Shown one piece after another: positions 1 through 64,000 of a DNA stretch of 64,000 nt; positions within the stretch are counted from its first letter, which is position 1, and every line of letters begins with the position of its first letter. Origin of the DNA: Bacillota bacterium. Its GTDB lineage: Bacteria > Bacillota > Sulfobacillia > DUMF01. The stretch covers positions 10,052-74,051 of the forward strand of contig JBNARI010000002.1 in the NCBI GenBank assembly GCA_049718765.1, written 5' to 3'. The position numbers and the translations under genes were made by a program. Under the pieces are notes generated by a model. It worked only from the letters and a program-made list of their open reading frames with translations. It did not search any database and was not told where the DNA came from.

Positions 1-357
1 AGGCCAATCTCCCTACCAAAAGCCCCGCCAGCTCCTGTGATAACTGCCACTTTACCTTGTAACCGCACAACAGTCACTCTCCTTCCAGCAGAGTCTCTTC
101 CAGTATCTCGATAACCCACCAAGCTACATCGGCACAAGATAAACTGCTCAACAGCCCCGCTACACCTGGGATTTCTCGAGTTTCCCCTGTAGGAATCAGA
201 AAAACACGTCCTCTGCAGCAACTGTCTAAGGCTGCCCTGTTCGGTCTTGGTTCCCAGAATTCCATGGTTATGCTCATCGGCCAGCAAAGCAGACTTTGCC
301 GCCAGGGATACCCAAATACCGGCCACTGACCCACCGTGTGGGGTCCTCTTCCGGAAG

Positions 358-1167
358 TCAGCTTTCGACCGCTTGCTGCTCCGTGAGTTCTTCCACACAT
401 CTTTCCCGGTAGCCGAGTCCGCGCGAGATTTCGGCCGCAGTGGAGGTTACCAGATCTGTAGCTCGACGGAGGTTGTCCCCCGATAGCCTCGCCACCGGTC
501 CAGAAACGGAAATGGCCGCGCACACCTTACCGGTGTGATCCCGAATGGGAGCAGCTACGCACCTCAAGCTATCCATTATTTCTTCGTTGTCAATGGCATA
601 CCCTTGAGCACGTACTTTGATTAACTCCTGTTCCAAGAGCTTGGGGTCGGTGATGGTGTTGCGCGTAAACCGGGGCAAGCCCTTGGACGAGATAATCCAC
701 TTTAGCTCTGCCGGACTCAGGTGGGCCAAGAGAACCTTCCCCACTCCAGTACAGTGCGCCGGCAGCCTCATGCCCACCTGGGAGACAATTCTCAAGGACT
801 GCCGGCTCTCCCGCTTGTCTATATACAGCACCTCACCCCTGTCCAATATCACGAGGTGGACAGTCTCTCCCAGTTCATCCACGAGTTGCTCAATGTAAGG
901 GGCCGCGACGGCACGGACATCCCAGCGGCGCGCCACGATGCTCCCCAACTCAAACAGCCTTAGCCCAAGCCTGTATCTCCCGGTAAACGCCGATTGCTCT
1001 ACATACCCTAACTCCCGTAACGTCGTCAGGATACCGTAGGCCGTACTCTTGGCTATGCCAAGCTTCCCAGCAACATCATGGAGGGCCAATTCGTCTTGAG
1101 CCTCGGCGAGCACATCCAAGATCTTCATGGCCTTTGCTACGGACTTTATCAGATGACTGGTTTCCAA
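358..1167 (-). CDS. IclR family transcriptional regulator
   Basis: N-terminal winged HTH ('AKAMKILDVLAEAQDELALHDVAGKLGIAKSTAYGILTTLRELGYV') followed by a roughly 170-aa effector-binding domain typical of IclR regulators. 269 aa, in the usual 250-280 aa size range. Confidence 0.85.
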   Translation of the reverse strand: METSHLIKSVAKAMKILDVLAEAQDELALHDVAGKLGIAKSTAYGILTTLRELGYVEQSAFTGRYRLGLRLFELGSIVARRWDVRAVAAPYIEQLVDELGETVHLVILDRGEVLYIDKRESRQSLRIVSQVGMRLPAHCTGVGKVLLAHLSPAELKWIISSKGLPRFTRNTITDPKLLEQELIKVRAQGYAIDNEEIMDSLRCVAAPIRDHTGKVCAAISVSGPVARLSGDNLRRATDLVTSTAAEISRGLGYRERCVEELTEQQAVES

Positions 1168-1382
1168 ACGGCTCTACCTCCTGACCCGGCTCACCTATGG
1201 GGCCGGTGGTATCAACCCGCAGCTAATCAATGAATTCGTGATAGCCAATGATCTTTCCTGCTGCACCTTTCGGGAACAGCTCTGCCCTCGTGCCTTGGCT
1301 GGCTCCCTCATTTCAGAGGCAAGCGGCATGGGCGGTCAACCACCACCCAGCCGCCATAGAAGAACAGGGTCGCCCGGGCCAC

Positions 1383-2573
1383 TTATTCCTTCAGCACCAT
1401 TTCCTTGGGCCAACGGGTAAGCAGTTGGTTACCTTCCTCACCTACGTAGATCACGTCGGTAACCCTCGGACCTCCTACCCCTGGCAGGTAGATAGTAGAC
1501 AGTAGCAAGTCCACCACCATGCCAGCTGCAATGGTTTCGGTTCTTCCCTTGCCGATGATAGGATAGAACTCCGACTGCCTGATCCCCACACCATAGCCCG
1601 TTACGTCCAAGAACCATTCACCGTAACCACAAGCCTCAACTACCTCCCTGGCAGCCCTGTCCACCTCGGAGACAGGCTGGCCTGGCTTCAGGGCTTCAAT
1701 GGCAGCTTCTTGTGCTTCTACAAGGACGCGATGGGTCTCCATTACTTGCCGAGGTATCTCACCTACGCCCACAGTGCGGCACATCTTACTACAATAGCCC
1801 CGGTACGTCGCGCCCAGGTGGATGACTACCACCTCGCCTGCTTGGATCCGTCGGTTTGAGGCACAAGGATGGGTAAGAAGCACGCGTTCCCCGGCTGTCA
1901 CCTGAGCCCTGAAGGGTGACCCTTCCGAGCCCGCCTTGAGCATTGCATACTCAGCCTCAGCCAGCACTTCCAGTTCCGTTACGCCGACCTTCACTGCCTC
2001 AACCGCCGCCTTCATGCCCGCCACTACCGCATGGGAGGCCTGCCGTATGCACTCTACCTCCTCGGGTTCCTTTATCGAGCGTAGCTGGTATATTACACCG
2101 GACGCATCCACCATGCGGGCGTGCGGCAGGGCTTCGCGGAGGTATTGGTAAACAGGGAAGGTGACAAAGTACCGCTCAAAACCGATGGTGTCAACAGGAT
2201 ACCTTTGTTGTCTTATGCATTCCACCATTTTGCCGGCCAGATGTTCCCGTGGGAACCGGTAGCCATAGGTAAGCAGCCCCGTCTCTCGGGCCACGTAGTC
2301 AGCATCGAGCCAAATCGTGACCGCACACGGCTCGCCTTCCGCCGGTACAAGGAGCGCCAGGCACTCAACCTGAGTCAGACCAGTGAAGTATATGATGTTT
2401 TCCCGGTTGTTGATAATGGCCAGGGGTATTCCCCCCTGGCCGAGCCTTTCCTGTAGCCGCAACAGACGTTTCCTAACCCAAGGATGCACAGACACCTGCC
2501 TCCTTTTTCGTACCCAATTCTCAGCGTCCGGGCTGTGCCTCAAAATCCTTGGGCTCCATAATGTACGAAACAA
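1383..2573 (-). CDS. M24 family metallopeptidase (Xaa-Pro aminopeptidase/creatinase-like)
   Basis: Creatinase-type N-domain ('LAIINNRENIIYFTGL') plus C-terminal pita-bread domain ('VVVIHLGATYRGYCSKMCRTVGVGEIP') with conserved metal-ligand spacing. The 5' end overlaps the neighbouring gene, so the true start is uncertain. Confidence 0.7.
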   Translation of the reverse strand: MFRTLWSPRILRHSPDAENWVRKRRQVSVHPWVRKRLLRLQERLGQGGIPLAIINNRENIIYFTGLTQVECLALLVPAEGEPCAVTIWLDADYVARETGLLTYGYRFPREHLAGKMVECIRQQRYPVDTIGFERYFVTFPVYQYLREALPHARMVDASGVIYQLRSIKEPEEVECIRQASHAVVAGMKAAVEAVKVGVTELEVLAEAEYAMLKAGSEGSPFRAQVTAGERVLLTHPCASNRRIQAGEVVVIHLGATYRGYCSKMCRTVGVGEIPRQVMETHRVLVEAQEAAIEALKPGQPVSEVDRAAREVVEACGYGEWFLDVTGYGVGIRQSEFYPIIGKGRTETIAAGMVVDLLLSTIYLPGVGGPRVTDVIYVGEEGNQLLTRWPKEMVLKE

Positions 2574-3792
2574 TTACTCCTACCACCAAGGACCAGAAAG
2601 GTGCGCCAATCTTCAATATCGTTATGCCCGACATCCCTACAACCAAAGCGAAGAAGGCCCCATACCTGAACTTTCTCGAGGCGAAGGCTAATTCAAACGC
2701 ACTAAGCAGTACCCCGATCATTGAAAGACCGGCCAAAACGTTCACCAAGTCTGCGGGCAGTGCCTTCACAAACGGAACGGCCACGCTGGCAAATAACCCG
2801 AAAGACCCAAATGTAAGGCCATTTATGAAGGTTGCAGCGTACCTCGCCGACTTATCGGGCCCTGCTTCGTCCGAAGAGCAGATCGCCGTCATCGGCCCAG
2901 CTATATTGGCGTTATGCCCTCCAAAGAATGAAGTTATTATTCCCCCAATTCCGCTGATCACAGTCATGGCGTTTATGGGCGCCTTGTAACCCTGTGCTGT
3001 AAGGACTCCATAGGCCTGAGCGTTTTCTGCCCCTATCACTAGAACAGCCAAAGGTATAGCGACAGCAAGCAGGGCACCAACCGAAAACGAAGGAACATAC
3101 AATTGAGGAGATACCCATCCAACCTTGACGCCCGACAACGTGGAACCTCCTGCGGACAGAGCCACAACCACTCCGACCACTAGGGACCACAATATTGGAG
3201 AGATCTTCTTGCTCACCCTTTGCCCCACAAAGTAGGCTATAATTGCTGACCCGGCTACAATTGGGGCTTTTTGGGTCGAAGTCACTATGCCGAGCCCAAA
3301 TCTAATCATTGCCCCAGCAATCATTCCCATTACTATAGGCAAGGGTATCCACCGCATAGCTTTGCCGATCAGACCGGAAACTCCAAGTAGCAAGACCAGT
3401 ACCCCTGCTACGAAATACGCGCCTACCACTTCCTTAAACGGGAATAACGGCAGCGCAGAAGCCATCATGACAGCTCCAGGGATGGACCAGGCGCCATTGA
3501 TTGGCATCTTATAGTACAATCCGAGGATTATGCTTATCAACCCGCCAAAGAAATAAACCGAAAACAGCCAGGATATGGTTTGAGCATCGGTAAGCTTGCC
3601 GTTCTGTGCTGAATTCATGATGATCAGCGCCGGGCCGGTGCATCCAAATATGGTGGCTACTATTCCTGCGGTAACGGTATTGGCGTTTAACTTCCCAGGC
3701 AAATCCCGCAGCCCTTCTGAAAAGCCAGGGCCTTTCTCCCATATTGCCTTTTCTCCTCCGTTGACAGCAAGATTGGACCCTACTGTGGACAT
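2521..3792 (-). CDS. BenE-like polytopic membrane transporter (benzoate:H+ symporter family)
   Basis: 423 aa, about 12 predicted TM helices. N-terminal region ('ANTVTAGIVATIFGCTGPALII') resembles the BenE family. The assignment is by family resemblance only. Confidence 0.55.
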   Translation of the reverse strand: MSTVGSNLAVNGGEKAIWEKGPGFSEGLRDLPGKLNANTVTAGIVATIFGCTGPALIIMNSAQNGKLTDAQTISWLFSVYFFGGLISIILGLYYKMPINGAWSIPGAVMMASALPLFPFKEVVGAYFVAGVLVLLLGVSGLIGKAMRWIPLPIVMGMIAGAMIRFGLGIVTSTQKAPIVAGSAIIAYFVGQRVSKKISPILWSLVVGVVVALSAGGSTLSGVKVGWVSPQLYVPSFSVGALLAVAIPLAVLVIGAENAQAYGVLTAQGYKAPINAMTVISGIGGIITSFFGGHNANIAGPMTAICSSDEAGPDKSARYAATFINGLTFGSFGLFASVAVPFVKALPADLVNVLAGLSMIGVLLSAFELAFASRKFRYGAFFALVVGMSGITILKIGAPFWSLVVGVIVSYIMEPKDFEAQPGR

Positions 3793-3944
3793 TGAACCTT
3801 TCCCCCCTTAGTAAGAGTACATGCTCTACGTACGTGCGTTCTGCTGCCGAAAAGGCTCCACACCATGACTAGCTCACCTTACCTCCGGGGGCGGCCTCCA
3901 GCAATAACCAACCGCTGGGGCCAACCCCCATTATTCACACCTCC

Positions 3945-5375
3945 TCACTTGACCATAACCGCAATACCTCTCTGGCGCAGCCACTTGGGCAAGAGGTCGT
4001 TTTCTACCCGCTCGTTCACTTCAGGCGCTTTCTTGAGCAGATACTCGCCTAGAGGTTCACTCAGATTGATGCCGCCAATAGCCCCGTCAAAGATGAGCAC
4101 TTTCTTGGTGCCGGTTACCCTGTAGGCAAATTCCATGGCAGCTTCCAACGTCTCCGACACCACAGCATGCTTCATGTAACTGAGATTCTGAGGGTCCCTG
4201 TTGAACAGTTCAGCTTGCTCGTACCCTACTACTACCGTGGGTATGTGCTCGCTGAAGAAAGCGCTGGGATACCCCGTCCAGGCGTAGTTATGGACACACA
4301 TCTTTATGGCAGGGTTGAGGGGCGGTATCTCAGGAAGAAGTGGTTTGCCCGCTTTGCCATAGAATGCCTCGGTGTACCAGGTATAGCCAGGGAACGGGTT
4401 CTCCAGGTCGTAGAGGTCAGTATTGGCACCTGTAAAGTTCGCATAGATGACCCCAGCGGAAAAGACGTAGACAACCGGGCACGGGAAGTCAAGAGCGGCT
4501 ATGCATTCATCTATTTCGCCGAAGAGGGTCATCATCTTGCCGTAATAACGGCAACCGAGCACCGTTATTCGGTCGTTGAGCGCATACAGGTCGTTATCCG
4601 CGTCGACGCCCATTATGCCGTTAGGTACTACGGTCAAGAAGCAGGCAAAGGCAAACTTCTTCTGTACGAATTCGGAATCAAAGATAGCCCTAGCTGTAAA
4701 GTTTGCCGCCCTGGGTCCGAGGTTCTGGTGATAGGTGGAACGGGTCTCAATGCGGGCATACGACATCCCGAAAGGCTTAACCGCCCTGTCCACCTGACGA
4801 TGGAAGTGGACTTCTCTTACATCGGAGTTATGAGCGTGAACGATCCAGTCGGCGTCGTAGACCTTCTTTATACCGTAAAGCGTGCCAATCTCAGTCTCGA
4901 TAGGTATACCTTCATCAATTGGCGCCACACCTATGGCCTTGCCGTTGAAGTATTGATCCAGCCCATACCGTTTTATATACTCCTCGGTTTCGCGGAAGCG
5001 AAGGCCTACCCCCGCCCTAAGCCTGATGTTCCTGCATCCCGTCCTAGCTTCGATGACGTCCTTGATAGTCTTCAGCATCTCAGCGTAGGGCTCTCCGCCC
5101 AGAAGGGTAAACCCATGGTGGGAGGCCAGTATATTCACCGAGTGCTCAGGCTTTATCATACTCATATCCACTTTTTCCAGCGCTGCAACGGTCGCCTGCC
5201 TCACCGCGGCCAGGCCTGTCGCTCCTGGGTACACCACATCAGGCAGGTCGGGAAAGAGCTCCTTGAGAGCGACTGATACCATTCCTGGAAGCTCGCAAAC
5301 CCTCTTCTTGACCAGGGCCGGGTCTATGCCATACTGCGACTTCCGCGGGGGAGTCGGCACGATAGGCGGTCTCAC
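3945..5375 (-). CDS. Conserved hypothetical enzyme (476 aa), function unknown
   Basis: Long, well-formed ORF with globular composition, co-directional and tightly packed with the ferredoxin and dmpG/dmpF/mhpD genes. I could not assign a family from the sequence. A LarA-like assignment was considered and rejected. Confidence 0.4.
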   Translation of the reverse strand: MRPPIVPTPPRKSQYGIDPALVKKRVCELPGMVSVALKELFPDLPDVVYPGATGLAAVRQATVAALEKVDMSMIKPEHSVNILASHHGFTLLGGEPYAEMLKTIKDVIEARTGCRNIRLRAGVGLRFRETEEYIKRYGLDQYFNGKAIGVAPIDEGIPIETEIGTLYGIKKVYDADWIVHAHNSDVREVHFHRQVDRAVKPFGMSYARIETRSTYHQNLGPRAANFTARAIFDSEFVQKKFAFACFLTVVPNGIMGVDADNDLYALNDRITVLGCRYYGKMMTLFGEIDECIAALDFPCPVVYVFSAGVIYANFTGANTDLYDLENPFPGYTWYTEAFYGKAGKPLLPEIPPLNPAIKMCVHNYAWTGYPSAFFSEHIPTVVVGYEQAELFNRDPQNLSYMKHAVVSETLEAAMEFAYRVTGTKKVLIFDGAIGGINLSEPLGEYLLKKAPEVNERVENDLLPKWLRQRGIAVMVK

Positions 5376-5996
5376 CTATACCTCCTCCTTTCCCTGCAAC
5401 GGTGCCGCCGCTACGCGGTCCAGAAGCTGTTCGTCCTCGTCAAAGTAGAACCCACGGCTGGCATACTTTTGCTTGACTTGCGCCGGAATATCCCACACCG
5501 TAGGGGTGCGACCGTACCACTGCCAGCCACCCTTGGGGGGCTCCGGTTTAATGCCCGCTGCTTCCAGAAGCCTCAACACGGGTTGTATGCACTCTACCTT
5601 GCAGCCGGTGCGCACGCCGGTCATGAATGAGACATCCTCAGGGGTGCGAGCGCCTTGCATGATGGCTGCCGCAACTTCCTCTGCCCGAGTACCCGAGCAG
5701 TAGCATACCACCTGCTCCGGATGCAGACGTGCCTTGCGGCAAAGCTCCTCGATGCGTCCGTATTCGGCCAAAGGAACCTCCACCTTAACCACCACGGGTT
5801 CGCTGCGCTTGGTCATAGCTATGGCATGTTCAGGACACCTCTGCTCGCAGGCAGCACAACCCCTACATCTGTTTGGGTCTACCACAGCCTTCTTGTTTTC
5901 CATCCTTATGGCGAGAACCGGACAAACGCGCTCGCATGTCCTACAGCCACGGCACTTCTCCGGGTCTACCCCTGCCAGTAGGTTGACTACCTTCAC
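5376..5996 (-). CDS. Ferredoxin with 2x[4Fe-4S] motifs plus BFD-like [2Fe-2S] domain
   Basis: Two CxxCxxCxxxCP motifs ('CRGCRTCERVCP', 'CRGCAACEQRCP'), then a BFD-like Cys cluster ('VCYCSGTRAEEVAAAI...GCKVEC'). Confidence 0.7.
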   Translation of the reverse strand: MKVVNLLAGVDPEKCRGCRTCERVCPVLAIRMENKKAVVDPNRCRGCAACEQRCPEHAIAMTKRSEPVVVKVEVPLAEYGRIEELCRKARLHPEQVVCYCSGTRAEEVAAAIMQGARTPEDVSFMTGVRTGCKVECIQPVLRLLEAAGIKPEPPKGGWQWYGRTPTVWDIPAQVKQKYASRGFYFDEDEQLLDRVAAAPLQGKEEV

Positions 5997-5999
5997 ACC

Positions 6000-7019
6000 T
6001 CATCTCCCCTTCTTCTCTTGCGCCAACTGATACGCTACATCGACGATCATGTCTTCCTGACCCCCTACCATCCTCCTCCTTCCCAACTCTACCAGGATGT
6101 CCCTCGGGTCAAGGCCAAACCTCTCTGCCGCGCGGTAGGTGTGCAAGAGAAAGCTCGAGTAAACCCCCGCGTAGCCCTGCATGAGAGGTGCGTTTCGCAC
6201 AACCTGAGGCCGGTGCATTACGGGCTCCACTAATTCCTCGGCTACATCCATGATCTTGTAAAAATTGACCCCAGTCTGATAGCCAGCTTTGTCGAGCACG
6301 CCCACCAAGGCCTCTGTTTGGGCGTTTCCGGCGCCCGCCCCCAGTCCACGGCAGGCACCGTCTAAGAAGGTCGCCCCAGCCTCTACAGCTGCCAGGCAGT
6401 TGGCGGTAGCCAGAGTTAGGTTGTTATGGGCATGAAAGCCTACGGGAACGTTAACTGCTTCCACGACGGCCGCCACCTTAGCCCTCACCTCGTCGGGCAA
6501 CATGGCACCAGCCGAGTCGGCAACATAGATATAGTCAGAGCCGTAACCCTCAAACAGTTTGGCCTGCTCCACGATCTTTTCCGGAGGGGCCATATGACAC
6601 ATCATCAGAAAACCGAATGCTTCCATACCCATTTTCTTGGCCATGCCTATATGCTGTTCGCCTATGTCAGCCTCCGTCACGTGCGTGGCAACCCTCACCG
6701 CCCGGGCGCCACAATCTATGGCCATCTTAAGGTCTTCCTGCGTACCTATACCGGGAAGAAGCAGTACCGTCAGTTTCGCCCTCTTTATGACGGGGGCCGC
6801 CGCCCGTAGCATCTCTTCATCGCTGAGAAGAGACCAGCCGTAGTTATACGAAGAGCCAGCCAATCCGTCGCCGTGTGATACTTCCACGTATTCAATTCCA
6901 GCTTCGTCCAGACCGCCCGCGATGGAGCGTATCTGTTCCTCAGTAAACTGATGAGATACGGCGTGACTTCCATCCCTAAGGGTGGTGTCTACAAGGTGAA
7001 TGTGCTTCGAGCCCTTCAT
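6000..7019 (-). CDS. dmpG: 4-hydroxy-2-oxovalerate aldolase
   Basis: Diagnostic N-terminus '[19 protein letters not shown]' (DRE-TIM aldolase). 339 aa. The stop overlaps the downstream dmpF-like start by 4 nt. Confidence 0.9.
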
Positions 7020-7960
7020 TCTGCCACCGCTTCCTTTCCAAGCATCTTCGCTGCCAGTCTTTCTGCCACCGCTACTGCTGCTGCAGTTATGATGTCCAGG
7101 TTACCGGAATACTTTGGAAGGAAATCTCCCGCGCCCTCGACCTCGATGATACTTGTTACCTTGTTGCCATCCAACAGCGGCGGAACCCTCAGGCGGTAAC
7201 CCGGGACATATGCCTGCACCTGGCTGACCATGTCTTCAACGGATCGGCGAATGGTTTCTTCATCGGGGCTCTCTACCTCGACGTATATGGTGTTGGTCAT
7301 GATTATGGGCGGCTCAGCCGGGTTCAAGATGATGATGGCCTTGCCCTTCCTGGCACCCCCGATAGTGCAGAGGGCTTTAGCGGTGGTCTGGGTGAACTCG
7401 TCTATATTCTGGCGTGTACCCGGGCCCGCGCTCTTGGAGGCTATAGCGGCCACGATCTCGGCATACCGTGCCCCCGCAACCCGGTTGATGGCATATACTA
7501 TGGGGATTGTAGCTTGACCCCCGCAGGTTACCATATTCAGATTAGGAACATCATAAAACTGGTTGAGATTCACAACAGGCACTACGTATGGCCCCACGGC
7601 AGCCGGGGTCAGGTCGATGGCTATCTTGCCAGCTTTTTCTAACATGGGCGCGTGTTCCAAATGATGCTTGGCGCCGGTAGCATCGAAAACGATCTTGATG
7701 CTCTCATCGTCCAGGATTGCTCCAATTCCTTCGGTCGAAGCCCGGATACCCATAGCCCTGGCCCGCTCAATACCAGGGGATTCCACTATCCCGCACATGA
7801 GCTCCATCTTAAGAAAACGACTCCGAAGCACCTTATACATTAAATCGGTACCGATGTTTCCCGGACCAATGACCGCTACCTTGATGCGCTGTTCCAACCG
7901 CTTTTCCCCCTTTTGCACCGCCAACTTCCGCGAACGTACATCCGATGCCTGACTTCTCAA
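7016..7960 (-). CDS. dmpF: Acetaldehyde dehydrogenase (acetylating)
   Basis: N-terminal Rossmann motif '[21 protein letters not shown]' and a catalytic Cys region typical of DmpF/MhpF/BphJ. 314 aa. Confidence 0.9.
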
Positions 7961-8730
7961 ACGAACTTAAGGCTAACGGAACCCAGCTCGCAGAAGGAGA
8001 CAGTAAAAACGTCGTTGGCGCGGGCGTCAACAGCGCCTGTTACGGCACCCGACAGTATGATCTCGCCGGCCTCCAACGCAATCCCAAAGGCCGCCAGCTT
8101 GTTGGCCAGCCATGCGACTGCTGCGGCTGGGTGTCCCCACACCGCTGCGCCAGCCCCAGTGTTTACTACCTCACCGTTTCTTTCTAAGACCATCCCCACA
8201 AGCCTCAAGTCGAGATCGTTTGCAGGTATCATCTTGCTCCCGAGGACCACGCGCGCTGCTGAAGCGTTGTCGGCCACGGTGTCCGGTAACTTTATCTTCC
8301 AGTCACGTATCCGGCTGTCCACCACCTCGATGGCTGCCATCAGTCCTTCCGTAGCCCGCAGGACATCGGCAAAGGTAACACCGGGGCCTTGAAGCTTCTC
8401 CTTCAAAACGAAAGCAATCTCCCCTTCAACCTTGGGCGAAAGTACATGACTCCTAGCCAAAGGCTCACCGGGCTGCAAAAGCATGTCGTCAAGAAGGTGA
8501 CCGTAATCCGGCTCGTTAACGCCTAAAAGTTGCTGCATGGCCTTGCTTGTCAGCCCTATTTTCTTTCCTATGACTCTGCGCCCCTGAGCGGTTTTAACGC
8601 CTATGCCGTTCAATTGAATCCGGTAAGCTTCCTCCACTGTCAGTCCTGGAAACCTTGCCGTGAGCGGCTCCACGGGTACCCTAGTCCGCTCTGCTTCCAG
8701 AAGCTCCATGGATATGGCTTGAATGTCCAT
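7957..8730 (-). CDS. mhpD: 2-keto-4-pentenoate hydratase family protein (MhpD/HpcG-like)
   Basis: 257 aa, FAH-fold hydratase family signature ('[27 protein letters not shown]'). Overlaps the dmpF start by 4 nt. Confidence 0.75.
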
Positions 8731-9634
8731 CGATCACCCCTCCATTACGCATTTTCTCGTGCCAGTGTTCGCGTAGAACTGAAGCTATGCGCGCTGCAAG
8801 GCTCCGGTCATCCACGCCCTGGTTTATTCCTTCCAACAGCGCCCGGCTGGCAAGAACCACTTCATTGTGGGGACCTGGAAGGGCTACAATCCGCGTAGCA
8901 CCTACCCTCCCCACCGCAATCCGCACTCCCACCTTGTGATGCCGACGGTAATCGGGATCAAATTTGAGAATCCACGGGGTGTATGCGTTTTCATCAAGCC
9001 GCTTGATGGCCTCCACGTTCCAATCTTTATCCTCTGCGCCCACACCGCCCGTTATGACTATGAGGCCGTACCCTTGTGACAAAGCTCCTTCCAGGGTATT
9101 CAATACAGATTCCAGGTCATCATCCAGCACCCCGCCGAACTCCGCGACCATTCCTGCCGAGCCCAGGAGGTCGATAAGGAAAGGCGAGTTCGTATCCATT
9201 ATCTTTCCGTCCCTTACCTCGTTACCCGAAGCGAAGACAAGGGCTCGCCGGGAAATCATCCCTCTTATTTCATCCGCCATCTGCTCAGAGGCAGTTATGG
9301 CCCGTTTGGCTTCGTCCGGGTCCATGGCTATGAACCCCAGTACTCCTTCAGAATGAACGCTGGCCCCTGGCCCTAGCTTGACCCCTGGTACTTCCGAAAG
9401 CCGCTCCAGAAGTTCCCTGCCTTTGCCAGCCACTTTTTCGGCTTTTACCAGCCCCGCCAGTATATCAAATGCCACCACACCCGGGCGAACATCCACCACC
9501 ACAACTTCCCGGTCAGGCAAGCCGAGGACGCCCGCTGTCACCCTGGCCAGCTCTCCCAGGTCAACAGCCTCCAGTTCCATGCCTTCAATCCAAAAGGTAG
9601 TTTTGTTGAGCAGATTCCACTCCACGGCAATCAC
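8681..9634 (-). CDS. Molybdopterin-binding (MoaB/MogA/CinA-like) domain protein with N-terminal extension
   Basis: Central 'GYGLIVITGGVGAEDKD' and 'GPHNEVVLASRALLEG' segments resemble the MoCF-biosynthesis (MoaB/CinA) fold. The 3' end overlaps the mhpD start. Confidence 0.5.
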   Translation of the reverse strand: MIAVEWNLLNKTTFWIEGMELEAVDLGELARVTAGVLGLPDREVVVVDVRPGVVAFDILAGLVKAEKVAGKGRELLERLSEVPGVKLGPGASVHSEGVLGFIAMDPDEAKRAITASEQMADEIRGMISRRALVFASGNEVRDGKIMDTNSPFLIDLLGSAGMVAEFGGVLDDDLESVLNTLEGALSQGYGLIVITGGVGAEDKDWNVEAIKRLDENAYTPWILKFDPDYRRHHKVGVRIAVGRVGATRIVALPGPHNEVVLASRALLEGINQGVDDRSLAARIASVLREHWHEKMRNGGVIDGHSSHIHGASGSRAD

Positions 9635-10440
9635 TCCGGTAAACGTGCTATGACGTCAAGGCTGAAATCCAAAAGCGGCGCGTCAATGATGGCCCTACCT
9701 ACATCGATTATCTCGGCTCCAGCCTCAACTACCTCTCTTACCCTTACCCGGCTTACCGAACCTCCAAACGCTAACCGCACAGCATGCCTCAGCTCATTTG
9801 TCCTGAGGTAGTCCTCGGCAAGCACCAGATCTTGCACTTGGCCGGTATCAACCATGATTATCCCGGCCCCAGAGTAGGCTGCTTCCCGGACTTCCTCAGT
9901 AAGCGGCCCCGTTTCTCCCCTGATCTGAACTGCTATTACCCTGCCAGGGATCTGTCGGGCCGACAGTACAGCCTCTCGAATGCTCCCGAACATGCGAACG
10001 TAATTCTTGTCAAGGTAGATGAAGGGCTCATTGTCTAGAAGACGTATGCCCGCACCGCCAACCGCTATGGCCCGGCGGAGCAGCGGCCTTATGTCCCTCG
10101 GGACCTTCTTCCATGCGCCGCATACAATCCGTGCCCGTTCGCCTGCCAATGCTACCATTTCGGCAGCTTCGGTAGCCACTCCCGAAGGCTTACCAATAAT
10201 ACCCACCAGCTCCTCCTCAGCGCGAGCAACCTGCCAGGCTGAACCAACTCCCTCCAGGACTTTACTGCCAACCTCAAGGCGCGTACCTTCTCGTCCTATC
10301 CAGCGCAGCTCAATACCGAGTTCCTCGGCAGCTTTCCTCAGTTCTTCGATGCCGGCTAGGACGCCTTTTTCCCTGGCCTTGATCTCAAACAAGTATCTGT
10401 GACCTGAAAGAGGGGCAAAGAGTACATTCCGGACATCCAA
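9631..10440 (-). CDS. ModD / nicotinate-nucleotide pyrophosphorylase-like (QPRTase-fold) protein
   Basis: 269 aa. The C-terminal TIM-like half ('VIAVQIRGETGPLTEEVREAAYSGAGIIMVDTG') resembles the QPRTase/ModD family. Tentative. Confidence 0.45.
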   Translation of the reverse strand: MDVRNVLFAPLSGHRYLFEIKAREKGVLAGIEELRKAAEELGIELRWIGREGTRLEVGSKVLEGVGSAWQVARAEEELVGIIGKPSGVATEAAEMVALAGERARIVCGAWKKVPRDIRPLLRRAIAVGGAGIRLLDNEPFIYLDKNYVRMFGSIREAVLSARQIPGRVIAVQIRGETGPLTEEVREAAYSGAGIIMVDTGQVQDLVLAEDYLRTNELRHAVRLAFGGSVSRVRVREVVEAGAEIIDVGRAIIDAPLLDFSLDVIARLPE

Positions 10441-10814
10441 TGGCAGGCACTCACCCTTTCAGCACATCCCGAGTGATTGATTTCTTTGGTAGTTCGGTAT
10501 TGCGTCATGGTTCTCCTGCTGAAGGCAGCCATTGGGCATTCGGTATTATCGAAAGTTGTCTGGTGTTATCGAACAGGTTGTCCCGCACACCACCCCCTTC
10601 ATCATGGTACTGCCGGACTTGTCACTTCTCTGGCTACTGCGCTAAGCTTATGCCCGACTCGTTCGGCCCCATTCTCTATGGCCCTCCTGCTGCTCCTTGC
10701 ACTCCAAGTGAATCTCACACAATATCCAGCGCTGTTGACTTTCACCGCGAATCGTATTAACCTAAGAGTCAAGAAACCGACGTTGAAAGCTATGACTGGG
10801 AACAGTAACTGAGT

Positions 10815-11075
10815 GGACGTACCCAGAGAGCCGGGGGCAGGTGAAAGCCCGGTTGCGTTTCACCAGTGAAACCCGCCCGCGAGCTGCAGGCGATGAGCCG
10901 TGCCGGGTGCTCCCGTTACAGGGCTAGGCATAGCTCCTTCAGCAGTTTGTTTGCTGCGGGAGAGTGCCGAACCAACGAGATGGACCTTAGAAGTCCAACC
11001 AAGGTGGTACCGCGGAGGTTAGCCCCTTCGCCCTTGCCTGACGCAGGGCGGAGGGGCTTCGAACTTTTTAGGGGG
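10815..11075 (+). promoter_or_regulatory. T-box riboswitch leader (probably proline-specific) with intrinsic terminator
   Basis: AG-box 'AGAGAG' (10825-10830). Conserved T-box sequence 'AACCAAGGTGGTACCGCGG' (10998-11016). Terminator hairpin GCCCCTTCGCCC/GGGCGGAGGGGC followed by 'ACTTTTTA' (11020-11070). Lies immediately 5' of proC. Confidence 0.7.
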
Positions 11076-11082
11076 GTCTAGC

Positions 11083-11910
11083 ATGTACACAGTTGGGTTT
11101 GTTGGAGCAGGCGCCATGGCCCAATCGTTGATTTCCGGTGTCATAAGTGCCGGTTTTTGCAAGCCGGAGCAAATATGGGTTACGAACCGCAGCAATGCAG
11201 AACGCCTCAGGCAGCTGAAGGAGAAATGGGGAGTAAACACGGTGTTCGGCAAGGCAGAACTCATGGCCAATTCGGACATCGTGGTAGTGGCAGTCAAGCC
11301 CAAGGATATGGCCGTTGCCTTACAGGAAATGCGCCCGCACGTCCGCAGCAATGGAAGTGCTGACCAGCTGGTGATATCGGTTGCTGCGGGCATACCCATT
11401 TCTTCCGTTGAACGCGCTTTGCCCGGCGGCATTCCTGTGGTGCGAGCCATGCCCAATACCTCTTGCAAGGTGCTCGAGTCAGCCACTGCAATCGCCAGGG
11501 GCACTTACACGCAGGACCGCCACGCCGAGCAAGCGCGGCAGCTTTTTGCTTGCGTGGGCAAAGTGGTGGAAGTGGACGAAACCCTCATTGACGCGGTAAC
11601 CGGCCTGAGCGGAAGTGGCCCTGCCTACGTCTACCTCCTGGCAGAAGCACTGATCGAAGCCGGCCTCAAGCTCGGCCTGCCACAAGACGTTACGCTTACG
11701 CTGGCTTCCCAGACCCTTTACGGCGCTGCAAAGATGCTCAGGGAAACGGGTGAAAACCCATCGGTGCTGCGGAGGCAGGTTACATCGCCCAACGGCACCA
11801 CCATGGCAGCCCTCAAGGCACTGGAGGAGGCAGGCTTCACTTCAGCGCTGGTGAACGCCGTGCAGAAGGCCAGCGCCAGGGCCCGGGAGCTGGCACAGCA
11901 ATTCGCGTGA
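11083..11910 (+). CDS. proC: Pyrroline-5-carboxylate reductase
   Basis: N-terminal NADP Rossmann 'VGFVGAGAMAQSLISGV' and C-terminal ProC dimerisation domain ('LSGSGPAYVYLLAEALIEAGLKLGL'). 275 aa. Confidence 0.9.
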   Translation: MYTVGFVGAGAMAQSLISGVISAGFCKPEQIWVTNRSNAERLRQLKEKWGVNTVFGKAELMANSDIVVVAVKPKDMAVALQEMRPHVRSNGSADQLVISVAAGIPISSVERALPGGIPVVRAMPNTSCKVLESATAIARGTYTQDRHAEQARQLFACVGKVVEVDETLIDAVTGLSGSGPAYVYLLAEALIEAGLKLGLPQDVTLTLASQTLYGAAKMLRETGENPSVLRRQVTSPNGTTMAALKALEEAGFTSALVNAVQKASARARELAQQFA

Positions 11911-11919
11911 GGAATGGGG

Positions 11920-13104
11920 TCACGCCCGGCACTTGGCCTGCCGCGCTTCTGGCAAGAGCAAAGCGAACGCCCAGGCGAGCACCTGCAGCGACAGTGCCAG
12001 GTAGAAAGCCGCCGTGAAATTGCCGAACAGGTCTGCCATGCGACCGGTTATGGCAGGGGAGGCCACGGTACCCAGCGCGCTGGCGAAGTTCAGCATTCCG
12101 AAAGCAGTGGCGTACCGGGACTTGGGCACAGCGTCGGCCATGTAGGCCACAATCAGCGGGTCCACCACCAGTTTTCCGGTTATTCCGTAGAGCACCAAAC
12201 CCGCGATCAACAAGGCGTTTTGAGGCAGGGATATGAGCAGGAAGCAAAGGGCAGAAACGGGCAGCAGCACGATCAGTATCCTCCGCCTGCTCCCAATCCT
12301 GTCGGAAAGCAAGCCCCCGTAAACAGAAAAGGGGATCGAAAGCAGCGGGGCAATCGAACAAATCAGGGACCCGTAAGTAGGGCTAAAGCCCCTCGCCTCT
12401 TGAAGGTAAAACGGCAACCAGGTGAGCAACAGGTAGAAGCCGTACATCGAAATGAATGCCAGGCCGTAGCAGGCAATACTGCCGCGCAGGTCCAACCCAC
12501 TCTCGCCGTGACCGCCCGCACCTCCCTCTTCCAGCTGCCCAGCCGGTTTGGGTGAGTGCTGCGCCGCGTCCCCCTGGATGACCATCAGCATCAAGACGGC
12601 AAGCCCCAGGGTGGCCACGCCAAGCACCACGAAAGGAACCCGCCACGACATCCCGTCGCGCGTGCTCCCGAAGCCGCCCGCAAGCAATCCGAGGATTATG
12701 CCCGCGGACATTCCCGAGTTGATCACAGCCATTCCAGCGGCTCTGTACTCATCGGGTATTTCTGCCCCAGCAATGGCGTACTCGTTCGAGTAATAAGTCC
12801 CCTGCCCAAGGCCCGTGAGCGCACGCACCGCCACGAATAGCTGCGGGTTGGTTACGCAGCCGCTCAGGATAGCACCGATTGCGTGCACGAAGTAGCCTGC
12901 AGCAAGCACCAGCTTCCGCGAGAAGCGGTCTCCGAGGAAACCAGCTGGCACCTGCATGGCGCCGTAGGTCACGAAGAACGCCGAAGTTATCAGGCCGAGG
13001 GCCGTCCTGGAAAGGTGCCATTCTTCCTGAATGGCTTTCATCGACGCAGACAACACGAGCCGGTTGGCGTAAATCAGCAACCAGCCTGTGAAGAACAATC
13101 CCAC
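11920..13104 (-). CDS. MFS transporter
   Basis: 394 aa, 12 TM helices, MFS signature 'GFLGDRFSRKLVL' between TM2 and TM3. Confidence 0.8.
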   Translation of the reverse strand: MGLFFTGWLLIYANRLVLSASMKAIQEEWHLSRTALGLITSAFFVTYGAMQVPAGFLGDRFSRKLVLAAGYFVHAIGAILSGCVTNPQLFVAVRALTGLGQGTYYSNEYAIAGAEIPDEYRAAGMAVINSGMSAGIILGLLAGGFGSTRDGMSWRVPFVVLGVATLGLAVLMLMVIQGDAAQHSPKPAGQLEEGGAGGHGESGLDLRGSIACYGLAFISMYGFYLLLTWLPFYLQEARGFSPTYGSLICSIAPLLSIPFSVYGGLLSDRIGSRRRILIVLLPVSALCFLLISLPQNALLIAGLVLYGITGKLVVDPLIVAYMADAVPKSRYATAFGMLNFASALGTVASPAITGRMADLFGNFTAAFYLALSLQVLAWAFALLLPEARQAKCRA

Positions 13105-13158
13105 CAGTCGCTGCCAGTATGACCTAGGTTGCAGTTGGCTCCCACTCCCTTCACGTGC

Positions 13159-14169
13159 TCAGGCTCCCGCGCGGCAAAGCGTGCCGCCGTAGCTTCGTAG
13201 CAGCTCCTCTGCAGCAGCGTATGTGTCCATCTCCCTGCCAAGGACCTTTTCCGCAAGCTCCTTGAGGAACCCCGACCTGCGTGCCGGATCAATCACCATG
13301 GAATCCAGCATGTGCTCCAACACCGCCTCTATTTCTGCCGCGCTCGCCTCGAGCCTGCGCCTTTTGTACTCACCCGTCCTGTGCAAATATTCCCCGTGCT
13401 CTTCCACCGCCTTCCACAGTTCTCCGACGCCCTTGCCCTCCGTGGCAACGGTGCGAACGACTGGAGGCCGCCATCCACCGTTCTGTTTCATGTCAAGCAC
13501 CATTTCTATCTCCGCCACCGTCCGGTCGGCACCCTCGCGGTCCGCCTTGTTCACGGCAAACACGTCCCCTATTTCCAGAATCCCCGCCTTTATGGCCTGC
13601 ACGTCATCCCCAAGACCGGGAACCACCACCACAACCACAGTGTGTGCGAAACGCATTATGTCTACCTCAGACTGCCCGGCACCAACTGTTTCCACAATGA
13701 TCACGTCGTACCCGGCAGCATCGAGGAGGGCAATCACGTCCCCTGTGGCTGCAGACAGTCCCCCGAGGCTGCCCCTCGTTGCCAGGCTGCGGATGAATAC
13801 CCCTTCGTCCAGGAAATGCGACTCCATCCTGATCCTATCCCCCAGGATTGCCCCGCCGCTGAACGGGCTGCTGGGGTCGACCGCCACCACGCCCACGGTG
13901 TTTCCCCTCTTCCTGTACTCACCGATGAGCCCGTCGACCAACGTGCTCTTGCCCGCGCCTGCTGGCCCGGTTACACCAACTACCCTTGCTCTCCCAGCAA
14001 GGGGATGGGCTGCCCTCAGGAGCTCGCAGTAGCCTTCTTCCCTGTCCTCAACCAAGCTAAGCGCTCTTGCAAGTGCTCTCCTGTTCCCACCGCGGATTTC
14101 CTCCAGAACCTTCTGGCTGTGATTTGCTGGCGTCCTGCCCACTTTGATCAACTCCCCCATAAGTTCCTC
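13159..14169 (-). CDS. meaB: Methylmalonyl-CoA mutase-associated GTPase MeaB/ArgK
   Basis: P-loop 'VGVTGPAGAGKSTLVD', 'DPSSPFSGGAILGDRIRM', and a G4 motif 'NKAD' ('FAVNKADREGADRT'), all typical of MeaB. The annotated start is trimmed to an internal Met to avoid overlap with the upstream gene. Confidence 0.8.
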   Translation of the reverse strand, partial: EELMGELIKVGRTPANHSQKVLEEIRGGNRRALARALSLVEDREEGYCELLRAAHPLAGRARVVGVTGPAGAGKSTLVDGLIGEYRKRGNTVGVVAVDPSSPFSGGAILGDRIRMESHFLDEGVFIRSLATRGSLGGLSAATGDVIALLDAAGYDVIIVETVGAGQSEVDIMRFAHTVVVVVVPGLGDDVQAIKAGILEIGDVFAVNKADREGADRTVAEIEMVLDMKQNGGWRPPVVRTVATEGKGVGELWKAVEEHGEYLHRTGEYKRRRLEASAAEIEAVLEHMLDSMVIDPARRSGFLKELAEKVLGREMDTYAAAEELLRSYGGTLCRAGA

Positions 14170-14945
14170 CATCTGTTCTTGCCTACAGTCCATCTCCGGA
14201 TCTGGATTGCTTCCTTGGGGCAAACGTTCACACACCTCAAGCATGTCTCGCAACCTGTCTCAAACCGCACGGTTCCACCTGTTAGGGTTATGTTCCCATT
14301 GGGACAGCGCTGCGCGCAAATCCCACACAAGTCGCAGCTGGAGTCCACCCAGAACCCCCGCCTCAACACGAGTTCAAGCACAAGCCGCCCAACTGCGTTC
14401 AAGGCACCTGTCAAGAGCTCCTCGGCTGCGGATGCAAGCTTGACTTCGGGTCCCGGCCGTTCCCGACCAATCAGCTCTTCCACCACCTGGGCCGCGAGCA
14501 TTTCAACCTGCTGCTCCGGGTTACGCTGCGCCAGCGCGGAGCCCTTCCTTGCCATCACAACTGCTATTGTATCAGGCATGCGGATCGAGTTCGTTCCTCG
14601 GACATTGTAGCCCCGCCTGGCAAACCGCCTGGCCATCACCGCAACTGCCGCGAATGGCGCGCCCCCGTGGGTGCAAAACAGGAATGCGGGTTTGCCCCGG
14701 CCGTCAGGCAGTTTCTCCACAAACTGCCTGAATACCAGCGGCGCGTGGAAGGCGTAAACCGGGAAGCCCGCGACTATTGCATCGACCAACCCCAGCACCC
14801 TGGGGTCAAGTTCCTCGATGCTCATGCAAGTTGTGGCGGCTACCTGCTCCCGCTGTGCCGCCTGCCTTCGGATGGCCCTCGCTAGCTCCTCGGCCACCAG
14901 CCTCGTGTTACCTGATCCGCTGAAATATGCCACTGCAACTTCCAT
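14148..14945 (-). CDS. Flavodoxin-like domain protein fused to 2x[4Fe-4S] ferredoxin domain
   Basis: Flavodoxin motif 'VAVAYFSGSGNTRLVAEEL' at the chosen start. C-terminal 'CDLCGICAQRCP' and 'CETCLRCVNVCP' ferredoxin motifs. Confidence 0.6.
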   Translation of the reverse strand: MEVAVAYFSGSGNTRLVAEELARAIRRQAAQREQVAATTCMSIEELDPRVLGLVDAIVAGFPVYAFHAPLVFRQFVEKLPDGRGKPAFLFCTHGGAPFAAVAVMARRFARRGYNVRGTNSIRMPDTIAVVMARKGSALAQRNPEQQVEMLAAQVVEELIGRERPGPEVKLASAAEELLTGALNAVGRLVLELVLRRGFWVDSSCDLCGICAQRCPNGNITLTGGTVRFETGCETCLRCVNVCPKEAIQIRRWTVGKNRWRNLWGS

Positions 14946-14950
14946 TGCTT

Positions 14951-15682
14951 TCACTCCAAAACCACCCACCTGATGAACCTTGCCGCCTCTTCGAAACGGC
15001 GCACCCTGTGCAGTCTGGGGCTGCACAGCCTCCTTTCGAGCTGCACGTCTCCCCTGAGCGGCGGCCGCTGCAATGAAGCGCTGCCCGGGTTTTCAGGTTC
15101 CACCAGCACTGTAATCATGCCCGCATCCACTGCACCGGAGTCTGTGTAGGGGTTGTCTCCCACGAACACGCTCTTTCGAGGATCCAGTCCCAGTTTATCA
15201 CAGGCGTGCGTGAAAATGCCCGGCCAAGGCTTGGGTTGCAGCCGGTCGCCAGGAGTGAATACGTTTCCCCTGGTGAACCACGCGCCAAGGCCCAGCCGCT
15301 CGATCTTGGCCATTTGAAACACCAACGGACCGTTGGTCACGATACCCACCGGGACACATCGGGAGGCCAGCTCACGGAGGAATTCCAGCACCCCCTGGTG
15401 AGGCGCTACCCTGGAAAGGAAGAGCTCCATTAGCTGCGCACCCTTTTCTCTCCACCCCGGAATCCCCACTGCCGCTTCCAGGAGCACCCCCACGAATTGG
15501 TCCACGTCTTCCGGTTGGGAGTTCTCCCGGGAAAAGTAGCAGCTCCAGAACTTGCCTTCGATCACATCGCACATGCCCGGGGGAGCAATTTGCTGCAGCG
15601 CCAGCCGCATCGGCTGCGCCAGGTCGTACAAAGTGCCGTCCAAGTCAAACAGGGCTCCCGTCCTCCGCTCGACCACGCCCAT
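14951..15682 (-). CDS. HAD-superfamily hydrolase (possible CobC-type phosphatase, by context)
   Basis: HAD motif I 'LFDLDGTLYD', motif III region 'VGIVTNGP', motif IV 'VFVGDNPYTDSGAVDAGM'. The ATG overlaps the stop of the cobS remnant in a TGATG arrangement. This is the C-terminal part of the 641-aa ORF in the track. Confidence 0.7.
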   Translation of the reverse strand: MGVVERRTGALFDLDGTLYDLAQPMRLALQQIAPPGMCDVIEGKFWSCYFSRENSQPEDVDQFVGVLLEAAVGIPGWREKGAQLMELFLSRVAPHQGVLEFLRELASRCVPVGIVTNGPLVFQMAKIERLGLGAWFTRGNVFTPGDRLQPKPWPGIFTHACDKLGLDPRKSVFVGDNPYTDSGAVDAGMITVLVEPENPGSASLQRPPLRGDVQLERRLCSPRLHRVRRFEEAARFIRWVVLE

Positions 15683-15960
15683 CAGGCCCTTCCCAGCAGC
15701 CAGGCAACCGCAATGCCGGCCACCAAAGCTCCGCCCGACCCTATCTCGATCAGCGCCCCGTATACGTCTCCCGTCATGCCTCCAAGCCTGCGGGCTACCA
15801 GACTCGCGAACCACAACCCACACCCCGCGCCCGCGGCAACCCCGCCGAGGCACGATGCCCACAGGCTCCAGGCCGCCGCGTGCAGGTGTGGCGGCATCAG
15901 CAGCGCGCTTGCCAGGCCCCAGGTACCCACGTACGCTGCCCCCAGCAGCGCACACCACGC
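15682..15960 (-). pseudogene. cobS: 5'-truncated remnant of cobS (adenosylcobinamide-GDP ribazoletransferase), C-terminal about 95 aa only
   Basis: The frame contains the CobS C-terminal signature 'GGMTGDVYGALIEIGSGGALVAGIAVAWLLG'. The upstream 19 codons are nonsense, and the expected roughly 155-aa N-terminal part is absent because the SLH gene occupies that DNA. Confidence 0.5.
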
Positions 15961-16876
15961 CCTTCTTCTCGGGCTCCGCCGAGCGCGCAGACACCACCAC
16001 CGCAGTGCCTTCCGCATTCAGCACCAGGCAGGCCCTGAAGCCGGGCTTCACGTCCGCCAGGAAAGCTTCCCTTGCCTCAACCAGCACTAGGGCGTCAGGG
16101 GACACCGGGTAGCGCCGCAGGTCTTTGCGAAGCTCGTCCACGTGCAGCGCTATTTCCCGCTTTTCCCCGTTCACCACCTCTGCCACCGTGCCCCGGACCT
16201 CGTACTTCCCGAGCTGCTTCCTGTGCAGGGCCGACCGCTCGAGCAGCGCTGCGAGCTGGGCGCGCGTCAGCTTCTCCTTCGGCCGGAACGTCCCGTCCGG
16301 AAAGCCCTGCAACAGGCCGCGCTCAACGGCAACCGCCAGGTACCCCAGCTTCTCGGGAGGGACGTCGTCCACGTCGCTGAAGCCAACACCCTCGCCGGCG
16401 CGCAGTTCCGCCTCATTCTGCAGCCCCAGGGCCCTCACCAGGAGCTCCGCAGCCCACAGCCGGTCCGCGGCTTCGCCGGGCAGGAACTGATCCCCTTCTT
16501 CCGGCAGCATGCCGGCATCATGAGCAGCGGCAAAGTACCCGCGCGCCCAGGCAGCCTTCCCCAGCACCTGCACTGAGTCGCGGAACGGCAGGGCCGCCTG
16601 CGTCACCGACCCGGCGGCTTCTTCCAAGCTCACAAACCTCACCAGCGCCGCGACAAGTTCCTCGCGCTTGAGCGGGTCGTTGGGCCGGAACCGCCCGTCG
16701 GGATCACCTTTCAGCAGGCCTCTCAGACTCGCCGCAGCAAGGTACGCCTTCGCCCAGGAGGCCTGGTCCTCGTCGCGGAAGAACTTCTTCCCGCCGGCCA
16801 GAGCAGAGCCCGATGCCCCAACCAGGAACACCAGCACCAAGGCCAACACCGCGACTGTTTTCAGCAGCCTTTTCAT
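15961..16876 (-). CDS. SLH-domain surface protein, 3'-truncated and read through into the cobS remnant
   Basis: Signal peptide 'MKRLLKTVAVLALVLVFLVGASGSALA'. Two SLH motifs ('FRPNDPLKREELVAALVRF', 'FPDGTFRPKEKLTRAQLAALLERS'). Protein-like sequence ends near residue 305, after which the frame decays into an Arg/Gly-rich read-through. Confidence 0.55.
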
Positions 16877-17032
16877 CGGTCAACCCCTCCTTTACGGCTT
16901 GCAAGCTCTCATCAGAGTTATTCGCAGGAAATGCCGCACTTTTGCGCCCGGGGAAACTCGGGGCCGAAACAACAGCAGCTTGACAGCTTTCAGGCTCGGT
17001 GATACATTGTGCGTACAAAGGAGGGACGAACA

Positions 17033-17260
17033 ATGATAAAGCACCTGACCCCGCACGGAAACAGCGCGGCTCTCATAATCGATAAGCCCGTCATGGAACT
17101 CCTTGGGATCACGATGGACACGCCGCTCAAGATAACCACCGATGGCAGGAACCTCATCATCTCGCCCATGACCGACCCCGAACGGGAAGCGCGGTTCAGG
17201 CAGGCCCTGAAGCGGGTGAACGAAAAGCACGGCGAGACCTTGAGGCGCCTTGCCGAGTGA
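17033..17260 (+). CDS. Phd/AbrB-type antitoxin
   Basis: 75-aa protein ('MIKHLTPHGNSAALIIDKPVMELLGI') with a SpoVT/AbrB-like swapped-hairpin fold, immediately upstream of and overlapping the doc gene. Confidence 0.55.
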   Translation: MIKHLTPHGNSAALIIDKPVMELLGITMDTPLKITTDGRNLIISPMTDPEREARFRQALKRVNEKHGETLRRLAE

Positions 17261-17690
17261 CCCGGGGGATGGCACAACGGTGGAAGAACTGCAGTTCCTT
17301 ACTCTCGCGGACGTCGTGGAGATTCACCGGGACCAGATCGCACGCTACGGGGGCAGGAGCGGCATTCGCGACCTGCAAACGTTGCTTTCGGCCCTGGCTG
17401 TCCCGCAGGCGACCTTCGACGGAAACTACCTGCACGCTGACCTGTTCGAGATGGCAGCCGCCTACGGATTTCACCTATGCCAGAACCACCCCTTCGTCGA
17501 CGGGAACAAACGCACGGCACTTGCCTGTGCCCTTGTGTTTCTGGAAATGAACGGCATATCCGTGGACGACCCCCGTGCTGCACTCTACGGCGCCATGCTC
17601 AGCATCGCAACCGGCACGCTCGGAAAAGGGGAGCTCGCCCGGCTTCTCCGTCAGTTGAGCCAGCAGAACCCTCGCGAAGGGCGACCCTGA
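17250..17690 (+). CDS. doc: Doc toxin (Fic family)
   Basis: Fic/Doc active-site motif 'HPFVDGNKRTA'. 146 aa. Overlaps the antitoxin stop. Confidence 0.8.
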   Translation: MPSDPGDGTTVEELQFLTLADVVEIHRDQIARYGGRSGIRDLQTLLSALAVPQATFDGNYLHADLFEMAAAYGFHLCQNHPFVDGNKRTALACALVFLEMNGISVDDPRAALYGAMLSIATGTLGKGELARLLRQLSQQNPREGRP

Positions 17691-17855
17691 TGGCACGCAT
17701 CTTGAACCCACGCAGCCTGTGTGCTGCCCGCGGGCGTCACCAAGGTCTGCCACGCGCCGACAGGTTTCTGGAAGACAAGAAGCCCGGATATGGCAATGGC
17801 AGCCGGCGGAAAGCAGTGACTTCCTTATCCCTGAAGGGCTAGGGGGGGACTCACA

Positions 17856-18539
17856 CTACATACAGGCTTGATCACGCGTACCTTCTCTCTCCCCAGGCAG
17901 CTGCTGCACCTTCTGCAGCTCCGGAAAGAGCTCGCCAACGCGCCTGCACGCCTCCAGGTAGTCGCCAAACCGGATACCCTGCTTCTGCCCTCGGCCCCAC
18001 GCCTTCCTGTAGCTCAGGACAAAGTAGCTGCTCCGCCACTTCACGTCTCCCGTGTTGCACTCGCACGGGTAGGTCCGAATGCTAACTCCTACGTTGGGAA
18101 GGCACCTCTTTTCCAGCAATGGCCGGTAGGAAAGATAAAATACTCTGACCATTCCGCGAGCTCCGCTCACAGGAACCGCATCGGGCTCCGCAAACGGCCA
18201 CGGCCAATCCCACGGTTCCACCCCGCAAAGCGCAGGCAGCAAAAGCGATGCCGAGTTGCCGCCACACGTCGGACACCCCCACCTGACCTTATATGCCATC
18301 AGCCCAACCACGGCAAGCTTCGGCTCGAAATCTATTACCTGCCCAATCGGCCTGCTCGCTCCAGGCCACGCCTTTCCGGGTGCCAGATTTGCCGCAGCTT
18401 TCAGCGCCGCTGGGTAAATGCGGCTTTTCAGAACGTAAAATGCTGGCGAAAAGGAATCGACCATTATTTCGCCCGGCCCGGACCAGGCACCCACCTCCTT
18501 CTCTTTTTTCATAAACAGAACTGGCAGCCAAATCCCCAA
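17856..18539 (-). CDS. Hypothetical Cys-rich protein (possible zinc ribbon)
   Basis: 227 aa, with 'CPTCGG' and 'CECNTGD' Cys pairs. No family recognised. Confidence 0.35.
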   Translation of the reverse strand: MGIWLPVLFMKKEKEVGAWSGPGEIMVDSFSPAFYVLKSRIYPAALKAAANLAPGKAWPGASRPIGQVIDFEPKLAVVGLMAYKVRWGCPTCGGNSASLLLPALCGVEPWDWPWPFAEPDAVPVSGARGMVRVFYLSYRPLLEKRCLPNVGVSIRTYPCECNTGDVKWRSSYFVLSYRKAWGRGQKQGIRFGDYLEACRRVGELFPELQKVQQLPGEREGTRDQACM

Positions 18540-19429
18540 GGCCTCATGCAGTCTTCTTCGCCTCGCTTCGCTCCGCTACAGCCCACACACGCCCCGGCGC
18601 CCCAACGAACAGCCAGAGCAACGGCTGTTTGCCTCCGATCGTCCACGTACCCCCGCGCGTCACCTCCACCATGACCCGCAGCCCGGTCCCCTTCGCCCGC
18701 CTCGCCACAACGGGATCATCCGTTACAAGCGCCGCCTTGCTACCAAAGGGCTTAACGTCAACCATCCATGCTCCCCTCCTTTACTTGTTTGCCGCGCTAC
18801 ACGCAGATACCAGCCGCAGAGCCTCCTCTTCTACTTCTGCCATTTAGCATTTTGTTCATGAAGTAATCAGTACCTCAACGCAAGACTCCATCCCTCTCGC
18901 CTAGAGACCGCGTTTGTCCAGCGGGGTTTTGCGGATTTCGAACGAGAAGAGCAGGGAACCAGCAGCCACGGTGCCGGCGACGACAAAAAGTTCCGCTCCA
19001 CGCCTACATGGATCGGAAACGGGAAGCAGGGAAGGCACCACACAAAGAAGAACCGATCCAACAAGGAGCGCGAAGAACCCCAGCGGAGTGCAATTGCTGC
19101 CTTGTTCGCTGGCAACGGTCTGAAGAAAAGGACGAACGTACGTCCGACAAAAACACACGTGCACGAACGGGTATCCGGCAAGGATACACTTTGAATTCCT
19201 GCTTTTTGCCAAAAGCGGGGCCGGGGACAAACTCCCGCGCCCCGCACCCATCCCTGCCGCCAGCGCAAGGTAGTGCGCATTGCCCAGTACCCAGTACGCA
19301 CGTGCGCATTGCCCAGTGCACCTTGACGGAAGTAGGGCTTCTGCCAAACGCTACTGGATACTAGATCCCCCGAGAACAAGGCCCCCGGGAGAAGGCCGCG
19401 CCCTCAGCAGCAGGGAACCGGGTTCACAA

Positions 19430-19900
19430 CTACAGCTCCGCCTCCCAGTTCGCAGCCTGGATCTCGGCGTCGAGCTCCCGGCAGGCCTTCGCCACCTCGT
19501 CGGCACGCTTCCTTAACGCCGCGACATCCACCGTCGGCACGTACTTGATCTCTTGACGGCCCAGCCCGAACCGGTCCCGGGAGGGAACGGCGGCCTCCGC
19601 CACCGCCGCCAGGAGCTCGTGCCACAACCTGAGCACGTCCCTCTCGGCTATGGCCTCCGTCAGCGTGCGGCCATCAGGCAGGCACGCCCGGGAATTGGCC
19701 CGGTTGATGGCCACCACCATGCCCTTCAGGCGCTGGCACAAACCCTCGGCCTCGGAAAGGAGCTCCTCTGGGTCCCCGGCAGGCTGGTCGCCTTCCTGAA
19801 CCTTGGCGTCGGCCACCAGGCGCTCCCGCAAAACTTCCAACCGTTTCAAGAGGTCCTTGCGCTCGAGAAGAGCTTCAGCCAGCTTCATCCCCACACCCAT
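19430..19900 (-). CDS. DIP1984-family-like helical protein
   Basis: 156 aa. N-terminal 'KLAEALLERKDLLKRLEVLRERL' and internal 'INRANSRACLPDGRTLTEAI' resemble the DIP1984 (septicolysin-like) family. Tentative. Confidence 0.4.
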   Translation of the reverse strand: MGVGMKLAEALLERKDLLKRLEVLRERLVADAKVQEGDQPAGDPEELLSEAEGLCQRLKGMVVAINRANSRACLPDGRTLTEAIAERDVLRLWHELLAAVAEAAVPSRDRFGLGRQEIKYVPTVDVAALRKRADEVAKACRELDAEIQAANWEAEL

Positions 19901-20032
19901 AAACCTCCAGTGCTTCTATCTTAGACGACGCGGCAAAACCCGGCGCACCAAGCAGAATCCTCAAGCGCTCCTCAACCGCAGGCGGTTCGCCAGCAGGCGC
20001 GGGCACCGTCACCATCCCGTTTACAAGTTCCT

Positions 20033-20794
20033 TCACAAACCGGTATACGCTGCGGCAGCGCCAGCAGCGGAGCCGGCGGAGCGCAATGCTGCACCGAAGT
20101 ACCCCGCCGCCTCATCGTCCCGCGCAAAGCCCAGGCTCGTGTACCTGAACAGCGCAAAACCGTCCTTCAGCTCCGCATCCCACGTGTACCGCGCCGTCAC
20201 GCCCCTCGCCGCACAGGTCTGCGCCGCCTCCATAGCCCCGGTCTCCGACGGCGCAACCACAATAACCCGCGCCTCCGGGTCAAGACCGCTCACCGCCCAG
20301 TCCAGCCACACGTCCTCCTCAGGCCACAGCCTCGGCGCCAGCACCAGGTACGTCCTCTCACCCGCACCCAGAACCGCAGTCGGCCAGTCCTCACCCGTGG
20401 CCTCATACTCCACCGCCCCGCCCAGCACCGCGTACAGCTGGTTCGCAGCCACAGTCCTCAGGATGTGCGGCATCCGGCACCCGCGCGCTTCCACACCGAG
20501 CACCTCCAAAACCCCGGGGCCCGGCATGTACACCGGCGGCGTCCTGCCGGTCTCAAGCACGTCCAGGTACCCCGCCCCGTGCAGCACCCTCAGGTGCTTC
20601 CCGGCACACGGCCCCAAAACCCGCACCGCCTGGCGCCGCGTGAAAAACTTCAGCTTCCCCGCAAGCTCCAACAGATGCGCCTGCGCCTCCGCCCTCACAA
20701 CAAAGCAAGGGTCGGGCGGCCGGGACATGCGCCGGAACGCAAGAACCCCGTCCCGGCTGCCGCAGAAAGGCCCGTACACCTCCCGCAGACCCAT
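20033..20794 (-). CDS. Replication-relaxation-family-like protein
   Basis: Start set at the internal Met 'MGLREVYGP' to avoid overlap. The winged-helix-like 'FFTRRQAVRVLGPCAGKHLRVLHGAGYLDV' resembles PF13814 proteins of Firmicute mobile elements. Tentative. Confidence 0.35.
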   Translation of the reverse strand: MGLREVYGPFCGSRDGVLAFRRMSRPPDPCFVVRAEAQAHLLELAGKLKFFTRRQAVRVLGPCAGKHLRVLHGAGYLDVLETGRTPPVYMPGPGVLEVLGVEARGCRMPHILRTVAANQLYAVLGGAVEYEATGEDWPTAVLGAGERTYLVLAPRLWPEEDVWLDWAVSGLDPEARVIVVAPSETGAMEAAQTCAARGVTARYTWDAELKDGFALFRYTSLGFARDDEAAGYFGAALRSAGSAAGAAAAYTGL

Positions 20795-20811
20795 GCAGAT
20801 CACCCGCCCGA

Positions 20812-21792
20812 TCACACCACCCGGCGCAGGGACAGGAGCCTCACGAACCTGCACATCATCGCCCTGTCCTCGACATCCACGCCCGTCACAACCACCAGGC
20901 ACTTCGCGCCAACTGCCAGCTTCGAGTACGCGAACTTGCGCAAAAACCCCACTACGCCCGGCTCAAACTCCACCATGAAGCTCCCCGGAAACTCCCTCTT
21001 CACCACAGCCTCGTAAATGCCGCCCTTCACGTACCGCACCGGCACCGTCTCCCACGGGTCGGGCAGGTTCGCCTTCACCGAAGCCCTCAGCACGCCCTCC
21101 TCCTCGTCCGCAGCGACTACCCTCAGCCTGAACACCTGCCCCGGCACCACCACGCGCCTCGCGTCCGTGACTTCCCCGTAGGACAGCTGACCCGCAGGCA
21201 CCACCGCGGGCACGCCTCCCGCGTCGCAGAACACAACCCTGGGCAGCACCCACCGCACAACACCCGGGCGGTTGTAGTTCAGTGACATGCCCTCCTCGCG
21301 CAGCGCCGCCGCCCGGGCCGCAAGCTCCTTCTGCTTCTCCGGGTCGGCGCTCCCCCTGATCTCCTCCTGCAGGGCCGCCAGCTCCTTCCCTATCTCCAGC
21401 AGGCGCGGCGCCCTCGCCCTCACGTCCGCCCACGTCTGCTCCCTCAGCTCCTTCACAGCCGACGCGCGGTCGAAGTACATCACGCCCGCCTCGCGGTCGC
21501 ACCGCTTCACCTTCACCACCACGTCCAGCCCCACAAGGTTGACGGGCGTCCCCCGGAACACCTCACCCACCTCTTGGGGCAGCACCACCCCCTTCACCTT
21601 CGGGTCGCCCAGGTCCAGGATCAGAGCCTGCCCCCCGTCCACGGACTCAACACCGGCAACCCTGAACTGCAGGACCCTCCCGGCAACTTCTGCCTCCTGC
21701 AGCTCGTCCCACACGTCCTTCCCGCCCTGCACGGGCTCCCTGTAGCCTTCAGCCGGCAACCTCGCCATCACCGTTTGCCTCCCTCCCTGCAT
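20812..21792 (-). CDS. S1-like OB-fold repeat protein (three S1-like segments)
   Basis: 326 aa. Repeated 'KG..V.G.V......G.FV.L..G..G.L' patterns, for example 'VKGVVLPQEVGEVFRGTPVNLVGLDVVVKV' and 'VKGGIYEAVVKREFPGSFMVEFEPGVVGFL'. Confidence 0.4.
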   Translation of the reverse strand: MQGGRQTVMARLPAEGYREPVQGGKDVWDELQEAEVAGRVLQFRVAGVESVDGGQALILDLGDPKVKGVVLPQEVGEVFRGTPVNLVGLDVVVKVKRCDREAGVMYFDRASAVKELREQTWADVRARAPRLLEIGKELAALQEEIRGSADPEKQKELAARAAALREEGMSLNYNRPGVVRWVLPRVVFCDAGGVPAVVPAGQLSYGEVTDARRVVVPGQVFRLRVVAADEEEGVLRASVKANLPDPWETVPVRYVKGGIYEAVVKREFPGSFMVEFEPGVVGFLRKFAYSKLAVGAKCLVVVTGVDVEDRAMMCRFVRLLSLRRVV

Positions 21793-22057
21793 CAGAATCT
21801 TCGACGCATCTCACAAGGTCCAGAGATATCAGCTCTTCCATCCACTTCCTGACCTGCTGCTTCGTGACCCCGAGGTCCGCAGCCAGCTCCCCTTCGCCCG
21901 GGTACACACCCCACATCGCGGCGTAGTGCCTCAGCAGGATGTACACGGCCTTCGCCCCCACAGACGTCCGTGGGTCCTTCATCACAACCGCAGGCACAAC
22001 GCAGTAGCCTTCTGCCTCGATCGGGTCGGCAAAAGTCAGCGCCTTTTTCAGATACAA
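21749..22057 (-). CDS. Small HTH-domain protein (mobile-element regulator-like)
   Basis: C-terminal 'GELAADLGVTKQQVRKWMEELISLDLV' is HTH-like. The TTG start has a very short RBS spacer, so the start is uncertain. Confidence 0.35.
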   Translation of the reverse strand: MYLKKALTFADPIEAEGYCVVPAVVMKDPRTSVGAKAVYILLRHYAAMWGVYPGEGELAADLGVTKQQVRKWMEELISLDLVRCVEDSDAGREANGDGEVAG

Positions 22058-22082
22058 TCACCTCCCTCGTGAGACAAAAAAC

Positions 22083-22114
22083 TAGCGGCCGCCTCCTTGT
22101 AGCGGCAGCCGCTG
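22083..22114 (-). terminator. Putative intrinsic terminator downstream of the DUF3368 gene
   Basis: On the minus strand, AGCGGCTGCCGC...GCGGCCGCT forms a stem-loop followed by TTTTTTG (plus-strand A-run 22075-22081). Confidence 0.35.
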
Positions 22115-22307
22115 CCTGGACCAGCTAACTCATTTGATGTCTCGCACTGTATCGGGCGAGCCTGTGGTTGTTTCCACTTGTAGGAGTTCCACCGCCTGCG
22201 AGTCGGAAACCATCGCCGTGTCGGCGGGGAACCCATTGCTCGGGTCGTACGTGCACGTCGCAGTCCCGGTGACCGTGTACCATGCTCGCACCGGGTGGAT
22301 TTTGACG

Positions 22308-22799
22308 TCAGCCCTCCCGGATCAACTCGACGGCTTTCCTCACCACTGCTTTGGATACGCGAAAGTTTGTCCTGGTGAGATTCTCGATGGCGGCAAGGGC
22401 CTCTTCCTTTGCTAAAATCCCCTCCCTGACAGCTTGAACCAGCAGGCCCAAGGTACCTACTGCTGCAATACCGCTGGCCTCCACTGTCTTTCTAGCCTTT
22501 TTGTCGTCGGTAAGCACTGCCCTAGCGCCTATCTGTCGTGCGAGGACGATGCACTCGCATTCGCCCCTGCCCCTAAGGCCCGCCTGCAGAAGGGCGATCA
22601 TTTTTTGGTCTTCGACCCTCTCGACCCGGAGCCAGCCTGCTTCGACCGCCTCGGCCAGTTCTTCGCTCTCCGGGAAGTCCCCCATCACTTCCCGGTAAAC
22701 GCCTTCCGGTACCGCGACAGTGCCCCACAGCCTTTCCAGAAGCCAGAGCAACCCTATCCGGCTGAGGCCGATAAGAACGGTGGCGTCACTTACCACCAT
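22308..22799 (-). CDS. DUF3368 PIN-like domain protein (toxin-like partner of UPF0175)
   Basis: 163 aa. 'VVSDATVLIGLSRIGLLWLLERL' and 'CECIVLARQIGARAVLTDDKKARK' are typical of DUF3368. The stop overlaps the upstream UPF0175 gene. Confidence 0.55.
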   Translation of the reverse strand: MVVSDATVLIGLSRIGLLWLLERLWGTVAVPEGVYREVMGDFPESEELAEAVEAGWLRVERVEDQKMIALLQAGLRGRGECECIVLARQIGARAVLTDDKKARKTVEASGIAAVGTLGLLVQAVREGILAKEEALAAIENLTRTNFRVSKAVVRKAVELIREG

Positions 22800-23058
22800 C
22801 CGATCTCAACCTCTCCAGGACTTCCAGATCACTCACCAGATCTTTCTCGTCGTAGTCCAGGTCAACCCCGAAGTCGGCAAGGGCCTCCAAAAAGGAGGAG
22901 TAGCTGGTACCCGAAAGCTCCACCGCTTTGCCCAGGGATATCTTCCTCTCGGCATAGAGGGAAACGGCAAGCCTCTTCATTATTTCCCTGGCTGGGTCGC
23001 GACGGAGCCCCAAGGTCTCTCGGATTTCGTCTGGTATGCGCAGGATCACTTCCGTCAC
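22786..23058 (-). CDS. UPF0175 family antitoxin-like protein
   Basis: 90 aa. 'LAVSLYAERKISLGKAVELSGTSYSSFLEAL' matches the UPF0175 pattern. Genetically coupled to DUF3368. Confidence 0.55.
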   Translation of the reverse strand: MTEVILRIPDEIRETLGLRRDPAREIMKRLAVSLYAERKISLGKAVELSGTSYSSFLEALADFGVDLDYDEKDLVSDLEVLERLRSDGGK

Positions 23059-23826
23059 TCAGACCACCCCGCAACCAAAAGCATTACGTCCAAACATTCC
23101 ATCGCTTTCCGGTCAAGCTGCGACATGGTACGTTACTTTGCAAGGACTACCACTTTGGTAGCGCCCCTTCACATCCGCGCCGCCGCGCATAAACTTCAGC
23201 CACAAAGCCATCGGCGTCAAAGTCAGCCCAGGAACCGGCCGCCTTCTCAAATCTCCTGGCATCTTCCTCTTTCACCCTTTCGCGCTCTAAAGCGTTCAAC
23301 AGTATATTCTCTCCCTCTCTGCTGAGGCGTCTGATTTCGTTAAGTTTCCTCTCTATCGCAGCCAAAACCATTCCTCCCTGCAATCATTATATCTCGCAAG
23401 CACCCCATCTCTCCCAGCGTTTTGAAAAGACGATTATGTTACCCCTGCCCGCCCGGCGGAGCAGACGCGGTGCTCCCGTCTGCCACCGAGTACCGCCCAC
23501 CGCGTTCCAGTAGCCGTATGAGATCGATCTCTGCAAACGGCATGTACCCTCGCCGGAAAGCATTCCAGAACGCCCGGCACCGGCTGTCCCTCAAGCAGAC
23601 CTCCAGCCACCGGAGCTCTTCCGGGCTCCGCATAAGGGCATTCAGGAGTTCCTCCTCGGTATTCAGCTACACACTGAGCCCGAGTTCACAAAGGCACACC
23701 CGGAACCCAACCTGGTGGGGAGTTCCACATGTCTGCCGCTTTCACCATACGCCGTTTCGAACCGCCCGCCGTGCGCAGTCGTGCGGGGTGTCCAAGCCCC
23801 GCCGCCAGGACGCGGAGCAGCACACC

Positions 23827-25110
23827 TCAACGGATCAGCCTCACCTTGGGCGGCAGGCTGTAGCGGCCGATCTGGAGCAGCGTCACGCGGTCGATGGACG
23901 GGGTGACCGCAGGGTCCGGGCTGGAAAGAAGCGCACGGTAGCCCAGCGACGGACCGGACGGCACTTCCTGCACCTCGGACGGCACCGCGTCCGTCCAGGT
24001 GAAACCCCCGTCCGTGCTGACCTGGAAGACCAGGCCGCACCCCGACGGCACCTGGTACTCAGCCTCCAGGTACACCAGCTCCACCGGGACCTCGGACGCC
24101 ACCACCACCGACCGGTACTCCGCAGAGGGCCGGTACCCTCCCCAGACCTCACCGGAGAGCGACCGCGCGGGGTCGAAACACCACCCCGAACCAGACCAGG
24201 CCAGATACCGCGCACCCCAGTCCGTCACAACGACGAAGTCCAGGTCGCCCCACAGCGACACGGCGCCACCGAAACAGGCTTCAGGAAGCACGACGTCAAG
24301 CGACGGCACCCTCACCACGCCCTCGGGCCCAAAGCCGTAGCACAGCACCCGGTCCCCGACCACCACCCCGTAGCCTATGCCGTGCTGCACCACACCCGAA
24401 GCGCCCTCAGCAGGCACACCGAAAGCAGGCACCTCCCGGAAGGTTGCGCCGTCAAAGCCGAAGCAGCGCACCCGCCCCGCGTCCAGCACGGCAAGAAGCC
24501 CGCGCGGGGCATACCACGAACCGGACACCGCCCCGGACAGCAGCAGCCTGAAAGCCCCCACCTCGCGCCACGAGGAGCCGTCAAAGCCCAGGTACCGGGC
24601 CCAGGTGGAGCCCACCACCCAGAAGTCCGCACCGAACGCGGGCTCCAGGGCCACTGCCCCTGCAAACCCGCTCAGGGACGCCACCTGCCGCAGCACGCCC
24701 TCCGGGTCCCGGCCCCACACCCGCACTTCCCCCGAAGAGGAAACAGCCGCCAGAAAGCGGCCGTCCGAAGAAAACGCCGCGGCGAATACACCGGGAAAGG
24801 ACGCGTCCAGCCTTGAGTCGCGCACCAGCCGGGAGCCGTCAAACCCGTACCCGCGCAGCCCGTCCGGAGCAGCCGCCACCAGGCTCATCTCCGAGGGGTG
24901 CAGCGCAACCCGGCCCCACTCCCGCGGCAGAACCACCAGGCCGGGCGGAACAGTGTCCACCACGGCCGTCGTGCGCAAAGAATCGGTCTTCGAGAAGTCC
25001 AAATAGTCATCCTCCACCCATATCAGGGGCGGCAGCCCCTGCGCCCGCACGAAGGAAGGGGCCGCCGCCAGGACCAGAGCCGCAAGCAGAAACGTGAGCG
25101 CCCGGCGCAC
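23827..25110 (-). CDS. Secreted repeat protein (beta-propeller-like)
   Basis: Signal peptide 'MRRALTFLLAALVLAAAPSFVRAQG'. Recurrent 'GFDGS.../CFGFDGATFREV/ GYGFDGSRLV' blades. Confidence 0.55.
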   Translation of the reverse strand: MRRALTFLLAALVLAAAPSFVRAQGLPPLIWVEDDYLDFSKTDSLRTTAVVDTVPPGLVVLPREWGRVALHPSEMSLVAAAPDGLRGYGFDGSRLVRDSRLDASFPGVFAAAFSSDGRFLAAVSSSGEVRVWGRDPEGVLRQVASLSGFAGAVALEPAFGADFWVVGSTWARYLGFDGSSWREVGAFRLLLSGAVSGSWYAPRGLLAVLDAGRVRCFGFDGATFREVPAFGVPAEGASGVVQHGIGYGVVVGDRVLCYGFGPEGVVRVPSLDVVLPEACFGGAVSLWGDLDFVVVTDWGARYLAWSGSGWCFDPARSLSGEVWGGYRPSAEYRSVVVASEVPVELVYLEAEYQVPSGCGLVFQVSTDGGFTWTDAVPSEVQEVPSGPSLGYRALLSSPDPAVTPSIDRVTLLQIGRYSLPPKVRLIR

Positions 25111-25148
25111 AGCCCTCCCCCCTTCCTCGCAACTCTACTGGAGCTCCC

Positions 25149-28019
25149 TCAAGGCACGAATATGCCCAGCGTCCTCTGCACCGCGTTCCCGGCCTGGTCC
25201 TTCACAACCAGCAGGACAGTGCGGTAGCCCGAACCGCCGCCGAGCGTCACGGGGATCTGCGCCGCATACGAGCGCCACGTGGCGCCGCCGTCCACGCTCA
25301 CCTGCAGGTCCTCCCGCCGCGTGAAGTTGTCCCGAGCGTCCAGCACCAGCGTGGCCCGGCCACCCGGAGCAACAGTCGCGCCGCCAAGCCAGCCCGCCTG
25401 CACGTCGGGAGGAGTCCTGTCCAAGACGAAGTGCACCACGTACACGCTCCCGTCCGGAAGCCTCGCGTACACCGTCTTGTGACCCTCCCAGTCGGGCAGG
25501 GTGAAGGTCTTCTGCGGCAGTACGGGCTCGGCAGCAAGCCACTTCATCCCGTCCAGGCTGTACTGCACGTAAGAGGCACCCGGCGCGTTGAGGCGCAGCC
25601 CCACCTGCGCCCCCGTCACGAACCGCACCTGGTACGCCTGCCCGGTGAAGTACGCCGCCCCGCCGTAACCGGAGTCGGACCAGAACACTCCCGGCGCGGA
25701 CTGCACCCCGCCGCCGGACGTCTTCAGCGCGATCCGCGCGTACGCCGTCCCGATGTTTCCGGACTGGTCCTTCACCTGAACGTACACCGTCTTGGTCCCG
25801 TCACCGGAAGGCAGAGCCCAGCTCCTGTAAGGCTGATACGGCCCCCAGTCCGTCCAGCTGGAAAAATCGTTCGAGAACCGAGCCTGGAGACCCGTGGCAG
25901 GAGTCAGGTCGTCCTGCGCCTTCACCTCGAGTTGCACCTGCGGGCTCGACGTGGCGTCGGCCCCGCCGTTGATCACCAGGCTCACCTGCGGGGCCTGGGC
26001 GTCAACCAGGTAGTAGAAGATCTCGTCGGAGAACGTCGCGCTCACGTTCCCCGCCGCGTCCTTCACCTGGCCGTACACCGTCTTCTTGCCGAACGTCGAG
26101 GTGTCAAGCTTCCACTGGTACGTCTCCTGGTAGGGCACCCAGTCCTGCCAGTTCGTACCGTCGTTCGAGAACCGCATCCAGGCCACGCCAGATGCGTCAT
26201 CCGACGGGTCGGAAGTGTGGTTTGGCTGCGCGGGGTCGGAAGCGGTGATCCTCAGCGTCACCGACGCCCCGCCCGCCACCATCTGGTCCTCGTTTACCAC
26301 CACACTGCCCGCCGGGGCCTGGGTGTCCGTGCGGTTCGGCAGCGTGGGCTGGTAGAGGTTCGCATCCCGGCTGCTCTCACCCGAAGCGTTGTACGCAGTC
26401 ACCCGGAACCAGTAGTTGTTGGCCGAGTCGTAAGCAGTGCCCACTGTCTTCCGGTACAGCTTGTTCGGCGTGTCCCGCAGATCCAAACCGGACTTGTCGT
26501 GCCGGAAGAGGTCCGAAGACACCGCGTTGTCGGAGTAGGAGTCGAGCACCGACTCCGGCGGGTAGATCTTTTCCTCGCGCGAGTCCCAGTAAGTCCGGCT
26601 GCCAACGTCAAACGCCCGGTAGGCGTTGCCGTCGAACACGTAGACCTTGTACCCGGTCGCACCCTGCACCGGCTGCCAGGTCAGCTTCACCCAGCCCCTG
26701 CCGGCGGAGTTCGACCAGTCGAGCGCACTGCACTCGCCAGAAAGCGTAGTGACGTCCGGCGGGGCCGTGTACCGCTCGCCCAGGTAGGTCCAGGCAGTCT
26801 CCACGCCAGCCGCGTTCTTCGCCTTCACGTAGACCCGGTACGGCGTGCCCGGGGACAACCCGGAGAAGGTGTAGCTGAGGGCGGTCGTCCATCCCGACGA
26901 CGCGAGCACGGAGCCGCCCTGGTTCCGCAGCTCCGCAAAGTACTGCACGCCCGACGGGTTCCCGTTGGCCGTCCAGGAAGCCGTCAGTGAAGTCTGTGTC
27001 GCAGAGAGCGACCCGGCCCCGGGAGCGTAGGCCAGAGGAGTGGCGAACACCTCATCGGATTGCCACTCGTTGCCGCCCTCAGAAAGCACCGCAGAAAGCG
27101 CCACGCCGTACCTGACCAGCGGGCTCAAGCCCGAGATGGTGTAGGACAGCGCCGTGGTGGTCGCGCTCTGCCAGGACCCGCCTTCGGGACGCCACCACAC
27201 CCGGTAGGTCAGGCCGTCCCTGACCTTCGGCCAGGAAACCGTGATGCTGCCGGCACCGGGCGTCGCCGACGAGATGCCGGGGGCCGTCCAGTACGAGGTC
27301 TCCGGCGAGAAGTTCGACCACATGCCGTCGTAGTACGCGCGCACCCGGTACAGGTAGTATTTGCCCGAAGCCTGGTCGGTTGTGGTGAATTCCGTGGCAG
27401 TACCACTGTAAATGGCTTTGTCTTCGGCCACGCTGCCGTCGGGGTTTACGGTTTTCCGCCAGAGCTCGTACTGTGTCCCCGAAGGGTTGCTGTTGGCAGA
27501 CCAGCTCACCCGCACGTTCCACTGCGACGGAGAACCGCCGCCGAGTACCGGCTTGCCCGGATCAAAAGGGGGTCTACGCAACAGCACCTCGGGCACATCC
27601 GCCCAGGCAGTGCCACCCGCGTGGCTGTGGCCGCTAGAGATCGCAACCTTCAGCGCGATGACATCATAACCGGAAGCCGCAAAGTCAACCCAGAAGTCCC
27701 CGTTCAGGTAGTTCCAGCTACCCCAGTAGCTCCAGGACGACGTGCCGCGCCGCATGTAGTAGAGATAGCCGTAATCATACGTGTACGAGTACCCCGCGTA
27801 GTGCGGCCGCCCTTGCATCTTGAAATGCGCTTTCAAGATTTGCCAGCCGTTGGGGCTGTACCACGTCTTCTCAACCCAGGTGTAGTCTGCACTGGTCGAC
27901 GCGTACAGCGCACCGCCCGTACTCGTCACCGCATCCACCGCACGGACGGGCCTGACGGGCACGAGCGCCAGAAGCAGCACAGCAATTGCCAGGGACGTCA
28001 CGACTCGTCTGTACCACAC
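25149..28019 (-). CDS. Large secreted surface protein with multiple fibronectin-III-like/Ig-like repeats
   Basis: 956 aa. Signal peptide 'MWYRRVVTSLAIAVLLLALVPVRPVRA'. Repeated roughly 90-aa modules ending in '...YRVYVKAKNAAGV/ YRVRAYY...' typical of Fn3. Confidence 0.65.
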   Translation of the reverse strand: MWYRRVVTSLAIAVLLLALVPVRPVRAVDAVTSTGGALYASTSADYTWVEKTWYSPNGWQILKAHFKMQGRPHYAGYSYTYDYGYLYYMRRGTSSWSYWGSWNYLNGDFWVDFAASGYDVIALKVAISSGHSHAGGTAWADVPEVLLRRPPFDPGKPVLGGGSPSQWNVRVSWSANSNPSGTQYELWRKTVNPDGSVAEDKAIYSGTATEFTTTDQASGKYYLYRVRAYYDGMWSNFSPETSYWTAPGISSATPGAGSITVSWPKVRDGLTYRVWWRPEGGSWQSATTTALSYTISGLSPLVRYGVALSAVLSEGGNEWQSDEVFATPLAYAPGAGSLSATQTSLTASWTANGNPSGVQYFAELRNQGGSVLASSGWTTALSYTFSGLSPGTPYRVYVKAKNAAGVETAWTYLGERYTAPPDVTTLSGECSALDWSNSAGRGWVKLTWQPVQGATGYKVYVFDGNAYRAFDVGSRTYWDSREEKIYPPESVLDSYSDNAVSSDLFRHDKSGLDLRDTPNKLYRKTVGTAYDSANNYWFRVTAYNASGESSRDANLYQPTLPNRTDTQAPAGSVVVNEDQMVAGGASVTLRITASDPAQPNHTSDPSDDASGVAWMRFSNDGTNWQDWVPYQETYQWKLDTSTFGKKTVYGQVKDAAGNVSATFSDEIFYYLVDAQAPQVSLVINGGADATSSPQVQLEVKAQDDLTPATGLQARFSNDFSSWTDWGPYQPYRSWALPSGDGTKTVYVQVKDQSGNIGTAYARIALKTSGGGVQSAPGVFWSDSGYGGAAYFTGQAYQVRFVTGAQVGLRLNAPGASYVQYSLDGMKWLAAEPVLPQKTFTLPDWEGHKTVYARLPDGSVYVVHFVLDRTPPDVQAGWLGGATVAPGGRATLVLDARDNFTRREDLQVSVDGGATWRSYAAQIPVTLGGGSGYRTVLLVVKDQAGNAVQRTLGIFVP

Positions 28020-28110
28020 ATTGGATCACCACCCCTTCGCTAGCAGAATAGACAGATAGACAGACTGGGCGGGGCCGGACGTCAACCCGCCCCGCCCCTG
28101 CTGCCGGCGA

Positions 28111-29333
28111 TCAGCGACCCTGGTACTGCGGCGGAGTCCACCAGTCGGGCTCCTCGTCCGCAGCAGGAGGCACCGGCGTGGTATCCCCGCCGCCCTGCGC
28201 CTGCACCGTCAGCACCGTGGACACCGTGAACCGCCGGTCGGCGTACCCGGCCTGGCCTATGACCGCCTCGAACACAAGCGGGTACACGCCCGGCCGCACG
28301 TTCACCGGCACCTGCAGCACACCGCGCAGCTTCCCGTCAGCGCCGGGCACGAGCACCGCAGAGCCGCCCCAGCCCGCAAAAGCGTTCACCTGCCGGCAGG
28401 TCCCCGTCACAGCAGCCACCAGCGGCACCATCGTCCCCACCTTCGCCACCGGAAGCTCGGGGTACGCCATCAGCGCCCTGACGTCAGGAGGCACGTACGA
28501 GCTGCCACCGCCGGACGAGGACTGCTGAGGCTGCGGCTGAGAAGATGGCATGGACGGCAGCACCACCGTCAGCGAGCCGCCCACCTCCTCCCAGCCCGCC
28601 GGCGGGTTCGGGTTGTACGAACCATACCCTACCAGGTACTGGTTCGGCCCCACCGTCGTCCCGGGCGTCCAGCTGGTCTGCACGGTGGCCGGCGTGTTGA
28701 TGTCCGTCAGGACCCAGCCGTCCTTCACCTGGAACCCGGCCTGCGCGAGCAGCTGGCCGATCTGCGACTCCGCCGGGACCGCACCGTACCCGGGAGAACG
28801 CGGGTCATCCGGACCGTACGCACGCTCCTGCACGTACACGTTCATGCCGCCCACAACCGTTGTGCCGTCCGGAAGCACCACGCTTATCTCCTGCACGCCC
28901 GAGTACACCGTGTTCTCAAGACCGGCAATGCTGGAGTAGGGATTGGTGGTGCCCGCACCCTGATAGGCCGACACGGACGAGCCGCCGGAAGAGCCGCCGG
29001 ACAGGCTGCTCGGCTTGGTGACGCCGCCCAAACCCAGGGTCGTGGCCGGGTGGCTGTCCAGCCAGTCCTCGGTCACCTGCTGGCCCACCTGGGTGGGGCT
29101 GCTTGCGTACTGGTTCTGGTTGTACGTCCCGTCCCACGCAAGGCGCTCGCCGACCTGCTGCCCGGAACCGGAGTACACCAGGTTCCCCGAAGAGTCGAAC
29201 ACCTTAATGTTGTCCCCACCCGCCCAGGTCACAGTGTGACCGTCCGCAGTCGTGTAGTCGGCAAGCGCGGGCTGCACCTGCGCCAGGACCAGGCAGAGAG
29301 CCAGAGCAAGCGCCAGAGCGCACCTCTTCACAG
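28111..29333 (-). CDS. Secreted Ser/Gly/Thr-rich hypothetical protein
   Basis: Start reassigned to GTG at 29333, with RBS GGAGGTG 8 nt upstream. Signal peptide '(M)KRCALALALALCLVLAQVQPALA'. The annotated 5' extension to 29529 is rejected. Confidence 0.55.
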
Positions 29334-29462
29334 ACTTCACCTCCTTTCCACGAGCAAACTGCAAAGCCGGCACACGTCTCACACCAGCTTCACCTCCTTC
29401 CCAAAATAACGGGACAAAAAAGAAAAGGGCCGCCCGCCGAAGGCGGCCCGTCCGAAAACACG

Positions 29463-30683
29463 CTACTCCTTGTGCAGGTTGAACCCCTTCGCCAGCACGC
29501 GGCCCTCTACCAGGTCGCACAACTTCCACCTGCCGCCGTCAAGCCGCAGGCAGAAGACAGTCTCATACCGCACCTGGCCGTGAGGAGCACCGTCGTACGT
29601 GTGAGGCTCGTGCACCCACACCACCTTCACCATGGCCCACCGGTCGCAAAGCCAGACGGGCTCGACCGACTCAACCCAGTTGGTGCCGTACCAGAACCTG
29701 GGGTCGTCGATCCGGAGGTTGATGAAGCCGCTGACTATACCCTCGCCTCCGCCAAGGAAGTTGCCGAGGCCCCGCCCAACCTGCTTGTTCATCTCGGGGT
29801 AAACGTACCAATCCAGGTTCGGAGCCGTGTACCACTGGCCCAGCTCCCGCCTGAACGTCGCAGGGGCGTCCTCCGGAAAGCCCCTGTACTTCTTCAGGAA
29901 CGCAGTCATCGCGTCGAACGCTTCCTGGACAGCCGGCTTCAGGTCCTCGACCTTCGGCGGGTTCTTGTCCAGCTTCCTCACCAGCCGCATCATCATCGCC
30001 GCAGCCTCGGCGCGGCTCGCCTTCTCGTCCGGCTTGAACGTCGAGTCCGGGTACCCCCGCACGATCCCAAGCCCCGCAGCCACGCTGATCTCCCGGAAGT
30101 ACCGGTAGTCCGGAGACACGTCCAGGAACGCAGCCTGCGTGCCGGGGTCCTTCACGCCCTCCGCCAGCGCCGCACGCCCAACCCACGCCGCAATCTCAGC
30201 CCGCGTGATGGGAGCACCCGGCACCAGCTCCCCGCCGTACTCCGACGGCACCACGACCCGCCGAAAGACCAGAGCACCCACGTAGGGCGCGAACCAGTCC
30301 TCCGCCCTCACGTCAGAAAACCCCTCAACAGGCCCACTCCAGCCCTCGTGCCTCAGCACCCGCGCAAGAGCAGTGGCGAACTCCGCCCGCGTGATCTCGC
30401 CGCTCGGGCGGAACTCGGGACCCGTGGGCCGCGTCCACTGCCTGCCCAGCCACTCGAAACTGTGCGTCCCCGTGGGATACCCCAGGAACACCTCGAACGA
30501 AATGGCGTCGTTTATGTCCTGCGCAGCCCAGCGGTACGCACCGCCCTCCTTCTGCCACAGGTCACAGTCGACCATCGCTTCCGGGTTGAACGCGAGCGCA
30601 GAACCCGGAAGCACCCCCAAAACAACCAGCACCGCCGCGCACAGCACGGCAACTCTCTTGGCCAACTTCACCAAGACCAACAC
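29463..30683 (-). CDS. SLH-domain protein
   Basis: Signal peptide, then three SLH motifs ('FRPSGEITRAEFATALARVL', 'GAPITRAEIAAWVGRA', 'YPDSTFKPDEKASRAEAAAMMMRLV'). Confidence 0.7.
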   Translation of the reverse strand: MLVLVKLAKRVAVLCAAVLVVLGVLPGSALAFNPEAMVDCDLWQKEGGAYRWAAQDINDAISFEVFLGYPTGTHSFEWLGRQWTRPTGPEFRPSGEITRAEFATALARVLRHEGWSGPVEGFSDVRAEDWFAPYVGALVFRRVVVPSEYGGELVPGAPITRAEIAAWVGRAALAEGVKDPGTQAAFLDVSPDYRYFREISVAAGLGIVRGYPDSTFKPDEKASRAEAAAMMMRLVRKLDKNPPKVEDLKPAVQEAFDAMTAFLKKYRGFPEDAPATFRRELGQWYTAPNLDWYVYPEMNKQVGRGLGNFLGGGEGIVSGFINLRIDDPRFWYGTNWVESVEPVWLCDRWAMVKVVWVHEPHTYDGAPHGQVRYETVFCLRLDGGRWKLCDLVEGRVLAKGFNLHKE

Positions 30684-31601
30684 CCCCTGTCCAGAGTTTT
30701 CTCAGGCGTTACCGCTAGAGATCCAACACAACACCCGTTGCAGTCCTGCGCCTCACGCCACCAACCGTGACGGCACCTCCGGCCAGCAGCACCAGACTGC
30801 AGCCCCCATGAACGCCGCTTCGCTGAGACGCCACGGCGTGTTGCACTTGCACCACCCATCAGCCACTTGGTGTGGCAGTCCGGCACCTGCCGCCATCGCG
30901 GATTCCGGCCACCACCCGTGGGCGCTTCGCTCCCGTCAGCAACAGAGCGTGGCAGTCCAATGCATGTCGCCATGCCGCAGCACCACCGCCAGCGGCAGCA
31001 GCACCACCTGGCAGCACCGTGCCGCTCCGCCAGCCTGGACAGCAGCCACGCCTAGCAGGCAGCCGCCCACGGTGCCATCAGGACCTCGCCCCAAACGCGC
31101 CGCAGCTTCCGCAGCCAGTACACCTCCCTGACAACCTCCAACTGCCCCGATCGCTTCCGACACAAGCCGCCCTGTAGTGCCTGTCTCCCCGCCCCGGAAA
31201 ACAACCTTTGCAGCCCCGTCAATAAGCGCGAAAAATATAACGTCCGCCCCATCGGTGGCAGCCCAAAGGTCCAACGGGTTGTGGACACTCCAAGCACTGC
31301 AACCCGCATTTTCCTTCCCATCAGCCTCGTCCCGGCCGTGACCGACACAGCCTCGGCTCACAGGCCCGGTCACCCCCTTTTTTACACATAAGTGGTCCGG
31401 TTGGCATGCGGATCGTGCCTGCACGCCAAAAGCGTCGTTCGCCTCTTGCTGAGGCTAGAGCAGGGACACCATCACTGCTCCCGCAGCGTACCACCGCAGG
31501 CAGTGACTCCCCGCCCAGGTCGGCAGAACGCTCGCAAAGCAGCCCAAATGAGTCTGGTACCCGGTTCTTCCCTCAGGTAAGAGCCTGGCAAGCTGACATC
31601 G

Positions 31602-32948
31602 TTAGAACGGATCTACTTCGAACTGCTCGCTCTCAGATGCCGACCGCGCCGCAACCGTCACCTCCGCAGCCACCGACGTCCCCGTGTGCTCGAACACGCC
31701 GTGATACACAAGATGCGCCTTTGCTACGCAGCCCCGCACCGGGTCGTACTCCGCCGTAACCGCGAAGTCACCCCAGGCGTGCCGCCCATCGCTGTACCTG
31801 GCCTCCCAGGAGCACGACACTTCCTTGCACAGACACCACCCGCCTTCCCGCACACACCAGTACGGCCCTTTCTGGCTGCCCTTTTCTTCGCCCTCAATCT
31901 TGAGACCAATCAGCGGGAAACCCTGTACAGAGTGCTGGTTTATCGGGCGCTCATAAGGATCTCCCAAAAGCCTGCCTCGCAGAGGCAGCGCGCACAGCAG
32001 CGCCAGGATCCCCGCGCGGTCGGGGCTGAACTCTATCGCGTACTCCTCTGCCCGCCCAGAATACTCACCAGGCCACTGGTACCAGATTCCATCCATGTCC
32101 CGGTACTCAACGTCCCCACACTTCATCCTCAGCAGGGGCGAGCCGCAGTAAAACCCCAGTTTCTGCTCAATCGCCTCCCGCTTCAATCCCCCGTCCTTCG
32201 CACGGGTCTCCATTGTGCCGCTGACGTCGTACCACACCTTCAGAAATTTGCCGACCCGCTCCACGCTGGCCGCCGGCTTCGTGTTCTGCACCTTGAGCGC
32301 CCTCAGCACCATCGCGACCGCTTCGGCGCGCGTCAGAGCCCGGTTGCACCGCACGGTGCCGTCCCCATAGCCCTTCAAGACCCCGAGCTGCGAACACAGC
32401 GCCACTTCGTCTTGCCAGGTGTCTCTCACCGTGCCCATGTCCCGGAACGGCGCGGCCGCCGGCCCGGACACGCCCAGCGCCCGCACGGTGTATGCTGCAG
32501 CTTCGTCCCGCGTGATGAAGCCGTCCGGGTAGTACCGCGGCCCGGCCTCGCCCGCCACAAAATCGTCCGTGCGTGGTCCCGGGTCGGACACATACTCGGA
32601 AGGCCTCACCACTTTGGCCTCCAGAGCAGCGTCCAGGTACCGGGCACACCAGTGCTGCGCCACGTCGGCAAACGGCCACAGCGAGCGCCCGTACGGCTCA
32701 AAACCGAACGCCGCAACAACCATCTTCAAGAACTCCGCCCGCGTCACCTTGGCGTCCGGCCACATTTTCCCGTCCGGGTAGCCCTCTACAAACCCCAACG
32801 CCGAGGCTTCTTCTATCTCGGCCTCGCACCAGTGCCCCGCCACATCGGGAAAACGCCGCGCCCCGGCAGCCCCAGGCGCACGGCACGAGACAGAGACGAG
32901 CACCGCAACCAAAAGCAACACCGCAGACTTTTTATGCCTCAGCCCCAA
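31602..32948 (-). CDS. SLH-domain protein
   Basis: Signal peptide 'MGLRHKKSAVLLLVAVLVSVSC'. SLH motifs ('YPDGKMWPDAKVTRAEFLKMVVAAF', 'YPDGFITRDEAAAYTVRAL', 'GDGTVRCNRALTRAEAVAMVLRAL'). Confidence 0.7.
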   Translation of the reverse strand: MGLRHKKSAVLLLVAVLVSVSCRAPGAAGARRFPDVAGHWCEAEIEEASALGFVEGYPDGKMWPDAKVTRAEFLKMVVAAFGFEPYGRSLWPFADVAQHWCARYLDAALEAKVVRPSEYVSDPGPRTDDFVAGEAGPRYYPDGFITRDEAAAYTVRALGVSGPAAAPFRDMGTVRDTWQDEVALCSQLGVLKGYGDGTVRCNRALTRAEAVAMVLRALKVQNTKPAASVERVGKFLKVWYDVSGTMETRAKDGGLKREAIEQKLGFYCGSPLLRMKCGDVEYRDMDGIWYQWPGEYSGRAEEYAIEFSPDRAGILALLCALPLRGRLLGDPYERPINQHSVQGFPLIGLKIEGEEKGSQKGPYWCVREGGWCLCKEVSCSWEARYSDGRHAWGDFAVTAEYDPVRGCVAKAHLVYHGVFEHTGTSVAAEVTVAARSASESEQFEVDPF

Positions 32949-32971
32949 GGCTCCACCCTCCTTGCACCAGC

Positions 32972-33427
32972 TTATCTGATCTCCGCAACCGCAGTGGCCT
33001 CCCTTCTTACCTCCAGCCTCTGCCTGCCCACAAGCCCCGCGAAGTACGCAGGGATCTGCACTCTAGCAATGACTTCCACGGTACGCAGCCCGGGGTTGGC
33101 CTCTATGTGCTCCTCTACCAGCTGCGCCCCGGGTATCTTCTGCACGTTCGCCACAAGACACTCGTACGCTGCCTGCTCCGCAGTGGCCTTGTCCATCTCC
33201 AGGTACCTTCTGTACACGCGCCCAAATGCGTCGTGCAGCACCACCTCCCGCGCCGTCAACGCACCGGCAAGGCTTGCAGCGTCCACCGCGGTCTGCAGTT
33301 GCACACGCGCAAGCTGCTGTCTGCCTGCGTCCAGCGCAAAGCCCAAGAAAGCCACCGCCACCGGCAGCAGCACCGCAAGAAATATCACCACCTGCCCGCT
33401 CTCGGAGCGCCAGCGCGCTGAGAACAA
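32972..33427 (-). CDS. TadE/TadG-like pseudopilin
   Basis: Start reassigned to TTG at 33427 with RBS GGGAGGGGGG. The N-terminus '(M)FSARWRSESGQVVIFLAVLLPVAVAFLGFALDAG' is a classic TadE-like hydrophobic segment. The upstream 116 codons of the track ORF are rejected. Confidence 0.5.
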   Translation of the reverse strand: MFSARWRSESGQVVIFLAVLLPVAVAFLGFALDAGRQQLARVQLQTAVDAASLAGALTAREVVLHDAFGRVYRRYLEMDKATAEQAAYECLVANVQKIPGAQLVEEHIEANPGLRTVEVIARVQIPAYFAGLVGRQRLEVRREATAVAEIR

Positions 33428-33477
33428 ATGTTCATCCCCCCTCCCTAAACGGCTCTCCCGAAACCGCCGGCTAGCGG

Positions 33478-33987
33478 CTAGTAAACCCCGGCAACCCTGA
33501 GCGCGGCCCATGTCAAAGCAATAAAAACAGGCACCTCCACCACCGGATCCCCGGTCACGACCGGCCCCCGCGGATGGCGCAGCCGATCCAGCCAGGGAGG
33601 CAGTGCTTTCAAAGGCACAAATGGCTCTACTCCAGTCCTGGTCAGCGCATCCAGGAACAGGTGCGAAAGAAGGCCCAGAAGCGCACACGCCCCCACAGTC
33701 CACCAGAGCGGCCGCGCCAGCCGGGCAAAAGCTGCCCCCAAGGCGGCCAGGACCGACCCTGCCAAGCAAAACCACACGGTATGCGTAATCGTCCGGTGCC
33801 CCGCCAGAGTTTCCAAGAGCGCCGATACCGGCCTCACCCGCCGCCCGACCAAGCTCCCCGGATGGTCCACATCGGGCAGCAAGGCGGCCAGAGCACCTAC
33901 TACCATCCCCGCCACGGGCTCCCCTGCCAGCCGGCCCGCCAAAGCACCGACGAGGGCGCCCGCCGCAGCGTGTGTTCTCCCTGTCAT
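33478..33987 (-). CDS. Membrane-bound metal-dependent hydrolase (DUF457/YdjM-like)
   Basis: 169 aa, multi-TM. 'LLPDVDHPGS' and 'SHLFLDALT' His/Asp motifs are typical of DUF457. Confidence 0.45.
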   Translation of the reverse strand: MTGRTHAAAGALVGALAGRLAGEPVAGMVVGALAALLPDVDHPGSLVGRRVRPVSALLETLAGHRTITHTVWFCLAGSVLAALGAAFARLARPLWWTVGACALLGLLSHLFLDALTRTGVEPFVPLKALPPWLDRLRHPRGPVVTGDPVVEVPVFIALTWAALRVAGVY

Positions 33988-34014
33988 CCTATCCCCCCCT
34001 GCCGGATGAACGTG

Positions 34015-35874
34015 CTAGAAGTAAAACCCGTCGGACGCGTTCTGCCTGACCTTCACCCGCAGACCCGACTGCTGCCCGGAAACTCCCTTGACCTCGAGTC
34101 TGCCCGCACCCGCCGGACCGTGCCTTGCCGCGCGCTTTCTGTCCCACTCGCACAGCTCCAGCCTCACCTTCAGAGGCGGAAGGGGCTCACCGTCCCTCAC
34201 CACCCGCACCACCGCACAAAACTTCGGCAGCTCCATCAACTCGGTGTACGGGTACCTCGCCTCCCTCTTCTCGGCCTCACGGTAGCCCTCCGCATACCAC
34301 GGGAAAATGAACGTCCCCTGCCTGGTGTAGCTCTTCTGCTTCTCCACCCTCTCATACTCACCCAGCTGCGCCGCAAGGTACTTCGCCTCTTCCGCAGTCC
34401 CAGGGTTCAAAATGATCTTGTTCCGCGTGTTCTCCACCATCACCTCCCGGAACGTCCGCTTCTCATCCAGCACCACCTGCGCCGTCGTCTGCAGAGCAAG
34501 CACAGCCGCACACCTGTACGACCGCCCAATCGCCAGCAGCCTCTCAAAGTCCGCGTTCACATACCGCGGAAACTCGTCCACGTACAAAACATGCGGCGTC
34601 CGCGTCCGCTCAGTCCCCTGCCTCCGGAACACAGCCTGCTGAAAGTGCAGAATGAAAAACTGCCCGAACGCGTCGCCCAGCCTCCCAAGAGGCCCCATCG
34701 CCGTGTTCACCACCAGCACGCCACCCTGCTCCAGGTGCCTGTCCAGGTCCACGTCGCTCTTCGCACACAGCACCCGCCTCAGCATCGAGTTCCCAGTCAG
34801 GTCCTCCAGCGTCAGGCGAAGGCCCATCAAGAACTGCCGCGACTTCTCGTTCTCCAAAACCTCCACCCTGAAGTAGTCAGCTACACCCTTCTTGCTCCGC
34901 TCCGCAGGACCCGCCTCCAGCCGCTTCATATACGCCTCAAGCTTCCGGTAGTCCCGCAAAGCGTCTATCAGGTCCTGCACCGTCACGTCGTCACCCTTCA
35001 CGTACTTCAAAAGCAGCACGATGTTTCTCGCCGCAAGCTCGTAGTTCGCACGGAAAAACGCCTCCTGGCGACCGAACAAATGCACCAGCACCGTCCTCAT
35101 GATCTCAGCCGCCGTCTCGGCGTCGCCCTCAAGCGGGTTGAAAGTGGCCGTCCCAGGCCACTCCGGATTGACAAACGTGCACGGTATCTCCAGATCCCTG
35201 CACATCTCGTACACGTCCTGCGCAAGATCCCCCTTCGGCTCCACAACAGTTACCCCAAGCCTGCAGCCGCGCTTCAGAGCCTGCAGGTCCTGCCATATCA
35301 TCGGCTTCAGCACCCTGCTCGTCTTCCCCGTCCCCGTCGTCCCCGTCACAAGCGTGTGCAGGTACCGGTCGTCCCTCTTTATCACCACCGGGCCGTTCGC
35401 ATACCCGATCACCACGTCCATTTCGTCCGTCCTCTGTCTCGCAGGCCCTCTGCCGGGCCGCAAGCCCAACAGAACCAGCAGGCCCACCGCGTACGGCGCA
35501 AGCAGCGCCCCCTGCCGCACAGCAGCCGCGTCCGAAACAGTCAGGTACGGCACCCGCCCCAGAGAAGCCATCCAGCGGACCGCCAAGCCCTCGAGTACCA
35601 CCGCACACAGCGACGCCACGCAAACGTACACAGCCCCTATCCCGGCCCACAGCGGCACGTCCCCCAGCTGCCCGCTCAGCACCACCAGCGCAGCGGACGC
35701 ACAGCACGACACGCACAGCAGGGCAACACTGCGCACCCACACGCCCACAACCGCGCACGCCACGCACACTCCCAACACCACACGCAAAACTCGCCTCACA
35801 GCGCCGCCTCCTTCCTGTCCGCAGCCCGGTGCAAGATCACCTGACCGGACTGAAGCCTGTAAAGACCGCTCCAA
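34015..35874 (-). CDS. Type IV coupling protein (VirD4/TraG/TraD family)
   Basis: N-terminal TM helices. Walker A 'VTGTTGTGKTSRVL', Walker B 'VLYVDEFPRY'. 619 aa. Confidence 0.8.
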   Translation of the reverse strand: MERSLQASVRSGDLAPGCGQEGGGAVRRVLRVVLGVCVACAVVGVWVRSVALLCVSCCASAALVVLSGQLGDVPLWAGIGAVYVCVASLCAVVLEGLAVRWMASLGRVPYLTVSDAAAVRQGALLAPYAVGLLVLLGLRPGRGPARQRTDEMDVVIGYANGPVVIKRDDRYLHTLVTGTTGTGKTSRVLKPMIWQDLQALKRGCRLGVTVVEPKGDLAQDVYEMCRDLEIPCTFVNPEWPGTATFNPLEGDAETAAEIMRTVLVHLFGRQEAFFRANYELAARNIVLLLKYVKGDDVTVQDLIDALRDYRKLEAYMKRLEAGPAERSKKGVADYFRVEVLENEKSRQFLMGLRLTLEDLTGNSMLRRVLCAKSDVDLDRHLEQGGVLVVNTAMGPLGRLGDAFGQFFILHFQQAVFRRQGTERTRTPHVLYVDEFPRYVNADFERLLAIGRSYRCAAVLALQTTAQVVLDEKRTFREVMVENTRNKIILNPGTAEEAKYLAAQLGEYERVEKQKSYTRQGTFIFPWYAEGYREAEKREARYPYTELMELPKFCAVVRVVRDGEPLPPLKVRLELCEWDRKRAARHGPAGAGRLEVKGVSGQQSGLRVKVRQNASDGFYF

Positions 35875-36878
35875 CCGTGCGGCTCACACACCAGAAACCA
35901 CAGACCTTCAAGACCTGCCAGGTGGCGCGCCCACCGCCTCGCCTGGGCCTCGCTCGCCACAAACACCGTCACCGGCCTCCTCCGCACGTCGTGCCCTATC
36001 AGCCCATTCACCACCTGCAGGTCACCCAACCGCAGGTCCGCAAGCAGCATCTGGCCGCGGCGGGGGTGACTCCAGGCAAACGCTGCCAGCCACCCCGCTT
36101 CCACCCCCACCAGCCGCCCGCCAGGAGCATACGCCCACATGAGCCGCTCCGCCACGCACCCAAAACTCTCCCTGACACCCCATGCGAAAACCCCAACCTC
36201 GTCCAGGGTGATCACCTTGAGCGGAGGCACAGGCGCTTCCCTCAACAGCGCCCTCACACTCGACCGCAGCTCTTTCTCGGTGCGCAGCACAAGTGTGTGC
36301 CCGCTCGCATACTGCCCGCAGCGCCTCACCGAATCACACAGCTGCCCCCTCGTGAGCTGCTCCTTCTTCACGTACACGAAGTGCAGCCCGCCTTCATGCC
36401 TCACCCCCCACGACACTGCGCACCACCTGCTCGGCGCCCGCCCCGTCGCTCTCAGCGCCTCACGCCTCGAAAGGATGTCGCCCGGGGGGATGCCGGCGAC
36501 AACCGCCCGCACATAAAACTCGTTGTCCCCAACCGCTGCAACGTACTCGCCATCTTCCAGCCTAGCCAACCCCTCGCTCAACCCAACTGCCCGCGCCCCA
36601 CGCGCCGTCAGCACCACCACGCGCTTCCGCTTGTCCCAGGGATCGGGCTTCTGCCGGAGCAACCCTGCTTTCACAAGCGCTCCCAACACGTAGTAAGCCC
36701 TCTCCAAATCACCCCCAAACAGCAGAACAGCCACCTGACTGCAGCTCAGCGCCTTCAGGTAGCCCACCCACCTCAAGACCTCCAAATCATGCTCGCCCAC
36801 ACCTGCATCCAACCCGATCACCTCCGCAACACACGCACGCTTGCAGAGGACGGGCACCATCCCCACCAGCAGGCCCAC
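35796..36878 (-). CDS. Hypothetical winged-helix protein (relaxase-accessory or replication-relaxation-like)
   Basis: 360 aa. N-terminal 'LSCSQVAVLLFGGDLERAYYVLGALVKAGLL' is wHTH-like. First gene of the operon with the coupling protein. Confidence 0.3.
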   Translation of the reverse strand: MGLLVGMVPVLCKRACVAEVIGLDAGVGEHDLEVLRWVGYLKALSCSQVAVLLFGGDLERAYYVLGALVKAGLLRQKPDPWDKRKRVVVLTARGARAVGLSEGLARLEDGEYVAAVGDNEFYVRAVVAGIPPGDILSRREALRATGRAPSRWCAVSWGVRHEGGLHFVYVKKEQLTRGQLCDSVRRCGQYASGHTLVLRTEKELRSSVRALLREAPVPPLKVITLDEVGVFAWGVRESFGCVAERLMWAYAPGGRLVGVEAGWLAAFAWSHPRRGQMLLADLRLGDLQVVNGLIGHDVRRRPVTVFVASEAQARRWARHLAGLEGLWFLVCEPHGWSGLYRLQSGQVILHRAADRKEAAL

Positions 36879-37143
36879 CTAAACCCCAAGTCCACTGCGC
36901 CCACAAAGGCCTGCCCAGAGGCAGCCCAATTTCCAGCTCACCTTCGACTCCGCCTCCCGCATTATGCGCAATGCCTCTGCAGAAGTACCCTCTCTGGCAA
37001 TTTGTCGAGCGCCCTAAGGCCGCACAAACCGGCACTGAGCTGGGCACACACGCCAGCATGCGCCCATTTTTTGCAGAAGTATTTTTGCCGAAGGCCATTT
37101 TGCGGTCTCTAGCTGCGTAAACGGTGCGATTTTTGGGGGGTAA

Positions 37144-37848
37144 TTAGTCGAGCAATTTTTGAGGGGATAAATCGGGCTCTTCCGCATAAAAATCGTCGCC
37201 CATGCTCCCAGTTTTGGTATCGTCTGGCATCAGGGGATCAAAGCCACTCAGGCGGGCCATCTGCCTCCGCAGGGCCAGGGCCCACCGGAACAGGTGCCTG
37301 GGTTGCTCGGTGACCAGCACATCGGCTCCCGGCGTTCCGCTCAGCCTCATCTGCAGGAGCCACTTAACCTCTCCATCTGTGCGCACCACCCCTGCATCCT
37401 CCAGTGCGTCCAGAAGGGACTTCGCCCCGTAGTTGTCCAGGTCACGGCTCTTGGGCCCCAGTACGGCCACAACAACACCTGGCCTCTCCAGAGGCGCGTA
37501 CCCGAACCTCCTGCCGCCGAAGGCCTTTGCAACTGCAGTGTGCCACCAGCCTTTCATCAACCGCCAGATTTCGCGGTCCACGGAGCTGTCAAACTTCAGG
37601 TACGCATTGAGCGAAGGTGGGAGATCTCCCCGTATGCAGAGCAGTACAGCTCTCGGCGGCTGAGACCGGTACCAGGCTTGCACCCGTATGTCCACCTCCC
37701 AGTCGTCCACAGCAGGCACGCCACGCATGAGCCGCCTCATGCTCTGCGTCACTGCCAGGTAGCACTTGAGATGCATCCGCCGCATCTCTTCCAGGTCGCT
37801 CAGGCAGCTCATTTTCTCCCAAAGGCAAGCTTCCTGCCCAGGTCCCAT
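37144..37848 (-). CDS. RusA-like Holliday junction resolvase with N-terminal extension
   Basis: Start set at 'MGPGQEA' because the upstream part of the track ORF is an Arg/Trp read-through. The RusA-like core is 'VVAVLGPKSRDLDNYGAKSLLDALEDAGVVRTDGEV'. Confidence 0.45.
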   Translation of the reverse strand: MGPGQEACLWEKMSCLSDLEEMRRMHLKCYLAVTQSMRRLMRGVPAVDDWEVDIRVQAWYRSQPPRAVLLCIRGDLPPSLNAYLKFDSSVDREIWRLMKGWWHTAVAKAFGGRRFGYAPLERPGVVVAVLGPKSRDLDNYGAKSLLDALEDAGVVRTDGEVKWLLQMRLSGTPGADVLVTEQPRHLFRWALALRRQMARLSGFDPLMPDDTKTGSMGDDFYAEEPDLSPQKLLD

Positions 37849-37879
37849 CTCACCACCCCTTCCAGCACTGTCTCTCTTC

Positions 37880-38206
37880 TCATTCCCCAAGCATCCTGTC
37901 CAGTAGAGCGTCGAGCTTCGCCTCCACCTCCTTGTCCAGCTCAGGAGAGGCCCGCACCTGCGCGGCAGCGGCCGTGCCCAGCCTCTCCTCCAGCGCCGCC
38001 AGCCTCTGCTCGATCCTCTCCAGCAGCGCCAGCCTCTCTTCGATCCCACGCAGCAGCGCCCGGGTCCCGAAGTACTGCTCCACCGCAGCGCGCACGAAGG
38101 CGGCCTTGTCGCGGACCTCATCGAACTTTTGTTCGATGGCCCCGTCCAGCTTGAACGACACCCTGTACCTCTTCACCCCGCCGCTCCTCCCCTGTGGCAC
38201 AGACAA
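37880..38206 (-). CDS. ParR-like small DNA-binding protein (RHH plus coiled coil)
   Basis: 108 aa. N-terminal 'KRYRVSFKLDGAIEQKFDEV' is beta-strand/RHH-like. Lies downstream of the ParM-like gene and is flanked by TGTGGCACA repeats. Confidence 0.35.
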   Translation of the reverse strand: MSVPQGRSGGVKRYRVSFKLDGAIEQKFDEVRDKAAFVRAAVEQYFGTRALLRGIEERLALLERIEQRLAALEERLGTAAAAQVRASPELDKEVEAKLDALLDRMLGE

Positions 38207-38430
38207 ATCGGGCGCCTAGCTGGGCCAAGTCTTCAAAAACACGCATTTTGTGGCACAAGCCCCAGGGCCTGCTCTCCCCAGTGTGCCACAAGTACCACGA
38301 AGACCGCGGCATCTGCCCAGCACAGCGCCGCAAAACGGGCGCGCCACACAGTGCAGAGGGGTCTGTGCCACAACTGCACCTAAAAATGCACCATCCGCCC
38401 AGCGTGAGAGGCAAAAACTGCTGTGCCACA
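38193..38430. repeat. Centromere-like or operator repeat cluster (TGTGGCACA / TGTGCCACA)
   Basis: Copies at 38193, 38248 (TGTGGCACA) and 38282, 38364, 38422 (TGTGCCACA). These form an inverted arrangement about roughly 38270, between the parM-like and parR-like genes. Confidence 0.5.
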
Positions 38431-38443
38431 GCGCGCTGTGCGG

Positions 38444-39481
38444 CTACGCGGTGGCAGTGGCCTGCGCGGCCGCCTCCCGCCTCGCTGCGAGGTTCAGGAA
38501 CCCTCTGGCGTTCGCGAACTGCGCGTCCGGCAAAAGCTGCACCGGGAACTGCCGCCTGCTGAGAGCCCCCTCCAAGACCTTCGCTCCTCCTCCTGCCAGA
38601 AACAGCACCCTCAGGTACTTGCCCCTGTCCTTCCACGTCATCCTGAGCCTCTCAGCGACTGCCTCTGCCAGCACCTCGGCGCTCTCTTCGCAGAGCTCAC
38701 CGAGCCTATATTCCCTGCCGCGGAACCACAGCTTCCCGCGCTCCATCGCCTGCTCCACCTGCAGCACGTCCACCACGTCACCCACGATCTCCTGGACCCT
38801 GTGCTGCACCGCACTGACCACGTCGCTCATCGCCATGTTCACCGTGCCGCACCCCGACTCGATTATGTCGAGGCTGCCCAAGTCCACGAGCAGGAAGTCC
38901 GTGGTCTTGTACCCGCAGTCCACCACCGCCGCAAGTCCTCCCTCCCGCAGCAGGGACTGGCCCAGGTCGCTTGCACGCCCCCGCTCGTCGAGCACTGCGC
39001 TGTAGAACGCGCCCACAGCCTGCGGCACCACCGTCACCCTGTCGAAATACACCTTCCGCCTTCCTGCGCCGCACACCTCCACGTCCGCCCTCATGGTGCT
39101 GAGCATCTGCAACAGCTCGCCCTTCTGGGTCTTGTACAGCTCGAACGGCAGCCCAGCGGCCACGTGCAGGGCACCCGGCCGGTCGTGTGCGAGCAGGACC
39201 GTAGCAGCCCCGTAAAGCACAGCGGTGAAGTGGTGACAGACCCTGCTCTCGTCGAACGCCCTGGTGGCGTTCCAGGACTCCGCCACCGCCAGCTTCCCCA
39301 CGAAGTACCTCCTGCCGTCCACCACGACCTCGTACTCCCTACGTCCCTGGCTTATGCCGAACGTATCAACAACCCGGTGCTCATACCCGTCACCTACCAC
39401 GGAGGGCATGAGCAATGTCCTTCCGGTGTCGCTCAGTCCCTTAACGTAACCGTGCCCCAGGTCAATCGCTATCCTCACCAC
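38444..39481 (-). CDS. ParM/StbA-like actin-family plasmid segregation ATPase
   Basis: N-terminal phosphate-1 motif 'IAIDLGHGYVKG', adenosine motif 'LAAVVDCGYKTTDF', C-terminal 'VLFLAGGGAK'. 345 aa. Confidence 0.6.
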   Translation of the reverse strand: MVRIAIDLGHGYVKGLSDTGRTLLMPSVVGDGYEHRVVDTFGISQGRREYEVVVDGRRYFVGKLAVAESWNATRAFDESRVCHHFTAVLYGAATVLLAHDRPGALHVAAGLPFELYKTQKGELLQMLSTMRADVEVCGAGRRKVYFDRVTVVPQAVGAFYSAVLDERGRASDLGQSLLREGGLAAVVDCGYKTTDFLLVDLGSLDIIESGCGTVNMAMSDVVSAVQHRVQEIVGDVVDVLQVEQAMERGKLWFRGREYRLGELCEESAEVLAEAVAERLRMTWKDRGKYLRVLFLAGGGAKVLEGALSRRQFPVQLLPDAQFANARGFLNLAARREAAAQATATA

Positions 39482-39764
39482 TCAGCAATCCCTCCTTCAA
39501 TTCAAGCACCGAACATGCACCTCTGACCGCAAGCACCCTGTTCGGAGGAACACTCCGAAACACCTTCACAACCTCACCTTTTCCGTCGAAGAACACCACG
39601 TCCAGCGGAGCCGGCATGAAGAAAGTGTGCACCGCGCCGCAGTGCGGGAAGTACATCCCGCACAGGTCACTTCTCCAGATGAGCCCCGTCAGCCGCTGCC
39701 AGAAGGTCCGTGCCACCGGAACCCCCAGCTTTTGGCTGAAGAGCCGCACTTCTGCTTCTTCCAC
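39462..39764 (-). CDS. DUF192 domain protein
   Basis: 'MYFPHCGAVHTFFMPAPLDVVFFDGKGEVV' matches the DUF192 (COG1430) core. Confidence 0.55.
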   Translation of the reverse strand: MEEAEVRLFSQKLGVPVARTFWQRLTGLIWRSDLCGMYFPHCGAVHTFFMPAPLDVVFFDGKGEVVKVFRSVPPNRVLAVRGACSVLELKEGLLSGEDSD

Positions 39765-40491
39765 TCAGCCTGCCCTCCTCCCGCAGTACCAGCCGGATCT
39801 TCAAGAGTTCGTGCGCCATTTCAAGAGAGTGGTGCAGCAGCCTCACAGAGCTGCCGCCAGAATGCGCCCAGCTCACGGCTACCTCCACAACCCTGTAGCC
39901 GTTCAGGAGAGCGCGGGCCAAAACCTCTGCGTCAATTGCAAAGCCGTCCGAAACGCACTGGCCAAACAGGCGCCTGGCAGCTTCCCCGCGGAACAGCTTG
40001 AACCCGCACTGCGTGTCCAACAGTTTCACTCCAAGGAGGCTCCTCACCAGCATGTTGAAAGCACGCCCCGCAACCCTCCGGGCAAACGGCTGCTGCCGCG
40101 TGATCACCGCCCCAGGGGCCCGGCGGGAGCCGACTGCAACATCTGCGCCTGCAGACAGGTACCGCTCAAGGACGCTCACCCACTCCAGGGGCACCGGCAG
40201 GTCTGCGTCTGTGGCGAGCACCAGCTCCCCTGAAGAAGCCAGCACGCCCCGCCTCAAAGCTGCCCCTTTGCCCTGGTTTGCTGGATTCCTCAGCACGGTT
40301 ATTCTGCATGGCAACTGCACCCCAAGTGCAATCCTGGCCGTCCCGTCGGTGCTTCCGTCGTCTACCACGATCACCTCTGCGCTGCGCCCGCAGCTCCGCA
40401 ACCAGCTGCCAACCCGCTCAAGTGCCGCCCCGAGCCTGCGCTCTTCGTTGTACGCGGGGATCACCACCGACAGCACCCCCTTCACCTCCAT
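39667..40491 (-). CDS. Family 2 glycosyltransferase (polyprenyl-phosphate sugar transferase-like)
   Basis: 'LSVVIPAYNEERRL', 'VVDDGSTDGTA', and a DxD region 'ATDADL'. 274 aa. Confidence 0.8.
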   Translation of the reverse strand: MEVKGVLSVVIPAYNEERRLGAALERVGSWLRSCGRSAEVIVVDDGSTDGTARIALGVQLPCRITVLRNPANQGKGAALRRGVLASSGELVLATDADLPVPLEWVSVLERYLSAGADVAVGSRRAPGAVITRQQPFARRVAGRAFNMLVRSLLGVKLLDTQCGFKLFRGEAARRLFGQCVSDGFAIDAEVLARALLNGYRVVEVAVSWAHSGGSSVRLLHHSLEMAHELLKIRLVLREEGRLSGRSRSAALQPKAGGSGGTDLLAAADGAHLEK

Positions 40492-41898
40492 CTATCGCCG
40501 CCCAAACACCACTACCGCACCGTCACAGAAAACGGGCTCCCACGAGGGGCTGTCCAAAAGCCACGTCGCCGCAGGTACTCCGCGCGGTACCAGCACACAC
40601 TGCACGCCGTATTCCTCGAGCAAGCGCCTAGGGCTGTCCCGGAGCGTGAAAAAGCGGTATGCCCTCTCGAACAGGGGAGTCTGGAGATAGATGTCCGCCC
40701 GCCCGTCGATGAAAGGCGGCACCCCTGCCCAGATCAGGTAGCCGCCCCAATCGTAGTAGTTCAACACCCTGGACAGCCCGTGCTCCTTGATGTACTCGAC
40801 AGCTCTCACAGGAAAAGCCTCCTGGTTCACCGTCGGAGTAAACGCCACTGCGGTGACCAGCACTGCGGCCACGCATGCCGCCACAACCATAGTGCACCCC
40901 CTGCCAGGCCTGGCGCTTACAAGCTTCTCCGGCAGCACTGACGAAATGAGCCTGTACACCACCGGTGACGCACATACCACAAAGTACGGCGCATGCCTGA
41001 TGCTCTGCAGTGCCATGAGCCCGAACACGGCCCCCAGGAGTACCTCACGCGCAGGCGGCAACGCCTTCCTCAGCCCGGCACAGAACAGCACAAGCCACAT
41101 AGCCAGCAGCAGGCCTTCCGGCGACTTGAAGTCCGGAGAGTGCCACTCAACGATGGCTGACCTCATCAGGCCGCTGCTGCTGACCCAGAACGGGTAGTGC
41201 ACTATCGAGTAGCCCCACGAGTTTGCACCGCAGGCCAGCAGGTCCAACGCCAGCACCATCATCAAACGCTTCGCGGCAGCCCTGTCGGAGCGTGCAGCCA
41301 GTTCCCAGGCCAAGAAGTACGCGGCCAAGACAATCCCAAGGACAAAGGAACCGTGCGAGTTTACCCACAGCACCTGGAGTGCGGGCAGAACCCACAGAGT
41401 CCGCTCGCAGTAAGTTTCGAGTAAAACCAGACAAACGGCAAACAAGAGGTAGCTCAACACCTGCGGCCTTGCTGAGCCCAGGTAAGGAACAAGCGCCGGC
41501 ACGACCAGCAGTGCGAGGCACTCGAACGCCGTTTTTTCCCTGGCGCCGCCCGGCCGGCACAGGCTGTGCAGTGCCCACAAGAGCCCCGACATCCCCAGCA
41601 AGACCACCGCTGGCACCACCCGCCACCCGAGCACGGCATACACTGCGTACAGAAACACCTGCCACAGCCACTCGTGATCCGTCCAGGGCGTACCTCTCAC
41701 CGTCCAGGAAAAAGGGTCCGCACGCGGCACCGCCCTTGCCGCCCAGATGTATTCGCCTGTCTTAATGTGCCAGAAAATGTCGTTGTCCCAGACCCCTCCC
41801 TGCCTGCTGCAGGCCACATACAGCGAAGCAGCGCACACAGCGCACAACATGAATACGGGATCAGCGACCACTCTTTTGACCCTGCTGTCGAAACGCAT
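40492..41898 (-). CDS. Polytopic membrane protein, putative GT-C-type glycosyltransferase
   Basis: 468 aa, at least 10 TM helices and a periplasmic-loop-like N-terminal region. Immediately upstream of, and coupled to, the GT2 gene. Confidence 0.4.
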   Translation of the reverse strand: MRFDSRVKRVVADPVFMLCAVCAASLYVACSRQGGVWDNDIFWHIKTGEYIWAARAVPRADPFSWTVRGTPWTDHEWLWQVFLYAVYAVLGWRVVPAVVLLGMSGLLWALHSLCRPGGAREKTAFECLALLVVPALVPYLGSARPQVLSYLLFAVCLVLLETYCERTLWVLPALQVLWVNSHGSFVLGIVLAAYFLAWELAARSDRAAAKRLMMVLALDLLACGANSWGYSIVHYPFWVSSSGLMRSAIVEWHSPDFKSPEGLLLAMWLVLFCAGLRKALPPAREVLLGAVFGLMALQSIRHAPYFVVCASPVVYRLISSVLPEKLVSARPGRGCTMVVAACVAAVLVTAVAFTPTVNQEAFPVRAVEYIKEHGLSRVLNYYDWGGYLIWAGVPPFIDGRADIYLQTPLFERAYRFFTLRDSPRRLLEEYGVQCVLVPRGVPAATWLLDSPSWEPVFCDGAVVVFGRR

Positions 41899-41924
41899 CG
41901 CCCCCCTCCAGAACCCTGAAATCG

Positions 41925-42413
41925 TTACTGCTCCAGCCGGAAAGTCGCAGCTGAAGAAAGAGCCAGCCTTCCAGAAGCATCGCCCAGCCTGCTCCCACGC
42001 AGCACGGTAAGAAGTCCAGGCACGTACACTGGCTGGTGGTATGTGACTGTCACGGTAACGTACCCACCGGAAACCTCGACGGATACGTCCCTGTTGGGGT
42101 CGAAGCTCTGCCAGAACTCCGCATCGGACACCGGCAGGGCCGCCCGCAGCAGGGATCGCGCTCGATCTACTGCGTCCGACACGCTCTTGTTCACGGCGTA
42201 GTCTCTCGCCGCTTCACGCGCAGCTGTGGCAGTGGCTATCTTGGTGTTCACCGCAATCCCAAAGGTCATCACTCCAAACAGCAGCACAAGCACAATCGGC
42301 AGGACCAGTGCCAATTCCACCATCGCTTGCCCCCGCTGGCTTCCGCCCCTCCATCGCCACACTTTCAGCACACACCTCCCAGCAGTGCCAGCACGGCGCC
42401 GGCTGTGAGCCAC
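41925..42413 (-). CDS. TadE/TadG-like pseudopilin
   Basis: 'RGQAMVELALVLPIVLVLLFGVMTFG' N-terminal TadE signature. Confidence 0.55.
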   Translation of the reverse strand: MAHSRRRAGTAGRCVLKVWRWRGGSQRGQAMVELALVLPIVLVLLFGVMTFGIAVNTKIATATAAREAARDYAVNKSVSDAVDRARSLLRAALPVSDAEFWQSFDPNRDVSVEVSGGYVTVTVTYHQPVYVPGLLTVLRGSRLGDASGRLALSSAATFRLEQ

Positions 42414-42862
42414 GGTGCGTGCGGGATCGCCCCGTACGACGGCAGGCGCACGTCAGCACCCAGAAGCCTCAGCACGGACCACCGCGCCACCGCAGCCAGA
42501 CACTCCGCCAGCCTGCCGCGCCTGGCAAGAACGACCAACGAGACTGCGCCCTCTATCAGTGCCGTATAGAGCACGCAGCGCAGGATGAACTGCGTGCCCC
42601 CTATGGCACCAAAAGCCGCGGTCATCTTAACGTCGCCTCCGCCGTAGCCCCCCAGAAGCGCTACCGCGAGCGACAGACCAAAGCCGAGCGCGAGGCCCCC
42701 GAGGCCGTCCAAAAACCCCGGCCACCCCTTCGAGAGTCCATTGAGCAGCAGCCCCGCCGCCAAAGCCGGCAACGTCACCCTGTCGTATATCAGCCCAAAC
42801 CTCAGGTCCGTGTACGAACAGACCGTCCCGACCACTCCAAGGCACACGAGCTTTGCAAGCAC
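42365..42862 (-). CDS. cpaA: Prepilin peptidase CpaA/TadV (A24 family)
   Basis: 165 aa, multi-TM, with a catalytic Asp region 'GGGDVKM'. Confidence 0.7.
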   Translation of the reverse strand: MLAKLVCLGVVGTVCSYTDLRFGLIYDRVTLPALAAGLLLNGLSKGWPGFLDGLGGLALGFGLSLAVALLGGYGGGDVKMTAAFGAIGGTQFILRCVLYTALIEGAVSLVVLARRGRLAECLAAVARWSVLRLLGADVRLPSYGAIPHAPWLTAGAVLALLGGVC

Positions 42863-42925
42863 GACCCCTCCCTCCCAAGAAAAAGTAGCCCCCGGCTGCG
42901 TGGTCGGGGGCTACGAAGTGCGGGC

Positions 42926-43090
42926 TTATGGGCCAAAGCCGTTGAGCACGTTCTGCAGCTTTGCAGTGAGGTTTGTGCCGAGAGCCTGCAGCACTGCAAC
43001 AGCAACCAGGGCAATTAGCATCAGCACGAACGTGTACTCAACAAGCCCCTGGCCCGCCTGGCTTCTCAAAGTATGCACAACACCTCCCAT
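42926..43090 (-). CDS. flp: Flp-family type IVb pilin (second copy; not in the supplied ORF track)
   Basis: 54-aa ORF 'MGGVVHTLRSQAGQGLVEYTFVLMLIALVAVAVLQALGTNLTAKLQNVLNGFGP'. Flp processing motif G/QGLVEY followed by a hydrophobic helix. ATG at 43090, TAA at 42926-42928. Paralogous to the adjacent pilin. Confidence 0.65.
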   Translation of the reverse strand: MGGVVHTLRSQAGQGLVEYTFVLMLIALVAVAVLQALGTNLTAKLQNVLNGFGP

Positions 43091-43105
43091 GCGGTCCACA
43101 CATCC

Positions 43106-43270
43106 TCACTGCAGCGCGTTGGACACGTTGGTGAGCTTCTGCACTATCTTCTGGCCGACTCCCGTGAGTACGGATATGGCCACTACCGCGATCAAGGCCA
43201 GAATGAGCGCGTACTCCGTCAGGCTCTGGCCCTCCTGACCCCTCAGCAACCTCTTCACCATCCGCAGCAT
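43106..43270 (-). CDS. flp: Flp-family type IVb pilin
   Basis: 'MLRMVKRLLRGQEGQSLTEYALILALIAVVAISVLTGVGQKIVQKLTNVSNALQ', with G/QSLTEY motif. Start chosen at the ATG at 43270 with RBS AAGGAGGG 8 nt upstream. Confidence 0.7.
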   Translation of the reverse strand: MLRMVKRLLRGQEGQSLTEYALILALIAVVAISVLTGVGQKIVQKLTNVSNALQ

Positions 43271-43296
43271 TACCAATTCCCTCCTTTGGCAGAGTT

Positions 43297-44184
43297 TCAA
43301 AAGCCGAGGTCCCGCAGCATGTTCATAAGAGCAGGCCCCATCATGATCACCAGCATCGGCACAAAGATCAGGAAAATCACCGGGAACAGCATCTTCACAG
43401 TTGCCTTCTGCACCACCTCCTGCGCCCTGTTCCGGCGCTTGTTTCTCATCTCCGCCGCGAACGACCGCAGCACCTTCGCGACCGGTGTCCCGTGTTCTTC
43501 CGCCTGCACCAGCGCCGTCACAAGCTCGCTCAGCTCCTGCACGCCGTTGCGCTCGCTCACCTCCTTCAGCGCTTCCTTGCGGGGTCTACCCAGCCCTGTT
43601 TCCCTGAAAGCACGCCCAAATTCAGATGCCAGCAGGGACGACTGGTAGGACGCCACCCTTTCAACCGCCTGCTGCAGTGACAGTCCCGCCTCGCACGCGA
43701 CTGCGAGCATGTCTGTGAAGTTCAGGAGCTCCTTCTCGATCTGTGCCTTCCGGCGCCTCGCCTTCTCGTTCAGCCAGACGTCCGGTGCGACGAACCCCAG
43801 CATGGCAAAAAGCGCTCCTATTACCACAGCCCTGGCCCCGGAGCCCACCATCCCGAGCAGGCTGAACACGCCGAACATGACGGCCCCGAACGCGATCTTT
43901 GCCGCGAAGAACTCCTCAGGAGTGTACTGCCCCGACATGCCCGCGTGTGCCAGCCTCTGCTTCAGCTCCTCCTCGGCCTGAACGGCCAGAAACCTGCGCG
44001 CAACCCGTACCAGAAACCGGGGCCGCTTTGTGTCCTTCAACTCGGATACTGCTGCCCGCACTCCCTCTTGGGCGCCGATCACCTCCCCGAGGCGGCCCCA
44101 CGCGGCTTCGGAACGCACTTGCCTCCACACCAGAAGCATGAGCACTGCACCGAACGCCAGAAACCCAACCCAAAGCAGCTCCAC
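43297..44184 (-). CDS. tadC: TadC-like (GspF-domain) pilus assembly membrane protein
   Basis: 295 aa. A GspF-like domain ('AGLSLQQAVERVASY...') is flanked by TM helices. Confidence 0.65.
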   Translation of the reverse strand: MELLWVGFLAFGAVLMLLVWRQVRSEAAWGRLGEVIGAQEGVRAAVSELKDTKRPRFLVRVARRFLAVQAEEELKQRLAHAGMSGQYTPEEFFAAKIAFGAVMFGVFSLLGMVGSGARAVVIGALFAMLGFVAPDVWLNEKARRRKAQIEKELLNFTDMLAVACEAGLSLQQAVERVASYQSSLLASEFGRAFRETGLGRPRKEALKEVSERNGVQELSELVTALVQAEEHGTPVAKVLRSFAAEMRNKRRNRAQEVVQKATVKMLFPVIFLIFVPMLVIMMGPALMNMLRDLGF

Positions 44185-44190
44185 TCTTCT

Positions 44191-44484
44191 TTACACCTCC
44201 TGCTGGGCCGCCCAGCCCTTACCGTCCACCCACACCCACACTTCGCGCGAGGTGCAGGGCGGGCACGGCACACGGCTCAAATTCCTCTTCCCCTCCTCCA
44301 GTGCGGGATGCACACCCCCGCGCTTTACCCGCTTCACCTGGATCAGCCGCACGCAACTCCTGCCCACCGCGACAACATCAAACGGCGAATGACTGCCCGC
44401 AGTCCTCGCGACAGTATATCCTTCCGCTTCGAGCAGCCTCACCGCCTTCAGTTCCCCGAGATACCCGCGCCGGTAATTCACCAT
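44191..44484 (-). CDS. Hjc-type (archaeal-type) Holliday junction resolvase-like PD-(D/E)xK nuclease
   Basis: 'YRRGYLGELKAVRLLEAEGYTVARTAGS...FDVVAV...RLIQVK' parallels the Hjc 'YRKG.. [21 protein letters not shown]...DLVA...IEVK' core. Confidence 0.55.
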   Translation of the reverse strand: MVNYRRGYLGELKAVRLLEAEGYTVARTAGSHSPFDVVAVGRSCVRLIQVKRVKRGGVHPALEEGKRNLSRVPCPPCTSREVWVWVDGKGWAAQQEV

Positions 44485-44762
44485 TTCTTCTCAGCCGCCA
44501 GCGCCGCAGCTTCTTTTTGCCCCACAAACCTTGCCACAAGCTCGTGCATGGCGGGCGGATGGCAGACCACGCAGAGCATGGCCCCGTACCGTGACACCCA
44601 CCAGTTCGACCCGCCACACACCCTGCACGTCCCCTGCGGCGTCAGCGACATCGGCAGTACAACGTCCACTTGATCCACGGTGCGGGATTCCAGCGGCTCC
44701 GCCTGGCAGGAAGAAAACCGGTCTGCGGCCCAGGCCTGCCTCACACTGTGCGTGCGCTTCAA
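44478..44762 (-). CDS. Small Cys-rich hypothetical protein (zinc ribbon-like)
   Basis: 'CRVCGGSNWWVSRYGAMLCVVCHPP' has a CxxC...CxxC pattern. Confidence 0.3.
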   Translation of the reverse strand: MKRTHSVRQAWAADRFSSCQAEPLESRTVDQVDVVLPMSLTPQGTCRVCGGSNWWVSRYGAMLCVVCHPPAMHELVARFVGQKEAAALAAEKKW

Positions 44763-44859
44763 TCACAACACCCTCCCCTTGAACCCTCCAACTCTTCTGC
44801 GTCCTCTACTGGTTGAGAAGACTGAGTGGGGGCAGAACCGCCCCCCCCTCGATCAGCCT

Positions 44860-45249
44860 TCAGATCGCCTCGAGCAGGTTGCGGACTGCTTGCTTCAGCT
44901 CGGCGCGCAGCTGCTCCGCGGACACAGGGTCGCCAAGCTCCCCGACACCTCTCGCGGTGTCTGCACCGCCCCGCAGGAACCCACATGCCATCCTTGTGAA
45001 ACGGCGGTTCGCCATTTTGAGCACTTCGATGTTGCCGAGGTAGTACATCCCGCCCTCGGCATACACCCTGTGGCCCAGGTGCCGCAGGCTCTTCGCGAGC
45101 CTCTGCACCTTGATCCTATTCTCAAGAGAGTCTGTCCCAAAGATTTCCTGTGCTATCTGGGCCGTCGGCACCCCTGCAGGATGAGCCTTCTCCAGTATGT
45201 CAAGCATCCGCTCGGCATCCGTGCCCCTTCCGTCCTTCAGCCGTTTCAC
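44860..45249 (-). CDS. Hypothetical protein
   Basis: 129-aa ORF with globular composition. No family recognised. Confidence 0.3.
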   Translation of the reverse strand: MKRLKDGRGTDAERMLDILEKAHPAGVPTAQIAQEIFGTDSLENRIKVQRLAKSLRHLGHRVYAEGGMYYLGNIEVLKMANRRFTRMACGFLRGGADTARGVGELGDPVSAEQLRAELKQAVRNLLEAI

Positions 45250-46766
45250 CTCTCATCACCCCCTTTATCAGGCCCACCTTTTACGAGCTGCAGGAACGGC
45301 TTCTTCGGTTCCAGCAATTCCCACGTCTTTACGATCCAGCTCCCGGCAGCGTCCAGGGCCGCCTTGAAGCTGTTGTAGGTGAGGGCGTCCTCGACAACTT
45401 CTGCCAGCTGTTCGATGTCGTCCCCCGGAGTGCCGCGCACCCGCGCCGCAGCCCTGAGCCGGTCCGCGTGCTTGGTCCCGATCTCCGTGAGCGCCGCCAC
45501 CAGCATGACCGCGCCGTCAGTCGCCTTCTCCAACAGCGCCCGGAACGCAGTGTGCTCTTTGGACCACTGGGGCGGCTTGGGCCGCAACTTCTCCTTCTCC
45601 AGCTCCCTGCTCGCCTGGTCGAGCATCCGCTGGAGCTGGCTCGCCTGCTCCTCCAGCATCTTGACTCTTGCTTCCTTCTGCGCCTTCTCTTCAGCCAGGG
45701 CCAGGAGCCGCGACTGCAGCAGCTCCTTGTCCCTCAGCAGCTCCGCAGCCTGCTTCCTCGCAGCCTCCAGCTCCGCTTCGACAGCGGGATCCGTCCTGTA
45801 CACGACCTTCTCCACCACTTTCTCGAATGGCCTCTGCTCGAGCTCCTTCAGCCTCACCCGGAGCTGTTCCACCTCTTCGGTCCGCTGCCTGAGCTTGGCC
45901 TGGAGGTCGCAAAGCGCTTCCTGGAGCCTCTCCTCATACTCCCGGCCCACCTTTTCCGCGACTTCCGCCTCCAGCGAGGACAGCGCGTCCCGCAGCCCGG
46001 CAAGCTCCCGGCAGAGGGAGTCCCTTTCTTCCTCGAGCCTCGCCAGCTGCTCAGACAGGGCTTCCTTCTCTGCCCGCGCAGACTCGAGCTCCCGCCTCAG
46101 CTCCTGCGCCTGCTTCACAGAAAGCCCGCAGACGCCGGACTCGCCCAACACTTCCAGCAGCCGCCTCTGCTCCTCGGGCGGCAGGAAGGCCAGGGAGTAG
46201 GCTGCGGTCTGGGAGAGCTTCCCCTGGGAGACAAGTTGCTGGAGCTCGGGGATGAGGTCGTTGAGCTTGAGGAGACGCAGAGTAGTCCTGTAGTCCTCCC
46301 CAATGGCCTCAGCTACATCGGCAAGGGTCTTGACCTGACGGACAAAATGTCCTTCAGGTGTGCCAGGTTTTGCTAAGCTACCTTCCCGCACTCCCCAGTA
46401 CCGCTTCAGAAACTCCGCCCTCTTCGCCTTCTTCATCGGGTCCCGGCAGAAGCGCCTCTCCTCGTTGTCCGCGATCAGCAGGTACTCCAGGTACTCCTCG
46501 TCGCCCTCGACGATCACCACGGGCACCTTCTCCAATCCCAGCTCCTTCGCAATTTCCAGCCGCACATGGCCCGCGATCACCCTGTAGTCCGGCGTGACCT
46601 TCAGCGGGTCCCGGATACCTTCAGCCGCAATGCTCCGCTTCAGCGCCTCCCTCTCTTCCGCAGTCGGCGGCGAAAAGTACTCCGTGTTTTTCGGATGCGG
46701 CTTCAGAAGCGAAACGGGCACCTCGTTGTACACAAACCAGCACCTCCCTATCAAGCCCGCTTGCAA
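45246..46766 (-). CDS. ParB/Srx-like nuclease-domain protein with long C-terminal coiled coil
   Basis: N-terminal ParB-like box ('KVTPDYRVIAGHVRLEIAKELGLEKVPVVIV') plus an HTH region, then about 250 aa of heptad-rich Glu/Leu/Arg/Ala coiled coil. Confidence 0.6.
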   Translation of the reverse strand: MQAGLIGRCWFVYNEVPVSLLKPHPKNTEYFSPPTAEEREALKRSIAAEGIRDPLKVTPDYRVIAGHVRLEIAKELGLEKVPVVIVEGDEEYLEYLLIADNEERRFCRDPMKKAKRAEFLKRYWGVREGSLAKPGTPEGHFVRQVKTLADVAEAIGEDYRTTLRLLKLNDLIPELQQLVSQGKLSQTAAYSLAFLPPEEQRRLLEVLGESGVCGLSVKQAQELRRELESARAEKEALSEQLARLEEERDSLCRELAGLRDALSSLEAEVAEKVGREYEERLQEALCDLQAKLRQRTEEVEQLRVRLKELEQRPFEKVVEKVVYRTDPAVEAELEAARKQAAELLRDKELLQSRLLALAEEKAQKEARVKMLEEQASQLQRMLDQASRELEKEKLRPKPPQWSKEHTAFRALLEKATDGAVMLVAALTEIGTKHADRLRAAARVRGTPGDDIEQLAEVVEDALTYNSFKAALDAAGSWIVKTWELLEPKKPFLQLVKGGPDKGGDER

Positions 46767-46878
46767 ACGCGGACAGTTGCTGCAGTAGCCATGCCGCCGC
46801 AGGGGTTCAAAAACGTCATCAGCCCGCAGCGCGACCGCGGGCTGAACCTGCCTGCTTCAACCTGCAAAACTTATCTGC

Positions 46879-47790
46879 CTAGTCGGCCAGAGCCTGTACC
46901 ATCCTCCTCATCACCCACCAGCCCAGGGCGATCGTCACGTAGCACCCGGCCAGCATGGCCCTGCCCGTTGCCGTCTGGGTCATCGGTCTGAAGTAGGCCG
47001 GGTTCTGGGCGTACAGGAAAAGCGTTACCACGATCGGAGCCGCAGACACGACTGCTGCAGACAGCCTCGCCTGGCTCGTGTGCGCGAGCAGTGCCCGCTT
47101 CAACGCCCTCCGTTCGGACACCATCTGCCCGATCAGGTCGTACACTTCCGCAATGTTTCCGCCCGTCCGGGACAGGACCTGGGTCGCCACAATGAACACG
47201 TCCACCTCGGGGCACTCGATGCGCTTCTTCAACTCCAGCACCGCGTCCTCGGGGGGCAGGCCGAACCTCATTGCCTGCACCACGCGGGCAAACTCTTCCG
47301 TTACAGGAGCGGGCGCGTCCGCGGCGGCCCTCTCCAGAGCCTGCCCCAGGCTCGCCCCCGCCCGCAGTGACGAGCTGAGCACGGAAAGCGCAGCGTCGAA
47401 CCGGGCCGCAAAAGCCTCCGCCCTCCGCTTTTTCAACGCGCGCACGTAGTACCGGGGCAGCACCGCACCGGCCACAAGGCCGGCCGCCGCAAACCACACG
47501 CTCCCGGTCACGGCCAGGAGTGCCGTGAACCCGGCCGCGCTCCCCAGCACCGCCACCAGCAGCAGCGTCCGCGCCGTGACCGAAAGCCCTGCCTTCGCTG
47601 CTTCTTCCTCCAGGCGCGAAAGCCAGGGTACTTTCTCTGCCCGGGTACCGGCTCCAAGCCCTGCTTCAGCCACCACGTCTTTCTCGGGCTCACCCCTGAT
47701 CACCTTCTCAACTGCAGGTGGCTGCTTCCTCCTCAGAGAAAGCACAAAAAACAGCACAGAGGCAAACGTGAACAGCGCTGCGCCGCTCAT
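46879..47790 (-). CDS. tadB: TadB-like (GspF-domain) pilus assembly membrane protein
   Basis: Start set at the ATG at 47790 (ATGA overlap with the cpaF stop). The 137 upstream codons of the track ORF are a Gly/Arg read-through. TM-GspF-TM architecture. Confidence 0.6.
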   Translation of the reverse strand: MSGAALFTFASVLFFVLSLRRKQPPAVEKVIRGEPEKDVVAEAGLGAGTRAEKVPWLSRLEEEAAKAGLSVTARTLLLVAVLGSAAGFTALLAVTGSVWFAAAGLVAGAVLPRYYVRALKKRRAEAFAARFDAALSVLSSSLRAGASLGQALERAAADAPAPVTEEFARVVQAMRFGLPPEDAVLELKKRIECPEVDVFIVATQVLSRTGGNIAEVYDLIGQMVSERRALKRALLAHTSQARLSAAVVSAAPIVVTLFLYAQNPAYFRPMTQTATGRAMLAGCYVTIALGWWVMRRMVQALAD

Positions 47791-49112
47791 CCGCTGCCAC
47801 CGCCCCTCTCTTTTGCCAGCACTCTTGGCACCGGCACCCCGTACCACTCGAACTTCCACATGAAGCGCGGCTCGTGCACGGACCACACCAGCCTTCCTTC
47901 CCTTACGTCGTACCTGGCAAGGTCCCTCACCACCACGCTCTCCCCATCCGTTTCCACTGGCTCCGAGACCGCCACCACCTTCCTGGACCCGTCCCTGAAC
48001 CTGGCCGCCTGCACGAAAAGCTCCACCGACGCCACAATCTGCTGCAGCACCGCCCTCCGGGGGAGGTTCCCTCCCGCCTGCAGCACCATCACCTCCAGCC
48101 GGCTTATCGCGTCCTGGGGCGAGTTGGCATGGATCGTGGTCAGCGACCCCTCGTGGCCGGTGTTCATCGCTTGCAGCATGTCCAGCGCTTCGCCGCCCCT
48201 GCACTCGCCGACCACAATCCGGTCCGGCCTCATCCGCAGCGCATTTCTCACCAGGTCCCGCATGGCTATTTCGCCCCTGCCCTCTATGTTGGGGGGTCTG
48301 GTCTCGAGCCTCACCACGTGCTCCTGCTGGAGCTGCAGCTCCACCGTGTCCTCTATCGTGACGACCCTCTCCCCCGCCGGTATGAACGACGACAGCACGT
48401 TCAGCAGCGTGGTCTTGCCGGAACCCGTACCTCCCAGCACGACCACGTTCACCTTCGCCTCCACGCAGCGCTGCAGGAACTCCAGAGTTGCCTCGTCAAG
48501 AGTGCCAAGCCGCAGCAGGTCCCCGGCGGTGAGCCTCTTACCGAACTTCCGTATCGTGATGCACGCCCCGTCAACGGCCACAGGCGGTACTGCGGCGTTC
48601 ACCCTGCTCCCGTCCGGGAGCCTGGCATCCACCATCGGGCTCGACTGGTCTATCCGCCGCCCCACAGGTCCCACTATCTTCTGGATCACCGTGCGCACGT
48701 GTTCCTCGTCCCGGAACACAATGTTTTCAGCCCTGTGGATCCTGCCGTTCTTCTCGTAGTACACCCTGTCGTACCGGTTCACCATCACTTCTGTGACCTC
48801 GGGATCGTCGATCAGGGGCTGTATGGGACCGTAGCCCAGCACGTCCTGAAGGATCCTTTCCACCACAGCCGCCCTCGCGTGGCGCTGGAGATCTGCCCCC
48901 TCCCGGTCCGCTATCGCGGCCACCAGCCTGCGAAGCTTCTCGTCGTCCTGCAGCACGCCCGAGTCCAGCCTGGCGTACAGCGCCCGCCTCACCCGCTCCT
49001 CGACTTCGGCCGCGCGCTCGCGCCCCACCGCAGCGGCAGCCTCCGCCCGCGCCCTCGGCGCGCTGGTAGCCTCCTTCTCTTCCATCCGCCTGCGAATCAG
49101 TGACACACCCAA
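47787..49112 (-). CDS. cpaF: CpaF/TadA pilus assembly ATPase
   Basis: Walker A 'VVLGGTGSGKTTLLNVL', Asp box 'VVTIEDTVELQL', His box 'GHEGSLTTIHAN'. Confidence 0.85.
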   Translation of the reverse strand: MGVSLIRRRMEEKEATSAPRARAEAAAAVGRERAAEVEERVRRALYARLDSGVLQDDEKLRRLVAAIADREGADLQRHARAAVVERILQDVLGYGPIQPLIDDPEVTEVMVNRYDRVYYEKNGRIHRAENIVFRDEEHVRTVIQKIVGPVGRRIDQSSPMVDARLPDGSRVNAAVPPVAVDGACITIRKFGKRLTAGDLLRLGTLDEATLEFLQRCVEAKVNVVVLGGTGSGKTTLLNVLSSFIPAGERVVTIEDTVELQLQQEHVVRLETRPPNIEGRGEIAMRDLVRNALRMRPDRIVVGECRGGEALDMLQAMNTGHEGSLTTIHANSPQDAISRLEVMVLQAGGNLPRRAVLQQIVASVELFVQAARFRDGSRKVVAVSEPVETDGESVVVRDLARYDVREGRLVWSVHEPRFMWKFEWYGVPVPRVLAKERGGGSG

Positions 49113-50327
49113 CTACAGACCCCTCCTCTTCCACCGGAAAAGCCTTGAGATCAGCCCGCCCCTGTGAGACGCGATCACGTCCCCGAGAGCAGGTGTCACC
49201 CTTGCAGCAAGCCCAAGCACGGCATTCGTGAACGGGCAGCTCCTTTCGAGCACCGGGAGCCGGCCCTGGTTCTGCAGTGCCGGCACGCTCTCGTCCTCAG
49301 GTATCTGCGCGACCAGCTCCCACGGCAGCCACTCCTTAACCTGCGCCACCGAGAACGGCGGCTTCCTTGGGACCCGGTTCAGCACCACCCGGATCTTCCT
49401 CTCGTCGGTGTGCGTGAGGGATATGTCCCTGGGCGCCCTGTACACGTCCCTCAGCGTCTGCACGTCCATCGTCGCCACCACAAGCACCGAGGTGGCGGAC
49501 TCCAGCCCCACCACTGTGGCGTCCTCGAAGTCGGGGCCGCAGTCCACCACCACCACGTCGGCGTTGCGTCTCATGTACTCGAGCACATCGGTCGCAAGCG
49601 CCTCGTCCAGCAAATCTTTGTTTATGGCCCTCCTTATGCCCGGCACCACGTGGATCGTGCCTTTCTTGCCCACGGGGTATGCTGCGACCCTGGACTCGAA
49701 GCGATCGTCCTTGGCCTCCGCCCAGGCCTCCACGGAAAGCGGAGTGCTGATCTGCAGCAGTGCGGTCACCCTGGCGTGGGGGTCGAAGTCCACAACCACC
49801 ACACGCAGATCGGGCATGTACTTTGCGTACACTGCAGCCAGGTTGCACACGAGAGTCGTCTTGCCCACGCCGCCCTTGGGGCTGTAAACGGTTATCACCT
49901 GCTGGCGCACCACCCTGCTGCGCGGCCCCGGGGGCTCCTCCTCACCGGGACCACTCCATGGCGGCTGTAGCTGCTCGTCGCCGCCAAGTTCATCGAGCAC
50001 TTCTTCCAGTTCCAGAGCGTCGAGGGGCCTGCGCACTACGCCCTTGAGCCCCTTCTTGGCGGCCCTCCTGTAAAGGTCAATCCCCGCGTCCCCTGATGCA
50101 AGCAGCACGGGCACCCCACCCAGCACGTGCACGGCCTCAGCACCCATGTCAAGGCTGTCCACCAGTACAGCGTCCGCACCACCGACCCTGCCCCTCAGCT
50201 GCGCGGGGCTGTCCGCCACCGCCAGGACACGCACACCCCGGCCCAGACTCTCTACTTCCCTGACCAGGTCCTCTGCGCCAATAACGCACAACCTCAACAC
50301 CTTACCGCCCTCCTCCCGGCTGGACAA
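49113..50327 (-). CDS. cpaE: CpaE/TadZ-like protein (receiver-like N-domain plus ParA/MinD ATPase)
   Basis: Deviant Walker A 'VYSPKGGVGKTTLVCNLA' and 'VVVVDCGPDF'. Confidence 0.75.
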   Translation of the reverse strand: MSSREEGGKVLRLCVIGAEDLVREVESLGRGVRVLAVADSPAQLRGRVGGADAVLVDSLDMGAEAVHVLGGVPVLLASGDAGIDLYRRAAKKGLKGVVRRPLDALELEEVLDELGGDEQLQPPWSGPGEEEPPGPRSRVVRQQVITVYSPKGGVGKTTLVCNLAAVYAKYMPDLRVVVVDFDPHARVTALLQISTPLSVEAWAEAKDDRFESRVAAYPVGKKGTIHVVPGIRRAINKDLLDEALATDVLEYMRRNADVVVVDCGPDFEDATVVGLESATSVLVVATMDVQTLRDVYRAPRDISLTHTDERKIRVVLNRVPRKPPFSVAQVKEWLPWELVAQIPEDESVPALQNQGRLPVLERSCPFTNAVLGLAARVTPALGDVIASHRGGLISRLFRWKRRGL

Positions 50328-51030
50328 AGCCGTACCTCTCCAGCCACTGCCGCCCGGTCACGCCCTGCGTCTGAGCCGCAGACTCGTCCGTGTTCAGCGG
50401 GTTCAGCGCGAACCGGATGGAACCCGACGTCAGCGCGAACGCTATGTCCTCTATCTGCTGCGGCGTCAGGGCAACTACCAGTACGCTCCCTTTGCCCAAC
50501 CTGAGCTCAGTGTTCTGCTTCACGTCCAGCACCAGCACGTTCCTCGCGACCACCTTCCCTACACCCATGCCGGTGCCCCCCGCTTCCACCTTCACGGATG
50601 CCACGATGTCCACCCTGTCACCTGGCTTGATGTCACCACCCACCCCGGTCTCGGCGTCGTACGACAGCGAAAACGCCCTCAGATCCGGCCTACCCAGAGC
50701 AGTCAACCTCGCAGTCATGACCGACTTGCCAGGCGTCACATCCGCCACACGGGCCATGCGGACCACTTCGCCTGCATACACCCTGTCCCGCAGGTACTGA
50801 CCCACGATGTCTTCCACCTTCCGCACCGCGTCCTGCGGCACGGAAATCACCGGGACTTCCTGCACCTTAACATCGTCTCTCGTCACCAGCTGGTACGCTT
50901 CGAGGTCCCGCACAGCAACCACCACCGGCTCCGTCTCGTTCACGCGCTTCAAAAACTGCACCACCAGCAGCGCAGCACACAGCGCCATCACGACCGCCAG
51001 GATAAGAAAAACCGTGCCCTGCTTCTTCAA
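50302..51030 (-). CDS. cpaB: CpaB/RcpC-like Flp pilus assembly protein
   Basis: N-terminal TM anchor, then SAF-like and beta domains ('VVAVRDLEAYQLVTRDDV', 'VLVLDV'). Confidence 0.65.
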   Translation of the reverse strand: MKKQGTVFLILAVVMALCAALLVVQFLKRVNETEPVVVAVRDLEAYQLVTRDDVKVQEVPVISVPQDAVRKVEDIVGQYLRDRVYAGEVVRMARVADVTPGKSVMTARLTALGRPDLRAFSLSYDAETGVGGDIKPGDRVDIVASVKVEAGGTGMGVGKVVARNVLVLDVKQNTELRLGKGSVLVVALTPQQIEDIAFALTSGSIRFALNPLNTDESAAQTQGVTGRQWLERYGFVQPGGGR

Positions 51031-51092
51031 CTATCTCGTCCCCCCCTCACGCAGATCAGAAAATCATCAGGGGCGGCACTCAATCGCCCCCC

Positions 51093-51506
51093 TCAGTCAA
51101 GATCCCCCGGTCCGTTGTGCACCTGTACACTGTAGACCTTCCAGCCGTCCTCAAACTTCATCAGGTCGAGCACGCACACGTGCTGACCGATGCACTTTGA
51201 CGGTGTTGCCTGCTCCTCCCAGGTCACCGCGCACACCACCGACCCCCTGGTGCCGTCCCTGTTGGTGCGCAGCATTTTCAGCCTGAGTTCATGCACCTCC
51301 CACTTCACGCCCCTGAGCACCGGCAGCTTCCTGCTGAGGTCGGCATGCGCGTCTCCAGATGTCAGGTTAAGCGCCCTCTCAAAGTCACCGGAATAGTACG
51401 CCTGCACGTACTCCCTTGCCACGTCGAGCATTTCGGTGGCCGCCTTCCCGGGACTGCACCCGGAAACCAGCACGCAAGCAACCACCGCCAGGCATATGAG
51501 CCGCAC
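51093..51506 (-). CDS. Lipoprotein (SnoaL/NTF2-like, DUF4878-like)
   Basis: Lipobox 'LVSGCS' after a GTG start at 51506. Paralogous to the next gene. Confidence 0.45.
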   Translation of the reverse strand: MRLICLAVVACVLVSGCSPGKAATEMLDVAREYVQAYYSGDFERALNLTSGDAHADLSRKLPVLRGVKWEVHELRLKMLRTNRDGTRGSVVCAVTWEEQATPSKCIGQHVCVLDLMKFEDGWKVYSVQVHNGPGDLD

Positions 51507-51552
51507 CTGCCTCTCACCCCTCTTTCCCCCTCCCTCTGAAAGGTCGACTGCT

Positions 51553-51984
51553 TCAGGACTTCTCGACCCTCCGCGCCGTGGCAAACGAATATATCTTCCA
51601 CTGCCCGGCAACCCTGGCGAACTTCAGTACAGCCACCATGTCCACAGTCGTGGTCCCCGCCCCGGGCACCGTCTGCTCAAACACGTAAGCTGCCACCACG
51701 TCCCCGCGTGTCCGGTCGCGGGAGACCCAGTCGCACTTCAGCTCCAGCCCGGAGACCTTATTCTGCACATTCATCGCCCTGAGAGCGGGCACCGCAGCCC
51801 TCATATCCGCAAGGGCCTGCCCCGTCAGAAAAGAGCACGCCGTGTCAAAGTCGCGGCTGTAGAAGGCGTTGAGGAACCGAGTCCCCAGATCCACCAGGTC
51901 CCGCTCGGTCGTGTAGCTCCTTGAGCACCCCGCAAGCGTCATTACGGTCATGAGGGCTAGAAGGAGCGCACCCTGCTTCCTCAT
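51553..51984 (-). CDS. Lipoprotein (SnoaL/NTF2-like, DUF4878-like)
   Basis: 'MRKQGALLLALMTVMTLAGCS' lipobox. 'FLNAFYSRDFDTACSFLTG' parallels 'YVQAYYSGDFERALNLTSG' in the paralogue. ATGA overlap with the upstream gene. Confidence 0.5.
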   Translation of the reverse strand: MRKQGALLLALMTVMTLAGCSRSYTTERDLVDLGTRFLNAFYSRDFDTACSFLTGQALADMRAAVPALRAMNVQNKVSGLELKCDWVSRDRTRGDVVAAYVFEQTVPGAGTTTVDMVAVLKFARVAGQWKIYSFATARRVEKS

Positions 51985-53279
51985 GTGCCGGCTGCGCGCC
52001 GCAGGCCGGCCCGGAGCCGGTCGACAAGTGCCCCTACGGCCTCCCGCCGCACCGACTCCCACGGGGACTCGAGCTCCGGCACCAAGCAGTCGGGTCTGCG
52101 GCCCAGGACTTCGGTTACCTCTTGCCTCGCCCGGTTTAACACCAAGAACTCGCACCCTACCTTCTTCACCTCCCTCTTCACGACCGCCAGGTGGGCGGGG
52201 TCCGGGTCCACTACGAGCACCCTGAGCCACGCCGCTGCCAGCAGTGCTGCAGCCCACTCATCTTCCGCCACACACGGCATGTCGCACACAAACACGTCGG
52301 CATTCACCTTCGGAGAATTCAGAAACCGTTCCAGCACCTGCCACTCGACCTCCAGCCGGCCGAGCGCCGGGTCCCTGCTGAACACGGTGACCCCTTCAGC
52401 CTGCAGCCCGAAGGGCCCGTCGGTGACCACCAGAGCAGGAGAAAGCACCTTCCCGAGCGTGTCCTCCCCTTCGGGCAGCCGCAGGTACGTGTGCAGCGCG
52501 TGCTTGTGCGTGTCCAAATCCACCAGCGCCACCCTGACCCCGCGCGCCGCAAGCGCGGCCGACAGGAAAGCGCTCACCAGCGTCTTCCCGCATGGAGCCG
52601 GGCTCCACACGGCCACAACGGGCATCCGGAGCCTCATCGGCCCAGCGGAACCGGCCTGCGGCCCGGTGGGCGAGACCTGTTGTCCGAGCGGGAAAGGATT
52701 GCCGGCGGCCTCTGTTTTACGCTTCGCTGCGGCACTTACGGCAGGCGCCTCCCGTGGCCCAGCCGGGGTCGCCGGTTCCACAGCCCCACGGACCCCTCCC
52801 TTCCCGGCCAGCGCACCGCCCAGCCGGTGGAACAGCTCCAGAAAGTCCCGCTTCGGCCTGGGCTTCGCAGCCGCGCAGCACACCTTCAGCGCCTCCGCGA
52901 ACGTCCTTGGCCTCTCGATGCAAGCATCTATGTCCTCCACCCGCACTGCGCGGTCCTCTCCGTAAAACAGGATGTCGTATACCCCCATAGCGATGAGGTC
53001 CTTGATAAGCTGCGACCCCCGGGGCATGTCGCCGGCAAGGAACACCACCCGCAGCCCGGCAAGCCTTGCCTCGAACACCACGTCGGCCATGTCCTTCGTG
53101 CCCTCGAGGTACGCGGATAAAAGCAGCACATCCGCCTCGGTGCGCTTCACTGCGTCGAGGACGGCCTCCCGGTAAAACACCCTTGCGCAGACCTCCACAC
53201 CGCCCCCCTCTGCCATCTCCTCGTAGTACCTGTCCAGCTCATCAACACCCGTGGCAAGGATCAGCCTACTGCGCGGCAC
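51981..53279 (-). CDS. CpaE/ParA-like protein with degenerate Walker A (possibly non-catalytic)
   Basis: Receiver-like N-domain. The P-loop position reads 'VAVWSPAPCGKTLVSAF' and lacks the KGG of deviant Walker A. 'VALVDLD' is conserved. Confidence 0.5.
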   Translation of the reverse strand: MPRSRLILATGVDELDRYYEEMAEGGGVEVCARVFYREAVLDAVKRTEADVLLLSAYLEGTKDMADVVFEARLAGLRVVFLAGDMPRGSQLIKDLIAMGVYDILFYGEDRAVRVEDIDACIERPRTFAEALKVCCAAAKPRPKRDFLELFHRLGGALAGKGGVRGAVEPATPAGPREAPAVSAAAKRKTEAAGNPFPLGQQVSPTGPQAGSAGPMRLRMPVVAVWSPAPCGKTLVSAFLSAALAARGVRVALVDLDTHKHALHTYLRLPEGEDTLGKVLSPALVVTDGPFGLQAEGVTVFSRDPALGRLEVEWQVLERFLNSPKVNADVFVCDMPCVAEDEWAAALLAAAWLRVLVVDPDPAHLAVVKREVKKVGCEFLVLNRARQEVTEVLGRRPDCLVPELESPWESVRREAVGALVDRLRAGLRRAAGT

Positions 53280-53661
53280 GTATCATCACCGCCACCAGCA
53301 CCGGCGCAAGCCTCACCAGCGTGAAGCCCACCGCCGTGCACACGGCGATGCCCACCGCGTTCCTCTTCACCGCCTCGTTGTGCCCCAGTGCGCCCGCCGC
53401 AAACATCCCGGCTGCCACTATCAGGAGCACCACTGCCACGGGTACCGACAGCACCTGCAGGAACCGGATGACCTTCAGGCACACCGCAATGGTCCCCGAA
53501 GTCAGGCTGTCCAGGTTTATGGTCTTCCCGCTGGCGCCAAGCCTGTCCAGTATCTCTTCCGCCGTGGGAACGTCCGTCCCGGCGAAGCACACCCCCGACC
53601 TGCCCCCAACAGCAAGTGCCAGCAGCACACCCGCCAACCTCACAGCACACCTCACCTCCAT
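53266..53661 (-). CDS. Small membrane protein, possibly TrbC/VirB2-like pilin
   Basis: Signal peptide plus two hydrophobic helices ('VAVVLLIVAAGMFAAGA', 'VGIAVCTAVGFTLVRLAPVLVAVMI'). Architecture only. Confidence 0.35.
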   Translation of the reverse strand: MEVRCAVRLAGVLLALAVGGRSGVCFAGTDVPTAEEILDRLGASGKTINLDSLTSGTIAVCLKVIRFLQVLSVPVAVVLLIVAAGMFAAGALGHNEAVKRNAVGIAVCTAVGFTLVRLAPVLVAVMIRAAQ

Positions 53662-54731
53662 CCTCCAGTGGTGCGCGGGTCAATGCACACCCCGTTCTTC
53701 CGCACCTCGAAGTGCAGGTGCGGCCCGGTTGAAACTCCTGTCGAACCTACCAGCGCTATGACCTGACCCTCTGCGACACGCACCCCCTCAGCCACAAGGA
53801 CTGCCGAGCAGTGGCCGTACAGCGTCTCAAGCCCGCCCCCGTGGTCGATGATCACGCACAGCCCGTAGCCGCCGTACTGCCCCGCAAAGCGAACCACCCC
53901 GCCGCGCAGCACCCGCACCGCAGCCCCCGGCGGTGCCCCGATGTCCACACCGGGGTGGAACTCCAGAGCGCCGGTGACGGGATGCACGCGCCACCCGTAG
54001 CCCGACGTCACCTCGCCCTCCACGGGCCAGTCCCCACTGTAGCTCAGCCGCTCCAGCGGCCCCACCAGCAGCACCGAAAGATTGGGCCTGCCGGACTCTA
54101 TGCTCCTGCCCAGCTCAGCTATCAGCTGGGCCGAAGCGTCGTCCGGCTCCTGCCCCGTCAGCGCGCGCACAGCGGCCTTCAGGCGCGAGTAGTCGGGCGT
54201 CCACTGGCAGCCCTCTCTCACGGGCACCACGTGCGTCCCCGACACTGCACACGAGTACCTGTAGGAGTACACCCCGTCGTACGCACGGGCGCACAACAGG
54301 ACTGTCACAGAAACATGGCGCTTGTTGCCGGTTTCCGGATCCTCCACCCAGACCCCCACGGAGCCGTACTCAAACTCAGGCCTGAGCAGGAATGCAGCAC
54401 TTTCCAGGTCTGTTTTCCCGCGGCTGCCGGTGAGCACGTCCAGCGCCAGCAGCAGCCCCGCAGTCACCTGGTGGGCCGCTTCTGCGCCGTCCGCAGACCT
54501 CACAGGCACCGCAAGCCGCGAAGCCAGCTCGCGGTACTCGCTCCACTGCGGCTCCGCCTGCGCCCCCACCGGCAGCCCCACGAACACCGACGCCAGACAC
54601 AGCACCGCTACGACCAGGCACAAAATAAGCAGGCCGCTCACTGCCAGCAGCCTGCGCCCGGAGGACAGGAAGCACAGCACCGCTTCCCTAGCGACCGCTA
54701 CCGCCGGATTTCTTCGCCGCACCGGTTTCAC
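53652..54731 (-). CDS. M23 family peptidase (cell-wall hydrolase of the transfer apparatus)
   Basis: 'HPGVDIGAPPGAAVRV' (HxxxD) and 'GSTGVSTGPHLHFEVRKNG' (HxH) LytM-type motifs. N-terminal TM anchor. Confidence 0.75.
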   Translation of the reverse strand: MKPVRRRNPAVAVAREAVLCFLSSGRRLLAVSGLLILCLVVAVLCLASVFVGLPVGAQAEPQWSEYRELASRLAVPVRSADGAEAAHQVTAGLLLALDVLTGSRGKTDLESAAFLLRPEFEYGSVGVWVEDPETGNKRHVSVTVLLCARAYDGVYSYRYSCAVSGTHVVPVREGCQWTPDYSRLKAAVRALTGQEPDDASAQLIAELGRSIESGRPNLSVLLVGPLERLSYSGDWPVEGEVTSGYGWRVHPVTGALEFHPGVDIGAPPGAAVRVLRGGVVRFAGQYGGYGLCVIIDHGGGLETLYGHCSAVLVAEGVRVAEGQVIALVGSTGVSTGPHLHFEVRKNGVCIDPRTTGGWR

Positions 54732-56601
54732 CGGCCTTTCCGTACATAACCTGCCGCCACGGTCTCGCCTCGTCCGCTGTCAACCGGCGCCTTGCAGGTG
54801 GGCGGACCATCCGCGCGCCAGCGTCATACAGCGCCTGCCCTGCCGCTCCGATTTCCCGGCCCACCGGGCCCCCTGCCAGTCCTACCAGGTGACCGCCGAT
54901 CCTCATCCCAATTCCGGTCCCGGCGAGCAGCACACCTCCGGCTGCACCCGCCACCCTGGCGGCCACAGCCGCGACACTCTGCCGCGTCTCACTCTTTTCT
55001 CCTCTTCTCTCTTCCGGTTCGGGCTCCGGCTCACCGCCGCCTGAGGCCGTGTTTGGGCTGCGCTCAGGTGCCCCGAAACCGAAGTCGAGGCAGTACGGCC
55101 CTCCGCCTTCGCCGGTTTCGAATACAGCTCCTATACCAGCCGAACCCCTTACTGCATTCCACGTTATCCCTACGGGCCCCTCATACGTTTCAGGCTCACC
55201 CTCGGGCCACATGTCCGGTTCGTCCACCACCCGAAATGGGAGCCCTCTTCCGCTGGGACGGTACGCCCCGGGCTCGTCAACCGCAAGCACTGGCATGTCG
55301 CCCTGGATGCGTGGTCCGGAAACCCGGGCTGCAGTCCCGGTGGCTCCCGCCGGCGCGGCACTTGCCGCCTGAACAGCCATCAGGGGTACCGCTGCACCGC
55401 CCCCGCCTCCATCGTTGGGGCCCTTGAACGGCGACAGCCCGGCAATCGCTACACCCGCAGCTCCGGAGCGCGCAAGCCCGCCGACCGCGCCGGCCATTAT
55501 GCTCCCCAGCGCAACAAGCGATGCCATGCCGCCCACGGCCCCTCCGGCCATGCCTTCCTCGTGCATCCCCAGCCAGTCCAAAAAGCCTATGAGCATTCTC
55601 CGCAGGAACGAAGACACCGGGATCACAAGCGTGAACCCCAGGAGTTTTGCCCAGGCCGTCCCCATGATCCCGCTTTCGCACACCGGGACACCCACACCAA
55701 ATGCCAGAACCCGTACCAGCCCGGTGGCCGAAGCAGCGCTCTCGCGCAGGCCAAGCATCGTGAGGAAAAATCCGTAGGTCAGCGCATGCGAAGCGGTCAT
55801 CATGCCGTTTGTCAGCAGCTCCGACAGCAGCAACATTGCCGTCCGGCGTGTGCGCCTGGACACCCACGACCAGGCCACAACTGGCGCCAGCACCAGCAGC
55901 ACGCCGAGCACGAACTTCCTGATGAGGTACAGCACGTTCATGTAGATCTTCAGACCCACGTCTGCAATCCTCACCAGGCTGTCAAGCAGCGCGCTGCCGG
56001 TCGCCCGCACTCCCCACTCGTGCGTGATGGGCACCGACATCTCCACCAGCCTCGCCTTCCCGAAGCTCACGACGGCCAGGTTGCAGTCCAGCACCAGCCT
56101 GAGAATGACCGGTGTCGCAAAAGCAAAGAGTGCCGCAAAGCCGGTGTCCCACAGCACCTCCTGCACTGTTGCGCGCTTCGAAGGGCTCAGGATCCAACCG
56201 TACGACTTCAGCAGCACCACCGTCTGGATCACAATCACAGATGTCGCAAACGCCAGCACGGCCTGGTACCAGGGCTTGACCAGCCCGTACCACTCCGCAG
56301 CTGTGAAGGCATCTGCCATCGGCGAGCCGTCGCCCGTGTTGAACACAAGCTCTTCCACCGGCTTCATCCCGGCCAGATCCGCAACAAGGTCCAGGGCCGA
56401 CGCGATGGCATTGAACGGGGTTGCCAGGATCTGGTCCAGTATGGAGTACGACCCCGTCAGTGCAGGCAATCCCCCCGGCCCTGTGGTACTCGCACCGTTC
56501 TGCGTCGGCAGACTCAGCTCGTCCAGCGTCTGCGCACGGGCAGGCCCCGGCACCGCAGCGACAAGGAGCATCACCACCAGAACACACACCCACCTGCGCA
56601 A
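54688..56601 (-). CDS. VirB6/TrbL-like polytopic T4SS membrane protein with Gly-rich tail
   Basis: 637 aa, signal peptide, about 6-8 TM helices in the central region, and a long low-complexity Gly/Ala tail. Its position between the hydrolase and VirB4 matches Gram-positive T4SS modules. Confidence 0.5.
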   Translation of the reverse strand: MRRWVCVLVVMLLVAAVPGPARAQTLDELSLPTQNGASTTGPGGLPALTGSYSILDQILATPFNAIASALDLVADLAGMKPVEELVFNTGDGSPMADAFTAAEWYGLVKPWYQAVLAFATSVIVIQTVVLLKSYGWILSPSKRATVQEVLWDTGFAALFAFATPVILRLVLDCNLAVVSFGKARLVEMSVPITHEWGVRATGSALLDSLVRIADVGLKIYMNVLYLIRKFVLGVLLVLAPVVAWSWVSRRTRRTAMLLLSELLTNGMMTASHALTYGFFLTMLGLRESAASATGLVRVLAFGVGVPVCESGIMGTAWAKLLGFTLVIPVSSFLRRMLIGFLDWLGMHEEGMAGGAVGGMASLVALGSIMAGAVGGLARSGAAGVAIAGLSPFKGPNDGGGGGAAVPLMAVQAASAAPAGATGTAARVSGPRIQGDMPVLAVDEPGAYRPSGRGLPFRVVDEPDMWPEGEPETYEGPVGITWNAVRGSAGIGAVFETGEGGGPYCLDFGFGAPERSPNTASGGGEPEPEPEERRGEKSETRQSVAAVAARVAGAAGGVLLAGTGIGMRIGGHLVGLAGGPVGREIGAAGQALYDAGARMVRPPARRRLTADEARPWRQVMYGKAGETGAAKKSGGSGR

Positions 56602-56629
56602 AGCCCATCACCCGCCTTTCCTTCTTCCT

Positions 56630-57946
56630 TCACGACAGGCCCTTAGGCAGCCAGCCCTCCTTGACGACTTCCTTCGCCTTTACGAGCAGGTCCTCCATGG
56701 TGATCCCGTCCACACCCGTCCTGGCTCCCCTCCGCACGGCCCTCTCCGCCGCACCCTTGCAGATGCCTACTATGACGGCAGGCGAGCAGCCGTCGGTGAT
56801 CCGTGCAAGAAAGTCCAGGTCGATCTCGCCCAGAACGGGCCTCTCCGCGAGCAGCTTCGAAAAAAGAGCTTTGCGCCCCTCGAAGTCCGGCAGACCCACC
56901 TGCACGTGCCTGTCGAACCGCCCCGGTCTCAGAAGCGCTTCGTCCAGCACGTCTATCCTGTTGGTCGCACCGATCACGAACACGTCGCCCCTTGCCGAAA
57001 CGCCGTCAAGCTCCACCAGCAGCTGGTTCAGCAGCACATCGCTCGCCCGGTTCATGTGCGCCCCGTCGCGTCGCCTGCCTATGGCGTCGAGCTCGTCTAT
57101 GAACACTATGGCAGGCTTCCCACACCTGCGGGCTGCATGCCTTGCCAGGGCAAACACCTGGCTCAGCTTCTTCTCCGACGCGCCCACCCACTTCTCCAGC
57201 ACCACACTCGGCCTCACTTCAATCAGCGGGCAGCCGAAGTACTCCGCTGTCGCCCTCGCAAGCGACGTTTTGCCTGTCCCAGGTGGGCCGTAAAGCAGGA
57301 CGCCACGCGCAGGGTCGATCTTGTAGAGTTTCGCCCGCTCCGGGTCCTTAAGCCAGACTTCCAGTGCCCCAAGCATTTCCTCCACTGCGCGCTCGACCCC
57401 CACTAGGCCGTCAAACGCTTGCGGGTTCGGCCCCTTCACGACCACCTCTATACCGTCCACCGAATCACCTCCCGTTCCGATGGGACTGGCCCACGCCTTC
57501 TGGGGCAGCTGCCTTCTCACAGCCTGCAGCCTCCTCACCTCACCAAACAGACGCATGTTCACGAAGTACCCGAGCACCAGCCCCAGCAGCTGCACCAGCT
57601 CTCGAGCGTTCCTGGAGGCCCCAGGCACGAAGAACCCGGCGAGAATCGCGTGCCCGGCTGCCCCTTTCGTCACGAAGCAGCACAGCACAGTGGCTACAAT
57701 GGTCGCATAAGATACCTCGTGAGGCAGCAGCCCCAGCCCCAGAAACAGGCTCCTCCACGTGTACGGCAGGGGACCGCCCCGGTACCAGCCGTAGCACGCA
57801 TACCCAACCGCCACCACCGAAGCCGCAAACAGTAGAGTGCAGAGCGCTCCCACAAGGCTCATCCGCACCCCTGTCCTCGCACCGTTCATCCGCATCCCTC
57901 CTCTTCTGGAGCCGCCACCCTGTGCAAACACAGTCCCGCCCTGCAC
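56630..57946 (-). CDS. Membrane-anchored AAA+ ATPase (classic FtsH/Cdc48 clade)
   Basis: N-terminal TM helices. Walker A 'LLYGPPGTGKTSLA', Walker B 'IVFIDELDAIG', SRH 'ATNRIDVLDEALLRPGRFDRHVQVGLPD'. Confidence 0.8.
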   Translation of the reverse strand: MQGGTVFAQGGGSRRGGMRMNGARTGVRMSLVGALCTLLFAASVVAVGYACYGWYRGGPLPYTWRSLFLGLGLLPHEVSYATIVATVLCCFVTKGAAGHAILAGFFVPGASRNARELVQLLGLVLGYFVNMRLFGEVRRLQAVRRQLPQKAWASPIGTGGDSVDGIEVVVKGPNPQAFDGLVGVERAVEEMLGALEVWLKDPERAKLYKIDPARGVLLYGPPGTGKTSLARATAEYFGCPLIEVRPSVVLEKWVGASEKKLSQVFALARHAARRCGKPAIVFIDELDAIGRRRDGAHMNRASDVLLNQLLVELDGVSARGDVFVIGATNRIDVLDEALLRPGRFDRHVQVGLPDFEGRKALFSKLLAERPVLGEIDLDFLARITDGCSPAVIVGICKGAAERAVRRGARTGVDGITMEDLLVKAKEVVKEGWLPKGLS

Positions 57947-58025
57947 AGGCCCGCCCCATGGCGGACCACAGCAGGGCTCTTACTGATGTTCTTGCAAACG
58001 GCCTAGGGAAGCCGGGCCTGCCAGC

Positions 58026-59909
58026 CTACTCTTCGTGCTCGCCTTCCCGCTTCTGTGTTAGGCCAAGCAGCTCCCACTCGTTCTCAGACACTGTCACACG
58101 CACCGCGGCGTACTGGCTCCTGTCGCTCCCGACCCGCAGAAGCCCCTGGCCGGTCCCGCACGTCCGCAGGAAGTCCCTCTGCCCCTCGGCCAGCTTGAAG
58201 AACTCGCACACGGCCTCAAACTCAGTCGCGTTCTGCTTCATCAGGAACACGCTGTCAAGGTTGCCCATCGTCGCCTGGCCCTTGGGGTTCTGGAACTCGC
58301 AGAAGTGCTGCGTGGCCACCACCAGAGAGCAGTTCCTCTTCCTGGCGCGCCGCGCCATCAGCTCCAGAAAGCTCGCCGTGTCCTCGTACTTCTCGAACAG
58401 CCAGCCCTCGTCCACCACAACCCTCAGCTTCTGCTTCGGCCCCTTCAGGGGGTTCTTCTTTACAAACGCCTCCCAGACCCACTCAAGGCAGACGTGCATG
58501 GCAAACGGCCTCGCTATGCTTTCTTCCAGCCTGGAAACGTCAAACGCCACGAGCAGCGCGTCCCCCAGGCGTATGCTTGACTGGCCGTCGAAGAACCCCA
58601 GGCTCCCTCCCCTGAGGCAGGGCTTCAGCACCGTCCTCAGCCTCTCGGCCCTTTCACCGTACTTGCCCAGCCTCTCGTACAGGGAGCTGAACGTGGGCAT
58701 CTCCTTCTTCACAGGCCCCACGTACACTCTGCCGCCTTCAATCCTGTCCCTCTTCTCGTACAGCGACTCCGGGGCCTGGGTTATCCCCCTCGCCCCGTAC
58801 TCCTCCCTGACCGCTTCCTCTAGAATGGCGCCCTCTTCCGGCGTGAGCCGCTCACCAGCGCTCTGCAGCAGCACCGCGACCAGCGACTTTACGTCGCTCA
58901 CCTTGTCCAGCACCGGCACCCTGTAGCTGCCGTCTTCCCCCTGCTCCGGCTCGAGGTCGAACGGGTTCACGTACACCTCGTCCGCATCCGGGGTCAGCCT
59001 CACGTAGACCCCGCCCATCGCCCGTACGAGGTCGCCGTACTCCCCTTCCGGGTCCAGGAAGACAGTCCTAACCCCAAGCACCGCAGACCTGGCTGCAAGC
59101 ACCTTCAGGAACGTCGTCTTGCCCGCACCGGAAGTCGCTACCACCCCCAGGTGCGGGTTCTGCAGCAGCGGCGGCCCTATGAACGAGTCGTAGAACACGG
59201 GCGCACCCGTGACGAGGTTCATCCCCAGCAGCACGCCCTCCGGGTGGACCACGTCCGCACCAGACCAGGGGAACAGCGCCGTCGCCGCGTACAGGTCGAA
59301 GTTCCGGTACACGTCCATCATCCGGTTGTCGCCGAGGGGCATCACAGTCCTCAGGGCATCAGCCTGCCTCAGAAAGGCCTGTCTCACGTGCACCGCACGC
59401 CCGCCCAGCTTCTCCTCCAGCACCTTGCACTGCCTGTCCAGCTCTTCAAGGCTCTTTGCGGCCACCGAAAAGTGCACCGCAACCGCAAACATGCGGTTCT
59501 GGTTCGTCTGTACCTGCTCCCGCAGCGCCCAGGCGTCCTGCTCCACCCTCCTGAGTACCGACAGGTTCCTGTAGTCACCGCGCTTCTCGTCCGCAATGAC
59601 CTGCGCCTGGATGTTGATGATCTGCTGCGTCAGGGAATCGATCACCTCCTTGTCCGGTATCGGGTACACGTACACCGACACATCCACGTCGCCTGCAGTG
59701 TAAAGGTCGTCCAGCCACCCTACGAACACCTGGCTCGGCACTTCTGACACGAAGTACTGCCTCACGTACCGCCCCGAGCCGATCTGCACGTGCGAGCGCT
59801 CCACGTATATCCCGTCAGGGGCAACCAGGTCGTGCAGCGTCGTCACACCGCCCTCAAAGCTCGGACCCCTGACCCGGAGCTGCTCACCTGCGCCCTTCTT
59901 TCGCCACAC
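58026..59909 (-). CDS. VirB4-family conjugation ATPase (Gram-positive TcpF/PrgJ-like)
   Basis: Walker A 'VVATSGAGKTTFLKVL', Walker B 'RVVVDEGWLF'. 627 aa. Confidence 0.85.
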   Translation of the reverse strand: MWRKKGAGEQLRVRGPSFEGGVTTLHDLVAPDGIYVERSHVQIGSGRYVRQYFVSEVPSQVFVGWLDDLYTAGDVDVSVYVYPIPDKEVIDSLTQQIINIQAQVIADEKRGDYRNLSVLRRVEQDAWALREQVQTNQNRMFAVAVHFSVAAKSLEELDRQCKVLEEKLGGRAVHVRQAFLRQADALRTVMPLGDNRMMDVYRNFDLYAATALFPWSGADVVHPEGVLLGMNLVTGAPVFYDSFIGPPLLQNPHLGVVATSGAGKTTFLKVLAARSAVLGVRTVFLDPEGEYGDLVRAMGGVYVRLTPDADEVYVNPFDLEPEQGEDGSYRVPVLDKVSDVKSLVAVLLQSAGERLTPEEGAILEEAVREEYGARGITQAPESLYEKRDRIEGGRVYVGPVKKEMPTFSSLYERLGKYGERAERLRTVLKPCLRGGSLGFFDGQSSIRLGDALLVAFDVSRLEESIARPFAMHVCLEWVWEAFVKKNPLKGPKQKLRVVVDEGWLFEKYEDTASFLELMARRARKRNCSLVVATQHFCEFQNPKGQATMGNLDSVFLMKQNATEFEAVCEFFKLAEGQRDFLRTCGTGQGLLRVGSDRSQYAAVRVTVSENEWELLGLTQKREGEHEE

Positions 59910-60642
59910 TGCCTGTCACCTCCGGCCTTCGGCCCGAGACGTACGGCTCAAAAAAGCCGTGGTCGACGGCGTCCCGCGCCCTCGCATACGCGCTGCGCTC
60001 CTTGTTCAGCACCGTGTACAGCAGCTCCACAACCTCGTCGGTCGTCAGCTTCCTCCACTTGAGCCACCTGGAAAGCTCTGAGCCGACCACCTCGGCCCTC
60101 CGCAGGAGCTCCTGCCTGGCAAGGCTGAACCTGTCTTCCCCCGGACCAGCGTCGTAGTGGATGACCACGTAGTTCTTCCGCACCAGCGGCGAGTACCGCG
60201 CCCACGCGGCCAAGTACTGGCTGAGCTCCCGCGCGTACCGCCTCAGCTCGGTCGGCAGCCCGGGCATCCGCTCTTCAATCCCCTGGATCTGTCTGCTGAG
60301 GTCAATCTGCCGGGTCTGCGTGTAAAACTGCACCGGGAACGTCAGCGACGCCACCAGAGTCCTGAATGACGCCTCGATGTTGTCCTGCTCTGTCTCGGAA
60401 AGCAGCGGGAAGTTCACTGTACCCACAACTTCCAGCACCAGCCTGTACCTGCCACCTGGCAGCACCACAATCCCGTCGCGTATGTCCTCGAAGCCGAGGA
60501 AGCGCTGGGCTGAGGCGCGCACCTCCAGCTGCGGTCCACTGTCCTCTGCTTGTTTGAGGTACCGCTTCCTGGCCCTTTGCAGAAAGAAAACTGCTGCAGC
60601 GCACACAGCCGCAGCGGGCACCAACGGCCAGAGTTGCGTCAA
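59884..60642 (-). CDS. Membrane-anchored protein paralogous to the VirB4 N-terminal domain
   Basis: 'FEDIRDGIVVLPGGRYRLVLEVVGTVNFPLLSETEQDNI...FPVQFY' parallels the VirB4 N-terminus 'VAPDGIYVERSHVQIGSGRYVRQYFVSEVPSQVFVGWLDDL...VSVYVYPI'. Confidence 0.35.
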   Translation of the reverse strand: MTQLWPLVPAAAVCAAAVFFLQRARKRYLKQAEDSGPQLEVRASAQRFLGFEDIRDGIVVLPGGRYRLVLEVVGTVNFPLLSETEQDNIEASFRTLVASLTFPVQFYTQTRQIDLSRQIQGIEERMPGLPTELRRYARELSQYLAAWARYSPLVRKNYVVIHYDAGPGEDRFSLARQELLRRAEVVGSELSRWLKWRKLTTDEVVELLYTVLNKERSAYARARDAVDHGFFEPYVSGRRPEVTGSVAKEGRR

Positions 60643-60965
60643 GGCACATCCCTCCGGTATGGGAACTCCCGTGGCCTAACGTAGAACAGCACCAGCGCCC
60701 AGAGGTAGCGGTCCAGCGGCATGTCCAGACCAGGCACCCTCACAAACGCCAGCGCTGCAGCAAAGGCCAGAATAGCACCTGCTCCCGCAAGACCCACCCC
60801 AGCCGAAAACGGCCTGAGGGCGCCATGCATCGCAAACGCACCCACAACCCCCGTGAGCACGTACATGGCCTGCCTGAGCGTTGCCTTCCCGCCGAATATC
60901 TTGGGCTCTTCGTCGAGCAGGATCGGAGTGCGGTACAGCCTCAACTCACTGCACCCCCTGCGCAA
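60639..60965 (-). CDS. PrgI/VirB3-like small membrane protein
   Basis: 108 aa. 'ATLRQAMYVLTGVVGAFAM' followed by a second TM helix. Immediately upstream of the VirB4 block. Confidence 0.4.
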   Translation of the reverse strand: MRRGCSELRLYRTPILLDEEPKIFGGKATLRQAMYVLTGVVGAFAMHGALRPFSAGVGLAGAGAILAFAAALAFVRVPGLDMPLDRYLWALVLFYVRPREFPYRRDVP

Positions 60966-61314
60966 AGCCCTTCAGCCAGCCGGCCAGCAGGTGGCTCGAG
61001 AACACGATCAGCGCGCCAATCGTAGTATGCACCAGCCCCTCCATAGCCTCGGCGCGCTTACGCGGGTCAGGCGATGCAGCGAGCTTGTACCCGTTTATGA
61101 TGTACCCCGCTATCACGATGATCGCTCCCAGCGAACGCAGCAGGTTCAGAATAGCAACTGCGAAGTTCACCAGGAAGTTAACGCTTGTCCCCGTGTTCAG
61201 CCCGTCGTCTCCGGTCGACGGATTGGGCACAGGTACACTCCCACTTGCCGCCTCAGCAACCGCCGGAAACAGTGCCACCAGCAGGGCCAAGATTGCACAG
61301 AACGCCCTCATCAT
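60946..61314 (-). CDS. TrbC/VirB2-like pilin-type protein
   Basis: Start reassigned to ATGATG at 61314 with RBS GGAGGGAGGGTG. Signal peptide 'MMRAFCAILALLVALFPAVAEA', then two hydrophobic helices ('LVNFAVAILNLL', 'GAIIVIAGYIINGY'). Confidence 0.5.
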   Translation of the reverse strand: MMRAFCAILALLVALFPAVAEAASGSVPVPNPSTGDDGLNTGTSVNFLVNFAVAILNLLRSLGAIIVIAGYIINGYKLAASPDPRKRAEAMEGLVHTTIGALIVFSSHLLAGWLKGFAQGVQ

Positions 61315-61420
61315 TTCACCCTCCCTCCACGAAAAGATGATCAGCTCACTCCATCCAGCAAGGCTCAGGAGAATCGGAACGCGCAAACTGTCTGCGGGAT
61401 TGTCCGGTGCGATACAAAAA

Positions 61421-62371
61421 CTATCCGTCTTCGAAAACCTGCCACGGGGGATCTGCAACAACGGGGCGCTTGCTCAAAAGCGACTCCCTCAGATTCTTGA
61501 TAATCGCGGACACTTCAGACATTCCATCGACGTTTGCGGAACCGTCATCCGGATAGCATTCCCCAGGACCGCAGGAGCAAGAGGACGCACACACAGAGCG
61601 GCCGCAGCCTTGGGAAAGCTTATCCGGTTCCGAGTTCCGAACGTTAACTGGTGGACATTCGGTTTTACAATTCTTTGTTGTAGTCTCTGTAATAATCTCT
61701 GATGTAATCTCTGATATTACACGTCCATTTTTTAACGCTCGAGCGTCCATTTTGGAACATCGAGCGTCCAAATTGGACGTTCGAACGTCCAAAATGGAAC
61801 ATCGAACGTCCACCGTGGACGTTCGGGCGTGAGCTGGGCTTTCTTTACCAGCAGCTTGATCCTGAAAACCTCCTGCTTCTGCTAGTTCGGGTACAAGCGA
61901 GTACCCGTCAAGGCAGTATCCCAGCTTAGTCAGTTCTTCCTGTATGCGCGCCAGGTTAACCCGGTACTGCATCGTCTTGCTCCACCGGTACCGCGGGTCA
62001 GTTCGCTCGCTCACGTAGCCCCTGTCGATGAGCTCCTGCAGGTGGCGCCTGATCGTCTGCCGCGACAGTCCCAGCATGGTCTCCTCATTTAGTTCCTCGG
62101 CCGATTTGTAAATCCAGCCGTGAGTCTCCTGCACCACACACTGGGGAACCTCTCCCCCGTGCTTGAGCTCTTCTTCCACCCGCTGCCTCTCTTCGCGGAT
62201 GTACGCATCGATGTCGGCAGCGCGCTCGGTCCAGTAAATTAGCTGGTTGAGCAACACCGCTTTTACAAAGTCGCCGGTAAGGGCGACAAGCTCTTCTTTG
62301 ATCACAGCCCTCTTAAGTTTGCGCGGATTGTCCACTGACTGCTGCACCCCCTGCCCCGTGCCCCGAGGCAC
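61421..62371 (-). CDS. RepA_N-family replication initiator (Firmicute plasmid/ICE type) with internal iterons
   Basis: N-terminal 'LLNQLIYWTERA...THGWIYKSAEELNEETMLGLSRQTIRRHLQELIDRGYVSER' fits the RepA_N pattern (NGW.Y.s.eeL.e.lg.S..Ti.r....L...GlI...R). The ORF reads through a 21-bp repeat array. The C-terminal extent is uncertain. Confidence 0.55.
   Translation of the reverse strand: MPRGTGQGVQQSVDNPRKLKRAVIKEELVALTGDFVKAVLLNQLIYWTERAADIDAYIREERQRVEEELKHGGEVPQCVVQETHGWIYKSAEELNEETMLGLSRQTIRRHLQELIDRGYVSERTDPRYRWSKTMQYRVNLARIQEELTKLGYCLDGYSLVPELAEAGGFQDQAAGKESPAHARTSTVDVRCSILDVRTSNLDARCSKMDARALKNGRVISEITSEIITETTTKNCKTECPPVNVRNSEPDKLSQGCGRSVCASSCSCGPGECYPDDGSANVDGMSEVSAIIKNLRESLLSKRPVVADPPWQVFEDG
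61719..61824. repeat. Iteron array: five tandem 21-bp units, each an internal palindrome (GAACGTCCA...TGGACGTTC)
   Basis: Units at 61741, 61762, 61783 and 61804 (GAGCGTCCATTTTGGAACATC / GAGCGTCCAAATTGGACGTTC / GAACGTCCAAAATGGAACATC / GAACGTCCACCGTGGACGTTC), plus a degenerate unit at 61719. Preceded by TAATCTCTGAT direct repeats (61693-61715) in a locally AT-rich patch. Confidence 0.7.
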
Positions 62372-62380
62372 GGCGAAACC

Positions 62381-63367
62381 CTATCTGATCAGTCGCACGC
62401 GCCGTCTGCCTTCCGACGGCAAGCCCTGCCCTCCTTCGGAAGGATAGCCGTCGCCCCGATTGGCGGGTACTGCACTTGCCGTCGCTGTGGCTTCCACGAC
62501 AGGCCGCCACACCCTGGTCGCGCCACCTCCGCCGCTCCTGCCGCCGCCGAAACCCTGCGGCCCTCTGCGCTGGGACACCGGACTTGGGTCGAGTCTGATC
62601 CCAGCGTCGTCCGCTATCAGGCTGGCCGCATGCAGCAGCCCCCGGTACAGCCCTTCGCCGTACTCTCCACGGGCAAAGTACGGCAACATCCCTTCGAGGC
62701 ACTGCCCGGCCCTGGTGTCCGTTATGACTGACTCCAGCCCGTACCCGACCTCCATGCGCACCCGCCCTTCCCTGAGCGAGACGACAACCAGCAGGCCGCG
62801 GTCTTCTCCCTTCCGGCCTATGCCCCACTTCTCGTACAGCCTGGCACTGTACATGGCTCCGCAGACGTCGTGAGTGTCTTCCAGCACCGCAACTGCCACG
62901 CTGACCCCTGTCCGCCTCAGTAGCACATCTGCCACACCGTTCAACCTTGCGGTGTCAGACGAGCTCAGCACGCCTGCGTAGTCGTTGACGTTCGCGTACG
63001 GCTTTGGGTAGAAAGGCTGCGAGTATGCCAGTCCGGGCGCAGCAGCTGCCGCGCCCCTGTATAGCGCTGCGGCACGGGCTGCGGGAAGCGAAGCCTGCTC
63101 TGCATAGCTGGCCTCGTACCCGTCCTCGTATCCGGCCGGACGGACCGGCCGCCTTTCTGCGAGAGCATTCGCCAGCTCCGCCAGGTAGTAGTCGTACTGC
63201 TGCTGAAAAGTCTCCAGGTCAGCTATTGTAGCCCCGAAAAACGAGTATTCCGACCCTCTGCCGAACAGTGCCGCGTCAAGCCACATTTCGTTGCTGCCCG
63301 CACGCGCTGGGCCCGGCAACCCCGTGAGCAGCACCAGAAGAACCCCAAGGGATACCTTTTTCCACAC
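62381..63367 (-). CDS. TPM-domain (TLP18.3/Psb32/MOLO-1-like) secreted protein with Gly-rich tail
   Basis: Signal peptide 'MWKKVSLGVLLVLLTGLPGPARA'. TPM core 'YAGVLSSSDTARLNGVADVLLRRTGVSVAVAVLED...GLLVVVSLREGRVRMEVGYGLE'. Confidence 0.55.
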   Translation of the reverse strand: MWKKVSLGVLLVLLTGLPGPARAGSNEMWLDAALFGRGSEYSFFGATIADLETFQQQYDYYLAELANALAERRPVRPAGYEDGYEASYAEQASLPAARAAALYRGAAAAAPGLAYSQPFYPKPYANVNDYAGVLSSSDTARLNGVADVLLRRTGVSVAVAVLEDTHDVCGAMYSARLYEKWGIGRKGEDRGLLVVVSLREGRVRMEVGYGLESVITDTRAGQCLEGMLPYFARGEYGEGLYRGLLHAASLIADDAGIRLDPSPVSQRRGPQGFGGGRSGGGGATRVWRPVVEATATASAVPANRGDGYPSEGGQGLPSEGRRRVRLIR

Positions 63368-63482
63368 TTATCCCCACCTCCCCGCGCCGCGGTTGAAAAG
63401 GCTACGGACAAAAAGAAAGGGCTCCCACCCCCTTTCCAAGCACCAGACACGTGAGAGTGGTCGCCACAAACACGCCGTGCGC

Positions 63483-63968
63483 TCAGCAGGTAGCCTTTGC
63501 TGCAGGTGAACGCTTGACCCTGCCGAGTTTGAGGAATAACTTCAGTATGCTGGCACGGTCCGTGAGCACGAGTTTTTTCGCGGGCCAGCCCCCAACTCCG
63601 AAGAGCGCAAGCGCCCGGAGTATTTCCTGGCCCTGCTGCGATTCCGGCGGTATGTTGCCGGCCACGAACGCCCTGTAGTACGCCTTGCAGGCCTCCTCGA
63701 AGGCCGCCCTGAACTCCTGACTCTCCTTCGGTTCGCTGCGCGGCGGGATAGTTCCAACGACCACGTACCTTTTGCCCTTGTTCTTGTAGATTATGTCTGC
63801 TACACACCGCGGCTCTAACCCGAGAGCCTGTGCTATGTGCTTGTTCTTAACCCCCATGGCGTGCATGAACAGCACGCACGCGGTTGGGTCGCAGAACCTG
63901 CGCCTGGCCTGTTCTGCGAGGGCAGCTGCCCATTGTTTCTGCAGGTAAGCTTCAAACTTGCGCCGCAC
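63483..63968 (-). CDS. Hypothetical protein with HTH-like segment
   Basis: 161 aa. 'MGVKNKHIAQALGLEPRCVADIIYKN' is HTH-like. The start lies close to the window end. Confidence 0.3.
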   Translation of the reverse strand: MRRKFEAYLQKQWAAALAEQARRRFCDPTACVLFMHAMGVKNKHIAQALGLEPRCVADIIYKNKGKRYVVVGTIPPRSEPKESQEFRAAFEEACKAYYRAFVAGNIPPESQQGQEILRALALFGVGGWPAKKLVLTDRASILKLFLKLGRVKRSPAAKATC

Positions 63969-64000
63969 CTTCGTGAGCTGCTGCCGGACGTTTGATTCGC

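Follow-up and report, generated by a model that had tools for sequence, protein, structure and literature searches.

Tad/Flp pilus genes within a Gram-positive-type T4SS block of a Sulfobacillia bacterium, an arrangement shared with known Firmicutes plasmids

Described elements combining secretion and pilus genes

The toxin-gene-carrying plasmids pCLJ and pCLK of Clostridium botulinum/sporogenes (~260 kb, low GC) transfer by conjugation experimentally, and the sole candidate transfer region named by the authors is the T4SS/Tad region, published as a 'conjugation region' of type II/IV secretion components, of which the VirB2-like/VirB6-like pair of pCLJ has already been modelled. In pCLK, the T4SS part runs from a sigma-70-like gene to PrgI, a VirB4-N-like ORF, VirB4, a VirB6-like protein, a wall hydrolase, and a small ORF, and continues into a Tad part of SAF/CpaB, a CpaE-like protein, the T2SSE ATPase, TadB, TadC, small ORFs, TadE, a Tad-domain protein, and the prepilin peptidase, followed by ParM/StbA. 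Similarly, the backbone of the Sulfobacillus thermotolerans plasmids pL15 and pY0017 has been published as a conjugation system with T4SS and T2SS homologues (CpaF/TadA, TadB/C, StbA, TraG, VirB4), and the plasmid-like region of Kr1 indicates that an integrated form exists. The linear plasmids of Cutibacterium acnes (p15.1.R1 family), also from a monoderm host, bear a tad locus adjoining VirB4, TcpC-like, and FtsK-like genes, and the paper describing them asks explicitly whether Flp pili are tied to the conjugation apparatus.

A type IV pilus system besides the T4SS is also found on the Gram-negative conjugative elements R64 (IncI), which additionally carries the PilV shufflon, and PAPI-1; the R64 thin pilus helps mating in liquid and the PAPI-1 pilus is essential for transfer. 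Moreover, VirB2-like pilins now revise the pilus-less view of monoderm conjugation. Tad is unmentioned in a 2025 T4SS review, and our literature search found no published experiment in which conjugation of Gram-positive bacteria was linked to a Tad pilus.

The locus described here lies in a 64-kb window (the whole stretch of DNA that was analysed) and is a further case of this arrangement, which is not new, since it has been mentioned at the annotation level for the Sulfobacillus plasmids and pCLJ/pCLK; T4SS and Tad/T2SS components likewise appear together in the C. acnes plasmid paper. The preliminary description, which had taken the arrangement to be undescribed as a unit, is corrected in this respect; its premise of pilus-less monoderm conjugation is being overturned by the VirB2-like pilins, of which the present element carries two.

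Organization of the block

Positions 33-62 kb of the window hold ~36 tightly packed, co-directional genes, all on the minus strand, with three functions, namely a Gram-positive-type T4SS, a complete secretin-less Tad set, and maintenance genes. This composition had been proposed beforehand, and nearly every gene call was verified; no secretin was present among the ORFs of the block. Throughout the block, neighbouring genes overlap or are separated by no more than 112 nt, the exceptions being parC and the space before the wHTH gene. Within the 64-kb window, no relaxase, oriT, or integrase was identified, and the leftmost 13-15 kb consist of housekeeping-looking DNA of lower GC. The T4SS genes, and two further genes beside them, are the following:

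60946..61314, minus strand: VirB2-like T4SS pilin (PF18895 T4SS_pilin, 37.1 bits, above the gathering score)
60639..60965, minus strand: PrgI family protein, VirB3-like (PF12666, 35.1 bits)
59884..60642, minus strand: split-off VirB4 N-terminal domain, one TM (252 aa)
58026..59909, minus strand: VirB4 ATPase (P-loop_TraG, DUF87, AAA_10)
56630..57946, minus strand: membrane-anchored AAA+ ATPase, FtsH/Cdc48-type, without a protease domain (PF00004, 137 bits)
54688..56601, minus strand: VirB6-like polytopic membrane protein (~8 hydrophobic segments)
53652..54731, minus strand: membrane-anchored M23 peptidoglycan hydrolase (Peptidase_M23, 112 bits)
53266..53661, minus strand: second VirB2-like small membrane protein (signal peptide, two TM, short charged loop)
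51093..51972, minus strand: two paralogous NTF2-fold lipoproteins, VirB8-like candidates
35796..36878, minus strand: MarR-like wHTH protein whose C-terminal domain has no match; conserved, always directly upstream of VirD4
34015..35799, minus strand: VirD4-type coupling protein (TrwB_AAD_bind, TraG-D_C, T4SS-DNA_transf)

The first pilin has the layout signal peptide, TM, charged loop, TM, and relatives bear a TrbC/T4SS_pilin gene in the matching position; the second scores 15.9 bits with T4SS_pilin, below threshold, and corresponds to a conserved 125-134-aa ORF that follows the hydrolase in relatives. The VirB4 ATPase matches, at 100% identity, an NCBI MAG protein annotated as VirB4 family, and VirD4 is 100% identical to P0105. 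The product of 59884..60642 had been read as a VirB4-N-domain paralogue, a reading that was rejected because it aligns with residues 6-185 of the fused 812-aa VirB4 P0038 (40% identity, E=6e-30) and is hence the split N-terminal domain of VirB4; its homologue in the relative L001 shows a weak TraC-like PF26593 match. The AAA+ ATPase occupies the same position in five relatives (L001-L003, L006, L008) and is a clade-specific accessory protein, and the M23 hydrolase is a VirB1 functional analogue. Domain-family profile searches gave no family match for the VirB6-like protein, and all relatives have a VirB6-like gene between VirB4 and the hydrolase, the pCLK counterpart being weakly similar. The lipoproteins, already recognized as paralogues in the preliminary description, share 33% identity (E=4e-18) and are now proposed as VirB8-like candidates. 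The protein beside VirD4, which matches MarR-like wHTH folds only, is a candidate relaxosome component. Overall, the set has in common with the pCF10/pIP501-type T4SS the PrgI/VirB3, VirB4, VirB6-like, VirB8-like NTF2, wall hydrolase, VirD4, and VirB2-like (PrgF) proteins.

The maintenance functions are encoded at the right end of the block and between the Tad genes and VirD4:

61421..62371, minus strand: replication-initiator-like wHTH protein, O-like/DnaD-like (PHROGs)
38444..39481, minus strand: ParM/Alp actin-like partition ATPase (ALP_N, 88 bits; MreB-like_C, 94 bits)
38193..38430, unstranded: parC-like centromere with five TGTGCCACA copies, two inverted and three direct
37880..38206, minus strand: putative ParR-like small protein, assigned from its position after ParM/parC

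All five copies of TGTGCCACA in the whole window fall inside 38193-38430, against 0.78 expected, and none of 100 shuffles contained at least five. Both ParM and the centromere-like repeats expected from the earlier reading were borne out, and ParR was assigned by position: domain-family profile searches returned no match for it, and L088 and L089 hold a 91-97-aa ORF in the same place. Likewise, the iterons of the presumed RepA_N module were found, as about five 21-nt repeats at 61722-61830 within the initiator gene itself, but RepA_N was rejected, as the protein has no such match in Pfam, NCBIfam, or PDB and PHROGs return a DnaD-like loader (E=3e-12) and an O-like replication initiation protein (E=5e-11). 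Its N-terminal domain is conserved on 34 plasmids, and pAACI01 shares this Rep-like domain at 51% identity.

The Tad genes lie between these groups, flanked by the MPF genes and by ParM/VirD4, the TadG-like gene being located on their far side with VirD4:

51981..53279, minus strand: degenerate ParA/CpaE-like protein with an N-terminal receiver-like domain (CbiA, 32.6 bits)
50302..51030, minus strand: CpaB/RcpC (RcpC, 59.7 bits, plus SAF)
49113..50327, minus strand: CpaE/TadZ ParA-type ATPase (CbiA, AAA_31)
47787..49112, minus strand: CpaF/TadA motor ATPase (T2SSE, PF00437, 220 bits)
46879..47790, minus strand: TadB platform protein (T2SSF, 62 bits)
43297..44184, minus strand: TadC platform protein (T2SSF, 77 bits)
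43106-43300, minus strand: Flp1 pilin (Flp_Fap, 34.8 bits, above the gathering score)
42926-43099, minus strand: Flp2 pilin (Flp_Fap, 22.6 bits, below the gathering score; G/QGLVEY motif)
42365..42862, minus strand: CpaA/TadV prepilin peptidase (Peptidase_A24, 56 bits)
41925..42413, minus strand: TadE pseudopilin (PF07811, 53 bits)
32972-33775 (longest ORF), minus strand: TadG-like pseudopilin (PF13400 Tad, 43 bits)

The pilins bear G/XXXXEY motifs (EG/QSLTEY and AG/QGLVEY), and CpaF shares 50-55% identity with canonical CpaF proteins of the functional type. The second ParA-like protein, correctly termed degenerate at the outset, has the Walker A motif SPAPCGKT in place of KGGxGKT and is kept in relatives. 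Together with the VirB8-like genes, it lies exactly at the junction of the T4SS and Tad sets, where gaps are small or genes overlap (VirB2b, ParA-like, lipoprotein, and CpaB genes have neighbours at no more than 62 nt or overlapping) and a hairpin/terminator scan of the block found no intergenic terminator between the two.

Further genes accompany these sets:

46819..46845, minus strand: strongest terminator-like hairpin of the block, just after TadB (12-bp stem, 8 GC pairs, T tail)
44191..46766, minus strand: secondary insertion splitting TadB from TadC (ParB-like, wHTH, Cys-rich, and Hjc/PD-(D/E)XK-like proteins)
39462..41898, minus strand: polytopic membrane protein, GT2 glycosyltransferase, DUF192
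37144..37860, minus strand: RusA-like resolvase-domain protein (phrog_34, E=6e-6)
33478-33987, minus strand: YdjM membrane protein (YdjM, 108 bits)
20033..32948, minus strand: SLH proteins and 472-aa secreted, 956-aa fn3, beta-propeller, S1-like, and 289-aa proteins (Pfam)

The insertion, with ParB_N, HTH_ParB, and phrog_4715 (E=6e-25) matches, is missing from the close relative L088, in which TadB is directly beside TadC; L088 also has neither the polytopic membrane protein nor the glycosyltransferase at the position of 39462..41898. The genes of 20033..32948 have counterparts in L089 beside the TadG-like gene, ParM, and VirD4, and are thus common to the element family.

Conservation of the arrangement

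The T4SS-Tad-ParM-VirD4 order is kept in relatives with 84%, 81%, and 53% VirB4 identity, and T4SS genes are found beside Tad genes in five of the six circular plasmids sampled (pCLK, pAACI01, pGspE55-1, the Paenibacillus SY20 plasmid, and pVpro). pCLK is co-linear with the window from T4SS through Tad to ParM/StbA, as is pCLJ, although its VirB4 is only 35% and its T2SSE ATPase only 28% identical, its hydrolase is C40 instead of M23, it has no AAA+ ATPase, and its second ParA-like protein and lipoprotein pair were undetected by similarity search. In pAACI01 (Alicyclobacillus), pGspE55-1 (Geobacillus), the Paenibacillus thiaminolyticus SY20 plasmid, and pVpro (Vallitalea), PrgI, VirB4 (32-39% identity), the VirB6-like protein, and the hydrolase adjoin SAF/CpaB, a ParA-type ATPase, T2SSE, and T2SSF, and in the Geobacillus and Paenibacillus plasmids the Tad block is upstream of the T4SS, whereas in the window it is downstream. 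The hosts of these four circular plasmids are cultured monoderm Firmicutes. To judge by published description, pL15/pY0017 and the Kr1 region also resemble the window, and differ in an annotated MOBP relaxase and LtrC primase, neither of which was found here. Also different are the C. acnes plasmids, which have an actinobacterial host, linear form, and another conjugation gene set, and whose tad is beside the transfer genes instead of between MPF and T4CP genes, and R64 and PAPI-1, whose pili are of type IVb with a secretin rather than Tad/IVc and whose MPF classes differ too; for R64 and PAPI-1 there is no evidence of common descent with the present system.

Gene order thus shows, at the sequence level, that the elements of a Firmicutes family inherit the T4SS-Tad-ParM-VirD4 arrangement as one unit. 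No element boundary falls between 37 and 53 kb, and the flanking MPF and ParM/VirD4 genes, the small gaps, the missing terminator, and the order kept in relatives and circular plasmids support the original assignment of the Tad genes to the element. A chance meeting of a chromosomal Tad locus with an unrelated T4SS remnant, which the housekeeping-like, lower-GC left end and the lack of integrase and relaxase in the window could suggest, is in effect refuted by the gene order shared with several relatives and with circular plasmids. The location of VirD4 and the TadG-like gene beyond the Tad genes also speaks against it.

Proposed role of the Tad pilus

The block is best read, with a probability of roughly 0.55, as the genes for transfer and maintenance that form the backbone of a conjugative element of an uncultured Firmicute, whether a plasmid or a plasmid-like form that has integrated, and whose Tad pilus promotes mating-pair formation. 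Specifically, the T4SS would provide the DNA channel, with the VirB2-like proteins forming a short conduit, and the CpaF-driven Flp pilus would catch recipient cells or surfaces and draw donor and recipient together, forming or stabilizing mating pairs by analogy with the thin pilus of the Gram-negative plasmid R64; the surface proteins encoded nearby (SLH, fn3, and beta-propeller) may be accessory adhesins. The proposal is supported by the family assignments, the identity of CpaF to canonical forms, the kept order, the small gaps, the continuity across the T4SS/Tad junction, and the transfer of pCLK/pCLJ, as well as by the falling together of VirB4 and CpaF similarity (Spearman rho 0.85, p=0.0016, n=10), and by R64 and PAPI-1, in which a type IV pilus assists or is needed for conjugation. 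It is weakened by the lack of relaxase and oriT in the window and by the TadB/TadC insertion, which, being preceded by the hairpin, could hamper expression of the downstream TadC, Flp pilins, peptidase, and TadE.

A further weakness is that no Tad genes lie near VirB4 in a gut Clostridia clade (~35% identity) and in B. thuringiensis BTB_502p, which suggests that a T4SS of this type can do without them nearby. The same observation favours a less probable alternative in which the pilus would be cargo that benefits the host through adhesion, aggregation, or biofilm formation, carried within the transfer operon with no direct part in DNA transfer and an indirect gain for the element through denser communities. 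Indeed, Tad loci are classic single-locus units, often horizontally transferred and in some cases plasmid-borne, and the C. acnes tad is discussed chiefly in terms of adhesion and interaction with the host. Cargo, however, is usually found in variable regions, whereas here Tad keeps its place between MPF and ParM/VirD4 in deeply diverged elements from many host genera, abuts the T4SS genes, and diverges in parallel with them (CpaF with VirB4).

The junction bears on the unlikely idea of one chimeric machine, modelled on PAPI-1, with CpaF as a VirB11-type ATPase and the Tad platform or pilus obligatory in the DNA route. CpaF and VirB11 belong to the same ATPase superfamily (PF00437), Gram-positive T4SSs are said to be universally without VirB11, and the VirB8-like and second ParA-like genes lie exactly where the sets meet. 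Nevertheless, a full T4SS of its own, with two VirB2-like pilins and a VirB6-like protein, leaves the element no need for a borrowed conduit, related T4SSs occur without neighbouring Tad genes, and the complete, canonical Tad set fits an autonomous pilus machine.

Lastly, the roles of Tad pilus systems in other settings are adhesion, colonisation, or the uptake of DNA, which also detracts from a mating role. Uptake, by natural transformation or retro-transfer, is very improbable here: its precedent is Micrococcus luteus, in which the tad locus, as cited in the C. acnes plasmid paper, is needed for transformation and not for adherence, but no ComEA, ComEC, or DprA-type genes were seen among the block ORFs scanned and the linkage is to export-type conjugation genes. 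The window accordingly holds a further member of a kind of element found on known plasmids, including the botulinum-toxin plasmids, in which a Tad pilus may promote mating-pair formation.

Gene content and organization of the block

Genes were called by GC3 and ORF length and then scanned against Pfam, NCBIfam, and PHROGs. In the flagged region, nearly all coding sequence lies on the minus strand, and the block genes are co-directional without exception (36/36), with gaps of at most 112 nt and frequent overlaps, apart from a 237-nt gap that houses a repeat cluster and a 265-nt gap that precedes the gene of a wHTH protein. The preliminary description had assigned Tad, T4SS, and maintenance genes to one co-directional block, and the family scans and the gene order bear this out with corrections: which genes are present, how tightly they are packed in one direction, and that their linkage is conserved are direct observations. 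The GC content is about 63-65% at 14-60 kb versus 55% at 1-11 kb. In the sense of transcription, from 62.4 kb to 33 kb, the order is as follows:

Start: Rep-like initiator, VirB2-like T4SS_pilin protein, PrgI/VirB3, 252-aa ORF, VirB4
After VirB4: membrane-anchored AAA+ ATPase, VirB6-like protein, M23 hydrolase, second VirB2-like protein, degenerate ParA-like protein, two lipoproteins
After the lipoproteins: CpaB, CpaE, CpaF, TadB, four-gene insert, TadC, Flp1, Flp2, A24 peptidase, TadE
After TadE: membrane protein, GT2, DUF192, ParM, repeat cluster, ParR-like ORF, RusA-like protein
End: wHTH protein, VirD4, YdjM, TadG-like protein, SLH proteins

The Tad/Flp pilus genes

The features of the Tad set discussed here are:

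43106-43300: Flp pilin
44191-46845 (-): four-gene cassette between TadB and TadC (ParB-like protein with a coiled coil, wHTH protein, Cys-rich protein, Hjc/PD-(D/E)XK-like protein)
46845-46819: terminator-like hairpin preceding the cassette, the strongest such hairpin in the region
47787-49112 (-): CpaF ATPase

The Flp pilin scores 34.8 bits against Flp_Fap, above the gathering score, and the second Flp copy 22.6 bits; the Flp processing motifs (EG/QSLTEY and AG/QGLVEY) are of the G/XXXXEY type, and G/XXXXE[Y/L] motifs are present in both Flp pilins and in TadE. Moreover, the block encodes a TadV/CpaA-type prepilin peptidase of 165 aa (Peptidase_A24, 56 bits), the TadA/CpaF ATPase (T2SSE, 220 bits) with a split TadB/TadC platform (two T2SSF proteins), TadZ/CpaE and RcpC/CpaB (CbiA/AAA_31 and RcpC plus SAF matches), and pseudopilins of the TadE/TadF/TadG group (TadE PF07811, 53 bits; PF13400 Tad, 43 bits). 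With regard to the diderm-only secretin RcpA/CpaC and pilotin TadD, no secretin was found among the block ORFs or the called genes of the relatives; because monoderm Tad systems have as a rule lost the secretin, its absence is no argument against membership in this group. The host itself is taken to be a monoderm, judging by the hosts of related elements.

The CpaF of the window shares 50-55% identity with canonical CpaF proteins from Actinobacteria and Proteobacteria; its identity to the ATPases of the megaplasmid composites of pCLK, Geobacillus, and Paenibacillus (loci L004, L005, and L090) is lower, at 28-34%. This contrast between sequences suggests that, in the two plasmid clades, the Tad genes have strongly diverged or were acquired independently. 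The cassette between TadB and TadC is absent from L088, the locus of a relative with 81% VirB4 identity, and together with its hairpin it may uncouple the expression of the downstream Tad genes and may impair the pilus in the element of the window.

The conjugative T4SS and the relaxase question

The features of the transfer set with their positions are:

35796-36878 (-): wHTH protein directly upstream of VirD4
56630-57946 (-): membrane-anchored AAA+ ATPase of the FtsH/Cdc48 type, devoid of a protease domain, between VirB4 and the VirB6-like gene
60946-61314: VirB2-like pilin (T4SS_pilin, 37 bits)

VirB4 matches P-loop_TraG, DUF87, and AAA_10, is 100% identical to a protein encoded on a 122,256-bp contig of an NCBI MAG labelled 'Bacillota bacterium', and has a split N-terminal domain. 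The latter is the 252-aa ORF, which had been read as a paralogue of the VirB4 N-domain and is to be reassigned, since its alignment to fused VirB4 proteins of 812 aa covers their residues 6-185 (40% identity, E=6e-30). The coupling protein VirD4 matches TrwB_AAD_bind, TraG-D_C, and T4SS-DNA_transf; the VirB3-like protein and the hydrolase match PrgI (35 bits) and M23 (112 bits), and the second VirB2-like candidate scores below threshold. The VirB6-like protein is a candidate by topology (about eight hydrophobic segments) and conserved position, and the two lipoproteins are candidate VirB8-like proteins.

The AAA+ ATPase is kept at its site in the close-clade loci L001-L003, L006, and L008, is absent from pCLK, and falls outside the described Gram-positive T4SS sets. 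In relatives, genes related to c-di-GMP are found in or beside the module, namely one for an EAL protein, placed between the ParA-like gene and the lipoprotein genes, and one for a GGDEF protein that follows VirD4 (L002 17611-18261; L003 17614-18330; L088 12959-13954), with no equivalent in the window; they hint that, in these relatives, a second messenger may control the pilus or transfer.

No relaxase family match was obtained among the ORFs scanned against Pfam, NCBIfam, and PHROGs in the window, a 64-kb part of a contig of 122 kb, and no oriT was found. Likewise, pCLK, pAACI01 of Alicyclobacillus, pVpro of Vallitalea, and the SY20 plasmid have no relaxase according to MOB-suite, which labels them non-mobilizable, though pCLK transfers; PLSDB types the related plasmids as MPF_T. 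The protein directly upstream of VirD4 is fast-evolving, family-wide, and always there (L088 8733-10004; L089, the locus of a 53% relative, 8945-9982). It combines a MarR-like wHTH with a C-terminal domain of about 230 residues for which no structural counterpart was detected, and its structural model matched wHTH folds only. It is a candidate relaxosome component, and the element family may employ an unrecognised relaxase, possibly this very protein.

Replication initiator and partition

61421-62371 (-): Rep-like initiator
61722-61830: about five 21-nt repeats (iterons) within the rep-like gene
38193-38430: cluster of TGTGCCACA repeats between parM and the parR-like ORF

The initiator had been described as RepA_N; its function stands, while the family does not, as PF06970 is not matched in Pfam even at E<=5 and no such match is found in NCBIfam or PDB. 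Specifically, PHROGs relate the protein to a DnaD-like loader (E=3e-12) and to O-like replication-initiation proteins (E=5e-11). The iterons reported with the initiator are present, and their location inside the rep gene is a layout that also occurs in RepA_N plasmids and in phage lambda O, the protein of the window being no RepA_N member. The N-terminal stretch of 145 residues has matches on 34 plasmids, almost all of them Firmicutes plasmids, and is 51% identical in pAACI01. This domain is also encoded on four plasmids of Candidatus Paracaedimonas acanthamoebae (plasmid matches H112 and H118-H120; 36-45% identity), a host well outside the Firmicutes, which are recorded in PLSDB as from Acanthamoeba polyphaga. 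A 289-aa protein at 20033-20902 was considered as a paralogue of the Rep-like protein and rejected on comparison.

The actin-like ATPase of the partition system matches ALP_N and MreB-like_C, as expected of ParMRC. The centromere-like repeats hold up: all five copies of TGTGCCACA in the 64 kb fall within 238 bp (expected 0.78; 0/100 shuffles reached five). The cluster is not upstream of parM, which is the position of the centromere in the classical parMRC of R1. The 108-aa ORF that follows parC has no family match and is a candidate ParR by place; small ORFs are likewise placed in L088 and L089.

Extent of the element and linkage of the Tad genes

The attribution of the Tad genes to the element was tested against a boundary between 37 and 53 kb, and it holds, as the gene order conserved in relatives runs across this junction. 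The relatives with 84% and 53% VirB4 identity keep the pilin, PrgI, VirB4-N, VirB4, AAA, VirB6-like, M23, small ORF, ParA-like, lipoprotein, CpaB, CpaE, and CpaF genes, and L088 goes on from CpaF through TadB, TadC, Flp, a small ORF, A24, TadE, DUF192, ParM, and three ORFs to VirD4. Compared with L088, the window has two secondary insertions, the TadB/TadC cassette and the membrane protein plus GT2 after TadE. The reading that the Tad and T4SS genes are neighbours by chance is to be set against this shared order, and it is the least credible of those considered. In L089, fn3, 472-aa, GT2, beta-propeller, TadG-like, ParM, VirD4, ParB_N, and S1 genes are grouped; because counterparts of the window genes at 20-33 kb are among them, these genes are also part of the element family, and the element thus begins at about 20 kb or further left and continues past 64 kb.

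Further features were noted in the left part of the window:

1-11000: catabolic/housekeeping block, including IclR, an M24 peptidase, 4-hydroxy-2-oxovalerate aldolase, acetaldehyde dehydrogenase, and a hydratase
14951-16876 (-): single 641-aa ORF with an N-terminal SLH region and a C-terminal HAD hydrolase
17250-17690 (+): Doc-like gene
17700-19400: about 1.7 kb with no convincing ORF (low-GC3 frames only), flanked by the Doc-like gene and a DUF6847 gene
22308-23058 (-): PIN-domain protein overlapped by a small antitoxin-like ORF
23827-32948 (-): surface/secreted cluster (beta-propeller/WD40-like protein, 956-aa fn3 protein, 472-aa protein, two SLH proteins)

In a 53% relative, the surface cluster is conserved together with the TadG-like gene (L089 1-6321), and its products may be accessory adhesins or pilus-associated proteins. 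The leftmost 13-15 kb is housekeeping-like (IclR, meta-cleavage pathway genes, proC, an MFS transporter, a MeaB-like GTPase), and the 55%-GC block is either chromosome flanking an integrated element or megaplasmid cargo; a search of the window found no tRNA genes, and no integrase was found among the ORFs examined. The 641-aa ORF may stem from a gene fusion, a frameshift, or an error of assembly, and the stretch at 17700-19400 may harbour a junction, the remains of a gene, or an RNA. The Doc-like and PIN/antitoxin-like genes, toward the probable left part of the element, are toxin-antitoxin-type calls made from sequence alone.

Distribution and published record

A VirB4 tblastn search matched 710 PLSDB plasmids, the best at 35-40% identity; a megablast of 22 kb against plasmids returned only a 300-bp CpaF match, and a metagenome scan with TadC had no matches. 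The prevalence of the T4SS-Tad arrangement on plasmids was estimated by sampling: Tad-like genes adjoin the T4SS on five of the six plasmids inspected (pCLK, pGspE55-1 of Geobacillus, pAACI01, the Paenibacillus thiaminolyticus SY20 plasmid, and pVpro), the sixth, B. thuringiensis BTB_502p, having no Tad genes within 18 kb. The gene order of pCLK is co-linear with the window all the way to the prepilin peptidase and ParM/StbA. Its type of ATPase is common to 14 botulinum/sporogenes plasmids, the only ones recovered by a strict search for the pCLK-type CpaF.

Species genomes were scanned with a narrower VirB4 alignment, an 18-sequence alignment being too diverse. A VirB4 relative is present in 247 of them, and 80 loci were inspected. 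Among these, the clade with at least 42% VirB4 identity, whose hosts include Thermovenabulum, Fervidicola, Caldanaerobacter, and Thermoanaerobacter, often has CpaB/CpaF downstream; at or below 35% identity, mostly in gut 'uncultured Clostridia', CpaB/CpaF were found at 3 loci and not at 61. The similarities of VirB4 and CpaF decrease in step (rho 0.85, p=0.0016, n=10); at locus ends, a number of CpaF matches are cut short.

The preliminary description had proposed a pilus delivered with the transfer machinery in an arrangement not yet described. Synteny upholds the placement of the Tad genes within the element, while the novelty falls to the known plasmids and papers: the layout recurs on the sampled plasmids and has annotation-level mention for the Sulfobacillus plasmids pL15/pY0017 and for the neurotoxin plasmids pCLJ/pCLK. 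Specifically, in the Sulfobacillus paper the backbone of pL15/pY0017 is presented as a conjugation system containing T4SS as well as T2SS homologues (CpaF/TadA, TadB/C, StbA, TraG, VirB4), and pCLK and pCLJ are conjugatively transferable, their 'conjugation region' being described only as type II/IV secretion components. T4SS-Tad elements are, in sum, a known and widespread kind, of which the window is one more member; it adds a high-GC representative with a canonical CpaF and annotation refinements, and no new kind of system.

The composite is missing from current T4SS reviews. The 2025 T4SS nomenclature review does not mention Tad, treats type IV pilus and T4SS together for R64 and PAPI-1 only, and describes Gram-positive systems as having no VirB11. 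A single chimeric machine, with CpaF in the stead of VirB11, is improbable. A C. acnes plasmid paper poses the link between the Flp pilus and the conjugation apparatus as an open question. A December 2025 preprint reports that pCF10 cannot transfer without the VirB2-like PrgF and that more than 1000 Gram-positive plasmids, pCLJ among them, encode VirB2-like proteins; it makes no mention of Tad.

Possible role of the Tad pilus in conjugation

The reading favoured here, with a probability of roughly 0.55, is a division of labour drawn by analogy, in which the T4SS would transport DNA and a CpaF-driven Flp pilus would make and tighten the contact between donor and recipient, as the thin pilus of R64. 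Weak points of this reading are that neither a relaxase among the scanned ORFs nor an oriT was found, and that the cassette between TadB and TadC may impair the pilus here. That the Tad pilus is adhesion cargo carried by the element is the foremost of the other explanations and a rather unlikely one, and a pilus for DNA uptake is very improbable. Extending the mating-contact reading to the widespread Firmicutes conjugative family that includes pCLJ/pCLK, the co-inherited Tad/Flp genes would encode a putative dedicated mating organelle, required for transfer or strongly boosting it; this wider proposal is tentative and is held with distinctly less confidence than the mating-contact role itself.

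There is still debate on how Gram-positive donors find and hold recipients; the proposal of VirB2-like pili dates only from late 2025. If the reading of a mating organelle is true, Gram-positive bacteria would have their first case of conjugation that depends on a type IV pilus, and a second pilus type would stand beside the newly recognised VirB2-like pilus in one transfer apparatus. The window offers a clean and complete gene set from a monoderm conjugative family that carries the whole Tad machine inside the transfer operon, and the same design is found on experimentally transferable botulinum-toxin plasmids. A role of Tad would bear on the spread of toxin genes and on the evolution of conjugation machineries. 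The value of the locus lies in pointing to a testable role of the Tad pilus in Gram-positive conjugation, rather than in its own novelty.

Follow-up and report, generated by a model that had tools for sequence, protein, structure and literature searches.

The palindrome array in the gap between a parM-like gene and a parR-like gene is likely to be the cis site of a type II ParM/ParR partition cassette with the order parM, sites, parR. We identified this array in a 64-kb stretch of DNA (hereafter the window), and the features discussed below are listed in Table 1. Comparison with related loci supported the conclusions that the sites are real, that they are position-locked to the gene pair, that their spacing is under selection, and that they co-vary with the adaptor. 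The sequence evidence also supported the interpretation of the array as a parC-like centromere in a non-canonical position, a layout that is apparently unreported. As a tentative extension, a widespread clade of Bacillota ParMR systems, found on chromosomes, plasmids and ICE-like elements, may carry a hitherto unrecognised centromere between parM and parR, composed of 57-bp modules in which pairs of palindromes flank a central repeat and an A/T tract. The central inverted repeat would be AAGSCTT in most loci, with GCTGGGC as its counterpart in the window.

Table 1. Features of the parM–parR cassette, with positions counted from the first letter of the window.
Feature	Position	Strand	Description
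RusA-like resolvase gene	37144..37848	-	PHROG 34 RusA-like E 3.9e-6; directly after parR
parR-like gene, 98 aa	37880..38176	-	N-terminal RHH-like domain, coiled coil, linker, conserved C-terminal helix
Array gap, proposed parC-like centromere and parR operator	38177..38443	.	267 bp, parM stop to parR start
Module 1	38364..38430	-	Sites 38422-38430 and 38364-38372, 58 bp apart
Module 2	38282..38348	-	Degenerate CGCGCCACA 38340-38348 and site 38282-38290, 58 bp apart
Module 3, inverted copy	38193..38257	+	Sites 38193-38201 and 38249-38257, 56 bp apart
Heptad GCTGGGC, module 1	38397..38403	-	One per module, central
Heptad GCTGGGC, module 2	38315..38321	-	One per module, central
Heptad GCTGGGC, module 3	38219..38225	+	One per module, central
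parM-like actin-family ATPase gene, 345 aa	38444..39481	-	Pfam ALP_N 7e-25, MreB-like_C 1e-26

The first-pass annotation had described five copies of a 9-bp motif between the two genes. This description was borne out: five exact copies of TGTG(G/C)CACA (TGTGGCACA or TGTGCCACA) start at 38193, 38249, 38282, 38364 and 38422, and all of them lie within the parM–parR gap. No further exact copy was found outside the gap on either strand of the window. The expected number in 64 kb is 0.88, and five or more copies were reached in none of 100 dinucleotide-preserving shuffles. One-mismatch variants showed no enrichment in the window (18 versus 18.3 expected). The motif is an odd palindrome, TGTG-S-CACA, and several copies extend to 11 bp (YTGTGSCACAR). 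Because of this symmetry, the two copies in one orientation and three in the other that had been distinguished differ in the centre base only; the centre base proved informative all the same, as shown below for module 3.

The start-to-start spacings of the exact sites are 56, 33, 82 and 58 bp. By the spacing rule of the family described below, one more site is to be expected inside the 82-bp interval. Such a site, the degenerate CGCGCCACA, was found at 38340; its distances to 38282 (58 bp) and to 38364 (24 bp) are precisely those that the rule calls for, and it is the sole additional match with up to two mismatches in the gap. The full array then reads 38193 -56- 38249 -33- 38282 -58- 38340 -24- 38364 -58- 38422. 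These six sites make up three modules of about 66 bp with two sites each (alignment over 65–67 columns), and the spacers between the modules are 24 and 33 bp. Modules 1 and 2 are direct copies that align over 67 columns and share a 40-nt repeat, whereas module 3 aligns with them solely as its reverse complement. The inversion of module 3 explains the centre-base pattern G, G, (G), G, C, C, which had earlier been read as site orientation. The symmetry formerly placed around 38270 was not borne out; the sites are arranged in three 57-bp modules. The gap itself is probably 267 bp rather than 240 bp, and the small protein 98 aa rather than 108 aa. The GTG at 38176, with a Shine-Dalgarno sequence (GGAGGAG) upstream, is the most likely start codon of the small ORF, and the 98-aa form is also that of the NCBI annotation.

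Inside the modules, the only invariant columns of the three-module alignment are those of GCTGGGC, and this heptad occupies the slot where related loci have AAGSCTT inverted repeats. GCTGGGC was rejected as a specific motif in its own right: the window holds 35 copies, as chance predicts, and only the fixed position within the modules is notable. The GC content of the gap (62.5%) equals the window mean. A/T runs of at least 4 are five-fold enriched in the gap, and at least 5 runs are found in just 1% of 267-bp windows. In the model proposed here, each module would combine a pair of sites spaced by 56–58 bp with an A/T tract and the position-fixed heptad at its centre.

At its outer ends, the array adjoins the two genes. 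The first site of module 1 lies 14 bp past the parM stop and, together with its flanks, scores as a weak terminator-like hairpin followed by T5. A terminator role for the sites was discarded, as the weak hairpin score applied to this first site and its flanks alone and was not general. A sigma-54 promoter was likewise discarded: the motif contains TGGCAC, yet TTGC at the -12 spacing was seen by eye in no copy. No sigma-70 consensus promoter was detected in the parM–parR gap, and an Rfam search of the gap with E values up to 1 gave no match to a structured RNA. At the other end, 17 bp before the parR GTG and beside its Shine-Dalgarno sequence, is the site at 38193, which falls on the 5' UTR/RBS and not inside the gene. 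Since this promoter-proximal site falls on the parR ribosome-binding region, the array probably doubles as the parR operator, with the same complex autoregulating parR and the rusA-like gene.

Could the array be an operator and nothing else? Under such a reading, the small RHH protein would autorepress parR and the rusA-like gene, perhaps with the relaxase/VirD4 genes beyond them, and would have no segregation role. MetJ-type RHH repressors bind 8-bp palindromes, the final site of the array coincides with the ribosome-binding region of parR in the window and similarly in many relatives, and the downstream genes are those of DNA processing and conjugation. However, we consider this reading unlikely. 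Arrays of up to 17–18 sites fill the whole gap from the parM stop on, far beyond the need of a promoter operator, and no sigma-70 consensus promoter was detected in the gap of the window. The array always travels with parM, even where the downstream context differs, and the conserved C-terminal helix of ParR on a flexible linker is typical of motor-binding adaptors. In type II systems, one stretch of DNA serves as both operator and centromere, so that an operator-only function is just the negative half of the partition model.

The earlier assignment of the upstream gene to the actin-like ParM family was upheld not only by the two Pfam domains but also by the closest PDB relative, pCBH ParM (6izr, E 1.6e-24), and by the nucleotide-binding residues, which are conserved in an alignment of 23 homologues. 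The other PDB relatives were Ta0583 and Dh-cParM1 (E 2.7e-6). At its start, parM shares 20 nt with the preceding DUF192 gene; it therefore lacks an upstream gap, and there is no room for an upstream site. The cassette genes, including parM, parR and the rusA-like gene, are all on the minus strand. The rusA-like gene, whose start at 37848 was inferred from a GGAGG 5–6 nt upstream, is a conserved partner of the parM–parR cassette, and its equivalents in pCBH and in three related loci (L001, L002 and L004) gave the same weak PHROG 34 match. It is followed by genes for a wHTH/Replic_Relax-like protein and for a VirD4-type coupling protein. Genes for a Tad-like pilus, a ParB-like protein and surface proteins also lie downstream. 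The gene set downstream of parR is that of a conjugative element. The window derives from a 122-kb contig of a Bacillota MAG, and no tRNA gene was found in its 64 kb.

This neighbourhood has a bearing on two other readings of the array. With Replic_Relax-like/wHTH and VirD4 genes 1–2 kb downstream, and Replic_Relax present in L002 as well, the array might serve as an oriT or as the place where a relaxosome assembles. The RHH protein would then act as an accessory factor to a relaxase, like TraY, TrwA or NikA; accessory factors with an RHH fold recognise repeated sites at oriT. We regard this as very improbable, because the array adjoins parM, whereas the Replic_Relax-like gene is 1.3 kb away with a 265-bp upstream gap of its own. 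Furthermore, pCBH has been typed as non-mobilizable and nevertheless has the array, and the small-protein family matches ParR proteins, not relaxosome factors. The second reading is that ParM, ParR and the array have been repurposed to anchor the element or the chromosome to filaments in a non-partition role, for example in DNA positioning at a Tad-like conjugation apparatus or in a cytoskeletal function. Genes for a Tad-like pilus and for conjugation do surround the cassette, and its counterparts in relatives come after genes for TadE-like proteins or prepilin peptidases. Firmicutes chromosomal ParMR systems without an established role have been reported (PMC12270681), and a preprint reports a ParMR system turned cytoskeleton in Anabaena (bioRxiv 10.1101/2025.06.27.661541). 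Repurposing nonetheless seems improbable to us, as the same architecture occurs on large low-copy plasmids that need partition (pCBH and pY0017), and the link between ParM and the pilus consists of gene order alone.

A single-sequence database search with the small protein of the window returned a match to itself only, and its homologues were found by using a profile built from four small proteins of syntenic loci. In about 70 of 97 loci, a gene for a protein of this family comes after parM and is read from the same strand. The family members share an N-terminal segment, (K)xYSFRL...RSxFIRxALxFY, in which RSxFIRxALxFY is an RHH_1-like motif, and further a coiled coil, a disordered acidic low-complexity linker and a conserved hydrophobic C-terminal helix. 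The family profile matched pCBH ParR with 25.5 bits. BLASTP of the window ParR and RusA-like proteins against the pCBH proteins gave no match, indicating a relationship visible to profiles only. When the N-terminal profile was compared with the PDB, the top match was 2q2k, over the whole domain and with a marginal E value of 0.056, and NikR, an RHH protein, was also listed. The 2q2k file is named just 'Hypothetical protein'; we take it to be the RHH domain of pSK41 ParR bound to centromere DNA. An hhalign comparison of the N-terminal profile with the 2q2k segment gave 93.7%. Weak Pfam matches to Plasmid_stab_B and RHH_1 were obtained for 5 and 3 of 26 members, respectively.

Structure prediction gave a less uniform picture. 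In the AF2 monomer of the window protein (pLDDT 78), residues 1-11 are extended, residues 12-73 form one continuous helix, and residues 79-97 form the C-terminal helix. The model of a relative, P0028, has an extended N-terminus, a helix at 14-20, a loop, a helix at 25-62, a disordered linker and a helix at 90-104; in this predicted model the order of the elements is, in outline, that of an RHH protein. A Foldseek search with the P0028 model yielded nothing significant, and two of the three matches were RHH proteins with E values above 7. The proposal of an RHH/coiled-coil ParR encoded by the small gene was supported in part. Judged by the profiles, the protein falls within the family of pCBH ParR, and at its N-terminus it is similar to the RHH domain of pSK41 ParR, but the RHH fold is absent from the AlphaFold monomer of the window protein. 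The case for an RHH fold is built largely from profiles and motifs and does not stem from a confident model.

To place the array in context, we compared three loci with ParM proteins about 60% identical to that of the window and 95 further loci from a profile scan, which covered one genome per species and viral contigs. The three closest loci have the order parM, gap, small gene, rusA-like gene, with Replic_Relax and VirD4 next in the two loci whose contigs extend far enough (L002 and L003), and their gaps contain repeats with a GCCAC core. Across the relatives, the parM–parR distance is bimodal, with values of either at most 21 bp or at least 140 bp. Arrays of short palindromes were found in the gap between the ParM and small-protein homologues in about 30 related Bacillota loci, one of them in Moorella (L059), and the largest arrays comprise 17–18 sites over about 650 bp (L009). 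When each locus of about 9 kb was scanned for repeated 7-mers, the richest 300-bp window fell between parM and the small gene in 27 loci, which include most loci with at least 5 copies. The site sequences vary by locus and are mostly palindromes of 7–11 bp: GTGCCAC, TGTAAACA, TGTTAACA, TGTATACA and TGTAATACA, and, as further locus-specific forms, TGTCGGACA, GTCACACC, TACCGGTA, GTGTACTACAC, GTGGSCCAC and ATCSGAT.

The spacing is conserved across these different sites. Distances of 55–59 bp accounted for 53 of 158 neighbour distances, compared with 5.2 expected from random placement, and they alternate with distances of about 13, 23 or 33 bp. The corresponding shorter classes were 10–15 bp (18 of 158; 12.4 expected), 21–25 bp (18 of 158; 8.3 expected) and 30–34 bp (21 of 158; 7.3 expected), such that the spacers joining the 57-bp units step by about one helical turn. 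Two longer classes, 67–72 bp (8 of 158; 5.2 expected) and 79–83 bp (8 of 158; 3.5 expected), look like intervals from which a degenerate site has been lost. Arrays typically start and finish with an interval of about 57 bp, indicating that two sites at a distance of 57 bp make up the unit. A blind detector reported any 7-mer with at least 2 neighbour distances of 55–59 bp. In about 26 loci its signal came from the parM–parR gap or from the stretch right behind parM, and there was a single signal elsewhere. It was silent in all 23 loci where parR abuts parM. Loci with parR at most 21 bp after parM occur in Sporosarcina, Lentibacillus, Siminovitchia and some viral contigs, and they showed no 57-bp array within 4 kb on either side and no obvious upstream iterons.

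These data also bear on a non-functional origin of the array by chance or neutral duplication. Modules 1 and 2 are recognisable duplicates, as such an origin would have it. Given that no shuffle reached five copies and that the spacing rule is kept across loci with unrelated site sequences, the probability of this explanation is negligible, and we regard it as effectively refuted.

The module interiors of the related loci have motifs of their own. Among 25 loci, AAGCC/GGCTT was present in 17 (3.5 expected), AAAGCC in 13 (1.1 expected), and AAGCCT and AAGGCT in 10–11 each (0.9 expected). These motifs are placed at fixed offsets, around the middle of the module and some 15 bp off to one side, and often form an inverted repeat, AAGCCTT-N5-9-AAGGCTT, which stays constant while the outer sites change. 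The conserved AAGSCTT interior may point to a second binding factor or a structural role, in which case the centromere model would be incomplete. The outer sites, by comparison, go with the N-terminal strand of ParR: (Y/F)RVxF was associated with the site class GTGCCAC / GTGGCCCA, Y(S/G)FR(L/T) with TGTwwwACA site types, and SLHIKLP with GTCACACC. Such tracking would be expected if an RHH ribbon reads the palindrome.

The array architecture is not confined to chromosomal copies, because two plasmids, pCBH and pY0017, carry such arrays. In the conjugative Sulfobacillus plasmid pY0017, GTGACGGCAC sites run from the parM stop onward, the first two 58 bp apart, and an RHH-like gene of 93 aa follows them. 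For pCBH, Koh et al. (2019) gave parC at 9901-10030, ParM at 10031-11083 and ParR at 11558-11935, and they observed an EMSA shift with 2-320 uM ParR on the parC placed upstream of parM (PMC6599009). The parM–parR gap of this plasmid (11084-11557 of CP006901) is 474 bp long and contains 13 palindromes of the TGTATACA type, 8 exact and 5 with one mismatch, at spacings of 58, 13, 56, 58, 13 ... 57, 13. No exact TGTATACA was found elsewhere in 5 kb of the pCBH region, nor in the published 130-bp parC. The number of matches (17 versus 4.6 expected) was reached in none of 200 shuffles.

As for the mechanism, MetJ-type RHH proteins suggest by analogy that each 9-bp palindrome, which has a fitting size, would take up one RHH dimer of the 98-aa ParR-like protein. 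The coiled-coil stalks of ParR dimers on the palindromes would pair or stack, and folding of the 57-bp modules would turn the array into a compact complex. This complex could present the conserved C-terminal helices of ParR to the ends of ParM filaments, which would then push copies of the element apart. The partitioned element would be a conjugative plasmid or an excised ICE. Counted against the centromere reading were the upstream placement of pCBH parC with its EMSA shift, the marginal E value for 2q2k, the single-helix AF2 monomer of the small protein, and the presence of relatives on chromosomes, where the role of ParMR is not established (PMC12270681).

If the clade-wide centromere design put forward tentatively above is true, the segrosome would be folded or looped, unlike the solenoids of R1, pSK41 or pB171, and might include a second bound factor. 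ParMRC is the textbook bacterial 'mitotic spindle'. To our knowledge, adaptor–centromere structures are available for a few plasmids only, all with tandem direct repeats upstream of parM, and a 57-bp period, about 5.4 helical turns, is without precedent among known ParR–parC complexes. The conserved grammar of the parM–parR arrays appears to be unreported, and a full-text search of the open-access literature found no parC placed between parM and parR or downstream of parM. This grammar combines palindromes 57 bp apart, interior motifs and spacers that grow in steps of one helical turn; it is found across dozens of thermophilic and clostridial elements and would translate into a testable segrosome geometry. 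For the structurally characterised pCBH, the clade-wide design would also mean that the main centromere is not the parC published for the region upstream of parM, and the array would account for the long parM–parR gap of this plasmid; the 15-stranded filament of pCBH has already been solved. Moreover, the arrays would provide candidate centromeres for chromosome-encoded ParMR systems, and the 57-bp rule would give annotators a simple means to locate them.

Among known systems, pCBH is one of the closest to the cassette in the window. It has the nearest solved ParM and a ParR that matches the small-protein profile; the order of a pilus-related gene, parM, a long gap, parR and a rusA-like gene is the same; and its gap carries a palindrome array with the 58/13/56/58/13 spacing. 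The two differ in that the site sequence is not that of the window, protein identity is low, and the 130 bp designated parC by its authors lie upstream of parM, the intergenic array not being described there. The plasmid systems R1 and pSK41 parMRC, pB171 par1 and pCW3 likewise consist of an actin-like motor followed by a small RHH adaptor gene, with iterated sites beside the operon, and the adaptor C-terminus is presumed to contact the motor in classical type II systems as well. The window sites differ from theirs in being isolated palindromes downstream of parM, arranged in 57-bp modules with interior motifs. The parC sites characterised so far are direct repeats upstream of parM that overlap the parMR promoter (PMC9426499), and classical parC regions consist of closely packed direct repeats of 11, 20, 6-10 or 17 bp (PMC9426499, PMC2241845). 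The first-pass annotation had called the layout in the window the expected organisation of a type II cassette; this part of it has to be revised, since palindromes downstream of parM and a parM without an upstream gap depart from the canonical upstream direct repeats (PMC9426499).

Beyond the plasmid type II systems, the array resembles sopC of the type Ia ParABS system of the F plasmid in having repeated long units, each with a short inverted repeat to which a dimer binds, and in lying behind the partition genes. The F plasmid sopC comprises 12 units of 43 bp. It differs in having one site per unit, and its Walker ATPase motor and HTH ParB adaptor are unrelated to ParM and ParR. The srpMRC system of SXT/R391 elements is similar in being a ParM-type partition cassette on a conjugative element able to integrate. 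Its srpC is located upstream of srpM, and SrpR binds a set of 13-bp repeats, some of them direct and some inverted (Carraro et al. 2015, PMC4489591); the upstream position of srpC, the proteobacterial host and the lack of 57-bp modules set it apart from the window cassette. Chromosome-encoded cParMR pairs have been described in Desulfitobacterium, Moorella and Bacillus (PMC12270681). In that 2025 study, a parC was given for Cb-cParMR alone, upstream of parM, and no cparC was identified for Dh-cParMR (PMC12270681). These Firmicutes systems share ParM/ParR pairs with the window cassette, Dh-cParM1 is a distant PDB match of its ParM, and the Moorella locus among our relatives has the array.

A second motif, AAGSCTT, lies inside the 57-bp modules of the palindrome array, where it is enriched at fixed offsets independently of locus and is frequently arranged as AAGCCTT-N5-9-AAGGCTT. 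Module interiors contained AAGCC in 17 of the 25 loci, where 3.5 would be expected; loci with the interior motif include L009, L059, L070, L075, L031, L033, L036 and L037, among others. In the window modules, GCTGGGC is invariant at the equivalent central position (38219-38225, 38315-38321 and 38397-38403).

The first palindrome with its flanks (GCTGTGGCACAGC followed by AGTTTTTGCC; 38420-38432, minus strand) scored as a weak intrinsic-terminator-like hairpin, located 14 bp past the parM stop codon, which could attenuate read-through into parR. The parR coding region itself carries a 30-bp tandem duplication (37988-38047; copies 83% identical), which supplies about 10 extra coiled-coil residues (LERIEQRLAA) that are missing from the homologues of the close relatives L001, L002 and L004. 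Matches to a PHROG RusA-like Holliday-junction resolvase were weak yet consistent across the window, pCBH and the close relatives, and because this gene directly follows parR in all of them, the conserved module is parM, array, parR and rusA-like gene. Judging from a GGAGG upstream of it, the ATG at 37848 is probably the true rusA-like start; a 325-aa ORF (37144-38121, minus strand) overlapping parR in another frame was rejected as an artefact of GC-rich sequence. Speculatively, the inverted repeats at the module centres might serve as cruciform-forming substrates.

The cassette lies within a large conjugative-element-like gene set (about 25000-58000), whose gene content suggests a Tad-pilus-associated transfer system in this Bacillota MAG. 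The first ~17 kb of the window looks chromosomal because of its lower GC content and its MFS and MeaB genes. The 64-kb window contained no tRNA, and element boundaries were not found there.

Features of the surrounding conjugative-element-like gene set and rusA-like genes following parR
Feature	Location	Strand	Remark
TadE/G-like	32972-33775		
VirD4	34015-35874		
wHTH/Replic_Relax-like	35796-36878		
RusA-like resolvase	37144-37848	minus	directly 3' of parR; weak PHROG match
T2SSF (two genes)	43297-44184, 46879-48204		
ParB-like	45246-46766		506 aa
TadA-like ATPase	47787-49112		
CpaE/ParA-like (two genes)	49113-50327, 51981-53279		
M23 peptidase; AAA ATPase	within about 25000-58000		
SLH and FN3 surface proteins	within about 25000-58000		
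RusA-like, pCBH	L101:3470-4129		after parR; weak PHROG match
RusA-like, close relative	L002:5545-6207		after parR; weak PHROG match
RusA-like, close relative	L004:5536-6162		after parR; weak PHROG match
RusA-like, close relative	L001:4494-5108		after parR; weak PHROG match

In Sporosarcina, Lentibacillus, Siminovitchia and some viral contigs, a parR homologue begins no more than 21 bp after parM (L034, L038-L051, L057, L058, L061, L082, L088-L091 and L096), and neither a 57-bp array nor obvious iterons occurred within 4 kb on either side. In pCBH (L101), which encodes the closest solved ParM, all 13 TGTATACA-type palindromes fell inside the 474-bp parM-parR gap (2585-3058), with spacing that obeyed the 57/13-bp grammar. 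The published parC, upstream of parM (1402-1531; Koh et al. 2019, PMC6599009), is without any TGTATACA. The published assignment of the pCBH centromere may be mistaken, or may leave part of it out.

What the first reader, a model, noticed from the sequence alone, without database searches (positions are those of the whole stretch)
44191..46766. A DNA-processing island (ParB-nuclease-domain/coiled-coil protein, Zn-ribbon protein, Hjc-type resolvase) is inserted between tadB and tadC; a RusA-like resolvase lies elsewhere on the element
Four genes interrupt the tadB/tadC pair: a 506-aa ParB/Srx-like protein with a roughly 250-aa coiled coil, a 129-aa hypothetical, a small CxxC protein and an archaeal-type Hjc-like resolvase. 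The element also encodes a RusA-like resolvase (37144-37848). Two structurally unrelated junction resolvases on one element are uncommon and suggest recombination-dependent replication or processing of transfer intermediates. The ParB-coiled-coil fusion could be a partition or DNA-compaction factor working with the CpaE/ParA-like ATPases. Alternatively it could be a nuclease-based defence or anti-defence gene.
Basis: partly seen in the sequence, partly recalled or inferred. Interest (0 to 1): 0.55.

Follow-up and report, generated by a model that had tools for sequence, protein, structure and literature searches.

The report
DNA-handling genes inside a pilus operon
A mobile DNA element integrated in a heat-loving bacterium carries two small gene pairs (a ParB-type DNA-binding protein with a partner, and a zinc-finger protein with a DNA-junction-cutting enzyme) wedged into its pilus operon; every part belongs to a known protein kind, so this is a modest curiosity.

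Summary
Four same-strand genes separate tadB (46879-47790) from tadC (43297-44184). In 28 of 29 other Tad loci of the same class, tadB lies directly upstream of tadC, and none of the 29 holds these genes.

The "island" is two separate, translationally coupled pairs.

Pair 1 is a ParB_N + HTH + roughly 180-aa helical-arm protein (ParBcc, probably 495 aa) with a 129-aa winged-helix partner (h129). All 12 related ParBcc copies that keep the C-terminal domain are followed by an h129 homologue. None of the 17 shorter copies is.

Pair 2 is a CxxC...CxxCH zinc-ribbon protein with a 97-aa minimal Hjc-fold nuclease. The nuclease's best PDB matches are archaeal Hjc. Its active site reads E-D-Q-x-K, not E-D-E-x-K. 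The same pair follows a PrimPol gene in the neighbouring integrated element.

The RusA-like gene (37144-37848) is a long-form relative that keeps the catalytic Asp/Lys residues but misses the Pfam RusA model.

Most likely reading: pair 1 is a KorB/KorA- or BisD/BisC-like clamp and partner, and pair 2 is a replication-module resolvase cassette. None of these functions was tested. Each part is a variant of a known kind, so interest is moderate.

The parts
46879..47790 (-). tadB (T2SSF-family platform protein, 303 aa); its ATG overlaps the CpaF stop by 4 nt
   Evidence: Pfam T2SSF 4.4e-17; start and gaps
46819..46845 (-). 12-bp-stem GC-rich hairpin with a weak T tract, in the 145-nt spacer after tadB; unique in the window
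45246..46766 (-). ParBcc: ParB_N (about 12-110) + ParB-type HTH (about 145-215) + two helical arms (215-312, 333-395) + C-terminal domain (about 400-506). Likely start GTG 46733 (495 aa). Motifs G66-H-V-R69 (GxxR) and D100-N-E-E-R104 (ENxxR with E to D)
44860..45249 (-). h129: winged-helix domain (11-71) plus C-terminal helical hairpin (74-128); start overlaps the ParBcc stop by 4 nt; conserved partner of full-length ParBcc
44478..44762 (-). Zn94: zinc-ribbon protein with invariant C46, C49, C64, C67, H68; its C-terminal 57 aa are 51% identical to the TubC_N + Zn-ribbon protein of the neighbouring PrimPol element
44191..44484 (-). Hjc97: minimal (alpha-beta-beta-beta-alpha-beta-beta) PD-(D/E)XK nuclease of the Hjc fold with E11, D36, Q49, K51; start overlaps the Zn94 stop by 7 nt; stop lies 6 nt before tadC
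43297..44184 (-). tadC (T2SSF-family platform protein, 295 aa); GGAGGTG ribosome-binding site lies inside the end of Hjc97
   Evidence: Pfam T2SSF 1.7e-21; sequence
37144..37848 (-). Long-form RusA-like protein (234 aa; core about 60-185) with N81, D136, D138, N139, K143, D158 conserved; lies between the ParM-like gene and the coupling-protein gene
38444..39481 (-). ParM/Alp-type actin-like segregation ATPase (context: the element has a type II partition gene)
   Evidence: Pfam ALP_N 7e-25, MreB-like_C 1e-26
49113..50327 (-). CpaE/TadZ-type ParA/MinD-fold ATPase of the Tad operon (context)
   Evidence: Pfam CbiA 5e-17, AAA_31

Best explanation
The window holds a roughly 60-kb high-GC conjugative element. 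It carries VirB4, a coupling protein, PrgI-like and pilin-like genes, an M23 hydrolase and a full Tad/Flp pilus operon. It is integrated next to a second, PrimPol-type element at tRNA-Lys.

Between tadB and tadC lie two independent, translationally coupled gene pairs.

Pair 1 (ParBcc + h129) is this element family's own ParB-fold DNA clamp with a dedicated winged-helix partner. Inferred mechanism, by analogy with KorB-KorA of RK2 and BisD-BisC of ICEclc: ParBcc binds element DNA through its ParB-type HTH, closes through its nucleotide-binding N-terminal domain (GxxR and [E/D]NxxR are retained), and works with h129 through its C-terminal domain. The outcome would be control of element gene expression and/or holding and organising the excised element's DNA.

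Pair 2 (Zn94 + Hjc97) is a replication-module cassette of the kind found after PrimPol or DNA-polymerase genes in other mobile elements and phages. Hjc97 is inferred to cut branched DNA (Holliday junctions or reversed forks) that arises when the element replicates after excision or entry. The long-form RusA-like protein next to the ParM gene is a second, unrelated enzyme of the same inferred task.

Because tadC starts 6 nt after Hjc97 and has its ribosome-binding site inside it, these genes are probably transcribed together with the pilus genes. Whether that position has a function or is an accident of module shuffling is open.

Shown here: gene identities, folds, conserved residues, pairings and synteny. 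Inferred: all activities, all binding, and co-expression.
For: Element context. GC is 62-67% against a genome mean of 56%. Integrases and tRNA-Lys/Met lie at L047.

ParBcc.
- Its profile hits Spo0J 1vz0 at 2.6e-14 across the N-terminal domain and HTH.
- G66, R69, N101 and R104/R105 are invariant in 23 sequences.
- BisD of ICEclc has G92NTR95 and E136NELR140, and its R95A mutant loses nucleotide binding (PMC12409273: abstract and section 18 read).
- KorB is a CTPase clamp locked by the small protein KorA (PMC11790492: abstract read).

Pairing of ParBcc with h129.
- Their genes overlap by 4 nt.
- 12 of 12 related ParBcc copies whose match reaches the C-terminal end of the profile are followed by an h129 homologue: 11 within about 100 nt and 1 at 1.4 kb.
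- 0 of 17 copies ending at profile position 440 or earlier have one downstream. One of those 17 (L013) has only 350 nt of sequence left downstream.
- h129 folds as a winged helix plus helical hairpin (pLDDT 91.1; Z 9.5-8 to BirA, NiaR and ScpB winged helices).

Hjc97.
- Profile to 1gef at 8.2e-9; Foldseek top 12 rows are all archaeal Hjc/Hje, best 2.3e-5 with TMq 0.67.
- E11, D36, Q49 and K51 are invariant in 27 sequences. Five relatives found without a Q-biased pattern read EDQK (4) or EDQR (1).
- Phage homologues sit beside DNA Pol III alpha and Cas4/PD-(D/E)XK nuclease genes.

Zn94-Hjc97 pair. It recurs as PrimPol -> TubC_N + Zn ribbon -> Hjc-like in L047 and in L054/L055.

RusA-like.

Other resolvases. 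A RecU-like gene lies 2 kb after ParBcc-h129 in L006. The host has its own RuvC.
Against: - No activity, binding or expression was measured.
- ParBcc barely passes the Pfam cut-offs as a single sequence. Its GxxR box reads GHVR rather than GERR, and the ParB-fold survey reports that nucleotide specificity cannot be predicted from sequence (10.1101/2025.10.10.680097: abstract and section headings read, section 7 read in full).
- No parS-like repeated palindrome was found in 17-64 kb of the window.
- Hjc97 has Q where Hjc has its catalytic E46, and it is 20-45 residues shorter than solved Hjc proteins. It may therefore cut differently, or only bind.
- Close Hjc97 relatives occur in very varied contexts. 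The Zn partner was seen at only 3 further places on other DNA (L047, and L054/L055, which look like the same sequence).
- The loci counted are not independent: three come from one Desulfovirgula genome and two from one contig.
- A 12-bp-stem hairpin after tadB could be a terminator, which would argue against simple read-through from the pilus promoter.
Confidence: 0.5

Rival explanations
1. ParBcc is the centromere-binding protein of a ParABS-type partition system. It works with one of the element's ParA/MinD-fold ATPases (CpaE at 49113-50327 or the 432-aa protein at 51981-53279) to segregate the excised, replicating element.
For: ParBcc has ParB_N + HTH homology to Spo0J. Two ParA-fold ATPases lie within 7 kb. 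In L014 a 381-aa ORF directly follows ParBcc and precedes CpaB; by eye it looks TadZ-like, but tblastn with CpaE or the 432-aa protein gave no hit there.
Against: The element already has a ParM-type actin gene. Both ParA-fold proteins are of the TadZ/CpaE type and sit inside pilus or transfer operons. ParBcc is not adjacent to a ParA gene in the window or in most loci. Related elements often carry two ParBcc paralogues. No repeated palindrome was found. The conserved partner is a winged-helix protein, not an ATPase.
Confidence: 0.15
2. The position between tadB and tadC has no functional meaning. It is an accident of recombinational shuffling of two-gene modules in a mosaic element, tolerated because transcription still reaches tadC.
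For: The ParBcc-h129 pair sits at different places in relatives. 0 of 29 other Tad loci show the arrangement. The spacers of 145 and 97 nt bound each pair. GC3 of the four genes (0.75-0.81) matches the flanking Tad genes, so this is not a recent foreign insert.
Against: ParBcc relatives lie inside or next to Tad operons in three further loci (L006, L007, L014), so the association with the pilus genes recurs even though the exact slot differs. The tight coupling of Hjc97 to tadC (6 nt, shared ribosome-binding site) ties their expression together.
Confidence: 0.45
3. The genes are a nuclease-based defence or anti-defence cargo. ParB_N acts as a nuclease or NTPase effector, and Hjc97 acts as a nuclease against incoming or host DNA.
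For: ParB_N folds are frequent on mobile elements and are fused to methyltransferases or HNH domains (phrog_498; 10.1101/2025.10.10.680097, section 7). Small PD-(D/E)XK nucleases occur in many defence systems.
Against: PADLOC gave only a ParB_N match to a methyltransferase model and coiled-coil matches to SMC-like proteins for ParBcc, and nothing for h129, Zn94, Hjc97 or the RusA-like protein. ParBcc keeps a ParB-type HTH and a conserved DNA-binding partner. Phage homologues of Hjc97 sit in replication modules.
Confidence: 0.08
4. Hjc97 is not a resolvase. With Q in place of the catalytic Glu and a shortened fold, it is an inactive or differently specialised structure-specific DNA binder, perhaps targeted by Zn94.
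For: Q49 aligns with E46 of P. furiosus Hjc. The protein is 97 aa against 120-143 aa for solved Hjc proteins. The single sequence is below the Pfam/NCBIfam cut-offs.
Against: E11, D36, Q49, K51 and the RTAGS loop are invariant across 27 sequences down to 39% identity, which points to selection on an active site. The PD-(D/E)XK review documents working active sites in which the Glu has moved to another element (PMC3424549, section 10 read). E81 is nearly invariant and could be such a residue, but this was not tested.
Confidence: 0.2

Closest known systems
KorB-KorA of plasmid RK2 and BisD-BisC of ICEclc (ParB-fold CTP clamps with a small partner on conjugative elements)
   Same: ParBcc has a ParB N-terminal nucleotide-binding fold with GxxR and [E/D]NxxR, followed by a ParB-type HTH. 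It is encoded on a conjugative element, is much longer than a chromosomal ParB (BisD is 550 aa), has an all-helical C-terminal part, and has a small adjacent partner protein.
   Different: There is no detectable sequence relationship beyond the ParB core. The linker is a roughly 180-aa two-arm helical region rather than the unstructured linker described for BisD. The partner is a winged-helix plus helical hairpin, neither KorA-like nor FlhC-like. Nucleotide binding, DNA sites and partner binding are untested.
Chromosomal ParB/Spo0J and Noc
   Same: The profile match to Spo0J 1vz0 (2.6e-14) covers the N-terminal and HTH domains. There are weaker matches to Noc.
   Different: Box II reads GHVR rather than GERR. 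No PF23552-type C-terminal dimerisation domain was detected, there is no adjacent ParA, and no parS was found. ParBcc also has an extra coiled-coil region and a distinct C-terminal domain.
Archaeal Holliday junction resolvase Hjc (PF01870; 1gef, 1hh1, 2wcw) and Hje (1ob8)
   Same: Best sequence-profile and best fold matches. Hjc97 shares the alpha-beta-beta-beta-alpha-beta core, the conserved E...RxAGS...D...xK pattern, and small size.
   Different: Q replaces the catalytic Glu of ExK throughout the clade. Hjc97 is 97 aa against 120-143 aa. It occurs in bacteria and phages, is rare in genomes (3 of 210 in the class), and is here coupled to a Zn-ribbon protein. No biochemistry exists.
RusA (PF05866; E. 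coli 1q8r)
   Same: The PPSxN and RDLDNxxKxxLDAL...D motifs are present. The Asp/Asp/Lys/Asp residues align with D70, D72, K76 and D91.
   Different: The protein is 234 aa, with about 55 extra N-terminal and about 50 extra C-terminal residues. The Pfam model does not detect it. It has only 23 relatives at E<=1e-3 among 1.8 billion representatives.

Membership tests
ParB/Spo0J family (PF02195 + PF17762) | Scores above the curated Pfam cut-offs for ParB_N and HTH_ParB | tested here: met
   26.6 against 26.3 bits and 24.5 against 22.6 bits. The margin is narrow, but the family profile hits Spo0J 1vz0 at 2.6e-14.
ParB/Spo0J family (PF02195 + PF17762) | Nucleotide-pocket motifs GxxR (box II) and ENxxR (box III) | tested here: met
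   G66-H-V-R69 and D100-N101-E-E-R104. G66, R69, N101 and R104 are invariant in 23 sequences. E is replaced by D, and the inner residues differ from GERR.
ParB/Spo0J family (PF02195 + PF17762) | Adjacent ParA partner gene and parS sites | tested here: not met
   The neighbours are TadB and h129. No repeated palindrome was found in 17-64 kb of the window.
ParB/Spo0J family (PF02195 + PF17762) | CTP binding and hydrolysis, clamp closure | not testable with these tools
   Needs purified protein.
KorB-KorA / BisD-BisC type clamp-and-partner regulators | ParB-fold protein encoded with a small partner protein on a conjugative element | tested here: met
   4-nt gene overlap. 12 of 12 full-length relatives are followed by an h129 homologue, against 0 of 17 shorter ones.
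KorB-KorA / BisD-BisC type clamp-and-partner regulators | Physical binding of the partner and control of element promoters | not testable with these tools
   Needs pull-down, ChIP and reporter assays.
Archaeal Hjc (PF01870 / NF040854) | Score above the curated cut-off | tested here: not met
   Pfam 19.0 against 21.1 bits; NCBIfam 18.1 against 70 bits. 10 of the 36 listed homologues carry a precomputed PF01870 hit.
Archaeal Hjc (PF01870 / NF040854) | Hjc fold | tested here: met
   AF2 pLDDT 91.6. The Foldseek top 12 rows are all Hjc/Hje; 1gef_B scores E 2.3e-5, TMq 0.67, 29% identity. Profile to 1gef at 8.2e-9.
Archaeal Hjc (PF01870 / NF040854) | Catalytic tetrad E-D-E-x-K (E9, D33, E46, K48 in 1gef numbering, read from the alignment; their catalytic role is recalled) | tested here: not met
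   E11, D36 and K51 are present, but Q49 stands for the second Glu. Q is invariant in 27 sequences and present in 5 of 5 relatives found independently of a Q-containing pattern.
Archaeal Hjc (PF01870 / NF040854) | Dimeric, symmetric cleavage of four-way junctions | not testable with these tools
   Needs enzyme assays.
RusA (PF05866) | Score above the curated cut-off | tested here: not met
   No PF05866 hit at E<=10 for the whole protein or its core. A true RusA elsewhere in the genome scores 72 bits.
RusA (PF05866) | Homology to RusA by transitive or profile search | tested here: met
   phmmer hits at 8e-5 to 9e-4 (whole-library E-values) to 121-144-aa proteins. 7 of 22 aligned members match PF05866. 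The alignment profile hits 1q8r at 4.2e-16 over chain residues 6-116; that profile contains those RusA members.
RusA (PF05866) | Catalytic Asp70, Asp72, Lys76, Asp91 (roles recalled; D70 is marked by the D70N sequence of 2h8c) | tested here: met
   D136, D138, K143 and D158 align with them. D136, K143 and D158 are invariant and D138 is at least 90% conserved in 22 sequences.

The most novel reading that the evidence does not exclude
ParBcc + h129 could be a new class of ParB-fold machine. In this reading, two long helical arms around a conserved hinge-like segment (P313-FEKVVEKVVYRTD-P327) replace the flexible ParB linker, and the dimer forms a long-armed, SMC-like ring. The winged-helix/hairpin partner h129 has ScpB among its weak fold matches and co-occurs strictly with the ParBcc C-terminal domain. 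It would close or load this ring on element DNA. The ring would compact or hand the excised element over to the transfer apparatus, which would explain the recurrent placement in or beside the Tad pilus operon.
Probability: 0.1. Interest if true: 0.7.

Novelty: new variant of a known kind. Interest (0 to 1): 0.4.

Why it matters
ParB-fold clamps with small partners have recently been shown to control transfer and gene expression in Gram-negative conjugative elements (KorB-KorA, BisD-BisC). ParBcc + h129 is a widespread family in thermophilic Bacillota elements: 199 relatives at E<=1e-3. I found no description of it in the searches. It could be the Gram-positive counterpart, and its strict co-occurrence with a partner gives a testable pairing.

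The Q-x-K clade of minimal Hjc-fold nucleases in bacteria and phages has no biochemical characterisation that I could find. It offers a small, simple test of whether Gln can replace the catalytic Glu.

None of this overturns current understanding. The gene order itself is probably a local curiosity.

Tried and rejected
- Complex prediction of ParBcc (A1) with h129 (A3) returned no answer (score 0.00, mark 0.32). This is neither support nor evidence against binding.
- The look-up of sequencing runs listed no run and no RNA holder for 43200-47900, so expression could not be examined.
- The search for related loci with the single ParBcc protein found nothing in genome contigs; the alignment query did.
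- The word-based search for Zn94 found only itself. Its relatives were found by reading the neighbours of the Hjc paralogues instead.
- The h129 profile against PDB sequences gave only spurious LRP6 rows. Foldseek gave no row at E<=1e-3. The Atlas gave only unnamed, mostly viral clusters.
- The single RusA-like sequence against PDB sequences gave nothing.
- The search for a parS-like site found a single hairpin palindrome after tadB and no repeated palindromes of 12-16 bp.
- PADLOC gave nothing specific.
- The weak Pfam rows HicA_toxin (Hjc97), Rv0078B antitoxin (RusA-like N-terminus) and HTH_69 (h129) were set aside as sub-threshold.
- The EDQK count of 63 of 80 metagenome relatives is biased, because one search pattern contained the Q. 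I rely instead.
- Literature searches for Tad pili on Gram-positive conjugative elements and for Hjc-like phage resolvases found no direct description. The library lacks most subscription journals, and the supplements of the bioRxiv ParB-fold survey, which may list coiled-coil fusions, were not readable.


Full report
**What is there.** Minus-strand ORFs at 45246-46766, 44860-45249, 44478-44762 and 44191-44484 lie between two T2SSF-family genes. Those genes are tadB (46879-47790; Pfam T2SSF 4.4e-17) and tadC (43297-44184; 1.7e-21).

The spacings are CpaF -4- TadB -145- ParBcc -4- h129 -97- Zn94 -7- Hjc97 +6- TadC -4- Flp1. The four genes therefore fall into two translationally coupled pairs, set off by spacers of 145 and 97 nt. 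The first spacer holds a unique 12-bp-stem hairpin with a weak T tract (46819-46845). tadC's GGAGGTG ribosome-binding site lies inside the end of Hjc97.

**Setting.** The window is G000:C2:10052-74051 of a 1.99-Mb, 55-contig genome with 56% GC. From about 12-17 kb of the window to about 10 kb past its end, GC is 59-69%.

This stretch encodes:
- a coupling protein, VirB4-like ATPase, PrgI-like protein, T4SS-pilin-like protein and M23 hydrolase;
- an AAA ATPase and a ParM-type actin;
- SLH/FN3 surface proteins;
- a complete Tad set: CpaB, CpaE, CpaF, TadB, TadC, two Flp pilins, prepilin peptidase, TadE and a Tad-domain protein.

Beyond the window lie a LexA-like repressor and a tyrosine integrase. 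Next comes a second small element with a PrimPol gene, a TubC_N + Zn-ribbon protein, a 114-aa Hjc-like protein and an integrase. tRNA-Lys and tRNA-Met follow.

So this is an integrated conjugative element lying in tandem with a PrimPol element. My repeat scan saw the inverted repeats there.

**How unusual is the interruption?** I took the 29 best TadC matches from other genomes of the same class. In 28 of them a TadB homologue lies directly upstream, with an estimated gap of -1 to 74 nt. In one (L159) no upstream T2SSF hit was found within 1497 nt. None of the 29 holds a hit to ParBcc, h129, Zn94 or Hjc97. The 2.7-kb interruption is therefore real and, in this sample, unique.

**ParBcc.**
- The single sequence just passes the Pfam cut-offs for ParB_N (26.6 against 26.3 bits) and HTH_ParB (24.5 against 22.6).
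- phrog_4715 matches residues 14-394 at 6e-25.
- A 23-sequence family profile hits T. thermophilus Spo0J (1vz0) at 2.6e-14 over residues 23-222, that is, the N-terminal domain plus HTH.
- Invariant residues include G66, H67, R69, N101, R104 and R105. The GxxR box reads GHVR and the ENxxR box reads DNEER.
- For comparison, BisD of ICEclc has GNTR and ENELR, and loses nucleotide binding in R95A (PMC12409273, abstract and section 18).
- The likely start is GTG 46733, behind GGGAGGTG. It matches the relatives' N-termini and the Atlas record, and gives 495 aa.
- Residues 215-312 and 333-395 are Pro-free, rich in E/R/K/Q/L, and match SMC-type coiled-coil models. They flank a conserved segment, P313-FEKVVEKVVYRTD-P327. 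The helical region is thus about 180 aa, not about 250.
- The family has 199 members at E<=1e-3 in the word-based search. They come from Ammonifex, Desulforudis, Desulfovirgula, Moorella, Thermacetogeniaceae, Alicyclobacillus and others.

**h129 and its link to ParBcc.** h129 models confidently (pLDDT 91.1) as a winged helix (11-71) plus a two-helix hairpin (74-128). Its fold matches are ordinary winged-helix DNA-binding domains: Z 9.5 to 8 for BirA, NiaR, AfsR and ScpB N-terminal domains. The Foldseek rows, with ScpB and Sso10a among them, are all above E 1e-3.

I ran profile searches over the 45 genome loci plus one plasmid locus.
- All 12 ParBcc copies whose match reaches the end of the profile (position 471 or later of 475) are followed by an h129 homologue. 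Eleven lie within about 100 nt and one lies 1.4 kb away (L010).
- None of the 17 copies whose match ends at position 440 or earlier has one downstream. One of these (L013) has only 350 nt left.
- A truncated copy in L015 is followed by a partial h129.
- These loci are not independent: three are from one Desulfovirgula genome and two from one contig.

Even so, the pattern points to a link between the ParBcc C-terminal domain and h129.

The pair's position varies. It lies between VirB4 and the h637 homologue in L005. In L007, ParBcc is followed by a 281-aa protein instead, between CpaF and TadB. In L014 it lies upstream of CpaB, and in L008, L013 and L015 it lies near ParM.

**Zn94 and Hjc97.** Hjc97 has 36 relatives in the word-based search. 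One of them is a 57%-identical paralogue on the same contig, L047:8028-8372.
- In a 27-sequence alignment, E11, R27, A29, S31, D36, Q49, K51 and R52 are invariant.
- The profile's best PDB hits are P. furiosus Hjc (1gef, 8.2e-9), ST1444 and S. solfataricus Hjc. Family residues E11, D36, Q49 and K51 align with 1gef E9, D33, E46 and K48.
- The AF2 model (pLDDT 91.6; alpha-beta-beta-beta-alpha-beta-beta) has archaeal Hjc/Hje as its top 12 Foldseek rows (1gef_B: E 2.3e-5, TMq 0.67, 29% identity).
- Q at the Glu position is a clade mark. Besides the 27 aligned sequences, two phage homologues and three genome hits found without any Q-containing pattern read EDQK (4) or EDQR (1). The 63-of-80 count from metagenome loci is biased by the search pattern.
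- The family is rare in genomes: 3 of 210 in the class, G000 included.
- Its close relatives sit in varied mobile-element contexts. In Geobacillus phage GBK1 and Rossellomorea phage phiT1, the homologue lies beside DNA Pol III alpha and a PD-(D/E)XK/Cas4 nuclease.

Zn94 found no relative by word search. However, its C-terminal 57 residues are 51% identical (E 2e-19) to the protein that precedes the paralogue in the PrimPol element. C46, C49, C64, C67 and H68 are invariant. The order PrimPol -> TubC_N + Zn ribbon -> Hjc-like recurs in metagenome loci L054/L055.

Zn94-Hjc97 thus looks like a replication-module cassette whose Zn protein has lost the TubC_N-like N-terminus.

**RusA-like protein.** The Pfam RusA model gives nothing even at E<=10, although a true RusA on contig C3 scores 72 bits. 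The support is indirect:
- phrog_34 matched only 30 residues (8e-6).
- A pairwise BLAST to the genome's own RusA aligns the RDLDN...D motif (E 0.007).
- phmmer over 1.8 billion representatives found 23 proteins, among them 121-144-aa ones.
- 7 of 22 aligned members match PF05866.
- N81, D136, N139, K143 and D158 are invariant, and D138 nearly so.
- The alignment's profile hits E. coli RusA 1q8r at 4.2e-16 over residues 6-116, placing D136, D138, K143 and D158 on D70, D72, K76 and D91. That profile contains RusA members, so the step that counts is the phmmer link.

It is a long-form, divergent RusA relative with the catalytic residues intact.

**Reading.** The element does carry two unrelated resolvase folds, and the host has its own RuvC (no RecU). 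A related element has a RecU-like gene 2 kb after its ParBcc-h129 pair, and another has UvrD plus a PD-(D/E)XK_1 nuclease upstream. These elements seem to recruit junction- or branch-processing nucleases of interchangeable families, as phages do.

For ParBcc-h129, the closest working models are KorB-KorA (a CTPase sliding clamp locked by a small DNA-bound partner; PMC11790492, abstract) and BisD-BisC (a ParB-like CTP clamp with a helical C-terminal domain that activates ICE transfer promoters with BisC; PMC12409273). A survey of the ParB fold reports many orphan, mobile-element-linked homologues with varied nucleotide specificity. It does not mention a coiled-coil fusion in the text I read (10.1101/2025.10.10.680097: abstract and section 7; supplements not readable).

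A classical partition role is less likely, and a defence role found no support. Whether the slot between tadB and tadC matters is undecided. ParBcc relatives recur in or beside Tad operons (L006, L007, L014), but at different slots.

**Limits.** No activity, binding or expression was tested. The complex prediction gave no answer and no sequencing run was listed.

Noticed in passing
L047:2973-11755 (= 66973-75755 on the window's scale, just past its end): A second, small integrated element lies in tandem between the conjugative element's integrase and tRNA-Lys/tRNA-Met. It carries an 867-aa PrimPol protein, a TubC_N + Zn-ribbon protein, a 114-aa Hjc-like paralogue and its own tyrosine integrase.
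   Followed up: partly
window 41925-53279; L007, L014, L006: A complete Tad/Flp pilus operon is embedded in a VirB4/coupling-protein conjugative element, and the same combination recurs in related elements of Ammonifex, Peptococcaceae and Desulforudis genomes. My literature searches found no description of Tad pili as part of Gram-positive conjugative elements.
   Followed up: partly
window 17009-17690 and 22308-23058: Two likely toxin-antitoxin pairs lie near the left end of the island: a Fic/DOC protein with an 83-aa upstream ORF, and a UPF0175 antitoxin-like protein with a DUF3368 protein.
   Followed up: no
window 56630-57946: A 438-aa AAA ATPase in the transfer region matches IetA and TRIP13 models of PADLOC (1.9e-31). 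This is probably a generic AAA match rather than a defence system.
   Followed up: no
window 23827-32948: A run of large surface proteins (a 956-aa FN3 protein and three SLH-domain proteins) sits inside the high-GC island. They are possible adhesins of the element.
   Followed up: no
L006:7910-10055: In a Desulforudis genome, a RecU-like protein and a NERD nuclease follow the ParBcc-h129 pair. A different resolvase family occupies a similar neighbourhood there.
   Followed up: no
L003, L006, L009, L015, L024: Related elements often carry two ParBcc paralogues in one locus. Some copies are split into two frames around profile positions 236-265, or are truncated.
   Followed up: partly
G000:C3:91861-92172 (L133): A canonical RusA (72 bits to PF05866) lies elsewhere in the genome, probably in another mobile element.
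   Followed up: no
L014:8677-9765: A 362-aa ORF lies just upstream of a ParBcc gene whose N-terminus looks disturbed. By eye it resembles a TnpB-type transposon protein (C-terminal CxxC...CxxC); it was not scanned against any library.
   Followed up: no
window 61735-61830: My inverted-repeat scan found two 48-nt arms (73% complementary) inside the 316-aa HTH gene.
   Followed up: no
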